Assembly (NCBI RefSeq): GCF_046119375.1
Contig: NW_027362765.1
Location: forward strand, 568,974,001 to 569,038,000
Direction of reading: 5' to 3'
DNA: 64,000 bases
Source: Phyllobates terribilis
Lineage: Eukaryota
The notes under the pieces are model-generated. The model did no database searches and was not told the origin of the DNA. It was given only the letters and a program-made list of their open reading frames with translations. This document shows positions 1 to 64,000 of this stretch, one piece after another; positions within the stretch are counted from its first letter, which is position 1; every line of letters starts with the position of its first letter. The position numbers and the translations under genes were made by a program.

Positions 1-736
1 GCTGCAAGAGGGGTACCGGCCCCCTACACCCGACCTTGTGCTCCATGTCCTGAATGGGAAAGCCCGGTTAGGCCCTGAGGATCCCACCGGGCATCGGATG
101 GAGAGGAATTGCCACCCGTGCCCTAGTCCTGAGAGGAGCTCAGAGGGAGACCCGGCCTATCCACACACGCACAGACGGGAAAGGGTGAAGTCTGTAGTGC
201 AGGAACACTCTGGTGTAGGGTCGCTACCGAACACTGGACTTTCTCGGAGGTAGTCGGACCCCCGTCCTTGGTGGCTGCAGGACTCCACGGGGAGCAGGGA
301 GTGACCTTCCCGCTATCATCTCTAAGTGAGTAAAGCCTTGGAAGTTCACCCCTATGGCCTCTAGACTGTTCATTATGCGCCATACCATGCGATGCGGTGC
401 ATGTACTCCCTGCACTACTACCCCCCTCCATCCTGTTTGCCTGCCCTGAGGCCACGCTCCGCCTGTGGGGAGCAGTAATAATTTTGGCCGCCATGACACC
501 AGGCCTCAGCGGACTGTAGCGGCGCTGGTGACCCTTCACCAGGCACCACAGGTGGCGTAGTCATTAAAATAAGCACTCAACCTGGACAAGCCCACACCAT
601 CTCTTTCTAATGTGACGGCCCTGAGACGGGTCGGGCCCGGGCCACGGCTGCATCCCACCTCTCCATCACAGGGCCCGACACCGAGTCCCCCAACACCCAG
701 GGTAAAACACGGGCTTCTCTGAGTAGAAGTGTCACA
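1..736 (+). repeat. 5' LTR (partial)
   Basis: Direct repeat of 3362-4099; ends GTGTCACA immediately before the PBS. Confidence 0.9.
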
Positions 737-739
737 ACC

Positions 740-757
740 TGGTGTAGTCGACAGGAT
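740..757 (+). promoter_or_regulatory. Primer binding site, tRNA-Ser
   Basis: TGGTGTAGTCGACAGGAT, 3 nt after the LTR end; 16/18 match to TGGCGTAGTCGGCAGGAT, the complement of the vertebrate tRNA-Ser 3' end. Confidence 0.85.
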
Positions 758-1009
758 CGCGTGCCCGCAGCAAAGGAAGAAGTGCCCATTGCTACCGGGT
801 ACTGTGTGCCTTACACCTTGAACTGTTGTTTTACACTTAAAATGGCGCCCGCCCAAGAAGAACAGACGCCATAAAGCTGTAAAAAGACTGTCTTTAAACG
901 CCTCCCATCGTGGGCTGGGCTCCCTTTTGGCGCCAAAAATGTGGACTGCCCCTTCCATCAGAGACTGTCCGCAGGGTAAAGCCCGTCAAACTGGATGGGC
1001 TGAACGAAG

Positions 1010-1750
1010 GTGGGCCTGTCAGCATTCCGCCCAGGAACCGCCCCAAAAGAGGAGGAAAATGAAAAGCAACAAGGTGCGGCCATTGCATTCGGAGCTTGGC
1101 AGTCAATGGAGGCAGACATGGATGCCTCTGGGGAGCAAGTCCACGCATCTACTGAACCCGGTTCAGGCCCTTCACCCGGCAGAGAGCAAGGCGGCAGCGT
1201 GTTGACCCCGGGAGAGATTGCATTTCTCCAGCAGGAAGCTCCGGAGCTCCTAAGAAGGCAGAGAGAGGCCCAGGAGGCTGCGACGGCTGCGTGGCGGGAG
1301 GAGATGCTGCTGCGTATCCGGGACCGCCGCCAAGAAGTTGAGGGCCCAGGACAAATCGACTCGGTGACAGAGGTCGAGGGCGGCCCAGCGGCGGGTGAGT
1401 GTGCAACCCCTGCCCTGGCTGCAGAGCCTACCGTGACTATCCTGGACCTCATGACGGAGTACCTGATTCCCCACGCGGTCACCTGGGAGCAAGCGTTGGC
1501 TCCAGAGCTGCAATCGGCAGCTGTAGGTGGGGACCTGCGATGCCGCACAAACCCTGACACGGAGGTGCCTGAAGCTGCGGAGGAAACTACCGGCTCCAAC
1601 CTGGACTGGTCCGCGCCTACAGAGGACTCGCAGCAACCCGTTCTTACCACACTACCCGCACCAGCGGTAACCTGGCCCGAGGCTGAGGAGTGGGCCTGGG
1701 AAAACCAGGGGGGGCGAACTAATGGGCTTCCCCCGGGAGACCCGGGCTGA
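1010..1750 (+). pseudogene. Internal acidic/low-complexity ORF of the LTR element (gag position, no gag motif recognised)
   Basis: 246-aa E/A/P-rich ORF just downstream of the PBS; helical-looking segment LLRRQREAQEAATAAWREEMLLRI. Confidence 0.45.
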
Positions 1751-1901
1751 AGCGCGGAGGAGGAGCCAGTGGTGCAGCCACCAGATATTCCAGCTCACAT
1801 GAGAGCAACGTCGGCGGGAGCAGCGCTGCGAGCGCCTCGAGGCCCGGACCATACCTGCAAAAACTCGGGTGCGTCAGGAGGAGGCCACCCATCCCAGTCC
1901 C

Positions 1902-2118
1902 CGGTACAAAGGCCAAGTCATCCGTTTTCATCATGAGGCGGGGTGGGGGTTCATCCGGTGTCCCCAGTTCCAGGACGATGTGTTCGTCAGCCGGCGGGAC
2001 GTCTAACAGCGTCTCAAGAAGGGACACCTCAGTCGGAACCTCTTCCCGGGCGACACAGTGACTTTCACTCGCCACCAGGGGGAGCGTGGGTGCTATGCCC
2101 TGGACATACGCAAAGTAT
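1902..2118 (+). pseudogene. Cold-shock domain (OB-fold nucleic-acid-binding domain) with one in-frame stop
   Basis: Manual translation from 1902: RYKGQVIRFHHEAGWGFIRCPQFQDDVFVSRRDV*QRLKKGHLSRNLFPGDTVTFTRHQGERGCYALDIRK; RNP1-like GWGFI, RNP2-like DVFVS, L..GD.V.F and G..A.DI motifs; TAA at 2004-2006. Confidence 0.8.
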
Positions 2119-2764
2119 CTGGGAGCGACGCCACCTCGCGTTCAGCCTCAGGCGACCGGCTGGCCTCCGTCGGGAGGAATGAGCCCTTTCCGAGAAGGCA
2201 GCCCGAAGTTTAGAGCAGCCCCCGGCTGTTTCTGTTTTTGTTTACGAGTTAAAATGTTGACTTTTCCTATTATGCCTAATTTCTTACCCAGTTTCTAGAG
2301 ACACGTGTCCCTGCGTAATGGCAGCAGACAGACTCTCTGCGTTGTATGTAGTTTGCATCTCTTTAGGTGCTCCATATTGGTTTTATGTGAAAACCGTGCC
2401 TTTCTTCTACCTCGAGGCCTCAGAAGAAAAACCTGTCAGGGTGGCTCACCGGGAGGTCCAATTCGGGATCTTCATGCCTTGCAGCCACCCCAGGGCCTAT
2501 GTTGGGGGTTTAGGACAGGTCCCTCATACTTCTGAACTGACTTTGTGACGTTGCACTTTAATCTGTCTGTTTGCCAAAATGTCTCTGGAAAAAAAAAATG
2601 CTAGCACTTTTAGAATTTTATACTTTTATACTATGCACCTTGTTATGTAACATTTAAGAAATGTGCCTTCCATAAAGGGATGATACTGTAGTTTTGCTTG
2701 TTATCATAAAAAGAAAATTTCCTGGGTGTTACTTCTTTTGCAGCCCGCGGACGTGCTGTGTTTT

Positions 2765-2776
2765 ACCAGGGGGGAA
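2765..2776 (+). promoter_or_regulatory. Polypurine tract
   Basis: ACCAGGGGGGAA directly before the 3' LTR start. Confidence 0.75.
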
Positions 2777-4099
2777 TTTGGCACCCCTGAGGGTTCGACC
2801 GCCACAGGAATGCTGCACTTCTCTAATGGAGTGTGGTGTTCCTCCTCCGAGGTAAGGCCACTTGATAGTCGTGACTCAGCTTTGCATCCAACACCACACT
2901 TCTCCACCAGAGGGAGCTAGTAGGCACTAGGTGCTGCTCCCCTGGTTACAGGGAGACTGGGGAACACAAAGTGGTAGGAACCAGTTACTGGGTGAGGGTG
3001 GAGGACTTACTAGTTAGTTACACTTCAAATTTCATATTTAATAGTATGCCATCTTTGATTTTGTCGACGGTTCTAGTGGTTGTACTGTGCTGTCAAACTA
3101 CTGTGTGTTAATGTGGCTTCCCTCCGGGAGCACAGATCCTGTGTGGGCCTGCACCAGCAAGGGACACAGCACTCGTACCCTGGCCTTGGGACGAGAGGTA
3201 GGTTGTAGACAAGGAATGTCTCAACCCGGCCAAGGACCAGGATCGAGAAAGCCCGGGAGCTCTAGAGTGTGGCTCCCCAGCAAATGGGTCCCAGGGAGGA
3301 TGCAGACGGAGCAGAGCACGCCACCTGTCCTCGCCTACCTGATCTATTCAGAGGGATTCCGGCTGCAAGAGGGGTACCGGCCCCCGACACCCGACCTTGT
3401 ACTCCATGTCCTGGACGGGAAAGCCCGGTTAGGCCCTGAGGATCCCACCGGGCATCGGATAGAGAGGAATTGCCACCCGTGCCCTAGTCCTGAGAGGAGC
3501 TCAGAGGGAGACCCGGCCTATCCACACACGCACAGACGGGAAAGGGTGAAGTCTGTAGTGCAGGAACACTCTGGTGTAGGGTCGCTACCGAACACTGGAC
3601 TTTCTCGGAGGTAGTTGGATCCCCGTCCCTGGTGGCCGCAGGACTCCGCGGGAAGCAGGGTGTCGCCTTTCCGCTATCATCTCTAAGTGAGTAAAGCCTT
3701 GGAAGTTCACCCCTATGGCCTCCGGACTGTTCATTATGCGCCATACCATGCGACGCGGTGCCCGTACTCCCCGCACTACTACCCCCCTCCATCCTGTTTG
3801 CCTGCCCTGAGGCCACACTCCGCCTGTGGGGAGCAGTAATAACTTTGGCCGCCATGACACCAGGCCTCAGCGGACTGTAGCGGTGCTGGTGACCCTTCAC
3901 CAGGCACCACAGGTGGCGTAGTCGTTAAAATAAGCCACTCAACCTGAACAAGCCCACACCATCTCTTTCTAATGTGACGGCCCTGAGGACGGGTCGGGCC
4001 CGGGCCACGGCTGCATCCCACCTCTCCATCACAGGGCCCGACACCGAGTCCCCGAACACCCAGGGTAAAACACGGGCTTCTCTGAGTAGATGCATCACA
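2777..4099 (+). repeat. 3' LTR (~1.32 kb)
   Basis: Starts TTTGGCACC (TGTGGCACC-like) after the PPT and ends TCACA; its start is homologous to the solo LTR start TGTAGCACCCTGAGGG. Confidence 0.85.
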
Positions 4100-4129
4100 A
4101 TTTGAATTCTGTCAGATATGCTCATTTCT

Positions 4130-4523
4130 AGTGAGGAGTTCTCTAAATTTACTTATCAATGAATTGAGCGAACCAAGTGGATGATTTAGTAAGAACAATG
4201 TTTAGACTGTTACTGTTATAAATATAAAATATAACGTATATAATACTTTTATTAACCAGACCTATGTATCTACACATAGAAAATCATGTTCTTAGTAAAT
4301 TATTCCCATGCACGTATGGAAAGGGAAGTGATTTGCATTACATTCTTATACAGTCCACACCTTTCCTTCAAGGTAGGCAAATGATAAAAATCTAATTGTA
4401 GTTAATAGTCAGTTAGAATTCCTACTGGTTAATTTGGCATCTGATTGCTCAACATGACAGTAGACCAGTATGTTAAGCATCTATCTAATAAGCTTCAATA
4501 TCCATCTATTGTGACCTTGTATA
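4130..4523 (+). promoter_or_regulatory. Paralogous copy of the promoter module found upstream of the Cys/Pro-rich gene; cut by a repeat
   Basis: Shares GAAAGGGAAGTGATTTGCATT (octamer 4331-4338), TTAGAATTCCTA..GGTT and CAGTAGACC...TGACCTTGTAT with 37990-38212. Confidence 0.6.
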
Positions 4524-5210
4524 CAGTGTCCATTTTAGGACATGATTAGATATCAAAGTCAAACATCAGAATAATGTCAGTTTTGAGCTAAATACTCTGA
4601 GAACTGACTTTGATATCTGACTTAGATATGTGACTTTGATATGTGACTTTGGCATCTGACTTTTACAACTGATAATAGTAATAAAATAAATAACTCACTG
4701 TCCACACTGGAACTTGAACTCAAAGCTCTTTGTTTAGAAACCACTGCCCGTACACTTATCATTAAGCTATACACTCAGTGTTATAATCATTGGCATTCTA
4801 TTTGGTTATGTGATTTTCATTGTAAATGTGTCTAAAACGCATTGGGACTTTCACACAGACCTCCTCCAAGCCAAATTCAAATGATGTTTGATTTTGATGT
4901 TTGACTTTCATATCTGACTTTCTTCACACATCAGAATCATAATGACTTTTAGACACCCTGAGTATTTTCATGGTTGATCCCATAAGCCAAGAAAAACTAC
5001 CACCTGTTGTGACTTGACTCTATGGCTAAATGGTAAAGCTTGAGCTCCTGGGTTCAAAAACCAGGTGCAGAAGAAGAGTTTTATTTTTATTTTGTTAATT
5101 AACCTGGCTAGCACACAAACTACAGTGATGTTTTACTTTTAATATCTGACATTCTTATTGTCATCCTGATGTCTTAAGAAAGAGTTTCAGACACGCTGTG
5201 TAAATCACAT
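4524..5210. repeat. Unclassified dispersed repeat with 13-bp TGACTTTGATATG-type tandem units
   Basis: 4524-4660 matches 61805-61960; about 4864-5075 matches 63790-64000 inverted. Confidence 0.65.
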
Positions 5211-5248
5211 AGCCAAAGTAAATTGGGAGGCACTGATTTACTATATAT

Positions 5249-8024
5249 TAGTGATGAGCGAGCACTAAAATGCTTGGGTACTCATTACTCAGGTTGAGTA
5301 AATCGTAATGCTCGGGCGCTCAACCCGAGTAGCGAGTACAATGTAAGACAATGAGAAACTTAAGCATTTTTCCGGCGGACTCCTCCAGAGGTCAAATCGA
5401 TGGAAACAGTGCTGAAATGACCTGAGAACAGCATGTGGAAGACCCCTGGAAGCATCTTTGAATCCCAGGTCACTGCTGTGAACAATGTTGTCAGCATATT
5501 ACGCCACTTTTACGGACTGACAATAAAACATACAAAAACAAAGCCAAAATGGATTTTCCTGGAAAAAAAATGTTAAGAAACGTTCTTTCCAGGGTAATGA
5601 CTTGTATATAAGGCAAAATAAATAACCAAAGACAAAAATGCTCCCCCACACCTTGGGCTATGTTCACATGTAGCGCTTTTGATGCATTTTTGTACTTTTG
5701 TATTGCTGTCAATGGTGAAAAATACATTCACTAGTAAATGTCATTTTAACATTTTACTACCTTACCTGGCCATGTGGTGTGCGAGACATGATTAGACACA
5801 TCCTGTTTAATTTAAGAAAGAGGGACTCTGAAAATCACAATGCCTATTTTTACAGGGCCATCAGGAGGCCCTAACTATTGTTAAACAGTCTGGAGTTGGC
5901 CCTCACTATTATTAGAGGGCCATCAGTCGGCTATGCTTTGTTGTTCCCATTATTAAGGAGTGAGTCTCCTATACATAGTGGAGGGCCTTATGAATTGGAG
6001 GCTATCCAATATGTGTCTTTAAAGGGGTATTGGAGTGCTTCCTAATTTTTGACAGCCCTTGAACTTGCTGCACACGCAATAACAGTATAGGAGACCCACT
6101 CCTTAAGAAGGGAAAGAAATAAAGTACTGAGGCCCTTCACTACGTCTATTGAAAGTGGTATTGGCATGCCTCCTAATTTTGAGCAACCCTTGAATTTGCT
6201 GCATATGCAATAACAATATAAGAGACCCTCTCCTATGTTGTATGTTGCAGTACCAGAAGTTCCTTGTTGAACAATTATTAAAAAAATCCTGTCTGTCAAC
6301 ACTTGCGACAGACGTCACAGTTTCTTGGACAACCAAGTAGTACAGGTGAGGGAGAAACAAAGCAGATGCAGCAGAATGCTGACAAAGGTCTAGGACGGTT
6401 TTCTCAGACCCTCTCAGTGCCCAGGCCCTGATGTGCAGGTTGCTGTGACAAGGAGGGAAAAGTTTTGGTAGATGCTGAAGGACTACCTTGGTGACCGTAC
6501 CAGCTCCCTCCTTGATTCCTCTGTGCCTTACAACTATTGGGTATCCAAAATGGAAATGTGTCTCTCTTCATCTAGTGCCAGTATAGCGATTATATTGGTC
6601 AGGGACCAAGTGTGGATATGTTTTGAATGCACAACTGGCCCACTTTAAAGGGAGTATAATATTTTTCAGCTTGCAAAAAAATGTCTGGATTATTACTGCA
6701 GAAATGTTTGATCATGTCTGATGACCAATTTTTTATGCATTGCCAGTAAAGCAATGCTATTGGTCAGCGACAAAGTGTGGATATGTTTTGAAAGCACAAC
6801 TGGCAGACTTTAAATGGAGTATAATATATTGCAGCTTGCAAAAAATGTCAGGATTATTAACGCAATAATATTTGATCACGTCTGATGACCACGTTTTTAT
6901 ACAGTGGCGGTATAGAGATGCTATTGGTTAGCAATCAAGTGTAGATTTGAACGCAGAACTGGGAGACTTTAAATAGAGTATAATATTTTGCAGCTTGCAA
7001 AAAATGTTCAGATTATTACCGCAATAATATTTGATCACATCTGAAGACCACGTTTTTATGCAGTGGCAATATATAGCGATGCTATTGGTCAGCGATCAAG
7101 TCTGGATATGTTTTGAACGCACAACTGGCACACTTTCAATGGAGAATAATATTTTGCAGCTTGCAAAAAATTTCAAGATTATTACCGCAGTAATATTTCA
7201 TCACGTCTGATGACCACATTTTTATGCAGTAGTGGTTTTCAATGCACAACTACCAAACTTGAATGGAGTATAATATTTGGCAGCTTCCAAAAAAATTAAG
7301 GATTATCACGGAAGTAATATTTGACCACCTGATATTATGGACAAGTTTTTATGCTTGCACAATACAGCAATGCTATCCAAATCAACTAAATCTGGCTGAA
7401 TGCTGTTAAAAAGCAAATGGAGCAGTAAAAATGGTGTATTATATTGCTTTTCACCAAAATTATCAGGATTAAGAGCAAAAGGAATATTATTAACCATGAT
7501 ATCTAGAGCTATTAATATGAGCTCCAGCTGCAGAAAGAACATGCAATGGACCCTATTCTGTACTATACTAGGTCTCCACAAACTCTGCCTAACTAGTGCA
7601 AACAGCAGTATTAATATTCATCAGAATGAGACCTTACAAGGACTGTTAGTGTAGATGAAATTAATAATAGTGGTGTGGAATCACTGTTTCAAATAAGTGC
7701 CTCGTTCAGCTGCACCTCTCCCTACTATGCCTGTTTGACGGGTAGACTGTGACAAGCATAGGGTCCTGGGTCTTATATAGACAAGACGACGCTATGCGGT
7801 CAGCCAATCACTGTACTGCCACAACCAACATGGCTACGGCATTACAGTGACTGTCAAGAAATCCCTGCATGTTAATTGACTGCCTAATATGCGTCAAACA
7901 TGCGGGGCAGGGACTTAAGCTCCCGCCTGAATATTCAAAAAATACTAGCCGAGTAATGAGCATCTCGAGCACTGTGATGCTTGGGCAAGTAATGAGTAGT
8001 GATGAGCATGTTCGCTCATCACTA
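5249..8024 (+). mobile_element. Old non-autonomous hAT element
   Basis: 13-bp TIR TAGTGATGAGCGA...TCGCTCATCACTA; remnant DYLGDRTSSLLDSSVPYNYWVSKME (~6481-6555) resembles the start of the hAT dimerisation domain; no matching 8-bp TSD. Confidence 0.7.
6580..7340. repeat. Degenerate ~163-bp tandem repeat, ~4.5 copies
   Basis: GCTATTGGTCAGCGA..AAGTG motif recurs near 6590, 6755, 6920 and 7080. Confidence 0.8.
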
Positions 8025-8289
8025 CAAATGCACTATAGTAGTAATTTTTAGGTTAAAAGATTTACACAAAGGATGTAAGAGGTCATATTTATTTTAATGC
8101 TCATAATAAAGTAAACCTTGAGTGTACAGTAGGAGTCAAATTAGCTAATTAGAACAGAAAATTTGCATAATATTAATATCAATATGTCTATTAAAAATAC
8201 CTTCCCTTTATTTTTTTTTTATTAAAACTGTGCATATGTAAATATAGTGCAATGACTTTGTGTGTTAATATACTCTCCTGCTGCCATTT

Positions 8290-8530
8290 TCTCTGGTGTC
8301 TAGCGTTGTTCCACTCCTCTTCTCTGTGATAGCACCATTCTTCAGACTCTCTGGATCACTCTATGTGTTAGCCAGAAGTCTCTTTTACATTGCCAACTTT
8401 GTTCTGCTTGATAGACTTAAATTGTAAAAGCCACTTTGGGGTCACCCAGAGCACAGAGTGACCCGGAGAGTCTGAAGAGCAGGGACATCATTCCGAAGAG
8501 GACAGGAATGGTGCTGAACACCGGAGAAGA
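8290..8530. mobile_element. Palindromic MITE remnant
   Basis: CTTCAGACTCTCTGGATCACTCT (~8339) is inverted relative to AGAGTGACCCGGAGAGTCTGAAG (~8455). Confidence 0.45.
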
Positions 8531-9040
8531 CAGTGGTAAGTGATTACATTAACATAACATGAACAAAATATTCCATTGTGATGAGGAAACTGTCAGTACA
8601 TTTTTTGAGAATGTCTTTTTAAACATTGCTTCTAATATAGTAAAATAAAGTTTCAGGAACTGATTTGAGGTCTTATTAAACCAGGAATGTTTATTCTGCA
8701 TGTGATTTGCAATCTTGTTAACCATTCAGATGCAGGTATATCCCCTCTTCATAGGGTTGTATATATCAAGCGTTAAACATCACAGCTTTATGGTGAAGAA
8801 TAAAGCCGGGGGGCTACTGAGAATCACTTTGGATTCCTCGGTGGTAAAGCCACCAGGACACAAGATTACGAGCGTATAAACAGCACAATTATGCATCTGA
8901 TAGTAGCCTGGCATCTACTCTACACCCATATCTGGGAAAGTTTCCATCCCAGAATTCCCTTGTGCTTCCTCTGAGGATTGGTGGTCATGTAACCACATGT
9001 ATTTGATTTCCACACTTGTGATCATATACCAACCAGACCA

Positions 9041-9270
9041 GGCAGCACAGTGGCTCAGTGGTTAGCCCTGCAGACTTGTAGTGCTGGGTTCCTGGGTTCA
9101 AATCCCACCAAGGACAACATCTGCAAGGAGTTTGTATGTTCTCCTAATGTTTGTGTGGGTTTCCTCCCACATTCCAAAGACATGTGGAGTGTGAGCCCCA
9201 ATGGGGACAGCGATGATAATGTATGTAAAAGTGCTGAGGAATATGTTGGCACTGTATAAAGATTATTATT
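9041..9270 (+). mobile_element. tRNA-derived SINE, V-SINE-like
   Basis: A box TGGCTCAGTGG, B box GGTTCAAATCC, central GAGTTTGTATGTTCTCC...GTGGGTTTCCTCC domain, and a (ATT)n-like tail. Confidence 0.8.
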
Positions 9271-9497
9271 TCTTCCACTTGAATATTAGGAAATGAAGGG
9301 GAGATTAGTGAGCACATGACTGCAAGTATGCAAATCACATATACAGTCTATTATCATGTGACCAGCCTCCCACACAGGGCATATTGGGAATCGTGGCAGT
9401 CCATGAATCATACATTCTTAGACCCCCTTCACACATCCTTATTTCTGGTATATATGTGACATCCATTTTCTCACATACAGACGCTCACCTGTATTTA

Positions 9498-9740
9498 CTG
9501 TATTTTTCGGATTATAAAACGCACTTTTTTCCTCAAAAATTTTGGAGGAAAATGGGGGGTGCATCTTATAGTTTGAATTTTGGGGGGTGTATATAGATGT
9601 GGGGTGTGGGGGGAGTGGTAGTGGTGGAGGAGCAGGGCACAGGAGGCAGCAGCCGCCCGCTGCAGCCTACACTGTCCCCGCTGCTAAAGAAAATGAATAT
9701 TCACTGCTCCCCACGCCCATGGGGAGTCCACATATCGTAG
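9498..9740 (+). mobile_element. pogo/Tc1-mariner-type MITE, one end
   Basis: TA followed by CTGTATTTTTCGGATTATAAAACGCAC, a pogo-like TIR; partner TIR not found. Confidence 0.5.
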
Positions 9741-9914
9741 ACTCCCTAAAGATCCGACAACACAGACTCAATCACATATTACCTCTACATTACAGCGATT
9801 CTTAACAGCTAGGGTGATTGACTTGAAAACATATGAGTACCTAATCAATCAACATCCAATTATACCGGTATATTACGTTTTACCAAAATCCATAAAAGTC
9901 TTACTTACATAATT

Positions 9915-10030
9915 TTGGGCATAGTAGCAGTGTGTGGTACTCATCGTATTAGGCCATCTATACCAAGCTTCACCAGCTTTGAAATTAATAATAATTTTTA
10001 GCTGCATCTAGCCCAGAAAATAATTTTTCT
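9915..10030. repeat. Isolated copy of the hAT ~110-bp unit
   Basis: TATTAGGCCATCTATA...TTTTTAGCTGCATCTAGCCCAGAAAATAATTTT matches units at 22620-22735. Confidence 0.75.
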
Positions 10031-10055
10031 TCCCAATAGTGGTAGCAATAGAAAT

Positions 10056-10343
10056 ATGGGGCGTGCGCCTGGCTTCATAACAAAAAACACCAGCCTATCG
10101 CACTGCATTAATAAGATGGCATCATCGTCTCTCCCAGTGCTAGGCCTACTACGCCGGCTAGCATTCCTGTGCCTAAAACACAATGTATGGGTCCGCGCTA
10201 GCCACGATGCTGAGGGGTCTAACGCTGCTGCTAATGCTGTATCACAATTCAATTGGCAGATTTTCACAGAGCTCCTCCCCAATGCCCACCCATCGGACAA
10301 CAGTTGCCCACCCTCCCTATGGGTTCTAGTGGCAAATAGTTGA
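10056..10343 (+). pseudogene. DIRS/Ngaro RNase H C-terminal remnant
   Basis: SSSLPVLGLLRRLAFLCLKHNVWVRASH..G.N..ANA.S.F.W pattern. Confidence 0.7.
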
Positions 10344-11230
10344 TGCCATTAATCAGAGCGTCAGTTGCCCCGTCGACGTGGCAAGCATACGGTAAGGCAT
10401 GGGAAGAGTGGACACGACTAGTAGCAGGCAGACGGGTTGACCAATGTGAACAAGACAGATTACAAGTCACCATAGAATTTCTCCACCAGCTAATGATGAG
10501 GGGCATATCAGGGGCGTCAGCACAGTGGTGTCTGACCAGAGTAGCATTTCACTTCCAACTACTGAATTGGGGAGATGCGATAAAGAGATTCATCATCAGA
10601 CAATCCATAAAAGGGTGGAAAAGGGGTCAGCCAAGTCAGGAGTGTAGACGTCCCGTCCCGTGTCACTAAAACTGATTTCTCACATCATATCCCTAACACC
10701 ATTAACATGACACTCACAATTTGAAGCAACACTACTGTCTACTGCATTTGCGATCGCCTTCTTTGGGGAGCTATGCATAAGCGAATTAGTCCCTCAATCC
10801 AAAATTACCACCAGTGGAGGCTTATTACACCAGGACGTAGTCATAGCCAATAATGCAATACGTCTACGCGTACGCAAATCGAAAACAGTTCCAGCGGGCA
10901 GGGGCACTTGGGTACTTCTACAACCCACAAACGGTATACTGAGTCGGGTAACAATAGTAAAAACATATATAACCATCAGATCACAAAGTAATTTCTTCCT
11001 ATCACACATTGATGGAACGCCATTATCAAGATACCAGTTCCAAGCTATATTTAATAAATGCCTAACATCGGCAGTGAACCACCCCAAAGATTACGGGACA
11101 CACTCATTCCACATAGGCGTGGCCACGGAAGCAGCAAGAGCAGGACTGTCAGAAATGGAAGTTCAGAGGAAAGGGAGATGGTGATCCACATGTTTGGCGA
11201 GATACATAAGACCGGACTTGTTATCCTAAC
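10340..11230 (+). pseudogene. Tyrosine recombinase (disabled)
   Basis: SVAPSTWQAYGKAW N-terminus, FFG....ELV, RKSKT and GTHSFHIGVATEA (HSFRIGAAT-like) motifs across frameshifts. Confidence 0.8.
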
Positions 11231-11249
11231 GTGGTTTGTTTCTTTTACA

Positions 11250-11851
11250 GTTGACGATAAGCCAACAGTGTGGGTGATAGGCCACTCGTATATATATTGG
11301 GCAGAAAAAAGGGCAAAAGTCCGCCAGGCGGGAGGAAATTAGAGTTTCATAACACATATTTCAACTGGAGAGGTATTAGAGGCCTGCAATGGCCACAGGT
11401 ACTAATGGAGGTAATCAAGGTAGGGAGAGAGGCAAGAGGTCCGGTCATCTTAGTTATACAGGACGGGGGAAACGACCTAGGTCATCACAAGAGCACATAA
11501 CTAATGGTAATAATGAAACTAGACACTGAGCGCTTCAGAGAATTTTTCACAAAACTAACTATAGTATGGTCAGAGATTGTGCCGATAGCGGTATGGCAAA
11601 GTGCGCGAGACATCACGGCCATCGAACGGACAAGGCGGGTAATAAATATTCGGATGGCAAAATTTAGAAGAGACAGAGGCGGTGTAGTGATACGACACCG
11701 ACAACTGGAAGGAGATAAAGCAGGCCTCATACGGCCTGACGGTGTTCACTTAATGGATATTGGACTGGACATATTCCTGTCAGGACTCCAGGACGGAGTG
11801 GAACAAGCGTTAAGAGTGTTGGATGGGGGTCAGAGTCCTGCATACGAGTAG
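11250..11851 (+). pseudogene. SGNH hydrolase ORF of Ngaro
   Basis: VWVIGHSYIYW, WRGIRG, GGNDLG, IVWSEI, DGVHL motifs. Confidence 0.8.
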
Positions 11852-12489
11852 GCAGGATCCTCCGTGGCCTGGAAATAAAAAGGACATGTTGGAGAGTTAC
11901 ACTTGTTGGCCAACTTGCCGGTGTGCAACAAGCTGAATTATTTTAGAAATAAAATGCCTTTCTAATGGAATGAGTATAAAGAGTTAATAAAGCTGTGACC
12001 GATCCTCACCCATCCAGTTGTAAGAGTTACATTATTGTATTGTCAAGGAAAGGGGGGCGATAGGGGGGCTGAGCGTCTGGGTTTGGTTAGGGGTCCCCAC
12101 AGTCTGCCTAGGCTATATGCAGTTAAAAATTCTTATTAGATGCACAGGCAGTGTAGCTTGTTTCAGAGCTGGGCAACTACGCTGACTAGCATACACTGAA
12201 GCTTTGGAGCAGACCTCTGAGTAAACAACTCTTCAGACTCAACCATCTGTGTTACCCCAAGCCATAGTGTATGTAGTTTTTTATGGTTAAAAGGGGGGTG
12301 GGGCGACCCAACCCACCTGGAATTGACGATGCCAACGTCACGTAAAACACAGCAAGGGGTCTTCAAAAAGCGTCTCCATTTTTTCCAAAAATTGTGGCAC
12401 AGACACCACTTAAGTGGCATCAATTGCCCCAGAGTTGCTAAAAACGGTTGGTGAGTTGATTTTAACAAATCCTCAACTTTTAGTCTCCC

Positions 12490-13775
12490 CAGGATGACAC
12501 AGGGGTAGAAAAGTCCTTGCGGATCCATGATTTGTTCATCTTTATGAACATGAGTCTGTCTACATTCTCAGTGGACAGCCGCGTGTGCAAAAGTCCTTGC
12601 GGATCCATGATTTGTTCATCTTTATGAACATGAGTCTGTCTACATTCTCAGTGGACAGCCGCGTGTGCTTATCTGTCAGCACACCACCAGCAGCGTTGAA
12701 CACACGATCAGAGAGAACGCTGGCTGCAGGACATGACAAGATCTCCAAGGCTTCCAAATTAGAAGCCCAAAATGAGCAAGGGTCCAGTGACACAGTCATG
12801 GCTTCGATGTTCACTTGGAGATACTCCTGTACCATCCTCTCTAGGCGTTCACTATGTGTCAGACTTCTTGTCTCCTGTGGCCTTGCAAAGGATGGTCTAA
12901 AAAAGTGGTGAAACGATTCCACAAAATTGATGTTACCAGCAGATACTGTGTTACTGTTGCGGTTTGAGTGATGAAGACTCGACAGTCCCACGGTTGGCAA
13001 GTTAGAACTGTGAGATTCACTACGTGCACCACTGGTGTTTTGTGGAAAAGCACATGTAAGATTCTGCAACAGCCTCTGCTGATACTCCTGCATGCGTGAA
13101 TCCCTTTCCATGGCAGGAATTATTTTGGCAAATTTACTTTTGTACCGGGGATCTAAGAGTGTGGCAACCCAGTAGTCGGGATTACTTCGAATTCTGACAA
13201 TCCGAGGGTCATGTTGCAGGTAGTGCAGCAAGAAGGCACTCATGTGTCTTGCGCAACCAGGAGGACCAAGTCCTTGTTGTGTTGGTAGTGAGGTAAGAAT
13301 CACGCTTCCTTCCTCTGCCCTATCCCCCCAAACTCGCACAACAGAAATGTGATCAAGGTCTCCCTCATCTGATGAGTCTTCCATGCCCATCGCCAGTTCG
13401 TCCTCCACTTCTTCCTCGGCTCCTGCACCTTCCTCAACAGTTTGGCTGCTACCATGTGCCCTGGTTAATCCCTCTCCCCCACCCTCCCATGCCTGTCGCC
13501 TTGGTGCTGCAGACCGTCTGGACCTTGGAGATGTTATCCCTTCCGCATACGACTCCTCCTCTACTTCCTCCACCTCCTCTTGTCCCACCACCTGACTCCG
13601 AATTCTGTTTAACGTGTGCTCCAGCATGTAAATCACCGGAATAGTCATGCTGATAATGGCATCGTCAGCACTAAACATCTTCGTCGCCATTTCAAAACTG
13701 TGCAAAAGGGTGCATAGGTCCCTGATCTGAGACCACTCCTGCAGCGTGATTTGCCCCACCTCTGGATCTCGTTGG
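12490..13775 (-). pseudogene. Older hAT copy: transposase C-terminal part (host of the nested insertion)
   Basis: ORF 12560-13759 with YWVATLLDPRYK and CPAASVLSDRVF; sequence continues at 27001. Confidence 0.9.
12509..12668. repeat. 80-bp tandem duplication at the transposase 3' end
   Basis: AAGTCCTTGCGGATCC starts at both 12511 and 12591. Confidence 0.9.
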
Positions 13776-14689
13776 TAGAGATGAGCGTTGTTCTACTCGA
13801 ACTGTTCGCCAATCTCAAATTCGAGCTGTTTTGGGCGGTGTTCGAGCCGTTCGGCGAACACGAACGATTTGAGAAAAATTCGGCTGTTCGAGGTTATGTT
13901 CGATAACCGTGCACCAAAATCATAACTGGATTTTTTCTCAGTAATGATGAAAATTAATGTTAATACGCAGTTTGAGTGTACAGCGGGGTGGGGGGAGGGG
14001 CAGGGGATGGATCTCTGCAGGAACAATGAAGATCTCCATTTTTTTTTTCTCTTTCCCGCATTTACAGTGGGGAGGTGCAATCTGTCAGCCTATCAGCAGC
14101 GCACACACGGAGCGAAGTGCTTTTTTTCACACAAGCAAGGGCATGTGTCATTGGCAGTGTATGTCACATGTCCTTGCCCTATAAGACCAAGCCATTTTCC
14201 CCGTCGCCACCATTTTCTCACTGCTGCAGCTGCGTGTTAGACGGCACCGCTGTTGCTGTGTGCGCTATACCTTGTTAATTTCAAGCCAATTTTCGCACAA
14301 ATCTACAGATAGCTTGGGAGTAGGGAATAGTTGTGATTGCAGTCCTTTTAAGGACTAGGTTACAGCATTTCCTACGACTTTTATCAGGCAGGTCTGTGCT
14401 CTTAAATAGATAGATTGTGGGAGTAAAGACTAATTGTAATTGCAGACCTTTTCAGGACTAGGTTACATCAGTTCCTATCAGTTTTTGCCAGGCAGGTCTG
14501 TGCCAGTGCTGTGCAAGTTTTTTTCACAGCATTTGGCTGAATCTAGCAAAGCTAATCCTTTTTGGCTTATTGCACAGTGTGTTTGTCAGTGGAGTAGCCT
14601 ATCTGTGTTGCAAGATATACCACCTGTGTATAGAATACCAATTTTTTTACTGCACCTAGTGAAGTAAAATCTTTTGGGCATAGCATCAT

Positions 14690-17600
14690 TCTATTAGTCC
14701 ATCTATACTGACCTCCATCAGGTTGCAAATTGAATATAATTTTTTTCTGCATCTAGCTCTGAAAAAATATTTGGGCTTCTAGCAGTGTGTGGGACTTGTT
14801 CTATTAGTCCATCTATACTGACCTCCATCAGGTTGCAAACTGAATATAATTTTTTTCTGCATCTAGCTCTGAAAAAATATTTGGCCTTCTAGCAGTGTGT
14901 GGGACTTGTTCTATTAGTCCATCTATACTGACCTCCATCACGCTGCAAGTTCAAAATAATTTTTTGTCTGCATCTAGCTCTGAAAAAATATTTGGCCTTC
15001 TAGCAGTGTGTGGGACTTTCTCTATTAGTCCATCTATACTGACCTCCATCAGGCTGCAAATTAAAAATAATTTTTATCTGCATCTACCTCTGAAAAAATA
15101 TTTGGCCTTCTAGCTGTGTGTGAGACTTGTTCTATTAGTCCATCTATACTGACCTCCATCAGGTTGCAAATTGAATATAATTTTTTTCTGCATCTAGCTC
15201 TGAAAAAATATTTGGCCTTCTAGCAGTGTGTGGGACTTTCTCTATTAGTCCATCTATACTGACCTCCATCAGGTTGCAAATTAAAAATAATTTAGATCTG
15301 CATCTAGCTCTGAAAAAATATTTGGCCTTCTAGCAGTGTGTGGGACTTTCTCTATTAGTCCATCTATACTGACCTCCATCAGGTTAAAAATTCAAAATAA
15401 TTTTTATCTGCATCTACTTCTGAAAAAATATTTGGCCTTCTAGCTGTGTGTGGGAATTGTTCTATTAGTCCATCTATACTGACCTCCATCAGGCTGCAAA
15501 CTGAATATAATTTTTTTCTGCATCTAGCTCTGAAAAAATATTTGGCCTTCTAGCAGTGTGTGGGACTTTCTCTATTAGTCCATCTATACTGACCTCCATC
15601 AGGTTGCAAATTAAAAATAATTTTTTGTCTGCATCTAGCTCTGAAAAAATATTTGGCCTTCTAGCAGTGTGTGGGACTTTCTCTATTAGTCCATCTATAC
15701 TGACCTCCATCAGGTTGCAAATTAAAAATAATTTATATCTGCATCTAGCTCTGAAAAAATATTTGGCTTTCTAGCAGTGTGTGGCACTTTCTCTATAAGT
15801 CCATCTATACTGACCTCCATCAGGTTGCAAATTCAAAATAATTTTTTGTCTGCATCTAGCAATGAAAAAATATTTGGCCTTCTAGCAGTGTGTGGGACTT
15901 TCTCTATTAGTCCATCTATACTGACCTCCATCAGGCTACAAATTAAAAATAATTTTTATCTGCATCTACCTCTGAAAAAATATTTGGCCTTCTAGCTGTG
16001 TATGGGACTTGTTCTATTAGTCCATCTATACTGACCTCCATCAGGTTGCAAACTGAATATAATTTTTTTCTGCATCTAGCTCTGAAAAAATATTTGGCCT
16101 TCTAGCAGTGTGTGGGACTTTCTCTATTAGTCCATCTATACTGACCTCCATCAGGTTGCAAATTAAAAATAATTTATATCTGCATCTAGGTCTGAAAAAA
16201 TATTTGGCCTTCTAGCAGTGTGTGGGACTTTCTCTATTAGTCCATCTATACTGACCTCCATCAGGTTGCAAATTAAAAATAATTTTTTGTCTGCATCTAC
16301 CTCTGAAAAAATATTTGGCCTTCTAGCAGTGTGTGGGACTTTCTCTATTAGTCCATCTATACTGACCTCCATCATGTTGCAAATTAAAAATAATTTTTTG
16401 TCTGCATCTAGCTCTGGAAAAATATTTGGCCTTCTAGCAGTGTGTGGGACTTTCTCTATTAGTCCATCTATACTGACCTCCATCAGGTTGCAAACTGAAT
16501 ATATTTTTTTCTGCATCTACCTCTGAAAAAATATTGGGTTTCTAGCTGTGTGTGGGACTTGTTCTATTAATCCATCTATACAGACCTCCATCAGGTTGCA
16601 AACTGAATATATTTTTTTTCTGCATCTACCTCTGAAAAAATATTTGGGCTTCTAGCTGTGTGTGGGACTTGTTCTATTAGTCCATCTATACTGACCTCCA
16701 TCAGGTTGCAAACTGAATATAATATTTTTCTGCATCTAGCTCTGAAAAAATATTTGGCCTTCTAGCAGTGTGTGGGACTTTCTCTATTAGTCCATCTATA
16801 CTGACCTCCATCAGGTTGCAAATTCAAAGTAATTTTTATCTGCATCTACCTCTGAAAAAATATTTGGCCTTCTAGCTGTGTGTGGGACTTGTTCTATTAG
16901 TCCATCTATACTGACCTCCATCAGGTTGCAAACTGAATATAATTTTTTTCTGCATCTAGCTCTGAAAAAATATTTGGCCTTCTAGCAGTGTGTGGGACTT
17001 TCTCTATTAGTCCATCTATACTGACCTCCATCAGGTTGCAAATTAAAAATAATTTATATCTGCATCTAGCTCTGAAAAAATATTTGGCCTTCTAGCAGTG
17101 TGTGGGACTTTCTCTATTAGTCCATCTATACTGACCTCCATCAGGTTGCAAATTAAAAATAATTTATATCTGCATCTAGCTCTGAAAAAATATTTGGCCT
17201 TCTAGCAGTGTGTGGTACTTTCTCTATTAGTCCATCTATACTGACCTCCATCAGGTTGCAAATTAAAAATAATTTTTTGTCTGCATCTAGCTCTGAAAAA
17301 ATATTTGGCCTTCTAGCAGTGTGTGGGACTATCTATATTAGTCCATCTATACTGACCTCCATCAGGTTGCAAATTAAAAATAATTTATATCTGCATCTAG
17401 CTCTGAAAAAATATTTGGCCTTCTAGCAGTGTGTGGGACTTTCTCTATTAGTCCATCTATACTGACCTCCATCAGGTTGCAAATTAAAAATAATTTTTTG
17501 TCTGCATCTAGCTCTGAAAAAATATTTGGCCTTCTAGCAGTGTGTGGGACTTTCTCTATTAGTCCATCTATACTGACCTCCATCAGGTTGCAAATTAAAA

Positions 17601-18610
17601 ATAATTTTTTGTTTGCATCTAGCTCTGAAAAAATATTTGGCCTTCTAGCAGTGTGTGGGACTTTCTCTATTAGTCCATCTATACTGACCTCCATCAGGTT
17701 GCAAATTAAAAATAATTTTTATCTGCATCTAGCTCTGAAAAAATATTTGGCCTTCTAGCAGTGTGTGGGACTTTCACTATTAGTCCATCTATACTGACCT
17801 CCATCAGGTTGCAAATTAAAAATAATTTTTTGTCTGCATCTAGCTCTGAAAAAATATTTGGCCTTCTAGCAGTGTGTGGGACTTTCTCTATTAGTCCATC
17901 TATACTGACCTCCATCAGGTTGCAAATTAAAAATAATTTTTATCTGCATCTAGCTCTGAAAAAATATTTGGCCTTCTAGCAGTGTGTGGGACTTTCTCTA
18001 TTAGTCCATCTATACTGACCTCCATCAGGTTGCAAACTGAATATATTTTTTTTCTGCATCTACCTCTGAAAAAATATTGGGCTTCTAGCTGTGTGTGGGA
18101 CTTGTTCTATTAATCCATCTATACAGACCTCCATCAGGTTGCAAACTGAATATAATTTTTTTCTGCATCTACCTCTGAAAAAATATTTGGGCTTCTAGCT
18201 GTGTGTGGGACTTGTTCTATTAGTCCATCTATACTGACCTCCATCAGGTTGCAAACTGAATATAATTTTTTTCTGCATCTAGCTCTGAAAAAATATTTGG
18301 CCTTCTAGCAGTGTGTGGGACTTTCTCTATTAGTCCATCTATACTGACCTCCATCAGGTTGCAAATTAAAAATATTTTTTTGTCTGCATCTAGCTCTGAA
18401 AAAATATTTGGCCTTCTAGCAGTGTGTGGGACTTTCTCTATTAGTCCATCTATACTGACCTCCATCAGGCTGCAAATTAAAAATAATTTTTATCTGCATC
18501 TACCTCTGAAAAAATATTTGGCCTTCTAGCCGTGTGTGGGACTTGTTATATTAGTCCATCTATACTGACCTCCATCAGGTTGCAAATTGAATATAATTTT
18601 TTTCTGCATC
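14690..18610. repeat. ~110-bp VNTR, ~35 copies, upstream of the transposase
   Basis: Head-to-tail TCTATTAGTCCATCTATACTGACCTCCATCAGGTTGCAAA... units with no spacers. Confidence 0.97.
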
Positions 18611-18728
18611 TAACCCAGCCAATAGTTTTGGCCTAATACCACAGTTTGGCCACTCAGCTCTGCTCGGTTCCCATCCATTGTTTTTTTGTGCAAACAACTC
18701 CAGAGTTGTGAATTAGTTAACCACCAAA

Positions 18729-21700
18729 ATGAGTGGAAAAAGGCCTGCTGCTGGTGGAAAGGGGAATAGGCATGTTGGGAAGGGGAAAAAAGGTTGTGTC
18801 CGTGGGGTAGGTGTTAAAGCAACAGTAACATCTGCAGAAGAAAGACCATCTTCCAGCCAAACTAAAATGTCTACTTCTTTTAGCGGACAATGTGATAAGA
18901 TCCCTTTCTTACGGCCACGCCAATCGCTACAAATTCCAGATGAGGCACAAAAACAGCAGGTGCTTCAACGGATATCAAGTGCTCCTTTAAGTGGGCTCTC
19001 CTCCACATCAATTTCAACATCACAAATACTCCAGTCCTCAAAGGTGTCATCCCAATCGCACTTGCTTCCTCACAGCTCCCAAATCTCCAGCTGCCCGTCT
19101 GAGTATGAGGTAGAACAGATGGTTGAGTCTGCAGAGCTGTTTACTCATACTATAGCCTGGGAATCAGAGGTCGACTCCAGCGCTTCTGTGAATCCAGACG
19201 AGGAAATGATCTGCACTGATGCCCAGAATCTTTATGAGTCGGATCCAGGACCAGACGCAGAACGTTCTGACCATAATGTAGACCCTCATTCCCAAACTGT
19301 AACTCCTGTTCGTGGAGACAATGAGGAAGACGATGATGAGACTCAAATACCTGATTGGAGCGACAACTTTAGTTTTTTGTCAGGGCAGGAACAGGTTGGC
19401 TCTGAGGACGACGGGTGTGATAACGCACAGGGTGATGATGATGAGGTTGGAGATCCCACTTACTGTCAACCCACAGTCAGCCAAGAGATGAGGTCAGCAG
19501 AGGAGGTGGAGGAAGATGCTAGTGACGATGAGGTCAGGTTGCGCCTTCCTGGACAGAGACGTAGTACTGGAAGCACGTCAACAACTGCATCCTCAAACAC
19601 AACTCTGCCTCTCACCACAAGTCGTGGTGGCTCTTCAGGTCGCATGGGTGCTAAGCCTTGCATAGCCTGGGCATTTTTTCAGATCGATAAAGATGACCCA
19701 ACTCGTGTTATCTGTAACATTTGTCAGCAAAAGCTAAGTAGAGGCCAAAAAATACATAGTTTGAGTACTTCATGCATGAACCGGCACATGGACATGAAGC
19801 ATAAGTTGCAGAGGGAAGCGCAGTGTGCTACAATGCAGCCTAGCCGGCCGGGCCAACCACCGTCTGCCATATCTTGTGCATCCGCGGCCTCTTCATCCTC
19901 TGTGACTGGGGGGACAGCAGTCACACCTGTTTTGGGGCGCAGACCTGCTACCTCTTTACCCGCAACAGCCAGCGTGATTGGCAGGTCATCATTTTCTTTG
20001 GAGGTGGTAAAACCAGCTGGTGTTGAGCGCTGTCCGACATCGATAGCACCACCTTTGGATCAAGGCAACCTAACATGTCCGCCTGCATCTTCCTCACAGA
20101 CCGGCAGTTTGCCGGGGACACCCTTATCAACCCCGTCTAAGCACAATAGCCAGCCCTCGGTCCCTCAGATGTGGACAAGTAAAAGACCATTTCCTCCTAG
20201 CCATGAGAAAGCTAAGAGGTTGAATTTCACCATCTGCAAGCTCTTGGCTACAGAAATGCTGCCTTTCCGCCTGGTGGACACAGAGGATTTTCGAGACCTT
20301 ATGTCCGTCGCAGTGCCCCAGTACCAGATGCCCAGTCGGCACTACTTCTCAAAGAAAGGTGTTCCTGCGCTCCACCAGCATGTCGCACACAACATCACCG
20401 CTTCTTTGAGAAACTCTGTGTGTGACAGGGTGCATTTCACCACAGACACTTGGACGAGTAAGCATGGACATGTCGCTGACTGGGCACTGGGTAACTATGG
20501 TGACAGCAGGACAAGGGGCTGCTGTCCAAGTCTTGCCGTCCCCACGAGTTGTGCGTCAATCCTCTTTATGTCAAAGTTCCTCCACTGCTTCTGCCTCCTC
20601 AACCTCCTCTCGGTCTTCCACCTGCACCCAAAGTCTGTCTGGTCATGCCACAAGCTTTCTAACTGCGCAGAAGTGATCCTGCACACCTCCTTACTATGCT
20701 GGCAGTAGGGCTCAACGTCATCAGGCAGTTTTTACTTTGAAATGTCTGGGAAATGTGAGTCACACATCTGAGGAGTTGTGGTCAGCTCTGGAGAACCAAT
20801 TTCATGAATGGTTGTCTCCACTGGACCTGAAACCAGGGAAGGCCGTGTGCGACAATGCTGCAAACCTGGGTGCGGCCCTTCGCCGGGGCAATGTCACACA
20901 CGTGCCTTGTATGGCTCACGAATTGAACCTGGTTGTCCAGCAATTTTTAGCCCACTATCCCAGACTAGATGGCCTTCTGCAGAGGGCACGGTCGCTGTGT
21001 GCTCACTTCCGCCGTTCGCATCCCGCAGCTCAGCGACTTACATCTCTACAGAAGTCGTTGGGCCTGCCACTTCACCGGCTAAAATGCGATGTGCCTACCT
21101 GGTGGAATTCAACTCTGCACATGTTGCAGCGACTGTGGCAGCACTGACAAGCCCTGGTGCAATACGTTCTGACGTATAGCCTGGGCCAACGAGATCCAGA
21201 GGTGGGGCAAATCACGCTGGAGGAGTGGTCTCAGATCAGGGACCTATGCACCCTTCTGCACAGTTTTGAAATGGCGACGAAGATGTTTATTGCTGACGAT
21301 GCCATTATCAGCATGACTATTCCGGTGATTTACATGCTGGAGCACATGTTAAACAGAATTCGGAGTCAGGTGGTGGCACAAGAGGAGGTGGAGTAAGTAG
21401 AGGAGGAGGAGTTGTATGCGGAAGGGCTAACATCTGCAAGGTCCAGACGGTCGGCAGCACCAAGGCGGCAGGCATGTGAGGGTGGGGGAGATGGTTTTAC
21501 CAGGGCACATGGTAGCAGCCAAACTAGTGAGGAAGGTGCAGGAGCCCAGGAAGAAATGGAGGACGAACTGATGGAAGACTCATCAGATGAGGGAGACCTT
21601 GATCACATTTCTGTTGTGCGAGGTTGGGGGGAGAGGACAGAGGAAGGAAGCATGATTGTTACCTCGCCACCAACACAACAGGGACTTGGTGATCCTGGAT

Positions 21701-22425
21701 GCGCAACACACATGAGTGCCTTCTTGCTGCACTACCTGCAACATGACCCTCGAATTGTGAGATTTAGAATTAATCCTGACTACTGGGTTGCCACACTGTT
21801 AGATCCCCGGTACAAAAGTAAATTTGCAGAAATTATTCCTGCCATAGAAAGGGATGCACGCATGCAGGAGTATCAGCAGAGACTGTTGCAGAATCTTACA
21901 TGTGCTTTTCCACAAAACACCAGTGGTGCACGTAGTGAATCTCACAATTCCAACTTGCCAACCGTGGGACCGTCAAGTGTTCAGCACTCAAACCGTAACA
22001 GAACCACAGTATCTGCTGGTAACATCAATTTTGCGGAATCATTTCACCACTTTTTTAGCCCATCCTTTGCAAGGCCACAGGAAACAAGAAGTCTGACACA
22101 TAGTCAACGCCTAGAGACGATGGTACAGGAGTATCTCCAAGTAAACATTGAAGCCATGACTGTGTCACTGGACCCTTGCTCTTTTTGGGCTTCCAATCTG
22201 GATAAATGGCCGGAGCTAGCCACTTACGCCTTGGAGATCTTGTCATGCCCCGCAGCCAGCGTTCTGTCTGAACGTGTGTTCAGCGCTGCTGGTGGTGTGC
22301 TGACAGATAAGCGCACGCGGCTCTCCACTGATAATGTAGACAGACTCACGTTCATAAATGAACAAATCATGGATCCGAAACGACTTTTCTACCCCTGTGT
22401 CATCCTGTGGAGAGTAAAAGCTTGA
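18729..22425 (+). pseudogene. hAT (ZBED-like) transposase with BED finger, DDE core and dimerisation domain; several lesions
   Basis: BED (WAFF...CNIC...MNRHMDMKH), FTTDTW, CDNAAN, SERVFS; 11-bp deletion near 20470, stops at 21145 and 21394, frameshift near 22358 relative to copy B. Confidence 0.92.
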
Positions 22426-22449
22426 TGATTGGTTAAAATCACCTCACCA

Positions 22450-22740
22450 ACCGTTTTAAGCTTTCAAATTACTAATCATGTTTATCTGTATCTTGGCTGG
22501 AAAATAATTTGGGCTTTGTAGCATTTCAGCACTGATTCTATTAGGCCATCTATAATAAGCTCCACCAGATTTAAAATTACTAATCATGTTTATCTGTATC
22601 TTGGCTGGAAAATAATTTGGGCTTTGTAGCAGTGTGCAGCACTGATCCTATTAGGCCATCTATACTAAGCTCCACCAGATTTAAAATTAATAATAATTTT
22701 TAGCTACATCTAGCCCGGAAAATAATTTTGGGGCTCCGAG
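22450..22740. repeat. ~109-bp tandem units downstream of the transposase (~2.6 copies)
   Basis: AAATTACTAATCATG at ~22466 and ~22575; related to the upstream VNTR unit. Confidence 0.8.
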
Positions 22741-22854
22741 ATGCGCAAGACACATAAGTGCCTTCTTGCTGCACTACCTGCAACATGACCCTCATATTGT
22801 CAGAATTCGAAGTAATCATGACTACTGGGTTGCCACACTCTTAGATCCCCCAAA

Positions 22855-24223
22855 CTTTTCGATCAACCTTTTCATTTTAATAAAGACCAAAAAAATGGTC
22901 ATTTTTGAAATTATAAGCATTAGCAGGTTATTAGAAACTGAAATCAAACAGTTTTCAACTCAAAACTTTATTCTAGGTGATGTTATATTTTCACATAGGA
23001 CCACTTGTTCGAAAGGAGCTTCTGAACTCTCTCGTCCATTGAATTTGTCAGGTTTTGGATGGTTTCTGCTTCAATTGTTTTGCATGAGGACAGAATACCC
23101 TCCCAGAGCTGTTGCTTAGATGTGAACTGCCTCCCGCTATCATAGACACTCCTTTTGATGATGCTCCAGAGGTTCTGAATGGGGTAGAGGTCAGGGGAGC
23201 ATGGGGGTCACACCATAAGTTTGTCCCCTTTTATGCCCACATCAGCCAGAGATGAAGATGTGTTATGTGCAGCATGAGATGGTGCATTATCATGCATAAA
23301 AATGATCTTGCTGTGGAATACACGGTTATTCTTCTTGAACCATGGCAGGAAGTGCTGTTTGAGAAAATCCACATACATTATGGAGTTCATCTTTACCCCT
23401 TCAGGGATCCTAAAGGGGCCGACAATCTCTCTCCCCATGATTCTAGCCCAAAACATTACTCCACCTCCTCCTTGTTGGCGCTGTAGCCGTGTTTATGTGG
23501 GGTGTCCATCAACCAGCCATCCTCCACTCCATCCATCTGGACCATCGAGCGCTGCACGGCACTCATCCGTGAACAAAACAGTTTTGAAATCAGTCTTCAT
23601 GTAATGTTTGGCCCACTGGAGCCGTTTCTGCTTGTGTGAAGTGGATAGAGGAGTTCGATAGGATGGTGTATGCACAGCTGCAAACCTCTGAAGGACCCTG
23701 CATCTTGTTGTTCGGGGTACGTTGGAGGCACCAGCAGCTTCAAAAACTTGTCTGCTGCTATGACAAGGCTTTTTTGCCACTGCTCTTTTAACCTGACGTA
23801 ATTGCCTGTAGGAAAGAGTCCTCAATTTGCCCTTATCAGCACGCACACGTGTGTACTGTGAATCAGCTACATACTTCTTGATTGCCAAGACACTTCATCC
23901 TGATCATCGCACAATGTTGATTGTAGTCATGCCTTGACCTAAACACTCCACAATTTGTTGCTTCTCAACAGCCGACACATCCTTTTTCTTTCCCATTTTG
24001 GCAGAAAATGTAGGCTGCTTAATAATGTGAGACAGCCTTCTTAAGTAGTCTTGCCTTTCATTGGACACACCTGCCAAACTAATTAGCACAGGTGTCTGCA
24101 ATTGCTTACAGTGATATAAAGAGCCCTGACACACATCACCATCAATAAGTTTAACTGACAAACAAACAAATTCTTCCCTTACCACTCCTAAACACTTTTT
24201 GCATAATAATTTGGAACACAGTG
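22855..24223 (-). mobile_element. Tc1 (DD34E-type) element carried inside copy A; one TIR lost
   Basis: TIR CACTGTGTTCCAAATTATTATGCA next to TA; MGKKKDVS start, FTDE, HDNAPSH; flanked by pieces of a second hAT transposase fragment (22735-22850, 24224-24295). Confidence 0.88.
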
Positions 24224-24295
24224 TACATGTGCTTTTCCACAAAACACCAGAGGTTCACGTAGTGAATCTTACAGTTCTAACTTGCCAACCGTGGT

Positions 24296-24748
24296 CTGTA
24301 TGGAGTTGTTCAATAAAGGGCCCAAAATTAAGATAACATAGATGGGAGAGGTCTCTATGAATAGGAATTCCTAAGTATTTGATACCCTGTGAGGGCCAGA
24401 CAAAGGGAAAGTTGGACTGGATGGAATCCTGTATGGATTTGGGCAGGGAGACATCGAGGGCCTCAGACTTCGCTGCATTGATTTTAAAATTTGACCATGT
24501 AACAAAGTGATCTATTTCAGCCATAACAGCATGGATGGATATATGTGATTGAGTGATATATACTAGGACATCATCAGCAAATAGAGAGCACTTGTACTCG
24601 GTGCCTCCCACCTCAATCCACCTAATATTGGGGTTATGGCGAATTGATGAGAGCAGGTGCTCCGTCACTAGGATGTATAAGAGAGGGGACAGAGGACATC
24701 CCTGCCTTGTCCCATTGGTGATTGTGAAAGGTGATGAAAATGTTCTGA
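24296..24748 (-). pseudogene. L1-clade reverse transcriptase fragment
   Basis: FTITNGTRQGCPLSPLLY...LFADDVLVY...KYLGI motifs. Confidence 0.88.
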
Positions 24749-24807
24749 TGCACCCCCTGGGCCTTGGGACACCCGGAGCCGGACCCTTTTTGGTGGATGC
24801 TGGTGGT

Positions 24808-25959
24808 TGTAGTCTCCATGGCGGCGACCCCGTTCCGCGGCTCAGGGCGGTCAAACCAGTGGCGGAACTATTTATGTGGTTTTGATGTTTAAATGTCCAA
24901 CTACGCCACCCGTGGATTGCGGTCAGAGTGAACCGCCGCTGCAGGGCAGACCGCTGAGGCTGGTGTTGTGGGTGCAGCAGAGCGTAACATAACTCCCCAC
25001 GGGAGGAGTATAGCCTCAGGGCAGTGTATGCGGAGGATGGGGGTGATGGTGCAGGGCAGCAGCAGTAACGACACGGAGTCAGTGATGCAGTCCAGGGCCT
25101 TTACTCACAGTTCTTATTATCCAGACCACGTCTGCAGGTAACGGCTGCCCACGTCGTACTGTGCTCACCAGGTGAGGGGCTCAGACAACTCCCAGATAAC
25201 TTTGGAGCGCTTCACAGGACCCCCTTTGTGTGTCCTTTGTCTGGCCTTTCTTACCAACCCTTCTGTCCGGCTGCCTCGGGCCTCCTCTTGGTAAACTTGG
25301 CGCCAGTTTCCCTGACCCTATGTGGTGCCTTCCTAGCGGATGTAGCGAGGGGCTGCGCCACATAAAATGTCACAGCCTCCGGTTTCTAGCTGAGGGTCGT
25401 TTCCTGCCTCCACTAGTTTCGGGGACCGGTCTCCCCCTTTGGCCTGACCCCTCCACGCAGGTGGATTCGGGCGTGCGGTGGCAACTCGCCCGTCTGCACC
25501 CCTGGGATCCCTTCATTCCTCGTTCCTGGAGCCTTCTCCGCTCCTCTTCCTTCCTTCTCCCTCTTCCAGGCCTGGGCCTCTGTTACTAGGCCCGCCTCCG
25601 GAGCAGAGCTCATGCAGAGCCCCTGCTCCCTGCCACTTCTGCTCAGACTTCTCTGCACTGAACTAAGATGGTGCCCACCTTTTATACTCCCTTCTCAATG
25701 CACCCAGGAACTGCTTCCTCCCTGCTCCTGCACTACAGGGTTCCCCTTCCTCAGTGTTCCCTCCCCCCACTCCAGCCAGGGACAGGGACTGTCGTGCCCA
25801 TCTCAGAGGCATATTGGTCGCCCTGCCCCACGGCAATGTGGTGTAATGCATTCAGGTGTCGGGTCCTGATCCACACTCCATCCTTACCTGAGAGTGAGAT
25901 ATCACACCGCTGGGTGAGGTGCAATACCTCTGTAGCAAGCGAGCCCTCAGGGTGCTACA
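24808..25959 (-). mobile_element. Solo-type LTR (1152 bp), related to the LTRs at 1-4099
   Basis: TGTAGCACC...CTACA ends; shares start and CCTCAGCGG...GGTGGCGTAGT segments with the 2777-4099 LTR; flanking TSD not evident. Confidence 0.75.
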
Positions 25960-26234
25960 GTTCCATTTATCTTCAGCCTAGGTGACGTATTGTGATACAG
26001 GGCCGTGATTTTGGCTATAAAAGGGTCCCCTAGACCCCTACCCCAAGCTTTTTAAGAGAATCATATATGGCGTGCCAGGAGACTCTATGGAATGCTTTCT
26101 CAGCATCCAACGAGAGTATCTAATTACAAATTTTTAACTGCATCTAGCCCAGGAAATACTTTGTGCCTAGTAGCAGTGTCTGCTAGTCAGCGGATTATCC
26201 CGGCTGTTAAGCAAGCTACACCACCTGTTGTTTG

Positions 26235-26496
26235 GACACTTAATTTTTTCAAAGGAAATGCTTCGGGACCACGGGATACTCAGTGAAGAGCATCAGGAGG
26301 CACCCCAAGGCATAGGGGCTGGGACTGGCAGTAGGATGCCTTGCGGTGGACAGCCGAGCTCGATCCTTATAAAAGCTTTTTAACTGCAGCAGCTTTAGTG
26401 GACGCTACTGGAGCTGGAATTACGCGGCTGCTGGCATGAGACTTGCCCTCCAATAGATCCTTGTAAATGGATTTAAAGTGTATTCATTCAAATTAG
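26235..26496 (-). pseudogene. Diverged 18S rRNA fragment (~260 bp)
   Basis: Reverse complement reads ATTGGAGGGCAAGTCT..TGCCAGCAGCCGCG.TAATTCCAGCTCCA...GCAGTTAAAAAGCT...CCCGAAGC...TTTGAAAAAATTA, i.e. conserved 18S core plus the V4 start. Confidence 0.9.
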
Positions 26497-27000
26497 AGAG
26501 ACAATTTAAATTAAAAAGCTTAGAGCTGCCTCCACCACAGGGGGGCTCGCTCGACCCACCAGCGGACAGGCACCAGTATTGGGAGAGGGGGGCTGGCCGT
26601 CTGGGTTCACCGCGGCTCTGGCACAAACCCGGCGACACGGAGGTGGCACGGGCAGGAGCGGACTGAACGTGTCGGCTTCTCACTTTTTGGATTTTAGAAG
26701 GGCATGACATGCCTATATCTGTGTCTCCCCTCCTTTTACTCCTCCACCTCTTTTCTTTTCGCATGACTATATGTACTTGTCACTTTTCCATGTGTTAGTT
26801 GTGTCTTCTGAGCAGTTTGTCAGCTTTTGGACACCTTTGAAGGTGTTTTCTATGTGTTTCTATGTGTTTTTGTTTGCCTGCCATTGGTTTTAACGGTGTT
26901 CGAAGGTGTTCGACGAACAGTTCGACGAACAGTTCGGCAAACACACGGGTGTTCGACGAATCGAACCGAACTCGAACACTACGGGGGTGGCTCAACACTA

Positions 27001-29380
27001 CTCGTTGGCCCAGGCTATACGTCAGAACGTATTGCACAAGGGCTTGTCGGTGCTGCCACAGTCACTGCAACATGTGCAGAGTTGAATTCCACCGTGTCGG
27101 CACATCGCATTTCAGCCGGTGAACTGGCAGGCCCAATGACTTCTGTAGAGATGTAAGTCGTTGAGCTGCGGGATGCGAACGGCGGAAGTGAGCACACAGT
27201 GACCATGTCCTCTGCAGAAAGCCATATAGTCCGGGAAAGTGGGCTAAAAATTGCTGGACAACCAGGTTCAACACATGAGCCATACAAGGCACGTGTGTGA
27301 CATTGCCCCGGCTAAGGGCCGCACCCAGGTTTGCAGCATTGTCGCACACAGCCTTCCCTGGTTTCAGGTCCAGTGGAGACAACCATTCATGAAACTGGGT
27401 CTCCAGAGCTGACCACAACTCCTCAGCTGTGTGACTCACATTTCCCAGACATTTCAAAATTAACAGCACCTGATGCCGTTGAGTCCTGCTGCCAGCATAG
27501 TAAGGAGGTGTGCAGGATTCCTTCTGCGCAGTTAGAAAGCGGGTGGCATTACCAGACAGGCTTTGGGTGCAGGTGGAGGACCGAGAGGAGGTTGAGGAGG
27601 CAGAAGCAGTGGAGGAACTTTGACATAAAGAGGATTGACGTACAACTCGTGGGGACGGCAAGACTTGGACAGCAACCCCTTGTCCTGCTGTCACCATAGT
27701 TACCCAGTGCCCAGTCAGCGACATGTAACGCCCCTGTCCATGCCTACTCGTCCAAGTGTTTGTGGTGAAATGCACCCTGTCACACACAGAGTTTCTCAAA
27801 GAAGCGGTGATGTTGTGTGCGACATTCTGGTGTAGCGCAGGCACACCTTTCTTTGAGAAGTAGTGCCGACTGGGCATCTGGTACTGGGGCACTGCAACGG
27901 ACATAAGGTCTCGAAAATCCTCTGTGTCCACCAGGCAGAAAGGCAGCATTTCTGTAGCCAACAGCTTGCAGATGGTGAAATTCAACCTCTTAGCTTTGTC
28001 GTGGCTAGGAGGAAATGGTCTTTTACTTGTCCACATCTGAAGGACCGAGGGCTGGCTGTTGTGCTTAGACGGGGTTGAGTAGGGTGTCCCCAGCAAACTG
28101 CTGGTCTGTGAGGAAGATGCAGGTGGAAAAGTTAGGTTGCCTTGATCCAAAGGTGGTGCTCTCGATGTCGGAGAGTGCTCAACACCAGCTGGTGTTTCCA
28201 CTTCCAAATGAAATGATGACCTGCCAATCACACTAGCTGTTGCATGTAAAGAGGTGGCAGGTCTGCGTCCAAAAACATGTGTGACTGCTGTCCCCCCAGT
28301 CACAGAGGATGAAGAGGCTGCGGATGCACAAGATGGGGCAGACGGTGGTTAGCCCGACCCGCTAGGCCGCATTGTAGCATATTGAGCTTCCCATTGCAAC
28401 TTATGCTTCATATCCATGTGACGGTTCATGCATGAAGTACTCAAACTATGGATTTTTTGGCCTCTACTTAGCTTTTGGTGACAAATATTACAGATAACAC
28501 GAGTTGGGTCATCCTTTTCGATCTGAAAAAATGCCCAGGCTATGCAAGGCTTAGAGCCCATGCGACCTGAAGAGCCACCACAACTTGTGGTCAGAGGCAG
28601 AGTTGTGGTTGAGGATGCAGTTGTTTACGTGCTTCCACTACTCTGTCTCTGTCCAGGAAAGCACAGCCTAACCTCGTCGTCAATAGTATCCTACTCCACC
28701 TCCTCTGCTGACATCATCGACTGGCTGACTGTGGGTTGAGAGTAAGTGGGATCTCCAACCTCGTCATCATCACCCTGTGTGCTCTCACACCCGTCGTCCT
28801 CAGAGCCAACCTGTTCCTGCCCTGACCGAAAAGTCAAGTTGTTGCTCCAATCAGGTATTTGTGTCTCATCATCGTCTTCATCATTGTCTCCACCAACAGG
28901 AGTTACAGTTTGGGAATGAGGGTCTACCTTATGCTCAGAACCTTCTACATCTGGTCCTGAATCCGACTCATAAAGATTCTGGGCATCAGTGCAGATCATT
29001 TCCTCGTCTGGATTAACAGAAGCTCTGGAGCAGACCTCCGTTGCCCAGGCTATAGTATGAGTGAACAGCTGAGCAGACTCAACCATCTGTGTTACCCCAT
29101 ACTCAGACGGGCAGCTGGAGACTTGGGAGCTGTGAGGAAGCAAGTGCGATTGGGGTGACACCTCTGAGGACTGGAGTATTTGTGATGTTGAAGTTGATGT
29201 AGAGGAGAGCCCACTTGAAGGAGCACTTGATATCCGTTGAAGCACCTGATGTTTTTGTGCCTCATCTGGAATTTGTAGCGATGGGTGTGTCCGTAAGAAA
29301 GGGATCGTATCACATTGTCCACGAAAAGACGTAGACATCTTAGTTTGGCTGGAAGATGGTCTTTCTTCTGCAGATGTTAC
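27001..29380 (-). pseudogene. Older hAT copy: transposase N-terminal/central part; 5' end missing
   Basis: ORF pieces 27062-28303, 28349-28561 and 28691-29392 are collinear with the transposases of copies A and B. Confidence 0.9.
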
Positions 29381-29769
29381 TTTCCCCCCCACCGCGGGGG
29401 GGCTCGACCCACCAGCGGATGACAGGCACCAGTATTGGGAGAGGGGGGATGGCCGTCAGGGTCCACCGCGGCTCTGGCACAAACCCGGCGACACGGGTAG
29501 GAACGGACTGGCCGTGTCGTCTTCGCACTCCAGCGTAGTCCCTCTGCCCTCTCGCGCCCGTAACCTCAAAGGGATGCGCAAGTGGCTTTTCTTCCCAGGG
29601 CTGTTTACTGCCCAGCAGAAACGTGGGGGAGCTCAGGTCAGCCTTCCACTGTACTCCCTTACCTCCCTCGCCCTCTTTCCTTTGCCCATTCTCCATATAA
29701 CCCTTCGGCTCTGTGGTGTCTGCTCTCCCTCCAGCTCTCTCCTTCTCACAGGTGGACTAACGCGTGTAT

Positions 29770-30150
29770 TCACTCTGGGGCGAATCTTTTGGGCCCAGGC
29801 ATAAGAAGTTGTCGAGGTAATGGATAATATGTGCCCCCTTAGAAATGTCCATTACAACCCATTCGAGGAAGCAACTAAATGCCTCAAATAGTGAGCAGGA
29901 TCTGGACCACCCCATGGGCAAACAGCGATCTATATAGTATGCTCCTTCCCAGAAGCAGCCCAATAGGTGGACACTATTCGGAGGCACAGGTAGTGAGTTA
30001 CCGGAATGCCGCATCAATGTCTATTTTGGCCATTAGGGTGACCCTTCCCAACTTCTTGATCCGCCTGATTGCCTTGTCAAAGGATGTACAGTATACACTA
30101 CTCACAACGGGGATACCACTACGTCTTGTAAGGAAAGTGTTCTGAATGGA
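29770..30150 (-). pseudogene. Ngaro/DIRS reverse transcriptase fragment
   Basis: YYIDRCLPMG.S.SC..FE.FS.FLEW...HYLDNFL (YLDD-like). Confidence 0.85.
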
Positions 30151-30244
30151 ACCGCCATTCTACCTAAAGATATTTATTTTTTTAATTTTCTTGTCACGAC
30201 GTCTGGGTGTTGGTAGGCTGATTTTAGATTTTTACTCCAGCCTT

Positions 30245-30545
30245 TCTTGATTTTAGAAGGACATGACATGCCTATATCTGTGTCTCCCCCTCCTTTTACT
30301 CCTCCACCTCTTTTCTTTTCGCATGACTATATGTACTTGTCACTTTTCCATGTGGTAGTTGTGTCTTCTGAGCAGTTTGTCATCTTTTGGACACCTTTGA
30401 AGGTGTTTTCTATGTGTCTCTATGTGTTTTTGTTTGCCTGCCATTGGTTTTAACGGTGTTCGACGAACAGTTCGACGAACAGTTCGGCGAACATACCGGT
30501 GTTCGACGAACCGAACCCGGACAATACGGGGGTGGCTCAACACTA
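30245..30545 (+). mobile_element. Orphan hAT terminal segment
   Basis: Near-copy of 26690-27000 ending GGGGTGGCTCAACACTA. Confidence 0.85.
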
Positions 30546-30629
30546 ATCTGGATGATATTTCATTGTATGTAGCTATGTTATGTATGGGCGAAGCGCTAAT
30601 GATACTAAGGTTACATGTCATATGTCATA

Positions 30630-31460
30630 CTCTGTGATTGATAACCTATTCTAATACCGTGTTTCATGTTCCAGATAAAGGAATTGCACTTATCCTCATC
30701 TCCTCACATCCCTTCTGTACTCCGTTATCCTCCCTGACGGTGGAACGCACTTTGGCCATCCTATCCCCGCAGTGGAACGCATCTTACTAATGCAGAATGC
30801 CACTTCCTGGTCCCTGGAATGCACCAGCGCGTCGGTTGACACGCACGCACGCGCGCATGAGCGACCCCGGACCAATCAGATGCTAGCACCCTTATTCTCG
30901 CATCACTTCCGGTGACGTCATTGGCTTTAGCGCTAGATTCCAGCGCACACAGCTCTTTTCATTGGCGGGTAGCCAAGATTAAACCCTCCACTTATAGGAT
31001 ATATAAACTTGCCAATATGGTGCACACAATGCACATTACCAGCGGTGGATACCGCGGTCCATGCAGCACTATTCCCTATGTTTGGCACACAAGGTATGTT
31101 TATTTCCCCTATAGACCTTACCCCACTACACCCCTATTTGTCATCCTATCGCCTTACAACATGCGCTTTTTCCATAGAAATCCCTGCACTGGGACACCTC
31201 TCCTTCCTTATCCTTGCCCTCTCTTTCCAGTAATTGGGTAGGTTACTTAAATCTGCTTCTCTGTAGGATATTAGAAATTATTGACACTTAGACCTATTCT
31301 TCTGTAATGTCCTGTAAATGTAATGTTGTATTTTATATTTTGTACTCTATATCTGTTCATTTTTTGTTTACATGCAGTACACTGATGAAGGTCTTGTCGA
31401 CCGAAACGTCTATTACTGTGGACTGCAAATAATATATCAAATTATACCATTTGGTGTGCT
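30630..31460 (+). mobile_element. Probable Penelope-like element terminal region
   Basis: Contains a minimal hammerhead near its 3' end followed by an A-rich tract and GGTGTGC; no ORF recognised. Confidence 0.5.
31375..31418 (+). ncRNA. Type I minimal hammerhead ribozyme
   Basis: CAGTA-CA-CTGATGA-A-GGTC-TTGTC-GACC-GAAAC-GTC-TAT-TACTG: both core boxes, a 4-bp stem II, stem I CAGTA/TACTG; predicted cleavage after C31410. Confidence 0.8.
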
Positions 31461-31559
31461 GAGGTTATCATTATATCTTCAAGGCTTTGGACCCAACTCA
31501 TGCACACAGGTCCAGTAGTGCTGCGTTTTCTTTCATTACTGTGATTATGATTAAACCTT

Positions 31560-34170
31560 CTTTCCTCCAGAAGTAGAAGATGCCCCCTTGTCCTCGTCTC
31601 AGGCCTCAGAGTAATAAGATCAGTAGAAAGGTCTTTGTACTGTCCCCTCATATACTGTACTTGTACATAGTAATAAGATCACCCCTAAGCCTTCATTTTT
31701 CCAAACTAAATAACCCCCAGTGTAATAATCTGTCTTGGTATTGCAGACCACCCAGTCCTCTAATAACCTTGGTCGCTCTTCTCTGCACCCGCTCTAGTTC
31801 AGCTATGTCTTTCTTATACACCGGAGACCAGAACTGTACACAGTATTCTAAGTGTGGTCGCACTAGTGACTTGTATAGAGGTAATATTATGCTCTCATCA
31901 TGAGCACCTTTTTTAATGCACCCCAATGTTTTATTTGCCTTTGCAGCAGCTGCCTGACACTGGCCACCAAACGTGAGCTTGTCGTCCACCAATACACCCA
32001 GGTCTTTTTCATTTTTTTCCAGTGTTTTACAATAAAGCAGATAATTATACATTTTATTTCCTCTGCCCAAGTGCATTACCTTACATTTAACCCCATTAAA
32101 GCTCATTTGCCATTTATCAGCCCAAGCTTCTAGTTTACATAGATCCTCCTGTAATATAAAATTGTCCTCCTCTGTATTTATTATCTTGCAGAGTTTAGTG
32201 TCATCTGCAAATATTGAAATATTACTCTGTATGCCCCCTACAAGGTCATTAATAAATACGTTAAAAAGAAGCGGGCCCAATACTGACCCCTGTGGTACCC
32301 CACTGTTAACTGTGACCCAGTCTGAGTGTGTTCCATTAATAACCACCCTTTGTTTCCTATCACTGAGCCAGTTCTTAATCCACTTACATATATTTTCCCC
32401 TATCCACATTGCTCTCATTTTATGTATCAACCTTTTGTGTGGAACCGTATCAAAAACTTTTGCAAAGTCCATATACACTACATCAACTGCATTTCCTTGG
32501 AACAGTCCGGAACTTACCTCTTCATAAAAGCTGATCAGATTGACAGGAACGGTCCCTCGTAAACCCATGTTGATATTGGGTCATGAGATTATTCTTCTTC
32601 AGATACTTTAGTATGGCATCTCTTAGGAAATCCTCCAGGATTTTACCCACAGTAGAGGTTAAGCTTACTGGCCTATAATTTTCAAGTTCGGTTTTTGCCC
32701 CCTTTTTGAATATTGGCACCACATTTGCTATACGCCAGTTGTGTGGTACAGACCCTGTTATTATGAAATCTTTAAAGCTTAAAATTAATGGCTTATCTAT
32801 GACTTTACTTAATTCCTGCAGTACTCGCGGGTGTATCCCATCTGGGCCCGGGGATTTTGTCAACTTTAGCGATGTTTAGAAGCCGCCGTATTTCCTGCTG
32901 GGTTAAGCAAGTGACATTTAATGGAGAATTTTTGTTATCACTGATCATGTATTCTGTCATGCGATTTTCTTGTGTAAATACTGTTAAAAAAAAATCATTT
33001 AGTATATTGGCTCTTTCCTCACCCTCATCCACCATTTCACACAGACTATTTTTAAGGGGGCCAACACTATCATTTTTTTGTTTCTTACTATTTATACAGT
33101 TAAAGAATATTTTGGGGTTATTTTTACTTTCTCTGGCAATGAGTGTCTCTGTCTCAATCTTTGCTGTCTTGATTTTGTTTTTACAGAATTTATTTAATTT
33201 TCTGTATTTATTTAATGCCTCATCACTACCTACTTGCTTTAGTTCTCTAAATGCTTTTTTTTGTCACTTATTGAGCCCATTACAGCTCTATTTAGCCATA
33301 GTGGTTTCCTCCTATTTCTAGCATGTTTATTCCCATAGGGTATATATTGTGCACAGGTCCTATTCAGGATGCTAATAAATATCTCCCATTTACTTTGTGT
33401 AGTTTTATGTCTCAGGATATCGTCCCAGTTTATTGCACAAAGATCATCTCTCAACCGTTGTAAATTTGTCTTCCTGAAGTTTAGTGTCCTTGTAACCTCA
33501 CTACTACACATCTTATTAAAGGATACATGAAAACGTATTATTTTGTGATCACTATTACCCAAGTGACCCCCAACTCGTATATTTAATATGTGGCCTGTTG
33601 GTTAATATTAGTTCTAGCAGTGCCCCCCTTCTTGCTGGGTCCTGAACCAGTTGTGAAAGGTAATTGTCTCTCATAGTTGTCAAAAACCAATTATCTTTGC
33701 TGGAACTATAGGTTTCTGTTCCCCAATGTATTTCAGGGTAGTTAACCCCCATAATAATGACTTCTCCTTGAGTCGCTGCTTCATCTATTTGCTTTATGAG
33801 GATATTCTCTGCTGCTTCCATTATTTTTGGAGACTTATAACAAATCCCTATCAGTAATTTAATATTTTTTTCCCCTCCCCTTATCTCCACCCACAGGGAC
33901 TCTACATTTTCATCAGGTTCACATATATTCTCACGCAAGATGGATTTTAAGAATGATTTTACATATAAACACACACCCCCCCTCACTTGTTTGCACGGTC
34001 ATTTCTGAACAGACTATAGCCTTGTAAATTAACTGCCCAGTCATGGCTCTTGTTCAGACATGTCTTAGATATCCCCACCATGTCACAATTATTTACCAAC
34101 AAAATTAATTCTAATTCCTCCATTTTGTTGGTGAGGCTTTTGGCATTAGTGTACATGCATTTTATGTATC
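31560..34170 (-). pseudogene. CR1 ORF2 (APE endonuclease + RT), frameshifted
   Basis: CMYTNAKSL, GGVCLYVK, SDHKII, KSPGPDGIHP, GVPQGSVLGP, FADDTK motifs. Confidence 0.92.
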
Positions 34171-34298
34171 TCTCTGTAACTCTATTCCTTCTTACTATAT
34201 TGACTTTACTAACCCCACCTCCAATTTCTTTATTTGTGCCCAGGTCACTATCTACACTATCTTCTCCACCTATAAAATGAATACCCTCCCCCCAATCC

Positions 34299-35272
34299 CT
34301 AGTTTAAACACTCCTCCAACCTTCTAGCCATTTTGTCCCCTAGCACAGCTGCACCCTCCCCATTGAGATGCAGCCCATCCCTAGCATAGTACCTGTAGCC
34401 AACTGAGAAGTTGGCCCAGTTCTCCAGGAACCCAAACCCCTCCTTCCTACACCAATTCCTGAGCCACTTATTTATCTCCCTAATCTCCAATTGCCTTTCT
34501 AGTGTGGCATGTGGTACAGGCAGTATTTCAGAGAATACCACCTTGGAGGTCCATGCTTTAAGATGCAGCCTAATTCCCTGAAATCATCTTTAAGGACCTT
34601 CCAGCTACTTCTAACTCCAACCAATGTGCACCATGACCGCTGGATCCTCATTAGCCCCTCCCAGTAATCTGTCAACCTTATCAGCGATGTGCTTAACTCG
34701 AGAACCAGGTAGGCAGCACACTGTTCGACGATCCCTGTCTTTGTGCCAGATTGCCCTATCTGTTCCCCTAATAATTGAGTCTCTCACCACCAGCACCTGC
34801 CTGGCCTGCCCTGCTCTCCTATTTTCCCCCTTACTGGAGCTGACACTCCTCTGGATTTCAGAGGACATGCCTTGCTGCAGCAGTGCTACCCCTGTACTGA
34901 CACCCCCCCTCATCTGCCAACTTTGCAACTTATTGGGGTGTGCCAGATCAGGACTAGCCTCCCTGGGACTCTTCCCTCTACCCCCCTTCTAACTGTCACC
35001 CAGCTAGCTACCTCGCTGTCCTGCAGCTCCATACTACCATCCTCCCCCACATCTACTCCAGTGAGCAGCGGCTCAGTTAGCAGCAGACTCCTTTCCAAAT
35101 TGTGTATGGATCTCAGTGTTGCCAGCTGCTCATTTAAATCCAGTACCTGGGCTTCCAAACGCACAACGTGCTCACATCTCGCACAGCAGTATGCACCCAC
35201 GATCGGCTGTTCAAGGATTGCATACATGTGGCAAGATGTACACTGGATAGCATTGTTAATAATGGAACTCAT
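34299..35272 (-). pseudogene. CR1 ORF1 (zinc finger, coiled coil, SGNH esterase), frameshifted
   Basis: CTSC...CARC; DSIIRG, CLPG, VHIG, DGLHLN motifs. Confidence 0.88.
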
Positions 35273-35523
35273 TTCCTAGTGGGGATTGCACTAGACATAA
35301 ATGTAAAGTAAAAAGAAATGTAAAGAATTAATAAAATTTGGACAGCAATTCTGTCCAAATTCCTCCCTTCTAAACTCCCTGAATCCAAAGTCACTGAATC
35401 ACAAGTCACACACTTACTACTGTTCGCACTTACGCTCCGGTCACACTAAGGAAGAAGATTTAAGGAGTTTTTTTTTTTTCCCTTTAGCAGCAATCTAACC
35501 TACAGCTCAATGCACTTCCCACT

Positions 35524-36310
35524 TAACCCCTTAAGTGAGCACCATAAAAAATAAATTAAAAACAAGGCAATAAACTATGCTTTTTCATCATACCACTGAA
35601 CAAAAAAGTGAAATAAAACCCAATCAAAAAGTTTAATGTAAATAAAGATGTTATAGTTGAAAATGTCATCTTGTCCTGCAAAAACAAGCCACCATACAGC
35701 ACCATCAATGCAAAAATAAAATAGATATAGCGCTCAGAATTAGACAATGCAAAAACAATTCTTTTTTTCTATAAAATAGTTTTTATTGTGTAAAAGCGCC
35801 AAAACATAAAAAATATATAACTATGGTATCACTGTAATCATACTGACTTGAAGAATACAGTTGTCTTATCACTTTTACCACAGTGAATGGCATAATAAAA
35901 AACCCAAAAAACTATTTTTGAATTGCTGTTTTTTGTTCCTTCTGCCTCTCAAAAATCATAATAGAAAGCAATGCAAAAACATTATATGACTGAAAATGGT
36001 CCCACAAAAAAATCAACTTGTCCTGCAAAAAACAAGCTCTCATATGACTCTGTTGACAAATTTATGGGGAAATATAATATCAAAATATGGTGATGGAAAA
36101 TTTTGTGTCACAATAAAAACCATCTTTTAGTGTGTGGTAGCAGCCAAATATAAAAAATCTACATAAATATGGTATTGATGAAATCACAGCGACCTGTAGA
36201 ATAAAGTAGTCTAACTACTTGTACTGCACAAGGAATGGCATAAAAAAATAAAATAAAACCAACTATTCACCTGCTGTAGATTTGTTCATTCTGCCTCACA
36301 AAGATCGTAG
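35524..36310. mobile_element. AT-rich non-autonomous DNA element remnant, possibly piggyBac-like
   Basis: Begins TTAACCCCTT; internal duplicated modules (CTTGTCCTGCAAAAACAAGC twice; ATGGTAT...GAATGGCATAA...TTCTGCCTC twice). Confidence 0.4.
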
Positions 36311-37109
36311 TAGGGTTACGGCACACTTTTATCCTGCGCTCTACGCTGAGCACCTACATAGGAGTTTTTGTGTAAATCTCAGAAATACATGATTCAGAAG
36401 GAACCTACAACAGAAGTTTCACTATAATGAAGCAGATGGAGACACTGTGGACACCGTCTGTCCTATGATCCGTTGGCGTCTGTCCTTTTAAGCATGCATA
36501 AAAGCACGATCAACCACAGTTTTGTGCACCTCTGAACAGAGTCCATACGGAGTAATAGTAATTTAAGCCCAGGAATGGTTTGAAAATGAATAAACTATCA
36601 TACTCTCCTAGCCCTTTACCTATCCCTGATGCCAAGGCTCCCCATTGGTTCTCTGCAGGCTCCTAAGGCCCCACTCCAGATCTGATCTCCTATTCATTTG
36701 TAGCCAGTGATTTGCCCCATAATGCCACCATTGTGGGGAGTGACATGTGCTATTATGTCATAATGTTAAAATGTGCATTTTTTGTTTAGGTGCACTGGGA
36801 AGGTTGGAGAAAAGTGAAAATAAGCCTGGATCATATGATTATGAGTGCTAAAGCATAAGAAAGTTTGACCAAAAATAAATATCAGAATCAGAATTTCTTT
36901 CACCATTGGGTGATTTCTCATCACCTTCTTTGCTGACAATGCAGCTCCTCTGAAGTGAGACGGAGGCAAATTTTCACCACCTAATAACAAATGCAATGAG
37001 ACCAGCATGGATGCTTAAAGTGTCCCAATTTAACCACATACTATACTTCTATTTCACATATCTTTTGTACTAAGTCAAATGAATAAATAAATTAGGTCAC
37101 ATCTAATAT

Positions 37110-37370
37110 AGTTTCTAAGGTTTTCTTATCAATGAATTGTGTGAACCAACTGGACGTAACAAAAAACACTACATTTACAGTATGCATAGATAACAATCCT
37201 CATTTAATATGTATATTAATAAATTCTAAGTATCTACTCATATGCAAATATTAGTAAATGATTCCCATGCATGTAAGGAAAGGGAAGTAATTTGCATTAC
37301 ATAATTATACATTACACATCTAATTGTAGTGAAATAGTTAATTAGAATTCCTAATGGTTTATTTGGCATT
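37110..37370 (+). promoter_or_regulatory. Upstream duplicate of the octamer/ETS module
   Basis: CTTATCAATGAATTG, ATGCAAAT (37222-37229), GGAAAGGGAAGTAATTTGCAT and TTAGAATTCCTA shared with 4130-4450 and 37840-38110. Confidence 0.55.
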
Positions 37371-37839
37371 TGAATATTTCTTTATTTTACATGGCTAAGA
37401 TAATTGATAAGACATTTTATTATGGAGATGAGGGGCATTTGGATTTATATGAGCTTGTAATTGTATTCCTGTTTATTAAACTGAAAATTAATAAAAACAA
37501 TTATTTGATTAAAAAAACAAGCTTACCTGAGTAAAAAAACCATATGATTATAAATACTAAAGCAAAGGAAAGTGGAACCCAAAACTGAGATCAAAGTGAA
37601 TATTTTTTTAACCTTTGGGCAATTTCTCATTACCTTTGTTGCTGACAGGGGATCTCATCAGGGGAGTTTAGTCTTAGTCAGATTCTCCCCTTCTAATAGC
37701 AAAGGCAATGGGACTAACATTGACTCTTCCAGTATCCCACCGCAGCCACATAGTATGCTTCTGTATTACATTCTCTCTTGTACTAAATAAACTGTAATAT
37801 GTTTGGTAGGGATTTTTCTATGGTTTACTTACTACTAAT

Positions 37840-38248
37840 AATTTAAATGAACTAACTAGCAGGACATGTAGTAATAATAATGGTTAGACTGTTGTAGAAT
37901 ATATGACTATAGCTACCCATAACTAATGTGTTTATTAATTAGTTTTAAGTTTCTACTCATATACAAAGTCATTATTTTAGTAAATGGGTCACACGAGGAA
38001 AGGGAAGTGATTTGCATTGCATACTTTTACGGTCTACACCTTTCCTTAAGGGGATGCAAATCATAGAAATATAATTGTAGTAAAATAGACGATTAGAATT
38101 TCTATTGGTTTATTTTGTATCTGATAATTTGCTTATCATTACCAGTAGACCTGTATATATATATAGCACCTTTCTACTGAGCTGAGGTATCTATCTATTC
38201 TGACCTTGTATCATCATTCAGACATCTACCACATCACCAGAGACAACC
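37840..38248 (+). promoter_or_regulatory. Proximal promoter/5' UTR: ETS-like GGAAGT, two octamers, TATA
   Basis: GGAAAGGGAAGTG, ATTTGCAT 38010-38017, ATGCAAAT 38054-38061, TATATATATATA 38154-38165, then ACAACCATG. Confidence 0.6.
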
Positions 38249-38276
38249 ATGTCGGCAAAGGGACAGTGCAAAGACC
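38249..38276 (+). CDS. Coding exon 1 of a small Cys/Pro/Gln/Lys-rich protein (MSAKGQCKD)
   Basis: ACCATG Kozak context; donor C|GTAAGT, phase 1. Confidence 0.75.
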
Positions 38277-38954
38277 GTAAGTGCCTTCTGAATGAAATTT
38301 GATTTATGTATTAGTATAGAATCCAATATATTTTATACATATAAATGGAGATGATGAATTATTAGTATCACATTAGTTGTATTCAGTGATGTAGATGGAA
38401 ATCAGAGCTGAATATTACATTTTTTGGCGTGTCTAAATGGGTTGACTTGAAAACAATAAATACAACATTGTATAACAATTCGATTTGGCCAGAGTGTGCT
38501 CAACTCCACTATTTATATGGATACAGCTCTAACATATGCTTAGCTTTATATATGGGTTTGCCAATATAATAAGTTAGGGACAACCTTCTTCATGGATTTT
38601 TAAAAGCATTCACAATAATTCTATCCATGGGTGAGAACCACTATGGTGGTCATTTATGTCCAATCTAATAGACAGTTATAGAAGCAGTAACCTCCAATGC
38701 CAGTACGGCCCCTGGGCTGCTGCACACATAGTACTGCATCTGGTTATTTATGCATGCTTTATTAGATTTATTATTATTGTGTTGTATAAGACAATAAGTC
38801 AATATTTCTAGCAGGATTAATGCCAAACTTGCACCAATTAATTTACAATCAAATTTTTTATTTTAACCTAAGAAAATCAAATGTTTTTCACGTAATGAAA
38901 TTAATTCATGTTTTCATGACCTTCTCTGCTATAATCATAACTGGCTTTTTTCAG

Positions 38955-39032
38955 CATGTGCCCCACAGCCTGTCTGCCAGGACCAAGCTCCCAAATGCTG
39001 CCCAGATCCATGTCCACCAGTTATTTGCCAAG
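38955..39032 (+). CDS. Coding exon 2 (PCAPQPVCQDQAPKCCPDPCPPVICQ)
   Basis: Acceptor TTTTTTCAG, donor G|GTATGA; 78 nt, phase 1-1, open frame. Confidence 0.8.
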
Positions 39033-39239
39033 GTATGAAACTTAATAGAACATGGTATATTTGTCTAGTTCTATCTGTAAGATTTTTCTAACACTGATTT
39101 ATAATTATGAATTTTCTTAATAAACAAAAAAAAATAATGTGCAAATTACCTGGAAGCTTTTGTAAATGTGTTATCCAGCTCTAGGAAGCGAAGCCACGTC
39201 CTAGTTTGCACAGAATGCAAAAAATACAAAGAAAAAACA

Positions 39240-39590
39240 CAAAATTTTAGCTTGGTTTAAGTTGGTATACATGAAGCACATAAATGCATGATTCACAATG
39301 GCCATGAATCAGAAAAACCTACAAGAAGCAAAATGAACATAAACCCTGCTGTAAATAAATAAAAAGCAAGTGCATTTAAATAAAATCGGGTTCTTAGTAA
39401 CACTGTTTTTGAACAAAAATAGTATAATAGCTTTCCTACCGTGACAAGGTGAACCCGTTCCGGAAAGTCCTACACTGTCTAATATTAAAAACCTTTGCTT
39501 CTTGTAGGTTTTTCTGATTCATGGCCATTGTGAAACATGCATTTATGTGTTGCATGTATACCAACTTAAACCAAGCTCAAATTTTGTGTT
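39240..39590. mobile_element. Foldback/MITE with ~95-bp arms inside intron 2
   Basis: AGCTTGGTTTAAGTTGGTATACATG...CCTACAAGAAGCAAA is inverted at ~39494-39585. Confidence 0.8.
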
Positions 39591-39838
39591 TTTTCATTTA
39601 TATAAAGGTCTAGCCCCTGTCAGGCACTAGTAATTAAGGGGTCCATCTGTCACAAAAGATAAAACCAATATTAAATTGGCTAATGTTGTTATATAGATCT
39701 TGTATTGGAAATAACAAGGTATTTTTTAAATTCAGGCTAAACATTTCCTATGTGCTTAGTTTTGTATTAATTTAGTTGAACATATTGAAATATTACCATG
39801 GTTTCCAACAATCTTTAAAACATTTTTTTGCATATTAG

Positions 39839-39927
39839 ATCCATGCCAAAAAACTGATCCCTGCCAGAATCAAGATGTTTCTCAGAAAATCAATGTTTGT
39901 CAAAAAGAAAGTGTCAAGAAGTGTTAA
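39839..39927 (+). CDS. Coding exon 3 (DPCQKTDPCQNQDVSQKINVCQKESVKKC*)
   Basis: Acceptor TTTTTTTGCATATTAG; phase matches exon 2; TAA at 39925-39927; total CDS 195 nt = 64 aa + stop. Confidence 0.78.
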
Positions 39928-40047
39928 AACCTTTCTGTATCACTGAAACATCAGTATTGATTAATGAAAGTAACTGTTCTTTGCTCTCGCTATTCTGTCT
40001 TTATTAATGTGAAATACTTCACGTCTTGTACATCTTCTCATTCACTT

Positions 40048-40053
40048 ATTAAA
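40048..40053 (+). terminator. Candidate polyadenylation signal ATTAAA
   Basis: 120 nt after the stop codon, followed by GT-rich sequence. Confidence 0.45.
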
Positions 40054-41970
40054 AGCATTCTCCAGATTAAGTGTATGCGTGAGTTATTAGAGTATTTCTA
40101 ACCAATTACTTTCCATAACATTTCCCCCCATTAATAGCCAGGCACATATAAGTGTGGTGGCTACAGCTTCTGGTCATTTGGTCCAGCAATCATGTCTACA
40201 ACATTATTATGTATCCGATGCTTCCTGAATACTATTGCCCCAATGAATCAAAGCAATTTTGTTATAATTTTGGAGTAAATTGCTTAAAATGTAGCAATAT
40301 TTTTGCACAAAAAATGGTGAAAATGGGCAGAGCTGGATTGGTACGTGGGAGTAGTGGGGTGCGTGACACCGCAGGTTGTCTAATTTTTGACAAGCTGTGA
40401 TGTTCCCTTTACCCAAAATCTTACCCCTGTCAGGGACTAGAGTAACATTTCTACAGTTGTGCACATGGGCGCACACCATTACTCAGATGCTCCTAATTCA
40501 TAGGACATCTTAATGAATAAGGAGCTTCTGACTCCAACACTATCCCCTCATCAAGACTGGACTGCTAAATGTGCAGCAATTAGTAAGAAAAAGTACTAAA
40601 AACTGGCACTGCCTCTTCTGCGGAGAAGTTCCTTCCATTTTACAGCTGCATGCTTGTCAATTAGACCATTTTAACGTATATTGCCTTTTGCCATAGTTAA
40701 GGCAATTAACCTAATTACAACTTCACTTTCAGTTGAAAACAACCTTTAATACATTTTATCTTAAATAACAAAACAACTGAGTTGCCTAAATCCAGATGTT
40801 ATGCCTACTGCTGTGTAGGTTTCATCCATTAAAACATATACATATTTGAAAGGTCTGAGTTAACATTTGAGTTCCTCTTTCACAGCATCCAAATAAATAA
40901 AAGTTGAAACACCAAGGAAAGACTGCAGTCGCAGTTGCATTGTTTTTTGTTTTATTATTGTTGCTTTACCAGGATTGGTCTTCAAATTAATTTTAGTAAA
41001 TGCCTTGAATAACTTGAAACCACATTTTTCTTTCCATGGCAAGTGCAGGGCAATAAAAAAACATCTAAAGTGTAAGCACCTCACCACACTTCACTGTAAA
41101 TATCAGCTTCCTGCTGCTTTATGATAATGGCTTGGAAGAAGTGGGTTAAGTGATTCTATCTGTAGGTGATCTGAATTTTAAGGATTTGAGTGCAGCCAGG
41201 TTGTAATAGAAAAAATGATCCCAGAAATCAGGGGGTGATGCTGCAATTACCACAGCTTTAGCCACTTACATCCCCTGATGACATTCTGCTTCCGTAGATA
41301 TGATGGGGATGTGACCACAGCTTTAGTGGCTGCTGCCACACTCATGTTCCTGCTTCCTGCATCTGAAGTCACCACTGTCACAGTCCATGCTTCTGAGACC
41401 ACTTCCTTTTGAAACAAGATGTCATCAGGGGGTGGTGATAGAAGCAGTGTGAGTGACACCAGCATCACCACCTCGTGACGATTCTTTCAGGCATTGATAA
41501 AAGTTGTGCAGTGGCACTGCTGTAATTTAGCCTGCTTTTATCACAACCCTTCGATGATGTTTCAAACTCCACTTAAACTAAAATAAAAATACATATAGAG
41601 AATAGCAGGATGGGGAAAATGGTAGGGAATTTTATAATAAAGTATTAATTGCTCAAGGGGTTAGGGCTTAAAGAGAGATAATTATAATGGGTGTTATAAG
41701 TGTTGGACTACCGATTTTAATAAGTGATATCTTTTACAGCTATTTGTGAAGGATCAATTTCAATTTGTGAGAATCGGCAAAAAAAATAAAATGCTGAGCG
41801 CCATTTCAAACTCTTCTAAAGAGTCAGTGACCGTGCTAATGGCGACAGGTTCAGACATACAGTTCCCCATAATGATCTACAGCTATCACATCACATAGTC
41901 AAGTGCACTCTAACAGTGGGCTATCACAAGCAGTATAAAAGAAAGGGGCTGGCCAATGAGCGCCACTTAA

Positions 41971-42523
41971 AGGAGTTTTCCCTTGAATAAAAGTTCTTTT
42001 TAATCAATAGATCCGGGAATGATAACTTACACAATTGAATGTATTTAAATATAATGTTCCTGTGCTGAGATAATCTTATAAATGTGCCCCTGCTGTGTCC
42101 TGTGTAATGGCTGTGTCTTACGTTGAACAGAACATGGTCTGATCATACCAAAGCTCCTGGGCAGGGGAGGAAGCAAAAGAGTATAGAGATATTTCAGCAC
42201 AGGATCACAGCAATTTTTTTTTTTTAAGTAAAGTAATGTTTAAACACAGGGAAGGGAGCAGGGAACTTTTTTACCTCACAAAAAGAATCAGCTGTGATCC
42301 CCTGCTTTAATGTCTGTATACTCTTTTGCTTCCTTCCCTGCCCAGGAGCTGTAGTATGATCAGACCATGTTCCTGCGCAGTCAGATGCAGCCGTTACACA
42401 GGGGAACATTTATAAGATTATCTTAGCACAGGAACATTTTATTTAAACACATCCAATTGTGGAAGTTATTATTATTCCTAGATCTATTGATTAAAATGAA
42501 CTTTTATTTGTGGGAAAATTCCT
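41971..42523. mobile_element. T2/Kolobok-type MITE with long inverted arms
   Basis: TTAA|AGGAGTTTTCCC...GGGAAAATTCCT|TTAA; arms of ~250 bp are imperfect reverse complements. Confidence 0.88.
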
Positions 42524-42527
42524 TTAA

Positions 42528-42800
42528 AGGGAAGGTGTCATTAAAAAAAAATTCAACATTTGAAAAAATTAAAGTATTAATGTTTTATTTTTTTTTAAAT
42601 ATTATAATTTGTTTTTAATGAAGTAAAATATGAAAAATAATTTAAAAAGGTTTGGTATTTCTACTTTTAAACACTAGGGAGAGCAGCTGCTGAAATTTGC
42701 CATGAAAACCTAGTGTACAGCTAGCTCATATTACGACTGCTGTAAATGTGGTCTGGATCTGCTCTCCTGTGTGATGTCGCTCCCCTTCTAACAGGATAAG
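42528..42800. mobile_element. End of a second T2/Kolobok-type element sharing the TTAA
   Basis: TTAA|AGGGAAGGTGTCA; partner end not found; right boundary arbitrary. Confidence 0.45.
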
Positions 42801-43551
42801 AGAGGATGAAGTTTAGGATCACAGTGTGGAGCCATTTTGTTGGTGACTACCAGTGATACTGACAAGTAGAGTGTCACAGAGTACAGCTGGCAGCACCGAT
42901 TCTGTTAGATAGTTCTGCTCACTGTATCATAAGCTGGGATTAGATACGCGGAGTGCATCTTGTGTGTGATTAGATACGCTTAAAGTAACACGCTGGGATT
43001 ACATACAGGTCTCAATGTAGTGTATCAAATATGGCATTAGTTATTGAGCTCAGCGCATTGTATCACACAGGATGGGATTAGATACACAGTATCTAACGTA
43101 TGTAAGATGTGACCCCCACTCCATCCACTTCTATGGGAGCAGTGGTGTAATGTTTGACACCCAGTAGGGGGACAGAGTGGGGGGTTGCTAAGCGGGGGGT
43201 GGAGCTAAGCTACTGTAAATTGTATCGACTTGGGCCGATGCAGTTAAACTCTGCGTCAGAGCAGGGGCACATGATCTCCCTGCGCTGCCACGCAGCCGAT
43301 ATGGGGCCCGTGAGATGGGTAGGGGTGGAACTGGCTGCAGGCCCCCCCGACCATCCTTGCTAATGTAACTGTATCGACTGGTTGCCGATACAGTTGAAAG
43401 AAAAGTTGAGTAAGGGAGCGTGATGCTCCCATCAATCCCCCTCTGCATCTGACATCGCTGATGCAGACACTGACTACGGGTGAGATGACGTCACTACATG
43501 TGCTGAGATGTGCGGGTGCTCGCTACAGAGACTGCAGCAGCTGGAGAACAA

Positions 43552-46160
43552 GGAGGATTGCATTCTACTGTATGGAGGCCGATGGGGAGTGAATTCTACT
43601 GTGTGACGGCCGATGGCGAGTGCATTCTACTGTATGGCGGCCGATGGCGAGTGCATTCTACTGTGTGACGGCCGATGGCGAGTGCATTCTACTGTATGGC
43701 GGCCGATGGCGAGTGCATTCTACTCTGAGGAGGCCGATAGGGAGTGCATTCTACTGTGTGGCGACCAATGGGAAGTGCATTCTACTCTTTGGCAGCCGAT
43801 GGGAAGTGCATGCTACTGTGTTGTGGCTGACGGGGAGTGCATGCTAATGTTTGGCGGCCGATGGGGAGCACATGCTACTGTGTAGAGACCGAAGTGGAGT
43901 GCAATATGCTGTGTGGAGGCCTATGGAGAGTGCATTATAATGTGTGGAGGCCGAAGGGGAGTGCATTATATTGCGTGGAGGCTGATGGGGAGTGCATTTT
44001 ACTGCGTGGAGGCCAATGGGTAGTGTATGCTACTGTATAGAGTCCGATGGGGAATGCATGCTTGTGTATGGAGGCCATTGGGGAGTGCATGCAGCTGTAT
44101 GGAGTCCAATGGGGAGTGCATGCCACTGTATGGAGTCCGATGGGGAGTGCATGCTACTGTATGGAGTCCGATGGGGAGTGCATGCTAATATATGGAGTCC
44201 TATGGTGAGTGCATGCTACTGTATGGAGTCTTTTGGGGAGTGCATGCTACTGTATGGAGGCCGATGGGGAGTGCATGCTACTGTATGGAGGCCGATGGGG
44301 AGTGCATACTACTGTATGGCGGCCGATGGGAGTGCATGCTACTGTGTTGTGGCCAATGCGGAGTGCATGCTAATGTTTGGTGGCCGATGGGGAGCACATG
44401 ATACTGTGTAGAGACCGAAGGGGAGTGCAATATGCTGTGTGGAGGCCTATGGAGAGTGCATTATAATGTGTGGAGGCCGAAGGGGAGAGCATTATATTGT
44501 GTGGAGGCTGATGAGGAGTGCATTTTACTGCGTGGAGGCCAATGGGTAGTGTATGCTACTGTATAGCATGTCGCTATATGGAGTCCGATGGAGAGTGCAT
44601 GCTACTGTATGGAGTCCTTTAGGGAGTGCATGAAACTGTATGGAGTCCGATGGGGAGTGCATGCTACTTTATAGAGTCTGATGGAGAGTGCATGCTACTG
44701 TATGGAGTCCGATGGGGAGTGCATGCTACTGTATGGAAGCCGATGGGGAGTGCATGCTACTGTATGGAGGCCGATGGGGAGTGCATACTACTGCATGGCG
44801 GCCGATGGGGAGTGCATGCTTCGGTGTTGTGGCCGATGGGGAGTGCATGCTAATGTTTGGTGGCCGATGGGGAGCACATGCTACTGTGTAGAGACCGAAG
44901 GGGAGTGCAATATGCTGCGTGGAGGCCTATGGAGAGTGCATTTAAATGTGTGGAGGCCGAAGGGGAGTGCATTATATTGTGTGGAGGCTGATGGGAAGTG
45001 CATTTTACTGTGTGGAGGCCATTGGGTAAGACTCGCTACTGTAAAGATTCCGATGGGAAATGCATTCTACTGTATGGAGGTCAATGGGGAGTGCATGCAA
45101 CTGTATGAAGTCCAATGGGGAGTGCATGCCACTATATGGAGTCCGACGGGGAATGCATGCTAATATTTGGTGGCCGATGGGGCGCACATGCTACTGTGTA
45201 GAAACCGAAGGGGAGTACAATATGCTGTGTGGAGGCCTATGGAGAGTGCTTTATAATGTGTGGAGGCCGAAGGGGAGAGTATTATATTGTGTGGAGGTTG
45301 ATGGGGAGTGCATTTTACTGTGTGAAGGCCATTGGGTAATGTATGCTACTGTATAGAATCTGATGGGAAATGCATGCTACTGTATGGAGGCCATTGGGGA
45401 GTGCATGCAGCTGTATGAAGTCCAATGAGGAGTGCATGCCACTATATGGAGTCCGATGAGGCGTGCATGCTACTGTATGGAGGCCAATGGGAAGTTTATG
45501 CTACTGTATGGAGTCCGATGGGGAGTGCATGCTAGTGTATGGAAGCCGATGGGGAGTGCATGCTACTGTATGGAGGCCGATGGGGAGTGCACACTACTGT
45601 ATGGAGGCCGTTGGGGAGTTCATTATACTGTATGGAGGCCAAAAGGGAGTGCATTATACTGTATGGAGGCCGATCGGGAGTGCATTGCACTGTATGAAGG
45701 CCGATGGGGAGTGCATGCAACAGTATGGAGGCTGTTGGGGAGTGCATTATACTGTATGGAGGCCAAAGGGGAGTGCATTATACTGTATAGAGGCCGAAGG
45801 GGAGTGCATTATACTGTATGGAGGCCAAAGGGGAGTGCATTATACTGTATGGAGGCCAATGGGGAGTGCATGCTACTGTATGGAGGCCATTGGTGAGTGC
45901 ATGCTACTGTATGGAGTCCGATGGGGAGTGCATGCTAATGTATGGCGTTCGATGGTGAGTTCATGCTACTGTATGAAGGCTGATTAGTAGTGCATGCTAC
46001 TGTATGGAGGCCGATGGGGAGTGCATGCTACTGTATGGAGGCCATTGGGGAGTGCATTATACTGTATGGAGGCTGAAGGGGAGTGCATTACACTGCATGG
46101 AGGCCAATGGGAGTGCATTATAATGTATGGAGGTCGATGGGGAGAGCATTTACTATATGG
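43552..46160. repeat. 31-bp minisatellite (~84 units) with higher-order blocks
   Basis: Unit ATGCTACTGTATGGAGGCCGATGGGGAGTGC; the ORF track shows a 31-aa period (3 units). Confidence 0.95.
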
Positions 46161-46487
46161 AGTATTTTATATTTTTAAGTTCAGCGTGGTCATCTGCTGA
46201 GGTTCTCCTACGTGTGCTATTAGGGTGCACCACCATAGTTGTTGTAATCAGGGTTTCCAGGTTAGGGACCCACTCAGAAGTTTCTCCATCCCAAATCAAA
46301 ACCCTAGCTACTCTTCAGATGACACCACTCTGTCCACTTCTATGGGAGCAGTGGTGTAATGTGTGACTCATCCACCATATTACTACTCCCATAGAAGTGA
46401 ACCAAGTGGGGTCACACATTATACCATTGCTCCCTGAGAAATGCGTAACCTTGCTCTGTCCAATTCTAAGGGAGCAGTGATGTAATA

Positions 46488-47186
46488 CAGGGTGGGTCAT
46501 TTATATGGATACACCTAAATTAAATGGGAATGGTTGGTGATATCTACTTCCTGTTTGTGGCACATTAGTATATGGGAGGGGGAAAACTTTTCCAGATGGG
46601 TGATGACCATGGCGGCCATTTTGAAGTTGGCCATTTTGGATCCAATTTTATTTTTTTCAATGGGAAGAGGGAATCTGTTTCAGATGTTGCACATCTCGTA
46701 TCTTCACAGCATAGACAATTGCCTTCAGATGACCCCAAAGATAAAAGTCTAAGGGGGTCAGATTGGGAGACTTTGGAGGCCATTCAACTGGCCCACGATG
46801 ACCAATCCACTTTCCAGGAAACTGTTCATGTAGGAATGCTCGGACCTGACACCCATAATGTGGAGATGTGCAGCATCTGAAACAACGGATACTGGAAGCC
46901 TGTGCTAGCATTTCTTCTGCGGTATTGCTATCAGTGTGGGAGAAGAGGTTTGCATTGACAATCCAACACAATGGGCAACACTTTGAACACATTTTATAAG
47001 TGTTCATAAACTTGAAAAAACTCATGAAAGAATAAAGTTATGTTAAAACCAAGTACACCATTGTTTTTCTTATGAAATTCTCAATAAAGTTGGATTCAAA
47101 ATGGCCGACTTCAAAATGGCCTACATGGTCACCACCCACCTGGAAAAGTTTCCCCCCTCCCATATCCATATAAATGGCCCACTCTG
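46488..47186 (-). mobile_element. Internally deleted Tc1/mariner element (DD37D/DD41D-like)
   Basis: TA|CAGGGTGGGTCATTTATATGG...CCATATAAATGGCCCACTCTG|TA; remnant FPGKWIGHRGPVEWPPKSPNLTPLDFYLWG. Confidence 0.88.
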
Positions 47187-48489
47187 TAGAATAAACATGC
47201 AGTAGATATATAATTTCTCAATAATACATACTGCATATAATAAACTTGCACCCTTTAGTGCCTTCTATGTGGCACTAAAGGGTACCCTAATAAATGTATC
47301 CTAATAAATAAAAAAAACAGTTGTGGGGTCCCCCCTATTTTTCGTAACCAGGCAAGTTAAAGCAGACAGCTGCGGGCTGATATTACAAGGCTGCAAAGGT
47401 CCCTGGTTATTGGGCCCTTACCAGCCTAAAAATATCAGTCCACAGAGACTCTAGAATTGGCACATCACATTAGATTGCATTTTGACTGCCCCTTCCCGAT
47501 TGCCACCACACCAGGGCAATCTGGGTAATGATAGTTGGGGTTAATCACAGCTATGAATTGTCAAAATTCACATCTGGCATCAAGCCTTGTGTTTAGTAAT
47601 GGAGAGCAGTCTATCAGACACCCTCATTACTAACCCACTAATGGAAAAAAATCAAACAGAAAGATAAATGTTACTTAAAAAAAGACTCCTCGATACTTTC
47701 CCAGTATCGTCAATTTATTTTTGAAAAAAAAAAACAAGCAGGTCCATCTTAGTCCATGGCGTTCCCCCGATGATCCCCGAATCCGACGTCTAAAGGCTAT
47801 GAAGCCTTGTTCAGAGAATGACGCTCTATAGGCCGTAGCAGCAGCCACTTTGGTGCCTGCTGGGCTTCGCAAGACCCAGCGGCTGTGATGAGCAGTGACC
47901 TATGTAACTAAACTGCTCATCACAGTCACTGGGCCCTCTGTATAATGTCCCCATATAATGCACCACAGTATAATGGCCCCATATAGTGCCCCACAGGATA
48001 ATGGCCCCATATAGTGCCCCACAGAATAATTGCCACCTATAGTGCCCCACAGTATATGCCCCCCATCCTTGTATATGGCCTCCATCATGGTATATGGTTG
48101 TCATCCTGGTATATGGAATATGGCCCCTATCCTGGGCATATGGCCCCTCCATCCTGGCTTTATGGTCCTCTCCATTCTGGGTATATGCTCCCATATATTC
48201 AATGCAAAGAAAAAAAAACAATAATCGCTTCTACTCACCTTCCATGCTCCCACGCAGCGCTCTGTCTGTGTGCTCTGAAGATGTGAGAGGTGATAACAGC
48301 TGTCAGGCTGAGATCATCGCACCCCGCTGCAGCTGCTCACCTGGAACCTCCGCTCCCGGCGCCTTCTCTCCCCGACAGCTCCTGTCATGGCATGCTCTGA
48401 CTGAGCAGTGCGTGTGATGACAGGGGGATTGTGCAGCTTGCAGCTTACACTGCGGGCTTCACAAAGATGGCTGCAATCTCCTCCCACGC

Positions 48490-48893
48490 CTGCGATCTGT
48501 CCACTTTTATGAGAGCAGTGGTGTAATGTGTGACCCTGCTCCGTCCACTTCTATGGGAGCAGAAGTGTAAAGTGTGACCCTGCTCCATCCACTTCTATGA
48601 GAGCAGTGGTGTAATGTGTGACCCTGCTCCGTCCACTTCTTTGGGAGCAGTAGCATAATATGTGACCCTGCTCCGTCCACTTCTATGGGAGCTGTAGTGT
48701 AAGGTGTGACCCTGCTCTGTCCACTTCTATGGGAGCAGTAGTGTAAGGTGTGACCCTGCTCTGGCCATTTCTATGGGAGCAGTAGTGTAATGTGTGACCC
48801 CACTCTGCTCCTTCCACTTCTATGGGAAAAGTGTTGTAATGTGTGACCCCACTCCACTCCGTCCACTTTTATGGGAACTGTGTTATAATGTGT
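48490..48893. repeat. 44-bp tandem repeat, ~9 copies
   Basis: TGACCCTGCT at 48531, 48575, 48619, 48663...; related monomers at ~43108, 46320-46480 and 50000-50050. Confidence 0.9.
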
Positions 48894-49995
48894 CTTAAAA
48901 ATATGAAGGAAATATTAAGAATTTCACTCTCCCAGACACCTCTTCACCCCCTCCCCAAATAGTATTTGTCAGAAGGGCTGACACTTCGGCCAGTGGCTTC
49001 TATGCAAATTAACACATGCAGAAGTGGCTAAGAGGCAGATGCCAGTACAAAGAGAGGTGACAAACCCAATTAACATGGGAGTGTGTTTTCCAGTGACACA
49101 TACCTGTGATAAATTTACACCTGGGTGAGGAGGACACAGCTCCTTAAGTTCAAACATTACTTACAATAACCAGGACAATTCCCGGCTGCAATCTCCAGGA
49201 TTTTTGGCATAGACATTAAATATGGAATATCTGAAGTTCCATACGTCCGATAATAATGGGGCCCATATTTTTAGTGGCAGGGTCTGACAAGGAACAATAC
49301 GCATCTTCTTCCGTAGCTGTATGTCCTTCCGGCGAGCTGTGGCGCGAATGTACTAGAATAACAGACCACAGCTGTACCATGTGTAGTTTCTAAGGAAAGA
49401 TAAATTCATAATGGAATATATGGTATCACTTTGGGGTTTCTACGATCAACCAGCAATAAGTTATCCCAGAAGTTAGAGATTCTAATAAAAATATGAAGGC
49501 TGGAGCCCACCTCACGTGAGGTCATCGCAGGGGGTGTGTGGGCAGGTCTCCCCCTTCGACATAAAAGACACAGCTGGATGGGGGGGGCATTATTCATTGT
49601 CAGGGATATAGATTCTTTAAGCAAAGGATCACATTCGATAACGGTCAAATTGGGGTGCCCCCCCTCCATCTATATGGAATCATCTCTGTTATCTTTATAG
49701 TAAGTTCTTCTTTAATCCTGTTTATTTTGTGTGACTGTATATTCTGTACTGTAAATGTCCATTTGTAAAATCTTTGTATATTTTTATAAACACTGCCTCT
49801 CTTTTGGATTAAGTCATGAAGCTGGCAGTGACCGTACAAGGCATATACACATATTCCATGCGTTGGAATCCGAAGGTGTGTATTCCATATGCATTTTGCT
49901 CGCTTGACGTCAGCTACATAGCGAGTAATTGGGATCGTGTACTCGCGAATCCCTGCGAAATGACGGCAGCGGTGGGATCACTAACATCCCTGACA
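48894..49995 (+). mobile_element. Possible solo LTR interrupting the 44-bp array
   Basis: The array stops at 48893 and resumes near 49996; CATAAAAG box; tRNA-Leu PBS-like CGGCAGCGGTGGGAT at 49964-49978. Confidence 0.4.
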
Positions 49996-50659
49996 TGTGT
50001 GACCCCGCTCTCCTCTGTCCACTTCTATGGGAGCAGTGGTGTAATGTAATAGACAATAAATACATGGTCTGTTATCTCTGTATAAGGCTCCTGCAGAGAC
50101 TTACACTGATATAGCAGAGCTGAACCAGTGATCAGAGCACAGCAGAGTTATGATTAGTGTTGAGCCACCCCCGTAGTGTTCGAGTTCGGTTCGGTTCGTC
50201 GAACACCCGTGTGTTTGTCGAACTGTTCGTCGAACTGTTCGTCAAACACCTTCGAACACCGTTAAAACCAATGGCAGGCAAACAAAAACACATAGAAACA
50301 CATAGAAAACACCTTCAAAGGTGTCCAAAAGCTGACAAACTGCTCTGAAGACACAACTAACACATGGAAAAGTGACAAGTACATATAGTCATGCGAAAAA
50401 AAAAGAGGTGGAGGAGTAAAAGGAGGGGGAGACACAGATATAGGCATGTCATGCCCTTCTAAAATCCAAAAAGTGAGAAGCCGACACGTTCAGTCCGCTC
50501 CTGCCCGTGCCACCTCCGTGTCGCCGGGTTTGTGCCAGAGCCGCGGTGAACCCTGACGGCCAGCCCCCCTCTCCCAATACTGGTGCCTGTCCGCTGGTGG
50601 GTCGAGCGAGCCCCCCTGTGGTGGAGGCAGCTCTAAGCTTTTTAATTTAAATTGTCTCT

Positions 50660-50925
50660 CTAATTTGAATGAATACACTTTAAATCCATTTACAAGGATC
50701 TATTGGAGGGCAAGTCTCATGCCAGCAGCCGCGTAATTCCAGCTCCAGTAGCGTCCACTAAAGCTGCTGCAGTTAAAAAGCTTTTATAAGGATCGAGCTC
50801 GGCTGTCCACCGCAAGGCATCCTACTGCCAGTCCCAGCCCCTATGCCTTGGGGTGCCTCCTGATGCTCTTCACTGAGTATCCCGTGGTCCCGAAGCATTT
50901 CCTTTGAAAAAATTAAGTGTCAAAA
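50660..50925 (+). pseudogene. 18S rRNA fragment (copy B)
   Basis: Same segment as 26235-26496, read in 18S sense on the + strand. Confidence 0.9.
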
Positions 50926-51196
50926 CTACAGGTGGTATAGCTTGCTTAACAGCCGGGATAATCCGCTGACTAGCAGACACTGCTACTAGGCACAAAGTAT
51001 TTTCTGGGCTAGATGCAGTTAAAAATTTGTAATTAGATACTCTCGTTGGATGCTGAGAAAGCATTCCATAGAGTCTCCTGGCACGCCATATATGATTCTC
51101 TTAAAAAGCTTGGGGTAGGGGTCTAGGGGACCCTTTTATAGCCAAAATCACGGCCCTGTATCGCAATACGTCACCTAGGCTGAAGATAAATGGAAC

Positions 51197-52348
51197 TGTA
51201 TTACCCTGAGGGCTCGGTTGCTACAGAGGTATTGCACCTCACCCAGAGGTGTGATATCTCACTCTCAGGTAAGGATGGAGTGTGGATCAGGACCCGACAC
51301 CTGCATGCATTACACCACATTGCCGTGGGGCAGGGCGACCAATATGCCCCTGAGATGGGCACGACAGTCCCTGTCCCTGGCTGGAGTGGGGGGAGGGAAC
51401 ACTGAGGAAGGGGAACCCTGTAGTGCAGGAGCAGGGAGGAAGCAGTTCCTGGGTGCATTGAGAAGGGAGTATAAAAGGTTGGCACCATCTTAGTTCAGTG
51501 CAGAGAAGTCTGAGCAGAAGTGGCAGGGAGCAGGGGCTCTGCATGAGCTCTGCTCCGGAGGCGGGCCTAGTAACAGAGGCCCAGGCCTGGAAGAGGGAGA
51601 AGGAAGGAAGAGGAGTGGAGAAGGCTCCAGGAACGAGGAATGAAGGGATCCCATGGGTGCGGACGGGCGAGTCGCCACCGCACACCCGAATCCACCTGCG
51701 TGGAGGGGTCAGGCCAAAGGGGGAGACCGGTCCCCAAAACTAGTGGAGGCAGGAAATGACCCTCAGCTAGAAACAGGAGGCTGTGACATTTTATGTGGTG
51801 CAGCCCCTCGCTACACCCGCTAGGAAGGCACCACATAGGGTCAGGGAAACTGGCGCCAAGTTTACCAAGAGGAGGCCCGAGGCAGCCGGACAGAAGGGTT
51901 GGTAAGAAAGGCCAGACAAAGGACACACAAAGGGGGCCCTGTGAAGCGCTCCAAAGTTATCTGGGAGTTGTCTGAGCCCCTCACCTGGTGAGCACAGTAC
52001 GACATGGGCAGCCGTTACCTGCAGACGTGGTCTGGATAATAAGAACTGTGAGTAAAGGCCCTGGACTGCATCACTGACTCCGTGTCGTTACTGCTGCTGC
52101 CCTGCACCATCACCCCCATCCTCCGCATACACTGCCCTGAGGCTATACTCCTCCCGTGGGGAGTTATGCTACGCTCTGCTGCACCCACAACACCAGCCTC
52201 AGCGGTCTGCCCTGGAGCGGCGGTTCACTCTGACCGCAATCCATGGGTGGCGTAGTCGGACATTTAAACATCAAAACCACATAAATAGTTCCGCCACTGG
52301 TTTGACCGCCCTGAGCCATGGAACCGGGTCGCCGCCACGGAGACTACA
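51197..52348 (+). mobile_element. Solo-type LTR (copy B)
   Basis: TGTATTACCCTGAGGG...GACTACA; 1152 bp, same length as in copy A. Confidence 0.75.
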
Positions 52349-52407
52349 ACCACCAGCATCCACCAAAAAGGGTCCGGATCCGGGTGTCCCAAGGCCCAGG
52401 GGGCGCG

Positions 52408-52860
52408 TCAGAACATTTTCATCACCTTTCACAATCACCAATGGGACAAGGCAGGGATGTTCTCTGTCCCCTCTCTTATACATCCTAGTGACGGAGCACC
52501 TGCTCTCATCAATTCGCCATAACCCCAATATTAGGTGGATTGAGGTGGGAGGCACCGATTACAAGTGCTCTCTATTTGCTGATGATGTCCTAGTATATAT
52601 CACTCAATCACATATATCCATCCATGCTGTTATGGCTGAAATAGATCACTTTGTTACATGGTCAAATTTTAAAATCAATGCAGCGAAGTCTGAGGCCCTC
52701 GATGTCTCCCTCCCCAAATCCATATAGGATTCCATCCAGTCCAACTTTCCCTTTGCCTGGCCCTCACAGGGTATCAAATACTTAGGAATTCCTATTCATA
52801 GAGACCTCTCCCATCTATGTTATCTTAATTTTGGGCCCTTTATTGAACAACTCCATACAG
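52408..52860 (+). pseudogene. L1 RT fragment (copy B)
   Basis: GTRQGCSLSP...LFADDV motifs. Confidence 0.88.
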
Positions 52861-52932
52861 ACCACGGTTGGCAAGTTAGAACTGTAAGATTCACTACGTG
52901 AACCACTGGTGTTTTGTGGAAAAGCACATGTA

Positions 52933-54300
52933 CACTGTGTTCCAAATTATTATGCATAAAGTGTTTAGGAGTGATAAGGGAAGAATTTGTTTGTTTGTCA
53001 GTTAAACTCATTGATGGTGTTGTGTGTCAGGGCTCTTTATATCACTGTAAGCAATTGCAGATACCTGTGCTAATTAGTTTGGCAGGTGTGTCCAATGAAA
53101 GGCAAGACTACTTAAGAAGGCTGTCTCACATTATTAAGCAGCCTACATTTTCTGCCAAAATGGGAAAGAAAAAGGATGTGTCGGCTGCTGAGAAGCAACA
53201 AATTGTGGAGTGTTTAGGTCAAGGCATGACTACAATCAACATTGTGCGATGATCAGGATGAAGTGTCTTGGCAATCAAGAAGTATGTAGCTGATTCACAG
53301 TACACACGTGTGCGTGCTGATAAGGGCAAATTGAGGACTCTTTCCTACAGGCAATTACGTCAGGTTAAAAGAGCAGCGGCAAAAAAGCCTTGTCATAGCA
53401 GCAGACAAGTTTTTGAAGCTGCTGGTGCCTCCAACGTCCCCTGAACAACAAGATGCAGGGTCCTTCAGAGGTTTGCAGCTGTGCATACGCCATCCTGTCG
53501 ACCTCCTCTATCCACTTCACACAAGCAGAAACGGTTCCAGTGGGCCAAACATTACATGAAGACTGATTTCAAAACTGTTTTGTTCACGGATGAGTGCCGT
53601 GCAGCGCTCGATGGTCCAGATGGATGGAGTGGAGGATGGCTGGTTGATGGACACCCCACGCAAACACGGCTACAGCGCCAACAAGGAGGAGGTGGAGTAA
53701 TGTTTTGGGCTGGAATCATGGGGAGAGAGATTGTCGGCCCCTTTAGCATCCCTGAAGGCGCTAAAGATGAACTCCATAATGTATGTGGATTTTCTCAAAC
53801 AGCACTTCCTGCCATGGTTCAAGAAGAAGAACCGTATATTTCACAGCAAGATCATTTTTTTGCATGATAATGCACCATCTCATGCTGCACATAAAACATT
53901 TGCATCTCTGGCTGATATGGGCATAAAAGGGGACAAACTTATGGTGTGACCCCCATGCTCCCCTGACCTCTACCCCATTCAGAACCTCTGGAGCATCATC
54001 AAAAGGAGTGTCTATGATGGCGGGAGGCAGTTCACATCTAAGCAACAGCTCTGGGAGGGTATTCTGTCCTCATGCAAAACAATTGAAGCAGAAACCATTC
54101 AAAACCTGACAAATTCAATGGACGAGACAGTTCAGAAGCTCCTTTCGAACAAGGGGTCCTATGTGAAAATGTAACATCACCTAGAATAAAGTTTTGAGTT
54201 GAAAACTGTTTGATTTCAGTTTCTAATAACCTGCTAATGCTTATAATTTCAAAAATGACCATTTTTTTGGTCTTTATTAAAATGAAAAGTTTGATCGAAA
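52933..54300 (+). mobile_element. Tc1 element (copy B); disabled transposase ~53160-54174
   Basis: TA|CACTGTGTTCCAAATTATTATGCA; FTDE, HDNAPSH and SPDLYPIQNLW; stops and frameshifts. Confidence 0.88.
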
Positions 54301-54631
54301 AGTTTGGGGGATCTAAGAGTGTGGCAACCCAGTAGTCATGATTACTTCGAATTCTGACAATATGAGGGTCATGTTGCAGGTAGTGCAGCAAGAAGGCACT
54401 TATGTGTCTTGCGCATCTCGGAGCCCCAAAATTATTTTCCGGGCTAGATGCAGCTAAAAATTATTATTAATTTTAAATCTGGTGGAGCTTAGTATAGATG
54501 GCCTAATAGGATCAGTGCTGCACACTGCTACAAAGCCCAAATTATTTTCCAGCCAAGATACAGATAAACATGATTAGTAATTTGAAAGCTTAAAACGGTT
54601 GGTAGGGTGATTTTAACCAATCATCCATCTT

Positions 54632-57600
54632 TTACTCTCCCCAGGATGACACAGGGGTAGAAAAGTCGTTTCGGATCCATGATTTGTTCATCTTTATGAA
54701 CGTGAGTCTGTCTACATTATCAGTGGAGAGCCGCGTGCGCTTATCTGTCAGCACACCACCAGCAGCGCTGAACACACGTTCAGACAGAACGCTGGCTGCG
54801 GGGCATGACAAGATCTCCAAGGCGTAAGTGGCTAGCTCCGGCCATTTATCCAGATTGGAAGCCCAAAAAGAGCAAGGGTCCAGTGACACAGTCATGGCTT
54901 CAATGTTTACTTGGAGATACTCCTGTACCATCGTCTCTAGGCGTTGACTACGTGTCAGACTTCTTGTCTCCTGTGGCCTTGCAAAGGATGGGCTAAAAAA
55001 GTGGTGAAATGATTTCGCAAAATTGATGTTACCAGCAGATACTGTGTTATGGTTTGAGTGCTGAACACTTGACGGTCCCACGGTTGGCAAGTTGGAACTG
55101 TGAGATTCACTACGTGCACCACTGGTGTTTTGTGGAAAAGCATATGTAAGATTCTGCAACAGTCTCTGCTGATACTCCTGCATGCGTGCATCCCTTTCTA
55201 TGGCAGGAATAATTTCTGCAAATTTACTTTTGTACCGGGGATCTAACAGTGTGGCAACCCAGTAGTCAGGATTATTTCTAATTCTCACAATTCGAGGGTC
55301 ATGTTGCAGGTAGTGCAGCAAGAAGGCACTCATGTGTGTTGCGCATCCAGGAGCACCAAGTCCCTGTTGTGTTGGTGGCGAGGTAACAATCATGCTTCCT
55401 TCCTCTGTCCTCTCCCCCCAACCTCGCACAACAGAAATGTGATCAAGGTCTCCCTCATCTGATGAGTCTTCCATCAGTTCGTCCTCCACTTCTTCCTGGG
55501 CTCCTGCACCTTCCTCACTAGTTTGGCTGCTACCATGCGCCCTGGTAAAACCATCTCCCCCACCCTCACATGCCTGCCACCTTGGTGCTGCCGACCGTCT
55601 GGACCTTGCAGATGTTAGCCCTTCCGCATACAACTCCTCCTCCTCTACTTCCTCCACCTCCTCTTGTGCCACCACCTGACTTCGAATTCTGTTTAACATG
55701 TGCTCCAGCATGTAAATCAACGGAATATTCATGCTGATAATGGCATCGTCAGCACTAAACATCTTCGTCGCCATTTCAAAACTGTGCAGAAGGGTGTATA
55801 GGTCCCTGATCTGAGACCACTCCTCCAGCGTGATTTGCCCCACGTCTGGATCTCGTTGGCCCAGGCTATACGTCAGAACGTATTGCACCAGGGCTTGTCG
55901 GTGCTGCCACAGTCGCTGCAACATGTGCAGAGTTGAATTCCACCGGGTAGGCACATCGCATTTTAGCCGGTGAAGTGGCAGGCCCAACGACTTCTGTAGA
56001 GATGTAAGTCGCTGAGCTGCGGGATGCGAACGGCGGAAGTGAGCACACAGCGACCGTGCCCTCTGCAGAAGGCCATCTAGTCTGGGATAGTGGGCTAAAA
56101 ATTGCTGGACAACCAGGTTCAACACGTGAGCCATACAAGGCACGTGTGTGACATTGCCCCGGCGAAGGGCCGCACCCAGGTTTGCAGCATTGTCGCACAC
56201 GGCCTTCCCTGGTTTCAGGTCCAGTGGAGACAACCATTCATGAAATTGGTTCTCCAGAGCTGACCACAATTCCTCAGCTGTGTGACTCACATTTCCCAGA
56301 CATTTCAAAGTAAAAACCGCCTGATGACGTTGAGCCCTACTGCCAGCATAGTAAGGAGGTGTGCAGGATCCCTTCTGCGCAGTTAGAAAGCTTGTGGCAT
56401 GACCAGACAGGCTTTGGGTGCAGGTGGAAGACCGAGAGGAGGTTGAGCAGGCAGAAGCAGTGGAGGAACTTTGACATAAAGAGGATTGACGCACAACTCG
56501 TGGGGACGGTAAGACTTGGACAGCAGCCCCTTGTCCTGCTGTCACCATAGTTACCCAGTGCCCAGTCAGCGACATGTAACGCCCCTGTCCATGCCTACTC
56601 GTCCAAGTGTCTGTGGTGAAATGCACCCTGTCACACACAGAGTTTCTCAAAGAAGCGGTGATGTTGTGTGCGACATGCTGGTGGAGCGCAGGCACACCTT
56701 TCTTTGAGAAGTAGTGCCGACTGGGCATCTGGTACTGGGGCACTGCGACGGACATAAGGTCTCGAAAATCCTCTGTGTCCACCAGGCGGAAAGGCAGCAT
56801 TTCTGTAGCCAAGAGCTTGCAGATGGTGAAATTCAACCTCTTAGCTTTCTCATGGCTAGGAGGAAATTGTCTTTTACTTGTCCACATCTGAGGGACCGAG
56901 GGCTGGCTATTGTGCTTAGACGGGGTTGATAAGGGTGTCCCCGGCAAACTGCCGGTCTGTTAGGAAGATGCAGGCGGACATGTTAGGCTGCCTTGATCCA
57001 AAGGTGGTGCTATCGATGTCGGACAGCGCTCAACACCAGCTGGTGTTACCACCTCCAAAGAAAATGATGACCTTCCAATCACGCTGGCTGTTGCGGGTAA
57101 AGAGGTGGCAGGTCTGCGCCCCAAAACAGGTGTGACTGCTGTCCCCCCAGTCACAGAGGATGAAGAGGCCGCGGATGCACAAGATATGGCAGACGGTGGA
57201 TGGCCCGGCCCGCTAGGCCGCATTGTAGCACACTGAGCTTCCCACTGCAACTTATGCTTCATGTCCATGTGCCGGTTCATGCATGAAGTACTCAAACTAT
57301 GTATTTTTTGGCCTCTACTTAGCTTTTGCTGACAAATGTTACAGATAACACGAGTTGGGTCATCTTTATCGATCTGAAAAAATGCCCAGGCTATGCAAGG
57401 CTTAACACCCATGCGACCTGAAGAGCCACCACGACTTGTGGTGAGAGGCAGAGTTGTGTTTGAGGATGCAGTTGTTGACGTGCTTCCAGTACTACGTCTC
57501 TGTCCAGGAAGGCGCAACCTGACCTCGTCGTCACTAGCATCTTCCTCCACCTCCTCTGCTGACCTCATCTCTTGGCTGACTGTGGGTTGACAGTAAGTGG

Positions 57601-58327
57601 GATCTCCAACCTCATCATCATCACCCTGTGCGTTATCACACCCGTCGTCCTCAGAGCCAACCTGTTCCTGCCCTAACAAAAAACTAAAGTTGTCGCTACA
57701 ATCAGGTATTTGAGTCTCTTCATCGTCATCCTCATTGTCTCCACCAACAGGAGTTACAGTTTGGGAATGAGGGTCTACATTATGGTCAGAACCTTCTGCG
57801 TCTGGTCCTGGATCCGACTCATAAAGATTCTGGGCATCAGTGCAGATCATTTCCTCGTCTGGATTCACAGAAGCGCTGGAGTTGACCTCTGATTCCCAGG
57901 CTATAGTATGAGTAAACAGCTCTGCAGACTCAACCATCTGTTCTAACTCATACTCAGACGGGCAGCTGGAGATTTGGGAGCTGTGAGGAAGCAAGTGCGA
58001 TTGGGGTGACACCTTTGAGGACTGGAGTATTTGTGATGTTGAAGTTGATGTGAAGGAGAGCCCACTTAAAGGAGCACTTGATATCCGTTGAAGCACCTGC
58101 TGTTTTTGTGCCTCATCTGGAATTTGTAGCGATTGGCGTGGCCGTAAGAAAGGGATCTTATCACATTGTCCGCTAAAAGAAGTAGACATTTTAGTTTGGC
58201 TGGAAGATGGTCTTTCTTCTGCAGATGTTACTGTTGCTTTAACACCTACCCCACGGACACAACCTTTTTTCCCCTTCCCAACACGCCTATTCCCCTTTCC
58301 ACCAGCAGCAGGCCTTTTTCCACTCAT
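54632..58327 (-). pseudogene. hAT transposase, 1231 codons, interrupted by a single stop
   Basis: ORFs 56960-58327 and 54632-56947 are in frame; TAA at 56960-56962 where copy A has TCA; BED, D-D-E and dimerisation motifs intact. Confidence 0.93.
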
Positions 58328-58439
58328 TTTGGTGGTTAACTAATTCACAACTCTGGAGTTGTTTGCACAAAAAAACAATGGATGGGAACCGAGCAGAGCT
58401 GAGTGGCCAAACTGTGGTATTAGGCCAAAACTATTGGCT

Positions 58440-59170
58440 GGGTTAGATGCAGAAAAAAATTATATTCAATTTGCAACCTGATGGAGGTCAGTATAGATGG
58501 AGTAATAGAACAAGTCCCACACACAGCTAGCAGCCCAAATATTTTTTCAGAGCTGGATGCAGATAAAAATTATTTTTAATTTGCAACCTGATGGAGGTCA
58601 GTATAGATGGACTAATAGAGAAAGTCCCACACACTGCTAGAAGGCCAAATATTTTTTCAGAGCTAGATGCAGACAAAAAATTATTTTGAATTTGCAGCGT
58701 GATGGAGGTCAGTATAGATGGACTAATAGAACAAGTCCCACACACAGCTAGAAGCCCAAATATTTTTTCAGAGGTTGATGCAGATAAAAATTATTTTTAA
58801 TTTGCAACCTGATGGAGGTCAGTATAGATGGACTAATAGAGAAAGTCCCACACACTGCTAGAAGGCCAAATATTTTTTCAGAGCTAGATGCAGAAAAAAA
58901 TTATATTCAGTTTGCAACCTGATGGAGGTCTGTATAGATGGATTAATAGAACAAGTCCCACACACAGCTAGAAGCCCAATATTTTTTCAGAGGTAGATGC
59001 AGAAAAAAATATATTCAGTTTGCAACCTGATGGAGGTCAGTATAGATGGACTAATAGAGAAAGTCCCACACACTGCTAGAAGGCCAAATATTTTTTCAGA
59101 GCTAGATGCAGAAAAAAATTATATTCAATTTGCAACCTGATGGAGGTCAGTATAGATGGACTAATAGAAT
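58440..59170. repeat. ~110-bp VNTR, ~6-7 copies (copy B)
   Basis: Reverse complement of the 14690-18610 unit. Confidence 0.95.
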
Positions 59171-60843
59171 GATGCTATGCCCAAAAGATTTTACTTCACT
59201 AGTTGCAGTAAAAAAATTGGTATTCTATACACAGGTGGTATATCTTGCAACACAGATAGGCTACTCCACTGACTAACACACTCTGCAATAGGCCAAAAAG
59301 GATTAGCTTTGCTAGATTCAGCCAAATGCTGTGAAAAAAACTTGCACAGCACTGGCACAGACCTGCCTGGCAAAAACTGATAGGAACTGATGTAACCTAG
59401 TCCTGAAAAGGACTCCAATTACAATTAGTCTTTACTCCCACAACCTATCTATTTAAGAGCACAGACCTGCCTGATAAAAGTCGTAGGAAATGCTGTAACC
59501 TAGTCCTTAAAAGGACTGCAATCACAACTATTCCCTACTCCCAAGCTATCTGTAGATTTGTGGGAAAATTGGCTTGAAATTAACAAGGTATAGCGCACAC
59601 AGCAACAGCGGTGCCATCTAACACGCAGCTGCAGCAGTGAGAAAATGGTGGCGACGGGGAAAATGGCTTGGTCTAATAGGGCAAGGACATGTGACATACA
59701 CTGCCAATGACACATGCCCTTGCTTGTGTGAAAAAAAGCACTTCGCTCCGTGTGTGCGCTGCTGATAGCCTGACAGATTGCACCTCCCCACTGTAAATGC
59801 GGGAAAGAGAAAAAAAAATGGAGAACTTCATTATTCCTGCAGAGATCCATCCCCTGCCCCTCCCCCCACCCCGCTGTACACTCAAACTGCGTATTAACAT
59901 TAATTTTCATCATTACTGAGAAAAAATCCAGTTATGATTTTGGTGCACGAACAGTTATCGAACATAACCTCGAACAGCCAAATTTTTCTCAAATCGTTCG
60001 TGTTCGCCGAACGGCTCGAACACCGCCCAAAACATCTCGAATTTGAGATTGGCGAACAGTTCGAGTAGAACAACGCACATCTCTAGTTATGATTGTCCTT
60101 GTATGCTCTGAACACGGTGTCGGCGGGCAGTGATCAGCAGCCTGGTGTTCTACTAACGTGAGACTTTTAACACTGCTCACCGCTGCCAATACTCACCTCA
60201 TCCTAGACCTCCACATCCCGGCACCTCCTTTCACGGATGCATCTAGATTGGAGGCTCCTGTGAGGCTCCTTCCAGCAGCTCCTCTCTAAATGGCTCACTG
60301 GCGAGGTGACTAGAATGGAGCAGCTCTACTGAGGATCTCACCGGAGCTTCCACTCTAGACAGCTTAGAGCTGAGGTGGCCGGAACTGCTGGAGCAAGGTC
60401 CTGACAGGGACAGGTCTAATGTAGATGGCTCATCACTGACAGGACCAGAATGGAGGTGATTCCAGCAGCTCCCCAGACTCCATTCTAATCACCTCATTAC
60501 AGGACTGACTAGAATGGAGTCACTGCAATGTGGAGCCCAGATTATAATCAGGCGCAGGAAGTATATTGAACAGGCTTTATAAATGCTCAACAATTTTGTG
60601 GCTTTTTAATTTTTTTGGGAGTATTGCTCAAGTTTTTAATAGAGTAAACATAAAAAAAATACATTAATTTTTTTTACATTGATTTTTTTATGTATTTCTA
60701 AGGGGCAAACAATTCTGCAAAATTCAGTTTTTTTCTGATTAGCAAAACTTGTATTTTTCCTATCGCTTTTTGTAATATATATATAAAAAAAATCACACAC
60801 AGTGCTGATTGCTCAGTTTGATAGAATTTGACTTTTCCCGTCA

Positions 60844-61117
60844 GTACACAAGTCTCAGCACCACCGTCATTTTAAAGAGTGGGCTGAGCTTTGAGGGGAG
60901 GGGTGTGACAGAGCGCAACCAGCAGTCATCATAATTTACATAACAAAAGTGACGTAAATTACCACAGAATTGGAGTAATGTCACTGGAGTAAGGTTATCT
61001 TAATTTATGCCGCTTGTGTTGTAAATAAGGAAGACCATCAGCTGCGCTCCGTGACGAGCTCGCCTCTCCACAAAGCTCCTCACACTCTTCCTAATGATAG
61101 TGCTGAGACTTGTGTAC
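60844..61117. mobile_element. Small MITE-like segment
   Basis: Perfect 18-bp inverted repeat GTACACAAGTCTCAGCAC / GTGCTGAGACTTGTGTAC. Confidence 0.6.
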
Positions 61118-61189
61118 ATATGGGAAGAGTACATTTCCATCAAAACTGAACAATCAGGGCTATGTGTAACTTTTTATATTAAGAAAAGC

Positions 61190-61780
61190 AATAACAAAAA
61201 TGCAAAAACACTTTCCCACACAGCCCCTCAACATGCAGCCCCACACAAGAAACATCACCCCCATTCCCTACACAGCCCCCCATCCAGTCGCACGTGACTA
61301 TCATTATCCCATTCCCCATGCAGTCCCTCACAAGGAACATTATCCCCCTCCTCACACAGTACCCCAGCATGCATCATCACCACCTTCCCCATATAATTCC
61401 CAGCATTAAGCATCATCCCCTTCCTCGAAAAGCCCCAATATTCAGCCCTGCTCAAGTAACATCTCCCCCTTTACTGCACAGCCCCTAATCATGCAGTGTC
61501 ATTATCATCAGCCCCTTCCCCACACAGCCCGAAAGCATGCAACCTCACACAAGGAACATCAACTCTTTTCCTATGAAAGCCCCCCCAACAAATAGCCCCA
61601 TACAAGTAGAAACTGCTCCTTTCCTATGAAAGCCGCCTAATAACCAGCCACATAAAGCAGCCCCCTGTAGTAACATCATCCATGCTTCAGCAGCATCCCC
61701 TTCCCTGTGCAATCCTCCACATGCAGCCCCATGTAGTACCATCTTCCATGCTTCTTTGCCCACCAAACTACATCATCAGA
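61190..61780. repeat. Degenerate C/A-rich tandem repeat
   Basis: Recurrent ATGCAGCCCC, CACAAGGAACAT and CATCATCC motifs. Confidence 0.55.
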
Positions 61781-61804
61781 GCACTCATACTTAGTCCTTT
61801 GTAA

Positions 61805-62088
61805 AGTGTCCATTTTAGGACATGATCCGATATCAAAGAAAAACATCAGAATGATGTCAGTTTGAGGCTAAATGCCCTGCCTGAGAATTGATTTTGATAA
61901 GTGATTTTGATAAGTGACTTTGACATGTGACTTTGATAAGTGACTTTGATAAATGATTTTGGTTTCTCCAACTGAGTGTATAGATCAATTGTAAGTGCAC
62001 TGGCTTCTAGCCATAGAGTTTTGGGTTCAAGCCCCAGCAGCGAACAGTGACTTTTTTTATTATTATTAATATCCTTTCAAACCAAAAC
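61805..62088. repeat. Dispersed repeat with 13-bp units (same family as 4524-5210)
   Basis: GTGTCCATTTTAGGACATGAT start shared with 4525. Confidence 0.65.
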
Positions 62089-62090
62089 TA

Positions 62091-63604
62091 CAGGTGCTTC
62101 TCACAAAATTAGAATATCATCAAAAGTTTATTTATTTCAGTTCTTCACTGCAAAAAGTGAAACTCATATATTATATAGAGTCATTACAAACAGAGTGATC
62201 TATTTCAAGTGTTTATTTCTGTTAATGTTGATGATTATGAATTACAGTCAATGAAAAAACAAAAGTCATTATCTCAGTAAATTAGAATAATTAACAAAAA
62301 ACACCTGCAAAGGCTTCCAAATCGTTTAAAATGGTCCCTTAGTCTGTTTCAGTAGGCTCCACAATCATGGGGAAGACTGCTGACAGATGTCCAGAAGGCT
62401 GTCATTGATACACTCCACAAGGAGGGTAAGCCACAAAAGGTCATTGCTAAAGAAGCTGACTGAGTTCACAGAGTGTTGTATATAAGCATATTAATGGAAA
62501 GTTGAGTGGAAGGAAAAAGTGTGGTAGAAAAAGGTGCACAAGCAATCGAGATAACCGCAGCTTTGAAAGGATTGTTAAGAAAAGGCCATTCAAAAATTTG
62601 GGGGAGATTCACAAGGAGTGAACTGCTGCTGGAGTCATTGCTTCAAGAGCCACCACACACAGAAGTATCCAGGACATGAGCTAAAAGTGTCGCATTCCTT
62701 GTATCAAGCCACTAATGACCAATAGACAAAGCCAGAAGCGTCTTACCTGTGCCAAGGAGAAAAGGACCTGGACTGTTGCTCAGTGGTCCAAGGTGTTGTT
62801 TACAGATGAAAGTAAATTTTGGATTTCATTTGGAAGTCAAGGTCCCAGAGTCTGGAGGAAGAGTGGAGAGGCACACAATCCAAGCTGCTTGAGGTCTAGT
62901 GTGACGTTTCCACAATCAGTGATGGTTTGGGGAGCCATGTCATCTGCTGGTGTAGGTCCACTGTGTTTTATCAAGACCAAAGTCAGTGCAGCCATCTACC
63001 AGGAAATTTTAGCGCACTTCATGCTTCCCTCTGCCGACAAGCGTTTTGGAGATGGAAATTTCATTCTCCAGCAGGACTTGGCACCTATCCACACTGCCAA
63101 AAGTACCAATGTCTGGTTTAAATACAACAGTATCACTGTGCTTGATTGGCCAGCAAACTAACATGACCTTATCATGTATTGTCAAGAGGAAAATAAGAGA
63201 CACCAGTCTCAACAATGCAGACGAGCTGAAGGCTGCTATCAAAGCAACCTGGGCTTCCATAACACCTCAGCAGTGTCACAGGCTGATCATCTCCATTCCA
63301 CGCCGCATTGATGCAGTAATTGATGCAAAAGGAGCCCCGACCAAGTATTGAGTGCATTTACTGAACATACATTTCAGTAGGCCAACATTTCGGATTTTAA
63401 AAATATTTTTCAAGCTGTTGTTATAAAGTATTCTAATTTACTGAGATAATGACTTTTGTGTTTTCATTGACTGTAAGCCATAATCATCAACATTAACAGA
63501 AATAAACACTTGAAATAGATCACTCTGTAATGACTCTATATAATACATGAGTTTCACTTTTTGTATTGAAGAACTGAAATAAATTAACTTTTTGATGATA
63601 TTCG
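62091..63604 (+). mobile_element. Tc1 (DD34E) element with long TIRs; disabled transposase ~62367-63351
   Basis: TA|CAGGTGCTTCTCACAAAATTAGAATATCATC; inverted copy at ~63440-63604 lacks its outer end; MGKTAD start, FTDES, QQDLAP.H; stops and frameshifts. Confidence 0.9.
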
Positions 63605-64000
63605 GTATGACACAGGTGCCTTACCATTAAACTATATGTTCATTATTTGATTATTTAGCAGACAATAAGTTAGTTGTCAGAGTAAGTTGTCAAACTCACA
63701 TATCAAACTCGCATATCAAACTCACATATCTTTGATATCTGACTTTGATAAGTAACTTTGATAAGTGACTTTTAAGCATAATTTACCAAAAAAAAATTTC
63801 TTCTGCTTTGAATCTGAAACCTTACCATTCAGCCATAGGATCAAGTAATAGTGACTAGCCGCTTTTCTTGTCTTATGAGATCAACCACAAAAATACTCAG
63901 GGTGACTAAAATTCATTGTGATTCTGATTCTGATGTTTGAAGAAAGTCACATATCAGACTCACATATCAAAAACACACTTAATTTCAAATTGACTTGGAG
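63605..64000. repeat. Dispersed repeat with 13-bp units (inverted homologue of ~4864-5075)
   Basis: CAAACTCACATAT and TGACTTTGATAAG units; reverse complement aligns to CTCCAAG...CACCCTGAGTATTT...GCAGAAGAA. Confidence 0.65.

What the first reader, a model, noticed from the sequence alone, without database searches (positions are those of the whole stretch)
737..2776. Pol-less LTR retroelement carrying a cold-shock domain
Seen: between a tRNA-Ser PBS and a PPT the ~2 kb interior shows no PR/RT/IN and no CCHC knuckle. Manual translation from 1902 (missed by the ORF track) gives a complete CSD signature (G.V..F...GWGFI...DVFVS...L.PGD.V.F...G..A.DI) broken by one TAA, preceded in frame by a charged helix (EQRRREQRCERLEAR) after another stop at 1800. 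Established: CSDs (YBX, LIN28, Csp) are ssRNA/ssDNA chaperones. Inference: the family consensus may encode one protein in which a CSD stands in for nucleocapsid, aiding packaging or strand transfer by an autonomous partner. I am not aware of a described family with this layout, but could not search.
Basis: partly seen in the sequence, partly recalled or inferred. Interest (0 to 1): 0.78.

Follow-up and report, generated by a model that had tools for sequence, protein, structure and literature searches.

The report
Frog retroelement encoding only cold-shock protein
This is a decayed copy of a many-copy jumping element, likely from a frog, that lacks the usual copying and capsid genes and carries one gene for an unusual cold-shock-domain protein, which likely binds the element's own RNA while another element supplies the copying machinery.

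Summary
LTRs (3' LTR 2777-4099; 95.7% identical over the part held), a tRNA-Ser primer site and a polypurine tract flank 2 kb with no protease, RT, integrase, capsid or CCHC signal. The cold-shock domain (CSD) passes Pfam's cutoff (36.8 bits, cutoff 27). It is not a one-off. Many variant contigs cover the whole interior in three DNA runs, and ten dendrobatoid-frog proteins (31-58% identical to each other) share the helix-plus-CSD block. One matches both the upstream frame and the CSD frame in order, so relatives likely have one ORF of about 365 aa. This copy has a frameshift and two stops in the CSD frame.

The nucleocapsid reading is weak. No capsid was detected, the N-terminal half is acidic and low-complexity, and two of YB-1's four core RNA-stacking residues are lost. 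I favour an accessory RNA-binding protein on a helper-dependent LTR element. An accessory gene left over from an autonomous parent is the main rival. Pol-less frog LTR elements and CSDs in bird ERVs are each published; I found no report of this layout. Repbase and Dfam could not be searched. RNA binding, dN/dS, the helper and the domain's origin are untested or unresolved.

The parts
1..736 (+). 3' part of the 5' LTR (cut by the window start), ending in CA
   Evidence: 95.7% identical to 3362-4099, K2P 0.042
740..757 (+). Primer-binding site, tRNA-Ser type, 3 nt after the LTR
   Evidence: 37 of 40 loci checked hold tRNA-Ser; 2 mismatches in 15
758..1105 (+). Leader, likely shared with other interiors; holds a perfect 14-bp palindrome at 925-938
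   Evidence: depth over 700-1047 is 3.9-4.8 times that of the CSD bins; palindrome; fold not unusual (z -0.93)
1106..1696 (+). 5' part of the single ORF: likely start at 1106 or 1118, a helix-like block near 1223-1340, then an acidic Pro/Ala/Glu-rich linker
   Evidence: P0153 residues 36-196 match 1223-1696, 0 of 500 shuffles reach the score; ATGs; composition
1696..1716 (+). Frameshift in this copy lies in this interval
   Evidence: the match to P0153 changes frame between 1696 and 1716
1707..1901 (+). Conserved motif and charged helix before the CSD; stop at 1800-1802 appears particular to this copy
   Evidence: P0016 262-399 matches 1707-2120, E 6e-23; table 3 (all laid depth at 1802 differs from the window in three DNA runs)
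1902..2114 (+). Divergent cold-shock domain, broken by a stop at 2004-2006
   Evidence: PF00313, 36.8 bits; fold of a natural relative
2115..2213 (+). Short C-terminal tail and terminal stop at 2211-2213
   Evidence: table 3: the common variant at 2213 leaves the codon a stop
2214..2766 (+). Non-coding 3' region; 2440-2555 and the last 35-40 nt are shared with more abundant sequences
   Evidence: table 2 (depth spike at 2440-2555) and table 7 (loose ends before 2734 and 2741); (no Pfam hit)
2768..2776 (+). Polypurine tract
   Evidence: sequence
2777..4099 (+). Complete 3' LTR, 1,323 bp, ending in CA

Best explanation
This is a decayed copy of a multi-copy LTR element without gag or pol whose one gene encodes a divergent cold-shock-domain protein, which likely acts as an accessory RNA-binding protein for the element's own transcript while a helper element would supply capsid, reverse transcriptase and integrase. 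Shown: LTRs, tRNA-Ser primer site, purine tract, no detectable gag or pol in this copy, the CSD, many variant relatives across the whole interior, and a conserved helix-plus-CSD block in ten frog proteins. Inferred: relatives carry one ORF of about 365 aa; the block was kept by purifying selection in element lineages; a helper shares the LTR, leader and 3' cis-sequences; the protein binds single-stranded RNA through an altered surface, stabilises or shields its own RNA in germ cells, and favours its uptake into helper particles. It would have to act preferentially in cis for selection to keep it.
For: CSD passes Pfam cutoff. A natural relative folds as a five-stranded CSD barrel (pLDDT 79; Z 12-13.6 to CspA and YB-1). 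All 30 bins of 700-4150 are covered in three DNA runs from two studies, with 10-37 variant contigs at each listed site from 1802 to 2213. Depth on both sides of the ORF end is similar (7,700-8,600 over the CSD, 11,300 at 2324-2439 in X1), as expected if the interior is one unit. Ten frog proteins from 4 species of 3 genera share the block at 31-58% identity over 80 aa or more; their N-terminal parts match the window's far more weakly (2 of 7 beyond 99% of shuffles). Five of the ten are gene models fused to unrelated domains, as repeats absorbed into annotation tend to be. LTR depth is 20-28 times and leader depth 4-5 times CSD depth, and diverse sequences join just before the purine tract, so the LTR is shared with other interiors or solo LTRs. 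Host YB-1 supports HIV-1 RNA metabolism and early steps (abstract of PMC6040738); bird ERVs captured CSDs repeatedly (PMC12287698).
Against: No helper was found; nothing else in the window shares the LTR beyond 65-112 bp at 71-75%. Contigs are mostly under 210 nt, so linkage of the whole interior in other copies is not shown, and depth drops about threefold at 2208-2323, just after the ORF. The genomic context of the ten frog proteins was not seen, so their location inside LTR elements is inferred. dN/dS was not measured. The positions of YB-1 W65 and H87 are non-aromatic in all relatives scored (binding residues from PMC7498358), so RNA binding may be altered or lost. Summed contig depth is not a copy number.
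Confidence: 0.55

Rival explanations
1. The CSD gene is an accessory ORF of an autonomous Ty3/Gypsy-like or retroviral element. This family is an internal-deletion derivative that lost gag-pol and kept the extra ORF; selection on the CSD acted mainly in the autonomous parent.
For: Bird ERVs with RT carry CSDs at varied positions. Depth falls about threefold right after the ORF's stop (2208-2323), where copies could diverge into other sequence. Leader, part of the 3' region and LTR are shared with more abundant sequences. Selection on a trans-acting protein is easier to explain in an autonomous element (inference).
Against: 0 of 10 frog relatives of 171-2000 aa carry an RT, integrase, protease or capsid Pfam family, though annotation usually masks such elements. 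Depth recovers by 2324-2439, and the trough sits on a T-rich tract.
Confidence: 0.27
2. One reading: the ORF is a highly derived Gag in which the CSD replaces the zinc-knuckle nucleocapsid.
For: Single ORF after the primer site, with the nucleic-acid-binding domain near its C-terminus and no CCHC. An N-terminal helix-like block recurs in relatives, recalling coiled coils at the start of some Ty3/Gypsy Gags (recalled, not tested). Xenopus 1a11 is pol-less with a Gag-like protein (PMC4585706).
Against: No capsid family in Pfam or PDB profile searches. The part before the CSD is low-complexity and acidic. The Atlas model of a full-length relative has pTM 0.26 and mean pLDDT 0.51.
Confidence: 0.08
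3. A host CSD gene was captured and is carried as a passenger, amplified with the LTR element without serving it.
For: The domain has a long loop like Y-box proteins, and YB-1/YBX2 are the top PDB sequence matches. This copy decays: one frameshift and two stops in the CSD frame.
Against: No near-identical orthologues appear among the frog hits (31-58% over 80 aa or more). The frog CSDs form one group apart from the seven outgroups used (95/97) and are only 30-33% identical to YB-1 in structural alignments, yet keep invariant columns across lineages. A neutral passenger would not stay open and alignable to that depth (inference).
Confidence: 0.1

Closest known systems
[quoted passage not shown]
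   Same: Frog LTR elements with an ORF but no pol homology; LTRs more numerous than ORF copies.
   Different: 1a11's protein resembles Gag and xretpos(L) is suggested to use tRNA-Arg; 'cold shock' does not occur in that paper's main text. Here the primer is tRNA-Ser and the only domain is a CSD. Sequence similarity to them was not tested.
CSDs captured by bird endogenous retroviruses (PMC12287698; section 11 whole, Discussion passage, two rows of Table S6)
   Same: A PF00313 domain inside an LTR retroelement; the authors suggest repeated capture may aid proliferation.
   Different: Those 46 ERVs were classed by their RT and carry the CSD at varied positions; the two rows seen score E about 1e-24 to 1e-26. 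Here there is no RT, the CSD sits in the sole ORF, and it is far more diverged (E 1e-5 to 1e-9 in five relatives).
Y-box proteins (YBX1, YBX2/FRGY2) and bacterial CspA
   Same: Same barrel fold (Z 12-13.6); F74 and F85 equivalents mostly kept; long loop between strands 3 and 4 like Y-box proteins.
   Different: About 30-36% identity; W65 and H87 equivalents lost, Trp usual at the Y72 position, two Arg after the RNP2 site, a His/Gly/His/Arg loop motif. The CSD lies near the C-terminus behind a long acidic linker.
Non-autonomous LTR elements in general (TRIM, LARD, MaLR; recalled, not from a call)
   Same: Intact cis-signals with no pol, mobilised in trans.
   Different: As recalled, these are non-coding or carry a Gag-like ORF, not a stand-alone RNA-binding-domain protein.

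Membership tests
LTR retroelement | Long direct terminal repeats | tested here: met
LTR retroelement | tRNA primer-binding site and polypurine tract next to the LTRs | tested here: met
LTR retroelement | TG...CA termini | tested here: inconclusive
   Both LTRs end in CA; the 3' LTR does not start with TG in this copy, and its second base differs from nearly all laid relatives
LTR retroelement | Target-site duplication | not testable with these tools
   The 5' end lies before the window start; no genome held
Non-autonomous LTR family | No gag, protease, RT or integrase | tested here: met
   For this copy:
Non-autonomous LTR family | Many dispersed copies with the same interior | tested here: inconclusive
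   Many variant contigs cover all bins, but they are too short to show whole-interior linkage
Non-autonomous LTR family | Autonomous partner sharing LTR and cis-sequences | tested here: inconclusive
   LTR, leader and 3' segments are more abundant than the CSD and join other sequences; no partner recovered
Ty3/Gypsy versus ERV | Placement by RT or integrase phylogeny | not testable with these tools
   No RT in the element; helper unknown
Cold-shock domain (PF00313) | Score above the curated cutoff | tested here: met
   36.8 vs 27 bits with X at the stop; 3 of 5 relatives pass, 2 score 23.7-24.1
Cold-shock domain (PF00313) | Five-stranded OB barrel | tested here: met
   Model of a natural relative
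Cold-shock domain (PF00313) | All four core stacking residues (YB-1 W65, F74, F85, H87) | tested here: not met
   W65 aromatic in 0 of 10 scored, H87 in 0 of 11; F74 in 10 of 11, F85 in 10 of 11
Cold-shock domain (PF00313) | Binds ssRNA or ssDNA | not testable with these tools
   Needs a binding assay
Y-box protein family | Near-invariant vertebrate CSD sequence | tested here: not met
   30-33% identity to YB-1/YBX2; human and zebrafish YB-1 domains are identical per PMC7498358
Y-box protein family | Descent from a Y-box gene | tested here: inconclusive
   Profile A1 ranks Y-box first (41.3 vs CspA 36.3 bits); profile A3 ranks CspA first (22 vs 17.3); structure scores tie; no Y-box rows in the tree
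Gag polyprotein | CCHC zinc knuckle | tested here: not met
Gag polyprotein | Capsid domain by sequence profile | tested here: not met
Gag polyprotein | Capsid domain by fold of the N-terminal part | not tested
   The second fold job was not accepted; only the Atlas's low-confidence model is known
1a11 / xretpos family | Gag-like ORF and, for xretpos, tRNA-Arg primer | tested here: not met
   tRNA-Ser primer, no Gag signal; family traits from PMC4585706
1a11 / xretpos family | Sequence similarity of LTR or ORF | not testable with these tools
   Their sequences could not be fetched

The most novel reading that the evidence does not exclude
An old, diversified group of frog LTR parasites that dropped every retroviral gene and kept one self-serving protein: a re-tuned cold-shock domain on a long acidic tether that marks and protects its own RNA in germ cells and routes it into another element's particles. 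It would be a satellite-type retroelement with its own RNA adaptor, and, with the bird ERV cases, a sign that cold-shock domains are a recurring accessory module of retroelements.
Probability: 0.3. Interest if true: 0.82.

Novelty: new variant of a known kind. Interest (0 to 1): 0.6.

Why it matters
Non-autonomous elements are expected to lose coding capacity, because a protein acting in trans helps free-riders too. A family that keeps one RNA-binding protein across lineages only 31-58% alike would show selection for an accessory function in a dependent element. It would make a suggestion from the bird ERV paper testable: that captured cold-shock domains help retroelements proliferate. The altered binding surface is a natural CSD variant worth assaying. 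Practically, pieces of this ORF sit at the start of at least five frog gene models with unrelated domains, so some of those annotations are likely chimeric.

Tried and rejected
Whole-genome search: no genome held. Word-seeded protein searches with the window's CSD frame found nothing among 260 and 14 candidates; the full HMMER scan did. No related loci in metagenome or viral contigs (176 and 95 pattern matches, none confirmed). Atlas: no usable hit for the upstream frame; only bacterial CSD clusters under 0.9 for a natural relative; the CSD frame itself was not searched there. No RNA holder listed; the one possible RNA run covered the LTR and parts of the interior but had no cover at 1860-2323, which is no evidence either way. 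Leader folding is not unusual (17 of 100 shuffles as good). A weak SrfA hit on frame 822-1202 (E 0.0085, under cutoff) was taken as chance. The viral-contig check of the primer site gave 2 of 2 loci called tRNA-Arg, so it was repeated in metagenome contigs. Origin of the CSD: sequence and structure rankings disagree, and the tree lacked Y-box, LIN28 and CSDE1 rows; P0154 was dropped from it for a short span. A full-length fold was not obtained. Ten paper searches gave no description of this layout; two poison-frog genome papers have no 'cold shock' in their main text (bioRxiv supplements not seen). Earlier scan notes held no look-alike sequence.

Full report
OBSERVATION. Bases 1-737 repeat at 3362-4100 with 95.7% identity. 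Over 736 aligned sites there are 24 transitions and 6 transversions, K2P 0.042. The 5' LTR is cut by the window start, so no target-site duplication can be read. The 3' LTR runs 2777-4099 (1,323 bp), follows a purine tract and ends in CA. The primer site at 740-757 is tRNA-Ser type: a pattern built on its complement gave 117 matches in metagenome contigs, and 37 of the 40 loci I checked (80 were listed) hold a tRNA-Ser gene. The site differs at 2 of 15 positions from each of 13 such genes. The same pattern in viral contigs gave 2 loci, both called tRNA-Arg. The interior has no CCHC, protease or RT motif in six frames, and 0 of 29 further frames of 40 aa or more hit Pfam. The frame 1803-2213, read with X at the stop 2004-2006, hits PF00313 at E=3.6e-9, 36.8 bits against a cutoff of 27.

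IT IS A FAMILY. Assembled contigs of three DNA runs from two studies cover all 30 bins of 700-4150; 10,909 to 14,999 contigs were laid per run, most at 90-99% identity. At the six listed sites from 1802 to 2213, 10 to 37 contigs per run show another letter. Summed depth over the CSD bins is 3,300-14,200, while most listed single contigs have depth 5-25. That points to many copies, though the tool warns that summed depth is no copy number. Median LTR depth is 20.5-28.3 times CSD depth and leader depth 3.9-4.8 times. A spike at 2440-2555 and many unlike loose ends before 2734 and 2741 indicate other sequences sharing the 3' cis-region and LTR. Contigs are mostly under 210 nt, so linkage of the full interior is not shown, and depth dips about threefold at 2208-2323 over a T-rich tract. 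At 1802 all laid depth differs from the window, so that stop appears particular to this copy. The common variant at 2213 leaves a stop, which supports the ORF's end. Position 2004-2006 was not among the 40 rows shown (301 were hidden), so I cannot say how many copies share that stop.

RELATIVES. A full HMMER scan gave 410 proteins at E<=0.001. Of the 150 listed, 145 were multi-stretch hits and 5 matched once. Those 5 are uncharacterised proteins of Ranitomeya variabilis, R. imitator, Phyllobates terribilis and Anomaloglossus baeobatrachus. A profile of them found 13 hits among 8,000 scored candidates: the 5, 5 more from the same frogs, and 3 multi-CSD environmental proteins. The 5 new ones are gene models fused to R3H, DDE transposase, MIF4G, MADF or astacin/CUB domains. 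The frog proteins are 31-58% identical to each other in alignments of 80 aa or more, and 36-55% to the window. In a tree with seven environmental outgroups they and the window form one group (95/97; P0154 dropped for short span). The host is therefore likely a frog, by inference. I could not see the DNA around these genes.

ONE ORF. P0153 matches 1223-1696 in the upstream frame and 1716-2078 in the CSD frame, in order. Its upstream score was reached by 0 of 500 shuffles. P0157 was reached by 4 of 500; the other five tested by 23 to 88 of 500. So relatives likely encode one protein, and this copy has a frameshift between 1696 and 1716 and stops at 1800 and 2004. In-frame ATGs lie at 1106 and 1118; P0153's match begins at its residue 36, which fits 1118 and gives about 365 aa. 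P0153 is a predicted gene model, so this rests mainly on one sequence. The part before the charged helix is 57-65% P/A/E/G/Q/S/T and net acidic in the window and four relatives. No capsid family appears in Pfam or PDB profile searches. The Atlas's model of full-length P0016 has pTM 0.26. My own full-length fold was not obtained.

THE DOMAIN. The helix-plus-CSD part of a natural relative folds as a five-stranded barrel (pLDDT 79) matching CspA/CspC at Z 13.2-13.6 and YB-1 at 12.0-12.7, which is close to a tie. PMC7498358 (passages) names W65, F74, F85 and H87 as YB-1's core nucleic-acid contacts. Located by motif, W65 is non-aromatic in 10 of 10 sequences scored and H87 is absent in 11 of 11. 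F74 and F85 are present in 10 of 11 each (F74 was part of the anchor motif). The Y72 position is Trp in 9 of 10, and the two positions after H87 are Arg in 10 of 11 each. The fold is kept and the binding face is changed. Origin is unresolved: one profile ranks Y-box first (41.3 bits; CspA 36.3, LIN28 25.6, CARHSP1 23.5, CSDE1 20.3) and another ranks CspA first. The long loop favours Y-box ancestry, weakly.

MECHANISM. Established knowledge: an LTR element with primer site and purine tract but no pol is copied in trans by a helper. Inferred here: the helper shares the LTR and cis-regions that are over-represented. The ORF's conservation pattern, a kept helix-plus-CSD block with fast-changing flanks, suggests selection in element lineages; dN/dS was not measured. 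I commit to an accessory RNA-binding role, acting mainly on the element's own transcript (0.55). Host YB-1 supports HIV-1 RNA metabolism and early replication steps (abstract of PMC6040738), so such a benefit is plausible. The main rival is an accessory ORF of an autonomous parent, left after loss of gag-pol (0.27). A nucleocapsid substitute (0.08) lacks a capsid. A neutral passenger (0.10) fits poorly with the depth of conservation.

COMPARISON AND NOVELTY. Pol-less coding LTR elements are known in Xenopus (1a11, xretpos; PMC4585706, passages), with a Gag-like protein or a tRNA-Arg primer. CSDs occur in 46 bird ERVs classed by RT (PMC12287698, section 11, a Discussion passage and two supplement rows). 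Gypsy-like elements are abundant and germline-expressed in a poison frog (PMC6278860, passages). Ten searches of open-licence papers found no element whose only ORF is a CSD protein. Subscription papers, Repbase, Dfam and bioRxiv supplements were out of reach, and a library entry may exist. Verdict: a real feature, a new variant of a known kind, interest 0.6.

Noticed in passing
window 925-938: Perfect 14-bp palindrome in the leader, about 170 nt after the primer site; could be an RNA dimerisation site or an E2F-type site (both recalled, untested).
   Followed up: partly
window 2440-2555: A short stretch of the 3' non-coding region has about 14 times the depth of the CSD bins in run X1; likely a cis-element shared with a more abundant element type.
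   Followed up: no
window 22567-27003 and 50152-54590: A 4.4-kb segment present twice in inverted orientation at 98% identity; each copy holds an 18S rRNA fragment (26191-26554, 50609-51025) and a LINE-like RT fragment (24258-25100, 52056-52724; label by eye), next to transposase pieces.
   Followed up: no
window 12563-13792, 18717-22422, 27065-29455, 54635-58339: Several copies of a hAT-like transposase gene (label by eye from BED-finger-like and dimerisation-like motifs), some with long open frames.
   Followed up: no
window 14690-18612 and 58444-59169: 110-bp tandem arrays (35.6 and 6.6 copies) lying just before the transposase frames; the array may be part of the transposon.
   Followed up: no
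window 43555-46162: 31-bp minisatellite, about 84 copies, strongly G-skewed.
   Followed up: no
window 31696-32580 (-): CR1/L2-like RT fragment of 295 aa (label by eye).
   Followed up: no
window 408-472 and 3769-3877 vs 24947-25056 and 52100-52209: A 65-112 bp piece of the LTR matches the duplicated 4.4-kb segment at 71-75%.
   Followed up: no
P0152, P0153, P0154, P0157, P0158: Five public frog gene models begin with pieces of this ORF joined to unrelated domains; annotation chimeras or real LTR-driven fusion transcripts.
   Followed up: partly
L001 147-244, L002 77-174: Two viral-contig tRNAs called Arg(tcg) by ARAGORN share their 3' end with animal-type tRNA-Ser and are unusually long.
   Followed up: no

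Follow-up and report, generated by a model that had tools for sequence, protein, structure and literature searches.

Sibling copies of a cargo-laden hAT transposon, moved as a unit and of probable compound origin, in Phyllobates terribilis

Two inverted hAT copies and their boundaries

The DNA analyzed here (the window) is a 64,000-nucleotide stretch of Phyllobates terribilis (NCBI RefSeq assembly GCF_046119375.1, contig NW_027362765.1, positions 568,974,001 to 569,038,000), and holds two copies of one hAT transposon, 23 kb apart and in inverted orientation, which together fill 36% of it. Copy A lies on the plus strand at 13776–27000 (13,225 bp) and copy B on the minus strand at 50155–60085 (9,931 bp). 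As the initial annotation had claimed for two inverted hAT copies, each is flanked by a perfect 8-bp target-site duplication (TSD), and the two TSDs differ: read on the plus strand, CTCGTTGG for A (13768–13775 and 27001–27008) and GTTATGAT for B (50147–50154 and 60086–60093). Such a match is expected by chance with a probability of 1.7e-5 at one given pair of ends, and of 2.8e-10 for both. A scan of the window for ends resembling the terminal inverted repeats (TIRs) gave four left-type and four right-type ends; three pairings have flanks with at most two mismatches, and the two perfect ones are A and B. The pairing of 7997 with 60085 (two mismatches) was dismissed as chance, and a giant hAT starting at 5249 or 7997 was rejected for want of a perfect TSD. 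The B octamer also occurs inside the element (chance expectation, 0.4).

The TIR is imperfect and 11 bp long, with 9 of 11 positions matching the right end in A and 8 of 11 in B. The left end of A (13776–14689, plus strand) carries eight GTTCG-type motifs (GTTCG/CGAAC) in its first 200 bp and a 103-bp tandem pair, and the right terminal module (26685–27000, plus strand) carries ten in its last 200 bp next to the TIR, out of 71 in the whole window; the left end of B, with its TIR, is at 59170–60085 (minus strand). Short and concentrated near either terminus, these motifs are subterminal repeats of the hAT kind. Together with the 8-bp TSDs, the short TIRs and the transposase domains described below, the subterminal repeats place A and B in the hAT superfamily.

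The size gap between the copies is a tandem repeat (VNTR) of 110-bp units, which fills 14690–18634 in A (plus strand; 35.6 units with a mean of 7 differences between units, 3.9 kb) and 58422–59169 in B (minus strand; 6.6 units, 0.75 kb), lengths that are open to mis-assembly. The size of about 10–13 kb in the initial annotation is thus right but is partly VNTR, and the foreign (non-hAT) DNA amounts to 3,646 bp (about 3.6 kb) per element. No clear higher-order period was found among the units. Twenty of the 35 A units differ by at least 4 from every full B unit, which suggests, although not decisively, that the B array shrank; the order of the B units does not map onto that of A, so donor and recipient are indistinguishable.

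After the VNTR, A and B are identical at 8,110 of 8,252 positions (98.3%; K2P distance 0.0174), and at 896 of 912 in the left end. The 142 post-VNTR substitutions are spread evenly (chi2 14.6, df 16, p 0.56), and no significant heterogeneity was found that would betray a conversion tract in either the Tc1 or the LTR. All 12 junction probes of 40 bp taken from A are present in B with 0–3 mismatches, each with exactly two matches in the window, and the earlier argument that shared junctions place the assembly of the cargo before transposition holds. Homology beyond the TSDs, which had been named as the mark of a segmental duplication, was looked for, and the 500-bp flanks of A and B align at the level of shuffled sequence (scores of 20 and 21; shuffled mean 19.4, maximum 27). 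Copy A is itself embedded in a third relative, an older and rearranged one whose right end is the same. At the homologous transposase site of B, the octamer of A occurs once between intact flanks, and this empty paralogous site makes the TSD of A a true duplication.

The closeness and inversion of the copies might instead reflect an inverted segmental duplication, gene conversion between neighbors or an assembly artefact, and the VNTR length could be mis-assembled. This is very improbable, because the similarity of the copies ends precisely with their TIRs, each has its own TSD, the empty site can be reconstructed from the paralogue and the substitutions are evenly spread; segmental duplication as such was rejected on the unrelated flanks and different TSDs. 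The TSDs, the empty site, the flanks, the junctions and the uniform divergence leave next to no doubt that hAT transposition carried the whole block as one unit, as first proposed, and support the view that its dead passengers (class I, class II and rDNA fragments), assembled beforehand, were duplicated along with it.

Transposase and nested cargo

The transposase gene occupies 18726–22430 in A (plus strand) and 54632–58330 in B (minus strand; 1,232 codons), with BED, DDE-core and dimerisation domains (Pfam zf-BED, E 2e-10; Dimer_Tnp_hAT, E 2e-15). The Pfam scan covered 145 of the 156 open reading frames (ORFs) listed for 9–31 kb, leaving out 11 short off-frame ORFs inside the older relative, plus the two transposase ORFs of B, and in the remaining window 80 of 80 ORFs. 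The motifs TTDTW, CDN, CxxH, PTRWNS and SERVF are present in B, and alignment with Hermes (E 7e-21) matches the second Asp, CxxH, TRWNS and SER. The Asp of TTDTW is, by its motif, the one we take to be the first catalytic Asp.

The gene is intact in neither copy: B has one premature stop (codon 457) and no frameshift, and A has five lesions (deletions of 11 bp and 2 bp, and three premature stops), all private to it. Across the 1,226 codons that can be aligned, the two copies have no lesion in common. This, with the single stop of B, indicates that the donor ORF was very probably open and coding-competent. Lineage-specific changes number 28 in A and 26 in B, of 3,516 sites. The dN/dS ratio is 0.96 between A and B vs 0.52 and 0.41 between B and the older relative (Fisher p 2.5e-4 and 4.6e-4), which means that selection acted until about the A/B split, with both the A and B branches neutral and the deeper branch under purifying selection.

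Close relatives of the transposase exist in dendrobatid protein sets, with a Ranitomeya variabilis model 79% identical over 449 aa; among the first 43 protein matches, all named ones are frog records (34–84% identical). These relatives and the neutrality of both branches would fit a compound that was non-autonomous in practice, its ORF silent and its movement driven in trans by a family member, but that alternative is improbable given the lack of a common lesion and the purifying selection on the deeper branch. With an open ORF, the donor may have mobilized itself, which would also call for expression and action in cis.

Every cargo part in the initial annotation was found, nested rather than side by side: a Tc1 element lies within scraps of a second hAT, and a solo LTR within an L1 fragment. 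The 3′ half of A starts with a second 110-bp-type repeat (22459–22727, plus strand; 2.5 units), listed earlier as 109-bp repeats, whose units measure 108–111 bp. The duplicate transposase fragment annotated next to it is present but consists of two scraps of one older hAT transposase, 123 bp at 22728–22850 and 71 bp at 24224–24294 (both plus strand), one on each side of the Tc1. A recent self-duplicate is not what these are, as they differ from the element's own gene at 16–19 of 194 sites and from the older relative at 12–13; the diagnostic sites are few and mixed (5 like the older relative, 3 A/B-like, 8 private and 1 other). The dead, TRT-like Tc1 (22851–24223, minus strand) has one TIR tip, at 24223, at the TA (24224) of the hAT scrap, and its other end is deleted. 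Its reading of about 337 codons contains stops, and the spacing from the second Asp to the Glu position, occupied by Gln, is 37; TRT/DD37E elements are defined by a 37-residue spacing, about 338 aa and a TA target (PMC5630946, in the text available).

The L1 ORF2 reverse transcriptase (RT) fragment (24295–24745 and 25960–26112, minus strand) matches LINE-1 ORF2p chains with E 1e-26, the next RT match, among PDB entries, having E 0.0018. It is split by the solo LTR (24746–25959; 1,214 bp, TG..CA), across which the reading continues by eye, and which is bounded by a 4-bp TSD, GTTC, on both sides in both copies; an LTR pair at 1–4103 matches it weakly (71–75%). There follow a hAT 3′ subterminal repeat remnant (26113–26229, plus strand) related to the 3′ repeat of the older relative (12107–12198), an 18S rRNA pseudogene fragment of about 270 bp (26230–26497, minus strand; 69–71 bits to Rfam RF01960 vs a gathering score of 50), and a GC-rich module, X (26529–26684; 69% GC). 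Module X has no match in Rfam and no usable match in Atlas; its minus-strand ORF matched none of 335 candidates among longer proteins, and one plus-strand frame gave no hits in an all-protein phmmer search (two of six frames covered altogether). A and B have in common the stops and catalytic-Glu loss of the Tc1 and, where the 18S fragment is normally conserved, one substitution and one 1-nt deletion, so both passengers were already dead in the donor, before transposition. In B, the 3′ half (50155–54618, minus strand) runs from the terminus through module X (50472–50627), the 18S fragment (about 50659–50926), the L1 and LTR (51044–52861) and the scraps with the Tc1 (52862–54429), with one 108-bp repeat unit fewer than in A. 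We note that the nearly intact transposase ORF, the nesting with its older 3′ half, and the third relative had escaped the earlier reading.

Older relatives and the origin of the 3′ half

The relative into which A inserted, C, is split by it into the 3′ part of a transposase with its native 3′ region (12107–13775, minus strand) and the 5′ part from about codon 33 (27001–29381, minus strand), the latter 93% identical to A and B. Next to it is the right end of another older relative, D (29386–30545, plus strand), with module X (29386–29529), an extra 713 bp and the same terminus, which matches that of A at 288 of 300 ungapped sites. The 713 bp, absent from A and B, comprise more of X and a DIRS-like RT, and are bounded by an 8-bp direct repeat; the X-to-terminus junction in A is not a clean product of that repeat, about 7 more bases being missing. 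Within 9909–12110 (plus strand), a D-type repeat unit (9909–10027) is joined to the RNase H-like, tyrosine recombinase and 3′ portions of the same DIRS-like element, which are on the strand opposite to the RT piece. For D, no TSD partner of a left end and no left-end homologue were found in 1–13700. The right flank of D and the TSD of B fit the pattern nTnnnnAn, of which A fits the T only; it is the target pattern given for Hermes in the available part of PMC10368747.

A and B leave the native 3′ region of C 28 bp after the stop codon, and what comes next is of D type: the last repeat unit before 22727 matches D (9947–10026) at 74 of 80 sites vs 62 of 80 for the element's own VNTR. The scraps are nearer to C than to the own gene, and D has both module X and the terminus in common with A and B. 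The 3′ 4.5 kb resembles what would be left of a wrecked, older hAT copy, and these features make an origin from two copies, like that of a maize macrotransposon, probable. The repeats at 22459 could, however, be native to the A/B subfamily.

Closest to the initial annotation is another route, in which a single hAT copy with both of its own ends gathered cargo near its 3′ terminus and then transposed. Elements would have inserted into one another there, and gap repair or replication would have added sequence through template switches, in the style of Pack-TIRs or Ds fillers. The 110-bp-type repeats on both sides of the cargo (22459–22727 and 26113–26229) and short homologies at several junctions would fit it, microhomology fillers being described as typical of Pack-TIRs (PMC8277862, in the text available), and the 96% ungapped identity of the A and D termini is about what 93% transposase identity predicts for one lineage. 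However, this route needs the separate capture of a transposase scrap of a foreign subfamily that already held the Tc1 and that adjoined a foreign-type repeat in the right order and strand, whereas a degraded second copy supplies scrap, Tc1, repeat and order at once. We therefore regard it as possible but rather unlikely.

On the favored compound origin, A and B are siblings of one anuran hAT, moved by ordinary cut-and-paste chemistry. After its death, an older copy would have received the Tc1 in its transposase at a TA, the L1, the solo LTR in the L1 and the 18S fragment, as well as module X along with a DIRS-like element, before deletions at short homologies shrank it. A younger, coding copy may have ended up upstream of it in the same orientation and been cut off 28 bp past the stop codon, without its own right end, leaving as the only usable ends its own left and the older copy's right, and so a compound of about 10–13 kb. 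The block transposed as a unit, giving the different 8-bp TSDs. If its 1,232-codon transposase gene was still open, as is very probable, the donor could itself have been the source of the enzyme. The second copy is likely to stem from a local hop over 23 kb that was replicative, dated with a rate borrowed from Xenopus to roughly 3 million years ago. Both copies then decayed neutrally, and their VNTR lengths diverged. Neither an intact ancestor nor a parental locus turned up, and D had no left end that could be located. Taken as a whole, the account of sibling copies of an anuran hAT, a compound origin and a local hop is somewhat better than evenly supported. Local hopping of the hAT Tol2 has been reported in frogs (PMC2848417), and all hATs make up 3.91% of the Dendrobates tinctorius assembly (PMC11152451), as given in the accessible text of each; against that figure, the 36% of the window in A and B marks the pair as local clustering, not genome-wide density, and the inflated apparent copy number proposed in the initial annotation is conjectural.

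Significance and comparison with known systems

The mechanism is already known; what is unusual, for a vertebrate, is how large the element is and how much it carries. The pair shows that much genomic debris can be copied in one piece by one hAT element. It is a clean example from nature, in a vertebrate, in which the transposase is nearly intact and an empty site can be proved, and is about 15 times larger than the captures reported in the accessible text of PMC8277862. The 12 junctions are ready-made probes for passive carriage of Tc1, L1, LTR and dispersed rDNA, and raise the question of whether young-looking signal of these classes in giant frog genomes stems from such carriage. If these are the only two copies, the locus neatly illustrates, on a local scale, a mechanism known from maize. 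A bolder reading, which we hold to be doubtful, is that A and B come from a long-lived, self-mobilizing hAT lineage of large frog genomes that keeps assembling compounds from dead neighbors and spreads them genome-wide. As D (about 7% diverged) already has foreign DNA at the same right end, cargo-bearing ends would have persisted for millions of years, with selection on the transposase maintained throughout, multiplying dead Tc1, L1, LTR and rDNA scraps, creating false 'recent burst' signals in repeat landscapes and adding kilobases per jump to genome growth.

The consensus sequences of Xenopus hAT-9 and hAT-10 may be about 10 kb long. In their long BED–DDE–dimerisation transposase, A and B resemble the anuran 'ZBED4/6-like' hATs and hAT-10 (1,033 aa; PMC9250109, accessible part). 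A description of the element was not found in the literature searched, with Repbase, Dfam and most subscription journals outside its scope; the available text of a giant-transposon review (PMC6431247) has no match to 'hAT', and that of a preprint (bioRxiv 2025.11.13.688278) only a remark on nested hATs.

In maize, as the accessible portions of PMC3260210 and PMC9910405 describe, Ac/Ds macrotransposons of 10.3 kb and 28 kb moved intervening DNA, including nested retrotransposons, as a unit, and their copies can increase in number. Like these, A and B have hAT ends that moved intervening DNA with a new 8-bp TSD. However, the maize ends belong to separate elements, whereas the two-element origin of A and B is read from sequence, and the maize cases were seen in Ac-active lines, whereas A and B are natural, decayed vertebrate insertions.

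Among animals, four cases of multicopy Pack-TIRs are described, with rare and small captures (median 224 bp); most of the carriers, judged by their consensus, are relics of short length. One of the four is Pack-hAT-N8_XT of Xenopus tropicalis with 291 bp captured (PMC8277862, in its available text). The latter is likewise a frog hAT with captured DNA and with distinct TSDs that place transposition after capture. By the Pack-TIR criterion of multiple copies with distinct TSDs (Tan et al. 2021), the present locus has two copies and two TSDs. Unlike Pack-TIRs, A and B carry 3.6 kb, mostly TE-derived, beside a near-intact transposase. Only the 18S fragment and module X could qualify as Pack-TIR captures.

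ToxhAT of wheat fungi, a 14-kb hAT-type composite mobile from TIR to TIR (PMC6737239, accessible part), similarly holds a nested second DNA transposon; its load includes a gene under selection, and it has crossed from one species to another, whereas the cargo of A and B is dead, with no sign of benefit. In MER6, a class I piece (a SINE V domain) also rode a vertebrate DNA transposon, but that carrier, in the available text of PMC6887750, is a short Mariner-derived MITE with one passenger.

Two inverted copies of a hAT element

The window is repeat-dense DNA, and comparison with itself gave a single long inverted match, 13776–27003 against 60085–50152. Copy A (13776–27000, +) is bounded on both sides by the 8-bp target-site duplication (TSD) CTCGTTGG, and copy B (50155–60085, −) by GTTATGAT. 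The probability of both TSDs being perfect by chance is 2.8e-10, which bears out the two inverted copies with different perfect TSDs described in the initial annotation. The insertion site of A is a related transposase, that of an older hAT copy (C) whose arms lie on both sides of A; the equivalent stretch of B's gene is uninterrupted and holds the 8-mer once, so that A's TSD is a true duplication with no bases lost. The initial annotation had set a segmental duplication, with homology extending past the TSDs, against movement as a unit; the flanks of A and B are unrelated (alignment scores of 20 and 21 versus a shuffled mean of 19.4), and the shared cargo junctions it had claimed are found with 12 of 12 probes. 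A–B identity is 98.3% both after the VNTR and at the left end, with no heterogeneity of divergence along the element (p 0.56), and the 3.3-kb difference in length is tandem repeat, i.e., a 110-bp VNTR (35.6 units in A, 6.6 in B) plus one 108-bp unit. Each terminus combines an imperfect 11-bp TIR with densely clustered GTTCG motifs, in keeping with the general description of hAT ends (PMC10368747). Further termini of hAT type that share the start TAG.G.TGAGC lie at 5249 and 7997–8024, among them two in a 28-bp head-to-head arrangement; none has a matching TSD.

The TSD, the ends and the transposase, in which BED, dimerisation and Hermes-like core domains were found, identify the element, at the level of sequence, as a hAT. 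The first 43 transposase protein matches listed are frog or unnamed records, the closest among them being dendrobatid models (Ranitomeya variabilis, 79% over 449 aa; R. imitator, 83–86% over 70 aa). The B gene (58330 to 54632) has 1,232 codons with one premature stop (codon 457) and zero frameshifts, and that of A has 11-bp and 2-bp deletions and three stops, none common to B. With C as outgroup, A has 28 and B 26 private changes over 3,516 sites. The A–B comparison gives a dN/dS of 0.96; for B against the two arms of C the values are 0.52 and 0.41, each significantly lower than 1. From these private lesions, even counts and dN/dS values, we infer an open transposase reading frame in the donor and neutral decay of A and B over equal time, which would be ~2.7–2.9 million years if the Xenopus rate of 3.0–3.2e-9 (PMC9250109) applies. 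Neither copy is autonomous today.

Nested cargo and the 3′ half

Non-hAT DNA totals 3,646 bp (28% of A, 37% of B). Of the cargo Tc1, one TIR tip remains, at 24223, where it abuts a TA within a hAT transposase piece; its other end was lost together with 88 bp of that piece. Its spacing is DD37E, TRT-like as defined in PMC5630946, and A and B share its stops and its loss of the catalytic Glu. The cargo LTR (1,214 bp, TG..CA ends, GTTC duplication) splits an L1 RT whose reading continues past it, and the antisense 18S piece (~270 bp) carries two lesions within a conserved segment, one substitution and one single-base deletion, in A and B alike. The cargo thus reads as nested and already dead before transposition; the parts and their dead state stand as first listed, and the arrangement has to be revised, with Tc1 inside hAT sequence and the LTR inside L1 RT.

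Past the transposase stop, C retains ~330 bp of native 3′ sequence, from which A and B depart after 28 bp. The repeat that follows matches the unit at 9947–10026 at 74 of 80 sites, and the element's own VNTR at only 62 of 80. Over 194 sites, the two older transposase pieces flanking the Tc1 show 16–19 differences from the element's own gene and 12–13 from C, and the 3′ half has the order of a whole element (repeat, transposase, 3′ repeat, terminus) in the same direction. Taken together, these features make it reasonably probable that the element is a compound, in which the left half of a younger hAT would have been joined to the right half of an older one, both in the same direction. Piecemeal filling of one single hAT with cargo is less favoured, as it sits poorly with the whole-element order, the foreign repeat type and pieces nearer to C than to the element's own gene. 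Weighing against the compound reading, the diagnostic sites in those pieces are small in number and do not agree (5 C-like, 3 A/B-like, 8 private, 1 other).

An older relative around copy A

A third, older and rearranged relative occupies the region 9909–30545, which encloses A. It has a repeat unit at 9909–10027 and a right end (D) at 29386–30545, with the same right terminus as A (288 of 300 ungapped sites). Its module X, the GC-rich piece next to that terminus, matches A/B at 125 of 144 sites, and it carries 713 bp missing from A/B, with an 8-bp direct repeat at the bounds. Foreign DNA thus lay beside this right end before the A/B split.

Within the 713-bp segment lies a DIRS-like RT. Matches to five named frog RT proteins place residues ~70–280 at 30233–29780 (−) and ~460–570 at 10027–10330 (+), and a tyrosine recombinase-like ORF comes next (Pfam E 0.0017, below cut-off); we take the label DIRS from this gene order. 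The element occupies 10027–12110 (+) and 29760–30242 (−), and a single ORF whose parts lie 20 kb from each other in opposite orientation points to an inversion inside the older hAT. With the inversion undone, the repeat unit precedes C's transposase and the DIRS-like element lies in the 3′ region, so that C and D probably belong to a single old copy. Its left end was looked for in 1–13700 and not found; where it is expected, a short reading at 9715–9905, with no Pfam match and by eye similar to a Penelope-type RT, abuts the repeat unit.

At the 3′ end of C's transposase (12509–12668) lies an 80-bp tandem duplication, whose exactness shows that this old copy was altered very recently. A/B (22727–22729) and D (10027) break at nearly the same repeat-unit phase and are joined to different sequences; the left edge of X is likewise nearly the same (26529 in A/B, 29386 in D) with differing neighbours, and in D this edge takes the form of a short G/C inverted repeat. 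These common breakpoints are possibly fragile sites.

Neighbouring repeats, proximity and known systems

An LTR pair (1–745, cut by the window edge, and 3362–4103; 95.7% identical over 739 bp) encloses a 248-aa ORF (1004–1750) with zero matches in a Pfam search, and the left LTR is followed by sequence resembling a primer site. It matches the cargo LTR weakly (71–75%), and 1–4103 is probably a non-autonomous LTR element. A degraded LINE (31696–34583, −; Pfam RT, endonuclease and GDSL-esterase) is presumably CR1/L2-like. A second Tc1-like element (62112–63603; ~190-bp inverted repeats, 92%; DDE_3 match) has no DNA-level similarity to the cargo Tc1. Minisatellites lie at 43555–46162 (31 bp × 84), 6582–7230 (159 bp × 4) and 48499–48849 (44 bp × 8), and short inverted-repeat (MITE-like) elements at 39224–39603, 41967–42527, 46570–47165, 60749–61205 and 8263–8554.

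A and B occupy 36% of the window, ten times the 3.91% that all hATs make up in the related Dendrobates tinctorius assembly (PMC11152451). The simplest account of their proximity is a replicative local hop, which would have placed the second copy near the first; local hopping of Tol2 is documented in Xenopus (PMC2848417). The direction of the hop is not readable, since the VNTR units of B show no ordered correspondence to those of A. Carriage of this kind may inflate the apparent copy number of the passengers, as the initial annotation proposed.

No published account of the element was found in the literature searched, Repbase and Dfam lying outside that search. Some Xenopus hATs may be natively ~10 kb, a size for which a literature look-up gave no confirmation. 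Among carriers of foreign DNA, PMC8277862 gives four cases of multicopy Pack-TIRs in animals, with small cargo, and MER6 is a DNA transposon carrying a SINE piece (PMC6887750). The element works like the maize macrotransposon (PMC3260210, PMC9910405) and is similar in size to ToxhAT (PMC6737239), and we regard it as a real, well-supported variant of an already known mechanism.

What the first reader, a model, noticed from the sequence alone, without database searches (positions are those of the whole stretch)
38249..39927. Hidden three-exon gene for a 64-aa SPRR/cornifin-like protein
Seen: canonical GT-AG sites with matching phase 1 join three exons into MSAKGQCKDPCAPQPVCQDQAPKCCPDPCPPVICQDPCQKTDPCQNQDVSQKINVCQKESVKKC (11 Cys, 10 Pro, 10 Gln, 8 Lys; repeated DPC motif), with TATA, Kozak and ATTAAA. 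No signal peptide is evident. It is absent from the ORF track. Established: amniote cornified-envelope precursors (SPRR, LCE, PRR9) have this composition and are transglutaminase substrates, but keep the CDS in one exon. Inference: an amphibian epidermal-differentiation-type gene with a multi-exon CDS, informative about skin barrier evolution; metal binding is an alternative role.
Basis: partly seen in the sequence, partly recalled or inferred. Interest (0 to 1): 0.75.

Follow-up and report, generated by a model that had tools for sequence, protein, structure and literature searches.

The report
Unannotated frog AEDC-type cornification gene
A small three-exon gene for a 64-residue cysteine/proline/glutamine/lysine-rich protein really is present in this frog sequence, and it fits a family of amphibian skin-hardening genes (AEDC) first described in August 2026, so it is a new member of a known kind and not a new kind of gene.

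Summary
The three-exon model is in the sequence exactly as described: exons 38249-38276, 38955-39032 and 39839-39927, GT-AG introns, both phase 1, 64 codons plus TAA. It is not chance. In 300 composition-matched simulated windows, none of 29,951 chance three-exon models exceeded 43% C+P+Q+K, against 61% here.

The window is anuran. Its hAT transposase matches dendrobatid frogs best.

- three coding exons, all phase 1;
- a short, low-complexity product;
- 45% C+Q+K, within the published 30-50%, and 17% Cys.

Two decayed copies of the gene's upstream module lie in the window, consistent with tandem duplication.

Homology and synteny (sncg/glud1) could not be shown. Exon-wise word searches, Pfam and a 1.8-billion-protein HMMER search all came back empty, and no flanking host gene was recognised. 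Expression is untested.

The resemblance to SPRR is compositional. A single coding exon, which defines SPRR-type genes, was tested and is not met. The metallothionein hallmarks are absent too.

Verdict: a probable, apparently unannotated AEDC-type gene (confidence about 0.7). It is a new member of a known kind, of modest interest.

The parts
37880..38154 (+). Proximal upstream module, the putative promoter. It carries two octamer motifs (ATGCAAAT at 38054-38061 on +, and at 38010-38017 on -).
   Evidence: The sequence was read and the octamer positions come. The module occurs three times in the window. The invariant core GGAAAGGGAAGT.ATTTGCATT is shown in alignment A1. Promoter function is an inference.
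38155..38166 (+). TATA-like element (TATATATATATA), 83-94 nt upstream of the ATG. The transcription start is inferred near 38185-38195.
   Evidence: Searches show the element and show that no ATG lies between it and the start codon. The transcription start is inferred, not shown.
38249..38276 (+). Coding part of exon 1: 28 nt, 9 codons plus 1 base. The donor is ACC|GTAAGT.
   Evidence: GC is 0.54 against 0.31 in the flanks.
38277..38954 (+). Intron 1: 678 nt, GT...AG, phase 1.
   Evidence: The acceptor is preceded by a pyrimidine tract (0.71 pyrimidine at -20..-4).
38955..39032 (+). Exon 2: 78 nt, phase 1 in and phase 1 out. It holds 25 whole codons rich in Cys, Pro and Gln. The donor is AAG|GTATGA.
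   Evidence: It is the only stop-free C/P/Q/K-rich 22-residue stretch in all six frames of the window. GC is 0.56.
39033..39838 (+). Intron 2: 806 nt, GT...AG, phase 1. It contains a MITE-like inverted repeat with arms at 39228-39332 and 39494-39598.
   Evidence: The inverted repeat is 95% complementary over 105 nt.
39839..39927 (+). Coding part of exon 3: 89 nt including the TAA stop. It starts with the repeated DPC unit.
   Evidence: The DNA motif GAYCCMTGYC occurs at 39005, 39838 and 39856. Competing acceptors at 39776 and 39214 are listed.
39928..40053 (+). Putative 3' UTR ending in ATTAAA (40048-40053), with a GT-rich stretch about 25 nt further on.
   Evidence: This is weak evidence, because AWTAAA occurs 173 times in the window.
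37160..37420 (+). Tandem, decayed copy of the upstream module. The duplication unit is about 720 bp (36832-37400 against 37541-38136). It has two octamers (37242 on +, 37290 on -) and no exon 1.
   Evidence: (families D1, D2, D3 and D5, 74-80% identity), and alignment A1.
4260..4525 (+). Distal third copy of the upstream module. It reaches into the part that matches the 5' UTR. The TATA element is lost, no exon 1 follows, and a 13-bp repeat array comes next.
   Evidence: (77% over 69 nt, E = 2.9e-8), alignment A1, and the sequence read. I read it as the relic of a paralogue; a repeat element remains an alternative.

Best explanation
This is an intact gene of the AEDC (amphibian epidermal differentiation cluster) type in an anuran genome, probably of the poison-frog lineage. 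It is apparently unannotated.

Inferred mechanism:
- Transcription starts about 30 nt after the TATA-like element at 38155-38166, from a promoter module that carries two octamer motifs.
- Two phase-1 introns are removed.
- The mRNA encodes a 64-residue protein with no signal peptide. It is low in complexity and presumably disordered. Cys is 17%, and Pro, Gln and Lys make up another 44%.
- It contains three to four D-P-C-x(3-5)-C-Q units.

By analogy with characterised AEDC proteins, it would be made in differentiating keratinocytes of the epidermis or of hard cornified appendages. There it would be locked into the cornified material by disulfide bonds, and possibly by transglutaminase Gln-Lys bonds.

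Shown here: the gene structure, the composition, the non-chance nature of the model, the anuran host, and the duplicated upstream modules.

Inferred only: transcription, splicing, tissue, cross-linking, and common descent with AEDC/ADIRF.
For: (1) Exons, splice sites, phases and the stop codon were read directly.

(2) The model is far outside chance. None of 29,951 simulated three-exon models reached even 0.43 C+P+Q+K, against 0.61 observed. Exons 1 and 2 are GC islands.

(3) It matches the published family definition (PMC13487633). Most AEDC genes have three exons, all spliced in phase 1. Most AEDC proteins are under 100 aa, and Aedc1 is 57-63 aa. Proline, glutamine and cysteine contents are high, and C+Q+K is about 30-50%. 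Here the protein has 64 aa and C+Q+K is 45%. Its 17% Cys places it in the 'cysteine-enriched (>15%)' subset described in the bioRxiv preprint 10.64898/2026.09.30.755311.

(4) The host is an anuran. The best hits of the window's hAT transposase are Ranitomeya, Anomaloglossus, Dendrobates and Phyllobates.

(5) The upstream module is present three times, as expected for a family that grows by tandem duplication.

(6) There is internal repetition of the DPC unit and of its DNA motif. The AEDC paper reports amino-acid sequence repeats in many AEDC proteins.
Against: - No sequence homology to any protein could be shown. Pfam gave nothing at E<=10. The word searches with the exon-2 and exon-3 open frames found no candidate. 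phmmer of exon 2 against 1.84 billion representatives gave no hit at E<=0.001. These queries carried only 25-28 informative, low-complexity residues, so the blanks are weak. They do mean that homology rests on structure and composition alone.
- The defining synteny (between sncg and glud1) was not seen. No host gene other than this one was recognised in the 64 kb.
- Only one intact gene of the type is in the window, and there is no Gly-rich member.
- From my own knowledge, not tested here: a three-exon, phase-1/phase-1 layout with a 28-nt first coding segment is also the layout of vertebrate metallothionein genes. The layout alone is therefore not diagnostic.
- There is no transcript evidence.
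- Two alternative acceptors exist for the last exon.
Confidence: 0.7

Rival explanations
1. A real Cys/Pro/Gln/Lys-rich gene that is not an AEDC member. It would be an independent, lineage-specific origin of a cornification-type or other Cys-rich structural protein at another locus. It could be expressed somewhere other than skin, for example as a sperm or egg-coat associated Cys-rich protein.
For: Homology and synteny to AEDC are both unproven. Low-complexity cornification-type proteins have arisen several times independently (EDC, KRTAP, KRTAPL, AEDC; PMC13487633).
Against: The AEDC layout (three coding exons, both introns phase 1, about 60 aa) is matched exactly in an amphibian genome. An independent origin would have to converge on composition and on gene structure as well.
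Confidence: 0.12
2. An AEDC-type gene that is no longer used. It would be an open but silent relic within a decaying, transposon-invaded part of the cluster.
For: - Two other copies of the upstream module have lost their coding exons.
- The surroundings are almost entirely transposons and satellites.
- The word searches found no protein in the 5.8-billion-cluster collection sharing three 5-residue words with exon 2 or exon 3. That collection includes annotated proteomes of several dendrobatid frogs.
- The AEDC paper reports pseudogenised members.
Against: The reading frame, start codon, all four splice sites, the TATA-like element and a poly(A) signal are all intact. Short low-complexity genes are often missed by automatic annotation, and the AEDC authors had to correct many models by hand.
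Confidence: 0.1
3. A metallothionein-like metal-binding protein. Thiolate clusters formed by the 11 cysteines would bind Zn, Cu or Cd.
For: The protein is small, Cys-rich, free of aromatic residues and free of His. From my own knowledge, untested here: vertebrate metallothionein genes also have three exons, phase-1 introns and a 28-nt first coding segment.
Against: - Cys is 17%, against about 30% in metallothioneins.
- There is no C-x-C motif and only one CC pair.
- The 31% Pro+Gln is foreign to metallothioneins.
- Pfam found no family, including the metallothionein families, for the exon pieces at E<=10. The pieces are short, so this is weak.
Confidence: 0.04
4. Not a gene. The model would be a chance alignment of an ATG, splice-like dinucleotides and open frames, picked out by eye.
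For: There is no homologue, no transcript evidence and no annotation. A single C/P/Q/K-rich 22-residue stretch is not rare by itself: it arises about 0.65 times per simulated window. TATA and poly(A) motifs are common in AT-rich DNA.
Against: The whole three-exon model lies about 9 sd beyond the simulated distribution, and none of 29,951 chance models comes near it. The exons stand out as GC islands. The DPC unit recurs across the exon 2/exon 3 junction. The structure fits a published family found independently.
Confidence: 0.03

Closest known systems
AEDC proteins of amphibians, for example the short Aedc1 proteins and the cysteine-enriched members such as Bombina aedc15 (Sachslehner et al. 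2026, PMC13487633; preprint 10.64898/2026.09.30.755311)
   Same: - Amphibian host.
- Three coding exons, all phase 1.
- About 60 aa.
- Low complexity, with high Cys, Gln, Lys and Pro (C+Q+K 45%; Cys above 15%).
- No S100 domain and no signal peptide.
- Short internal repeats.
- Signs of local duplication.
   Different: Sequence similarity and the sncg-glud1 location are not shown here. At 64 aa the product is one residue longer than the reported Aedc1 range of 57-63. Only one intact gene lies in 64 kb, in transposon-rich DNA. The source lineage (apparently dendrobatoid) is not among the eight amphibians analysed in the paper.
ADIRF (adipogenesis regulatory factor), the proposed ancestor of AEDC genes
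   Same: The exon-intron layout is the same according to PMC13487633 (three exons, all phase 1). The product is small and presumably disordered.
   Different: The paper describes ADIRF and the ADIRF-like AEDC genes as a clade separate from the other AEDC genes. No alignment to ADIRF could be made here.
SPRR/cornifin, LCE and loricrin (single-coding-exon EDC genes of amniotes and caecilians)
   Same: The composition is similar (Pro, Gln, Lys, Cys), with short repeats. The proteins are cytosolic. The presumed role is the same: a cross-linked component of cornified cells.
   Different: - In those genes the whole CDS lies in one exon, preceded by a non-coding exon. Here it is split over three exons.
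- They sit between S100A genes.
- They are reported absent from frogs.
- The similarity is compositional, and the AEDC authors regard it as probably convergent.
Mammalian keratin-associated proteins (high-sulfur KRTAPs)
   Same: Short, Cys-rich, low-complexity proteins. They are proposed to act as a disulfide-linked matrix between keratin filaments. The AEDC literature uses this functional analogy for its Cys-enriched members.
   Different: KRTAP genes have a single exon, are confined to mammals, and lie in the keratin type I cluster.
Vertebrate metallothioneins
   Same: The size is about 60 aa, there are no aromatic residues, and the protein is Cys-rich. From my own knowledge, the three-exon, phase-1/phase-1 layout is also shared.
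   Different: This protein has about half the Cys density, no C-x-C motif, and is rich in Pro and Gln. Pfam gives no match for the exon pieces.

Membership tests
AEDC (amphibian epidermal differentiation cluster; PMC13487633) | The gene lies in an amphibian genome. | tested here: met
   The hAT transposase ORF (54635-56947, minus strand) has its best hits in frogs: Ranitomeya variabilis 84% (partial), Anomaloglossus 70% (partial), Dendrobates, Phyllobates, Engystomops, Lithobates and Xenopus. The species itself was not identified.
AEDC (amphibian epidermal differentiation cluster; PMC13487633) | Three exons carrying the CDS, all spliced in phase 1, the same layout as ADIRF. | tested here: met
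   The coding segments are 28, 78 and 89 nt. Both introns are GT-AG and phase 1. This was read from the genomic sequence only, and no transcript was available.
AEDC (amphibian epidermal differentiation cluster; PMC13487633) | A short, low-complexity product rich in Cys, Gln, Lys and/or Pro, with C+Q+K about 30-50% in the glycine-poor group. | tested here: met
   The product has 64 aa: C11, Q10, P10, K8. C+Q+K is 45% and Cys is 17%.
AEDC (amphibian epidermal differentiation cluster; PMC13487633) | Location in the cluster flanked by sncg and glud1, syntenic with ADIRF. | tested here: inconclusive
   No sncg, glud1 or other host gene was recognised in the 64 kb. Pfam on the ten longest non-transposon ORFs gave no family. 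The window is too small and too repeat-rich to decide, and only ORFs of at least 45 aa in the non-repeat parts were inspected.
AEDC (amphibian epidermal differentiation cluster; PMC13487633) | Sequence similarity to other AEDC/ADIRF proteins. | tested here: inconclusive
The exon-wise searches were blank. The pieces have only 25-28 informative residues. No published AEDC sequence was available to the tools, because the supplement is not held.
AEDC (amphibian epidermal differentiation cluster; PMC13487633) | Membership of a tandemly duplicated gene array. | tested here: inconclusive
   There is one intact gene. The upstream module is present three times: 4260-4525, 37160-37420 and 37880-38154. 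That fits decayed paralogues, but a repeat element is not excluded.
AEDC (amphibian epidermal differentiation cluster; PMC13487633) | Expression specific to skin or cornified appendages. | not testable with these tools
   No frog RNA-seq or transcript collection can be searched by DNA here.
SPRR / LCE / loricrin (single-coding-exon EDC genes) | The entire CDS lies in one exon, preceded by a non-coding exon. | tested here: not met
   The CDS is split over three exons. No single open frame holds it: the longest open frames around the exons are 32, 74 and 55 codons.
SPRR / LCE / loricrin (single-coding-exon EDC genes) | Location in the EDC, between S100A genes. | tested here: inconclusive
   No S100 or SFTP-like ORF was noticed in the window. 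Published work reports no SEDC genes in frogs.
Metallothionein | About 30% Cys, arranged in C-x-C, C-C and C-x-x-C motifs that form metal-thiolate clusters. | tested here: not met
   Cys is 17%, with no C-x-C motif and one CC pair. The Cys positions are 7, 11, 17, 24, 25, 29, 34, 38, 44, 56 and 64. Pfam gives no family for the exon pieces at E<=10.

The most novel reading that the evidence does not exclude
The gene does not lie in the sncg-glud1/ADIRF locus. On this reading, frogs of this lineage carry a second, independently arisen or transposed locus of three-exon Cys/Pro/Gln/Lys-rich cornification-type genes. Its upstream module, with paired octamer motifs, would have been copied along with it, and the whole would sit inside a 13-kb inverted duplication. 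That would be a further case of convergent origin, or of dispersal, of cornification genes in amphibians.
Probability: 0.1. Interest if true: 0.6.

Novelty: new member of a known kind. Interest (0 to 1): 0.35.

Why it matters
The AEDC family was defined in 2026 from eight amphibian species. Its authors call explicitly for wider taxon sampling.

This gene appears to be an unannotated, Cys-enriched member from a neobatrachian frog with a very large, transposon-laden genome, apparently of the poison-frog lineage. It shows three things:
- Such genes escape automatic annotation.
- They can be recognised from raw sequence by their three-exon, phase-1 layout.
- The cluster can be stretched and eroded by transposons, leaving promoter relics.

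If the paired octamer motifs of the conserved upstream module prove functional, they would offer a handle on how these genes are switched on in differentiating keratinocytes.

The finding does not open a new question. It adds a data point to one just opened.

Tried and rejected
- **Pfam.** A scan of the exon-2 and exon-3 peptides and of their open frames found no family at E<=10.
- **Word searches.** Searches of the 5.8-billion-cluster collection with the exon-2 open frame (window:38867-39088:+) and the exon-3 open frame (window:39760-39924:+) found no candidate sharing three 5-residue words. This also suggests that the product itself is not among the annotated proteins of that collection in the 30-130 aa range.
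- **Full HMMER search.** Exon 2, given as a 30-codon reference, was searched against 1.84 billion representatives. There were no hits at E<=0.001, as expected for 25 low-complexity residues.
- **Further family members in the window.** No other C/P/Q/K-rich open stretch was found. The only Gly-rich stretches lie in hAT transposon copies. No diverged copy of exon 1, 2 or 3 appeared by blastn or tblastn.
- **Flanking marker genes.** The ORF lists and a Pfam scan of the ten longest non-transposon ORFs showed nothing. I did not scan all 199 smaller ORFs, because that would have needed very long reference lists.
- **A second gene downstream.** A TATAAG plus ATG at about 40150-40195 gives only a 46-codon open frame with no family match. 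I rejected it for lack of any support.
- **Supplement of the AEDC paper.** It contains the protein sequences but is not held, so no direct alignment to published AEDC proteins was possible.
- **Rfam.** A gathering-threshold scan of the whole window found nothing in or near the gene.
- **Joined product, left out.** It was used only inside local scripts that read window coordinates, to count residues and to enumerate models.
- **Other notes.** No contig taken for human was met. The window contains no N.
Full report
**Observation**

The stretch 38249-39927 was read directly and dissected by script.
- The start ATG is at 38249, in the context ACAACCATGT.
- Exon 1's coding part (38249-38276) is 28 nt and ends at the donor ACC|GTAAGT.
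- Exon 2 (38955-39032) is 78 nt. It lies between the acceptor ggcttttttcag| and the donor AAG|GTATGA.
- Exon 3's coding part (39839-39927) is 89 nt. It follows the acceptor tttgcatattag| and ends in TAA.
- Both introns interrupt a codon after its first base (phase 1).

Counting residues over the three coordinate ranges gives 64 codons: 11 Cys, 10 Pro, 10 Gln, 8 Lys, 6 Asp, no aromatic residue and no His.

A TATA-like run lies at 38155-38166, with no ATG between it and the start codon. The first plus-strand AWTAAA after the stop is ATTAAA at 40048. Such hexamers are frequent here (173 in the window), so it counts for little. The N-terminal nine residues are hydrophilic, so no signal peptide is evident.

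**Is it more than chance?**

Exon 2 is the only stop-free 22-residue stretch in any of the six frames with at least 4 Cys and at least 8 Pro+Gln+Lys. One such stretch is not unusual by itself. Second-order Markov simulations of the window give 0.65 per window.

I therefore enumerated every model of the same form: an ATG exon, an internal exon and a terminal exon, both introns phase 1, consensus-like donors and acceptors, introns of 70-1500 nt, and 50-100 codons. The results were as follows.
- The real window holds 68 such models on both strands. Only those built on the finding's exons 1 and 2 are rich in these residues.
- In 300 simulated windows that keep the local composition of each 2-kb block, 29,951 chance models arose.
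- Their C+P+Q+K fraction averaged 0.19 (sd 0.047), and the highest was 0.43. The observed value is 0.61.
- The criteria were set after seeing the model, but the gap is too large for that to matter.
- Exons 1 and 2 are GC islands (0.54 and 0.56) within 0.31 GC introns.

Two other acceptors give open models: 39776 gives 85 aa and 39214 gives 50 aa, the latter beside a MITE-like inverted repeat.

**What organism?**

The window is mostly transposons and satellites. The longest hAT transposase ORF (54635-56947, minus strand) finds its best relatives in frogs:
- Ranitomeya variabilis, 84% over a partial match;
- Ranitomeya imitator, 83% over a partial match;
- Anomaloglossus baeobatrachus, 70% over a partial match;
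- Dendrobates, Phyllobates, Engystomops, Lithobates, Hyperolius and Xenopus.

The host is an anuran, probably of the poison-frog lineage. The species was not determined.

**What is it?**

A literature search turned up Sachslehner et al., Mol Biol Evol, August 2026 (PMC13487633). [quoted passage not shown] From:
- Most AEDC genes have three exons, all spliced in phase 1, like ADIRF, from which they are thought to derive.
- Most products are under 100 aa, and Aedc1 is 57-63 aa.
- The products have low complexity and are rich in proline, glutamine and cysteine. Cys+Gln+Lys make up about 30-50% in the glycine-poor group.
- The cluster lies between sncg and glud1.
- Expression is specific to skin and cornified appendages. 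AEDC proteins were detected in Xenopus stratum corneum and clawed toes.
- GenBank's annotation pipeline had labelled some members 'small proline-rich protein', 'KRTAP' or 'loricrin' on the basis of composition.

A preprint (10.64898/2026.09.30.755311) singles out cysteine-enriched members (above 15% Cys). It treats them as likely disulfide cross-linkers analogous to mammalian keratin-associated proteins.

The present model has the same layout. It has 64 aa, 45% C+Q+K and 17% Cys. It fits the family on the three features that could be tested.

**Signs of duplication**

The roughly 270-nt module just upstream of the TATA element occurs three times.
- The first copy lies next to the gene (37880-38154).
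- The second is a tandem copy about 720 bp upstream (37160-37420). It belongs to a duplicated unit, 36832-37400 against 37541-38136, at 74-80% identity.
- The third lies 34 kb away (4260-4525). It still aligns into the part corresponding to the 5' UTR (77% over 69 nt, E = 2.9e-8), but it has lost the TATA run and has no exon 1.
- The gene-proximal and tandem copies each carry two octamer motifs (ATGCAAAT/ATTTGCAT). These account for four of the nine octamers in the window.
- A core GGAAAGGGAAGT.ATTTGCATT is invariant in all three copies.

I read the extra copies as relics of paralogues, which would fit a tandemly expanding family. A dispersed repeat is not excluded. No other coding exon of the type exists in the window.

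**What could not be shown**

*Homology.* Pfam finds nothing for the exon pieces. The word-index search finds no candidate for the exon-2 or the exon-3 open frame. A full phmmer pass of exon 2 over 1.84 billion representatives gives no hit at E<=0.001. With 25-28 informative low-complexity residues per query, these blanks say little about distant kin. They do suggest that the product itself, and close orthologues of 30-130 aa, are not among the annotated proteins of that collection, which includes several dendrobatid proteomes.

The joined 64-residue product was not given to any search, look-up, alignment or fold tool, and was handled only inside local counting scripts. The sequences of the published AEDC proteins are in a supplement that is not held.

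*Synteny.* No sncg, glud1, S100 or any other host gene was recognised.

*Expression.* No frog transcript data can be reached with these tools.

**Mechanism**

The gene is most likely transcribed from the TATA-bearing module and spliced as modelled. The product would be a small, cytosolic, disordered protein. In differentiating keratinocytes it would be fixed into the cornified cell content or envelope through disulfide bonds, and possibly through transglutaminase Gln-Lys bonds. Cys makes up 17% of the residues, Gln 16% and Lys 12.5%.

Structure and composition are shown. Everything about expression and cross-linking is inferred from the characterised family members.

**Comparison with known kinds**

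- *SPRR, LCE, loricrin.* These work in the same way but are single-coding-exon EDC genes. That defining feature is tested here and not met. Such genes are also reported absent from frogs. 'SPRR-like' is therefore a description of composition only.
- *Metallothionein.* From my own knowledge it shares the three-exon, phase-1 layout and the size, so the layout alone is not diagnostic. Its hallmarks are absent, however: about 30% Cys and C-x-C motifs.
- *KRTAPs.* These are single-exon genes confined to mammals.

**Verdict**

This is most likely an apparently unannotated, cysteine-enriched AEDC-type gene in a frog lineage not covered by the founding paper. I put the confidence at about 0.7, and it is a new member of a known kind.

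The remaining probability is split as follows:
- a non-AEDC gene of similar design, 0.12;
- a silent relic, 0.10;
- a metal-binding protein, 0.04;
- chance, 0.03.

Interest is modest at 0.35. It would have been high before August 2026.

Noticed in passing
window 13776-27003 (+) and 60085-50152 (-): A very large inverted duplication, with arms of about 10-13 kb at 96-98% identity. The arms contain hAT copies, a Tc1-like fragment, an RT fragment and the 110-bp satellite. It brackets the 23-kb segment that holds the gene. It could be a real palindromic segmental duplication or an assembly artefact.
   Followed up: partly
window 14690-18612 and 58444-59169: A 110-bp satellite: 35.6 copies at 93% identity, with a higher-order period of 221/331 bp. 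A shorter array of 6.6 copies lies in the opposite orientation in the other arm of the inverted duplication.
   Followed up: no
window 43555-46162: An array of 84 copies of a 31-bp unit (GGAGTGCATGCTACTGTATGGAGGCCGATGG) at 79% identity, with strong G-over-C skew (0.42). The period is not a multiple of three, so the long ORFs listed there are artefacts of the repeat.
   Followed up: no
window 18729-22425, 27062-29392 (-), 54632-58327 (-), 12560-13759 (-): At least four copies or fragments of one hAT (BED zinc finger + hAT dimerisation) transposon. The copy at 54632-58327 is nearly intact but split into two ORFs. The closest proteins are annotated 'ZBED4/6-like' in dendrobatid frogs.
   Followed up: partly
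window 26191-26554 (-) and 50609-51025 (+): Two fragments of about 400 nt score above Rfam's gathering threshold for eukaryotic SSU rRNA (69-71 bits). The match is stretched over the whole model, and both lie inside the arms of the inverted duplication. They are probably an rRNA-derived piece carried by a repeat.
   Followed up: no
window 1-737 and 3362-4100: A pair of direct repeats of 737 nt at 95.7% identity, 3.36 kb apart, in GC-rich DNA (0.54-0.60). They look like the two LTRs of a retroelement.
   Followed up: no
window 39228-39598 and 41967-42527: MITE-like inverted repeats. One lies inside intron 2 of the gene (105-nt arms, 95% complementary, 161 nt apart). A nested set of three arm pairs lies 2 kb downstream.
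   Followed up: no
window 31693-33986 (-): LINE-type reverse-transcriptase and endonuclease ORFs, broken into several frames. Tc1/mariner-type transposase fragments lie at 23493-23888 (-), 53481-53867 (+), 46660-47037 (-) and 62715-63351 (+). I judged these from the translations only.
   Followed up: no
window 38010-38061 and 37242-37297: Paired octamer motifs (ATTTGCAT ... ATGCAAAT) in inverted orientation, 44-48 bp apart, conserved between the gene-proximal module and its tandem copy. From my own knowledge, octamer sites bound by POU2F factors drive some mammalian keratinocyte differentiation genes. This is untested here.
   Followed up: partly
window 4594-4672, 61889-61961, 63690-63772: Short arrays of a 13-bp unit (TGACTTTGATAAG-like) at three places. 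One lies directly after the distal promoter relic. They are probably sub-repeats of one transposon family.
   Followed up: no
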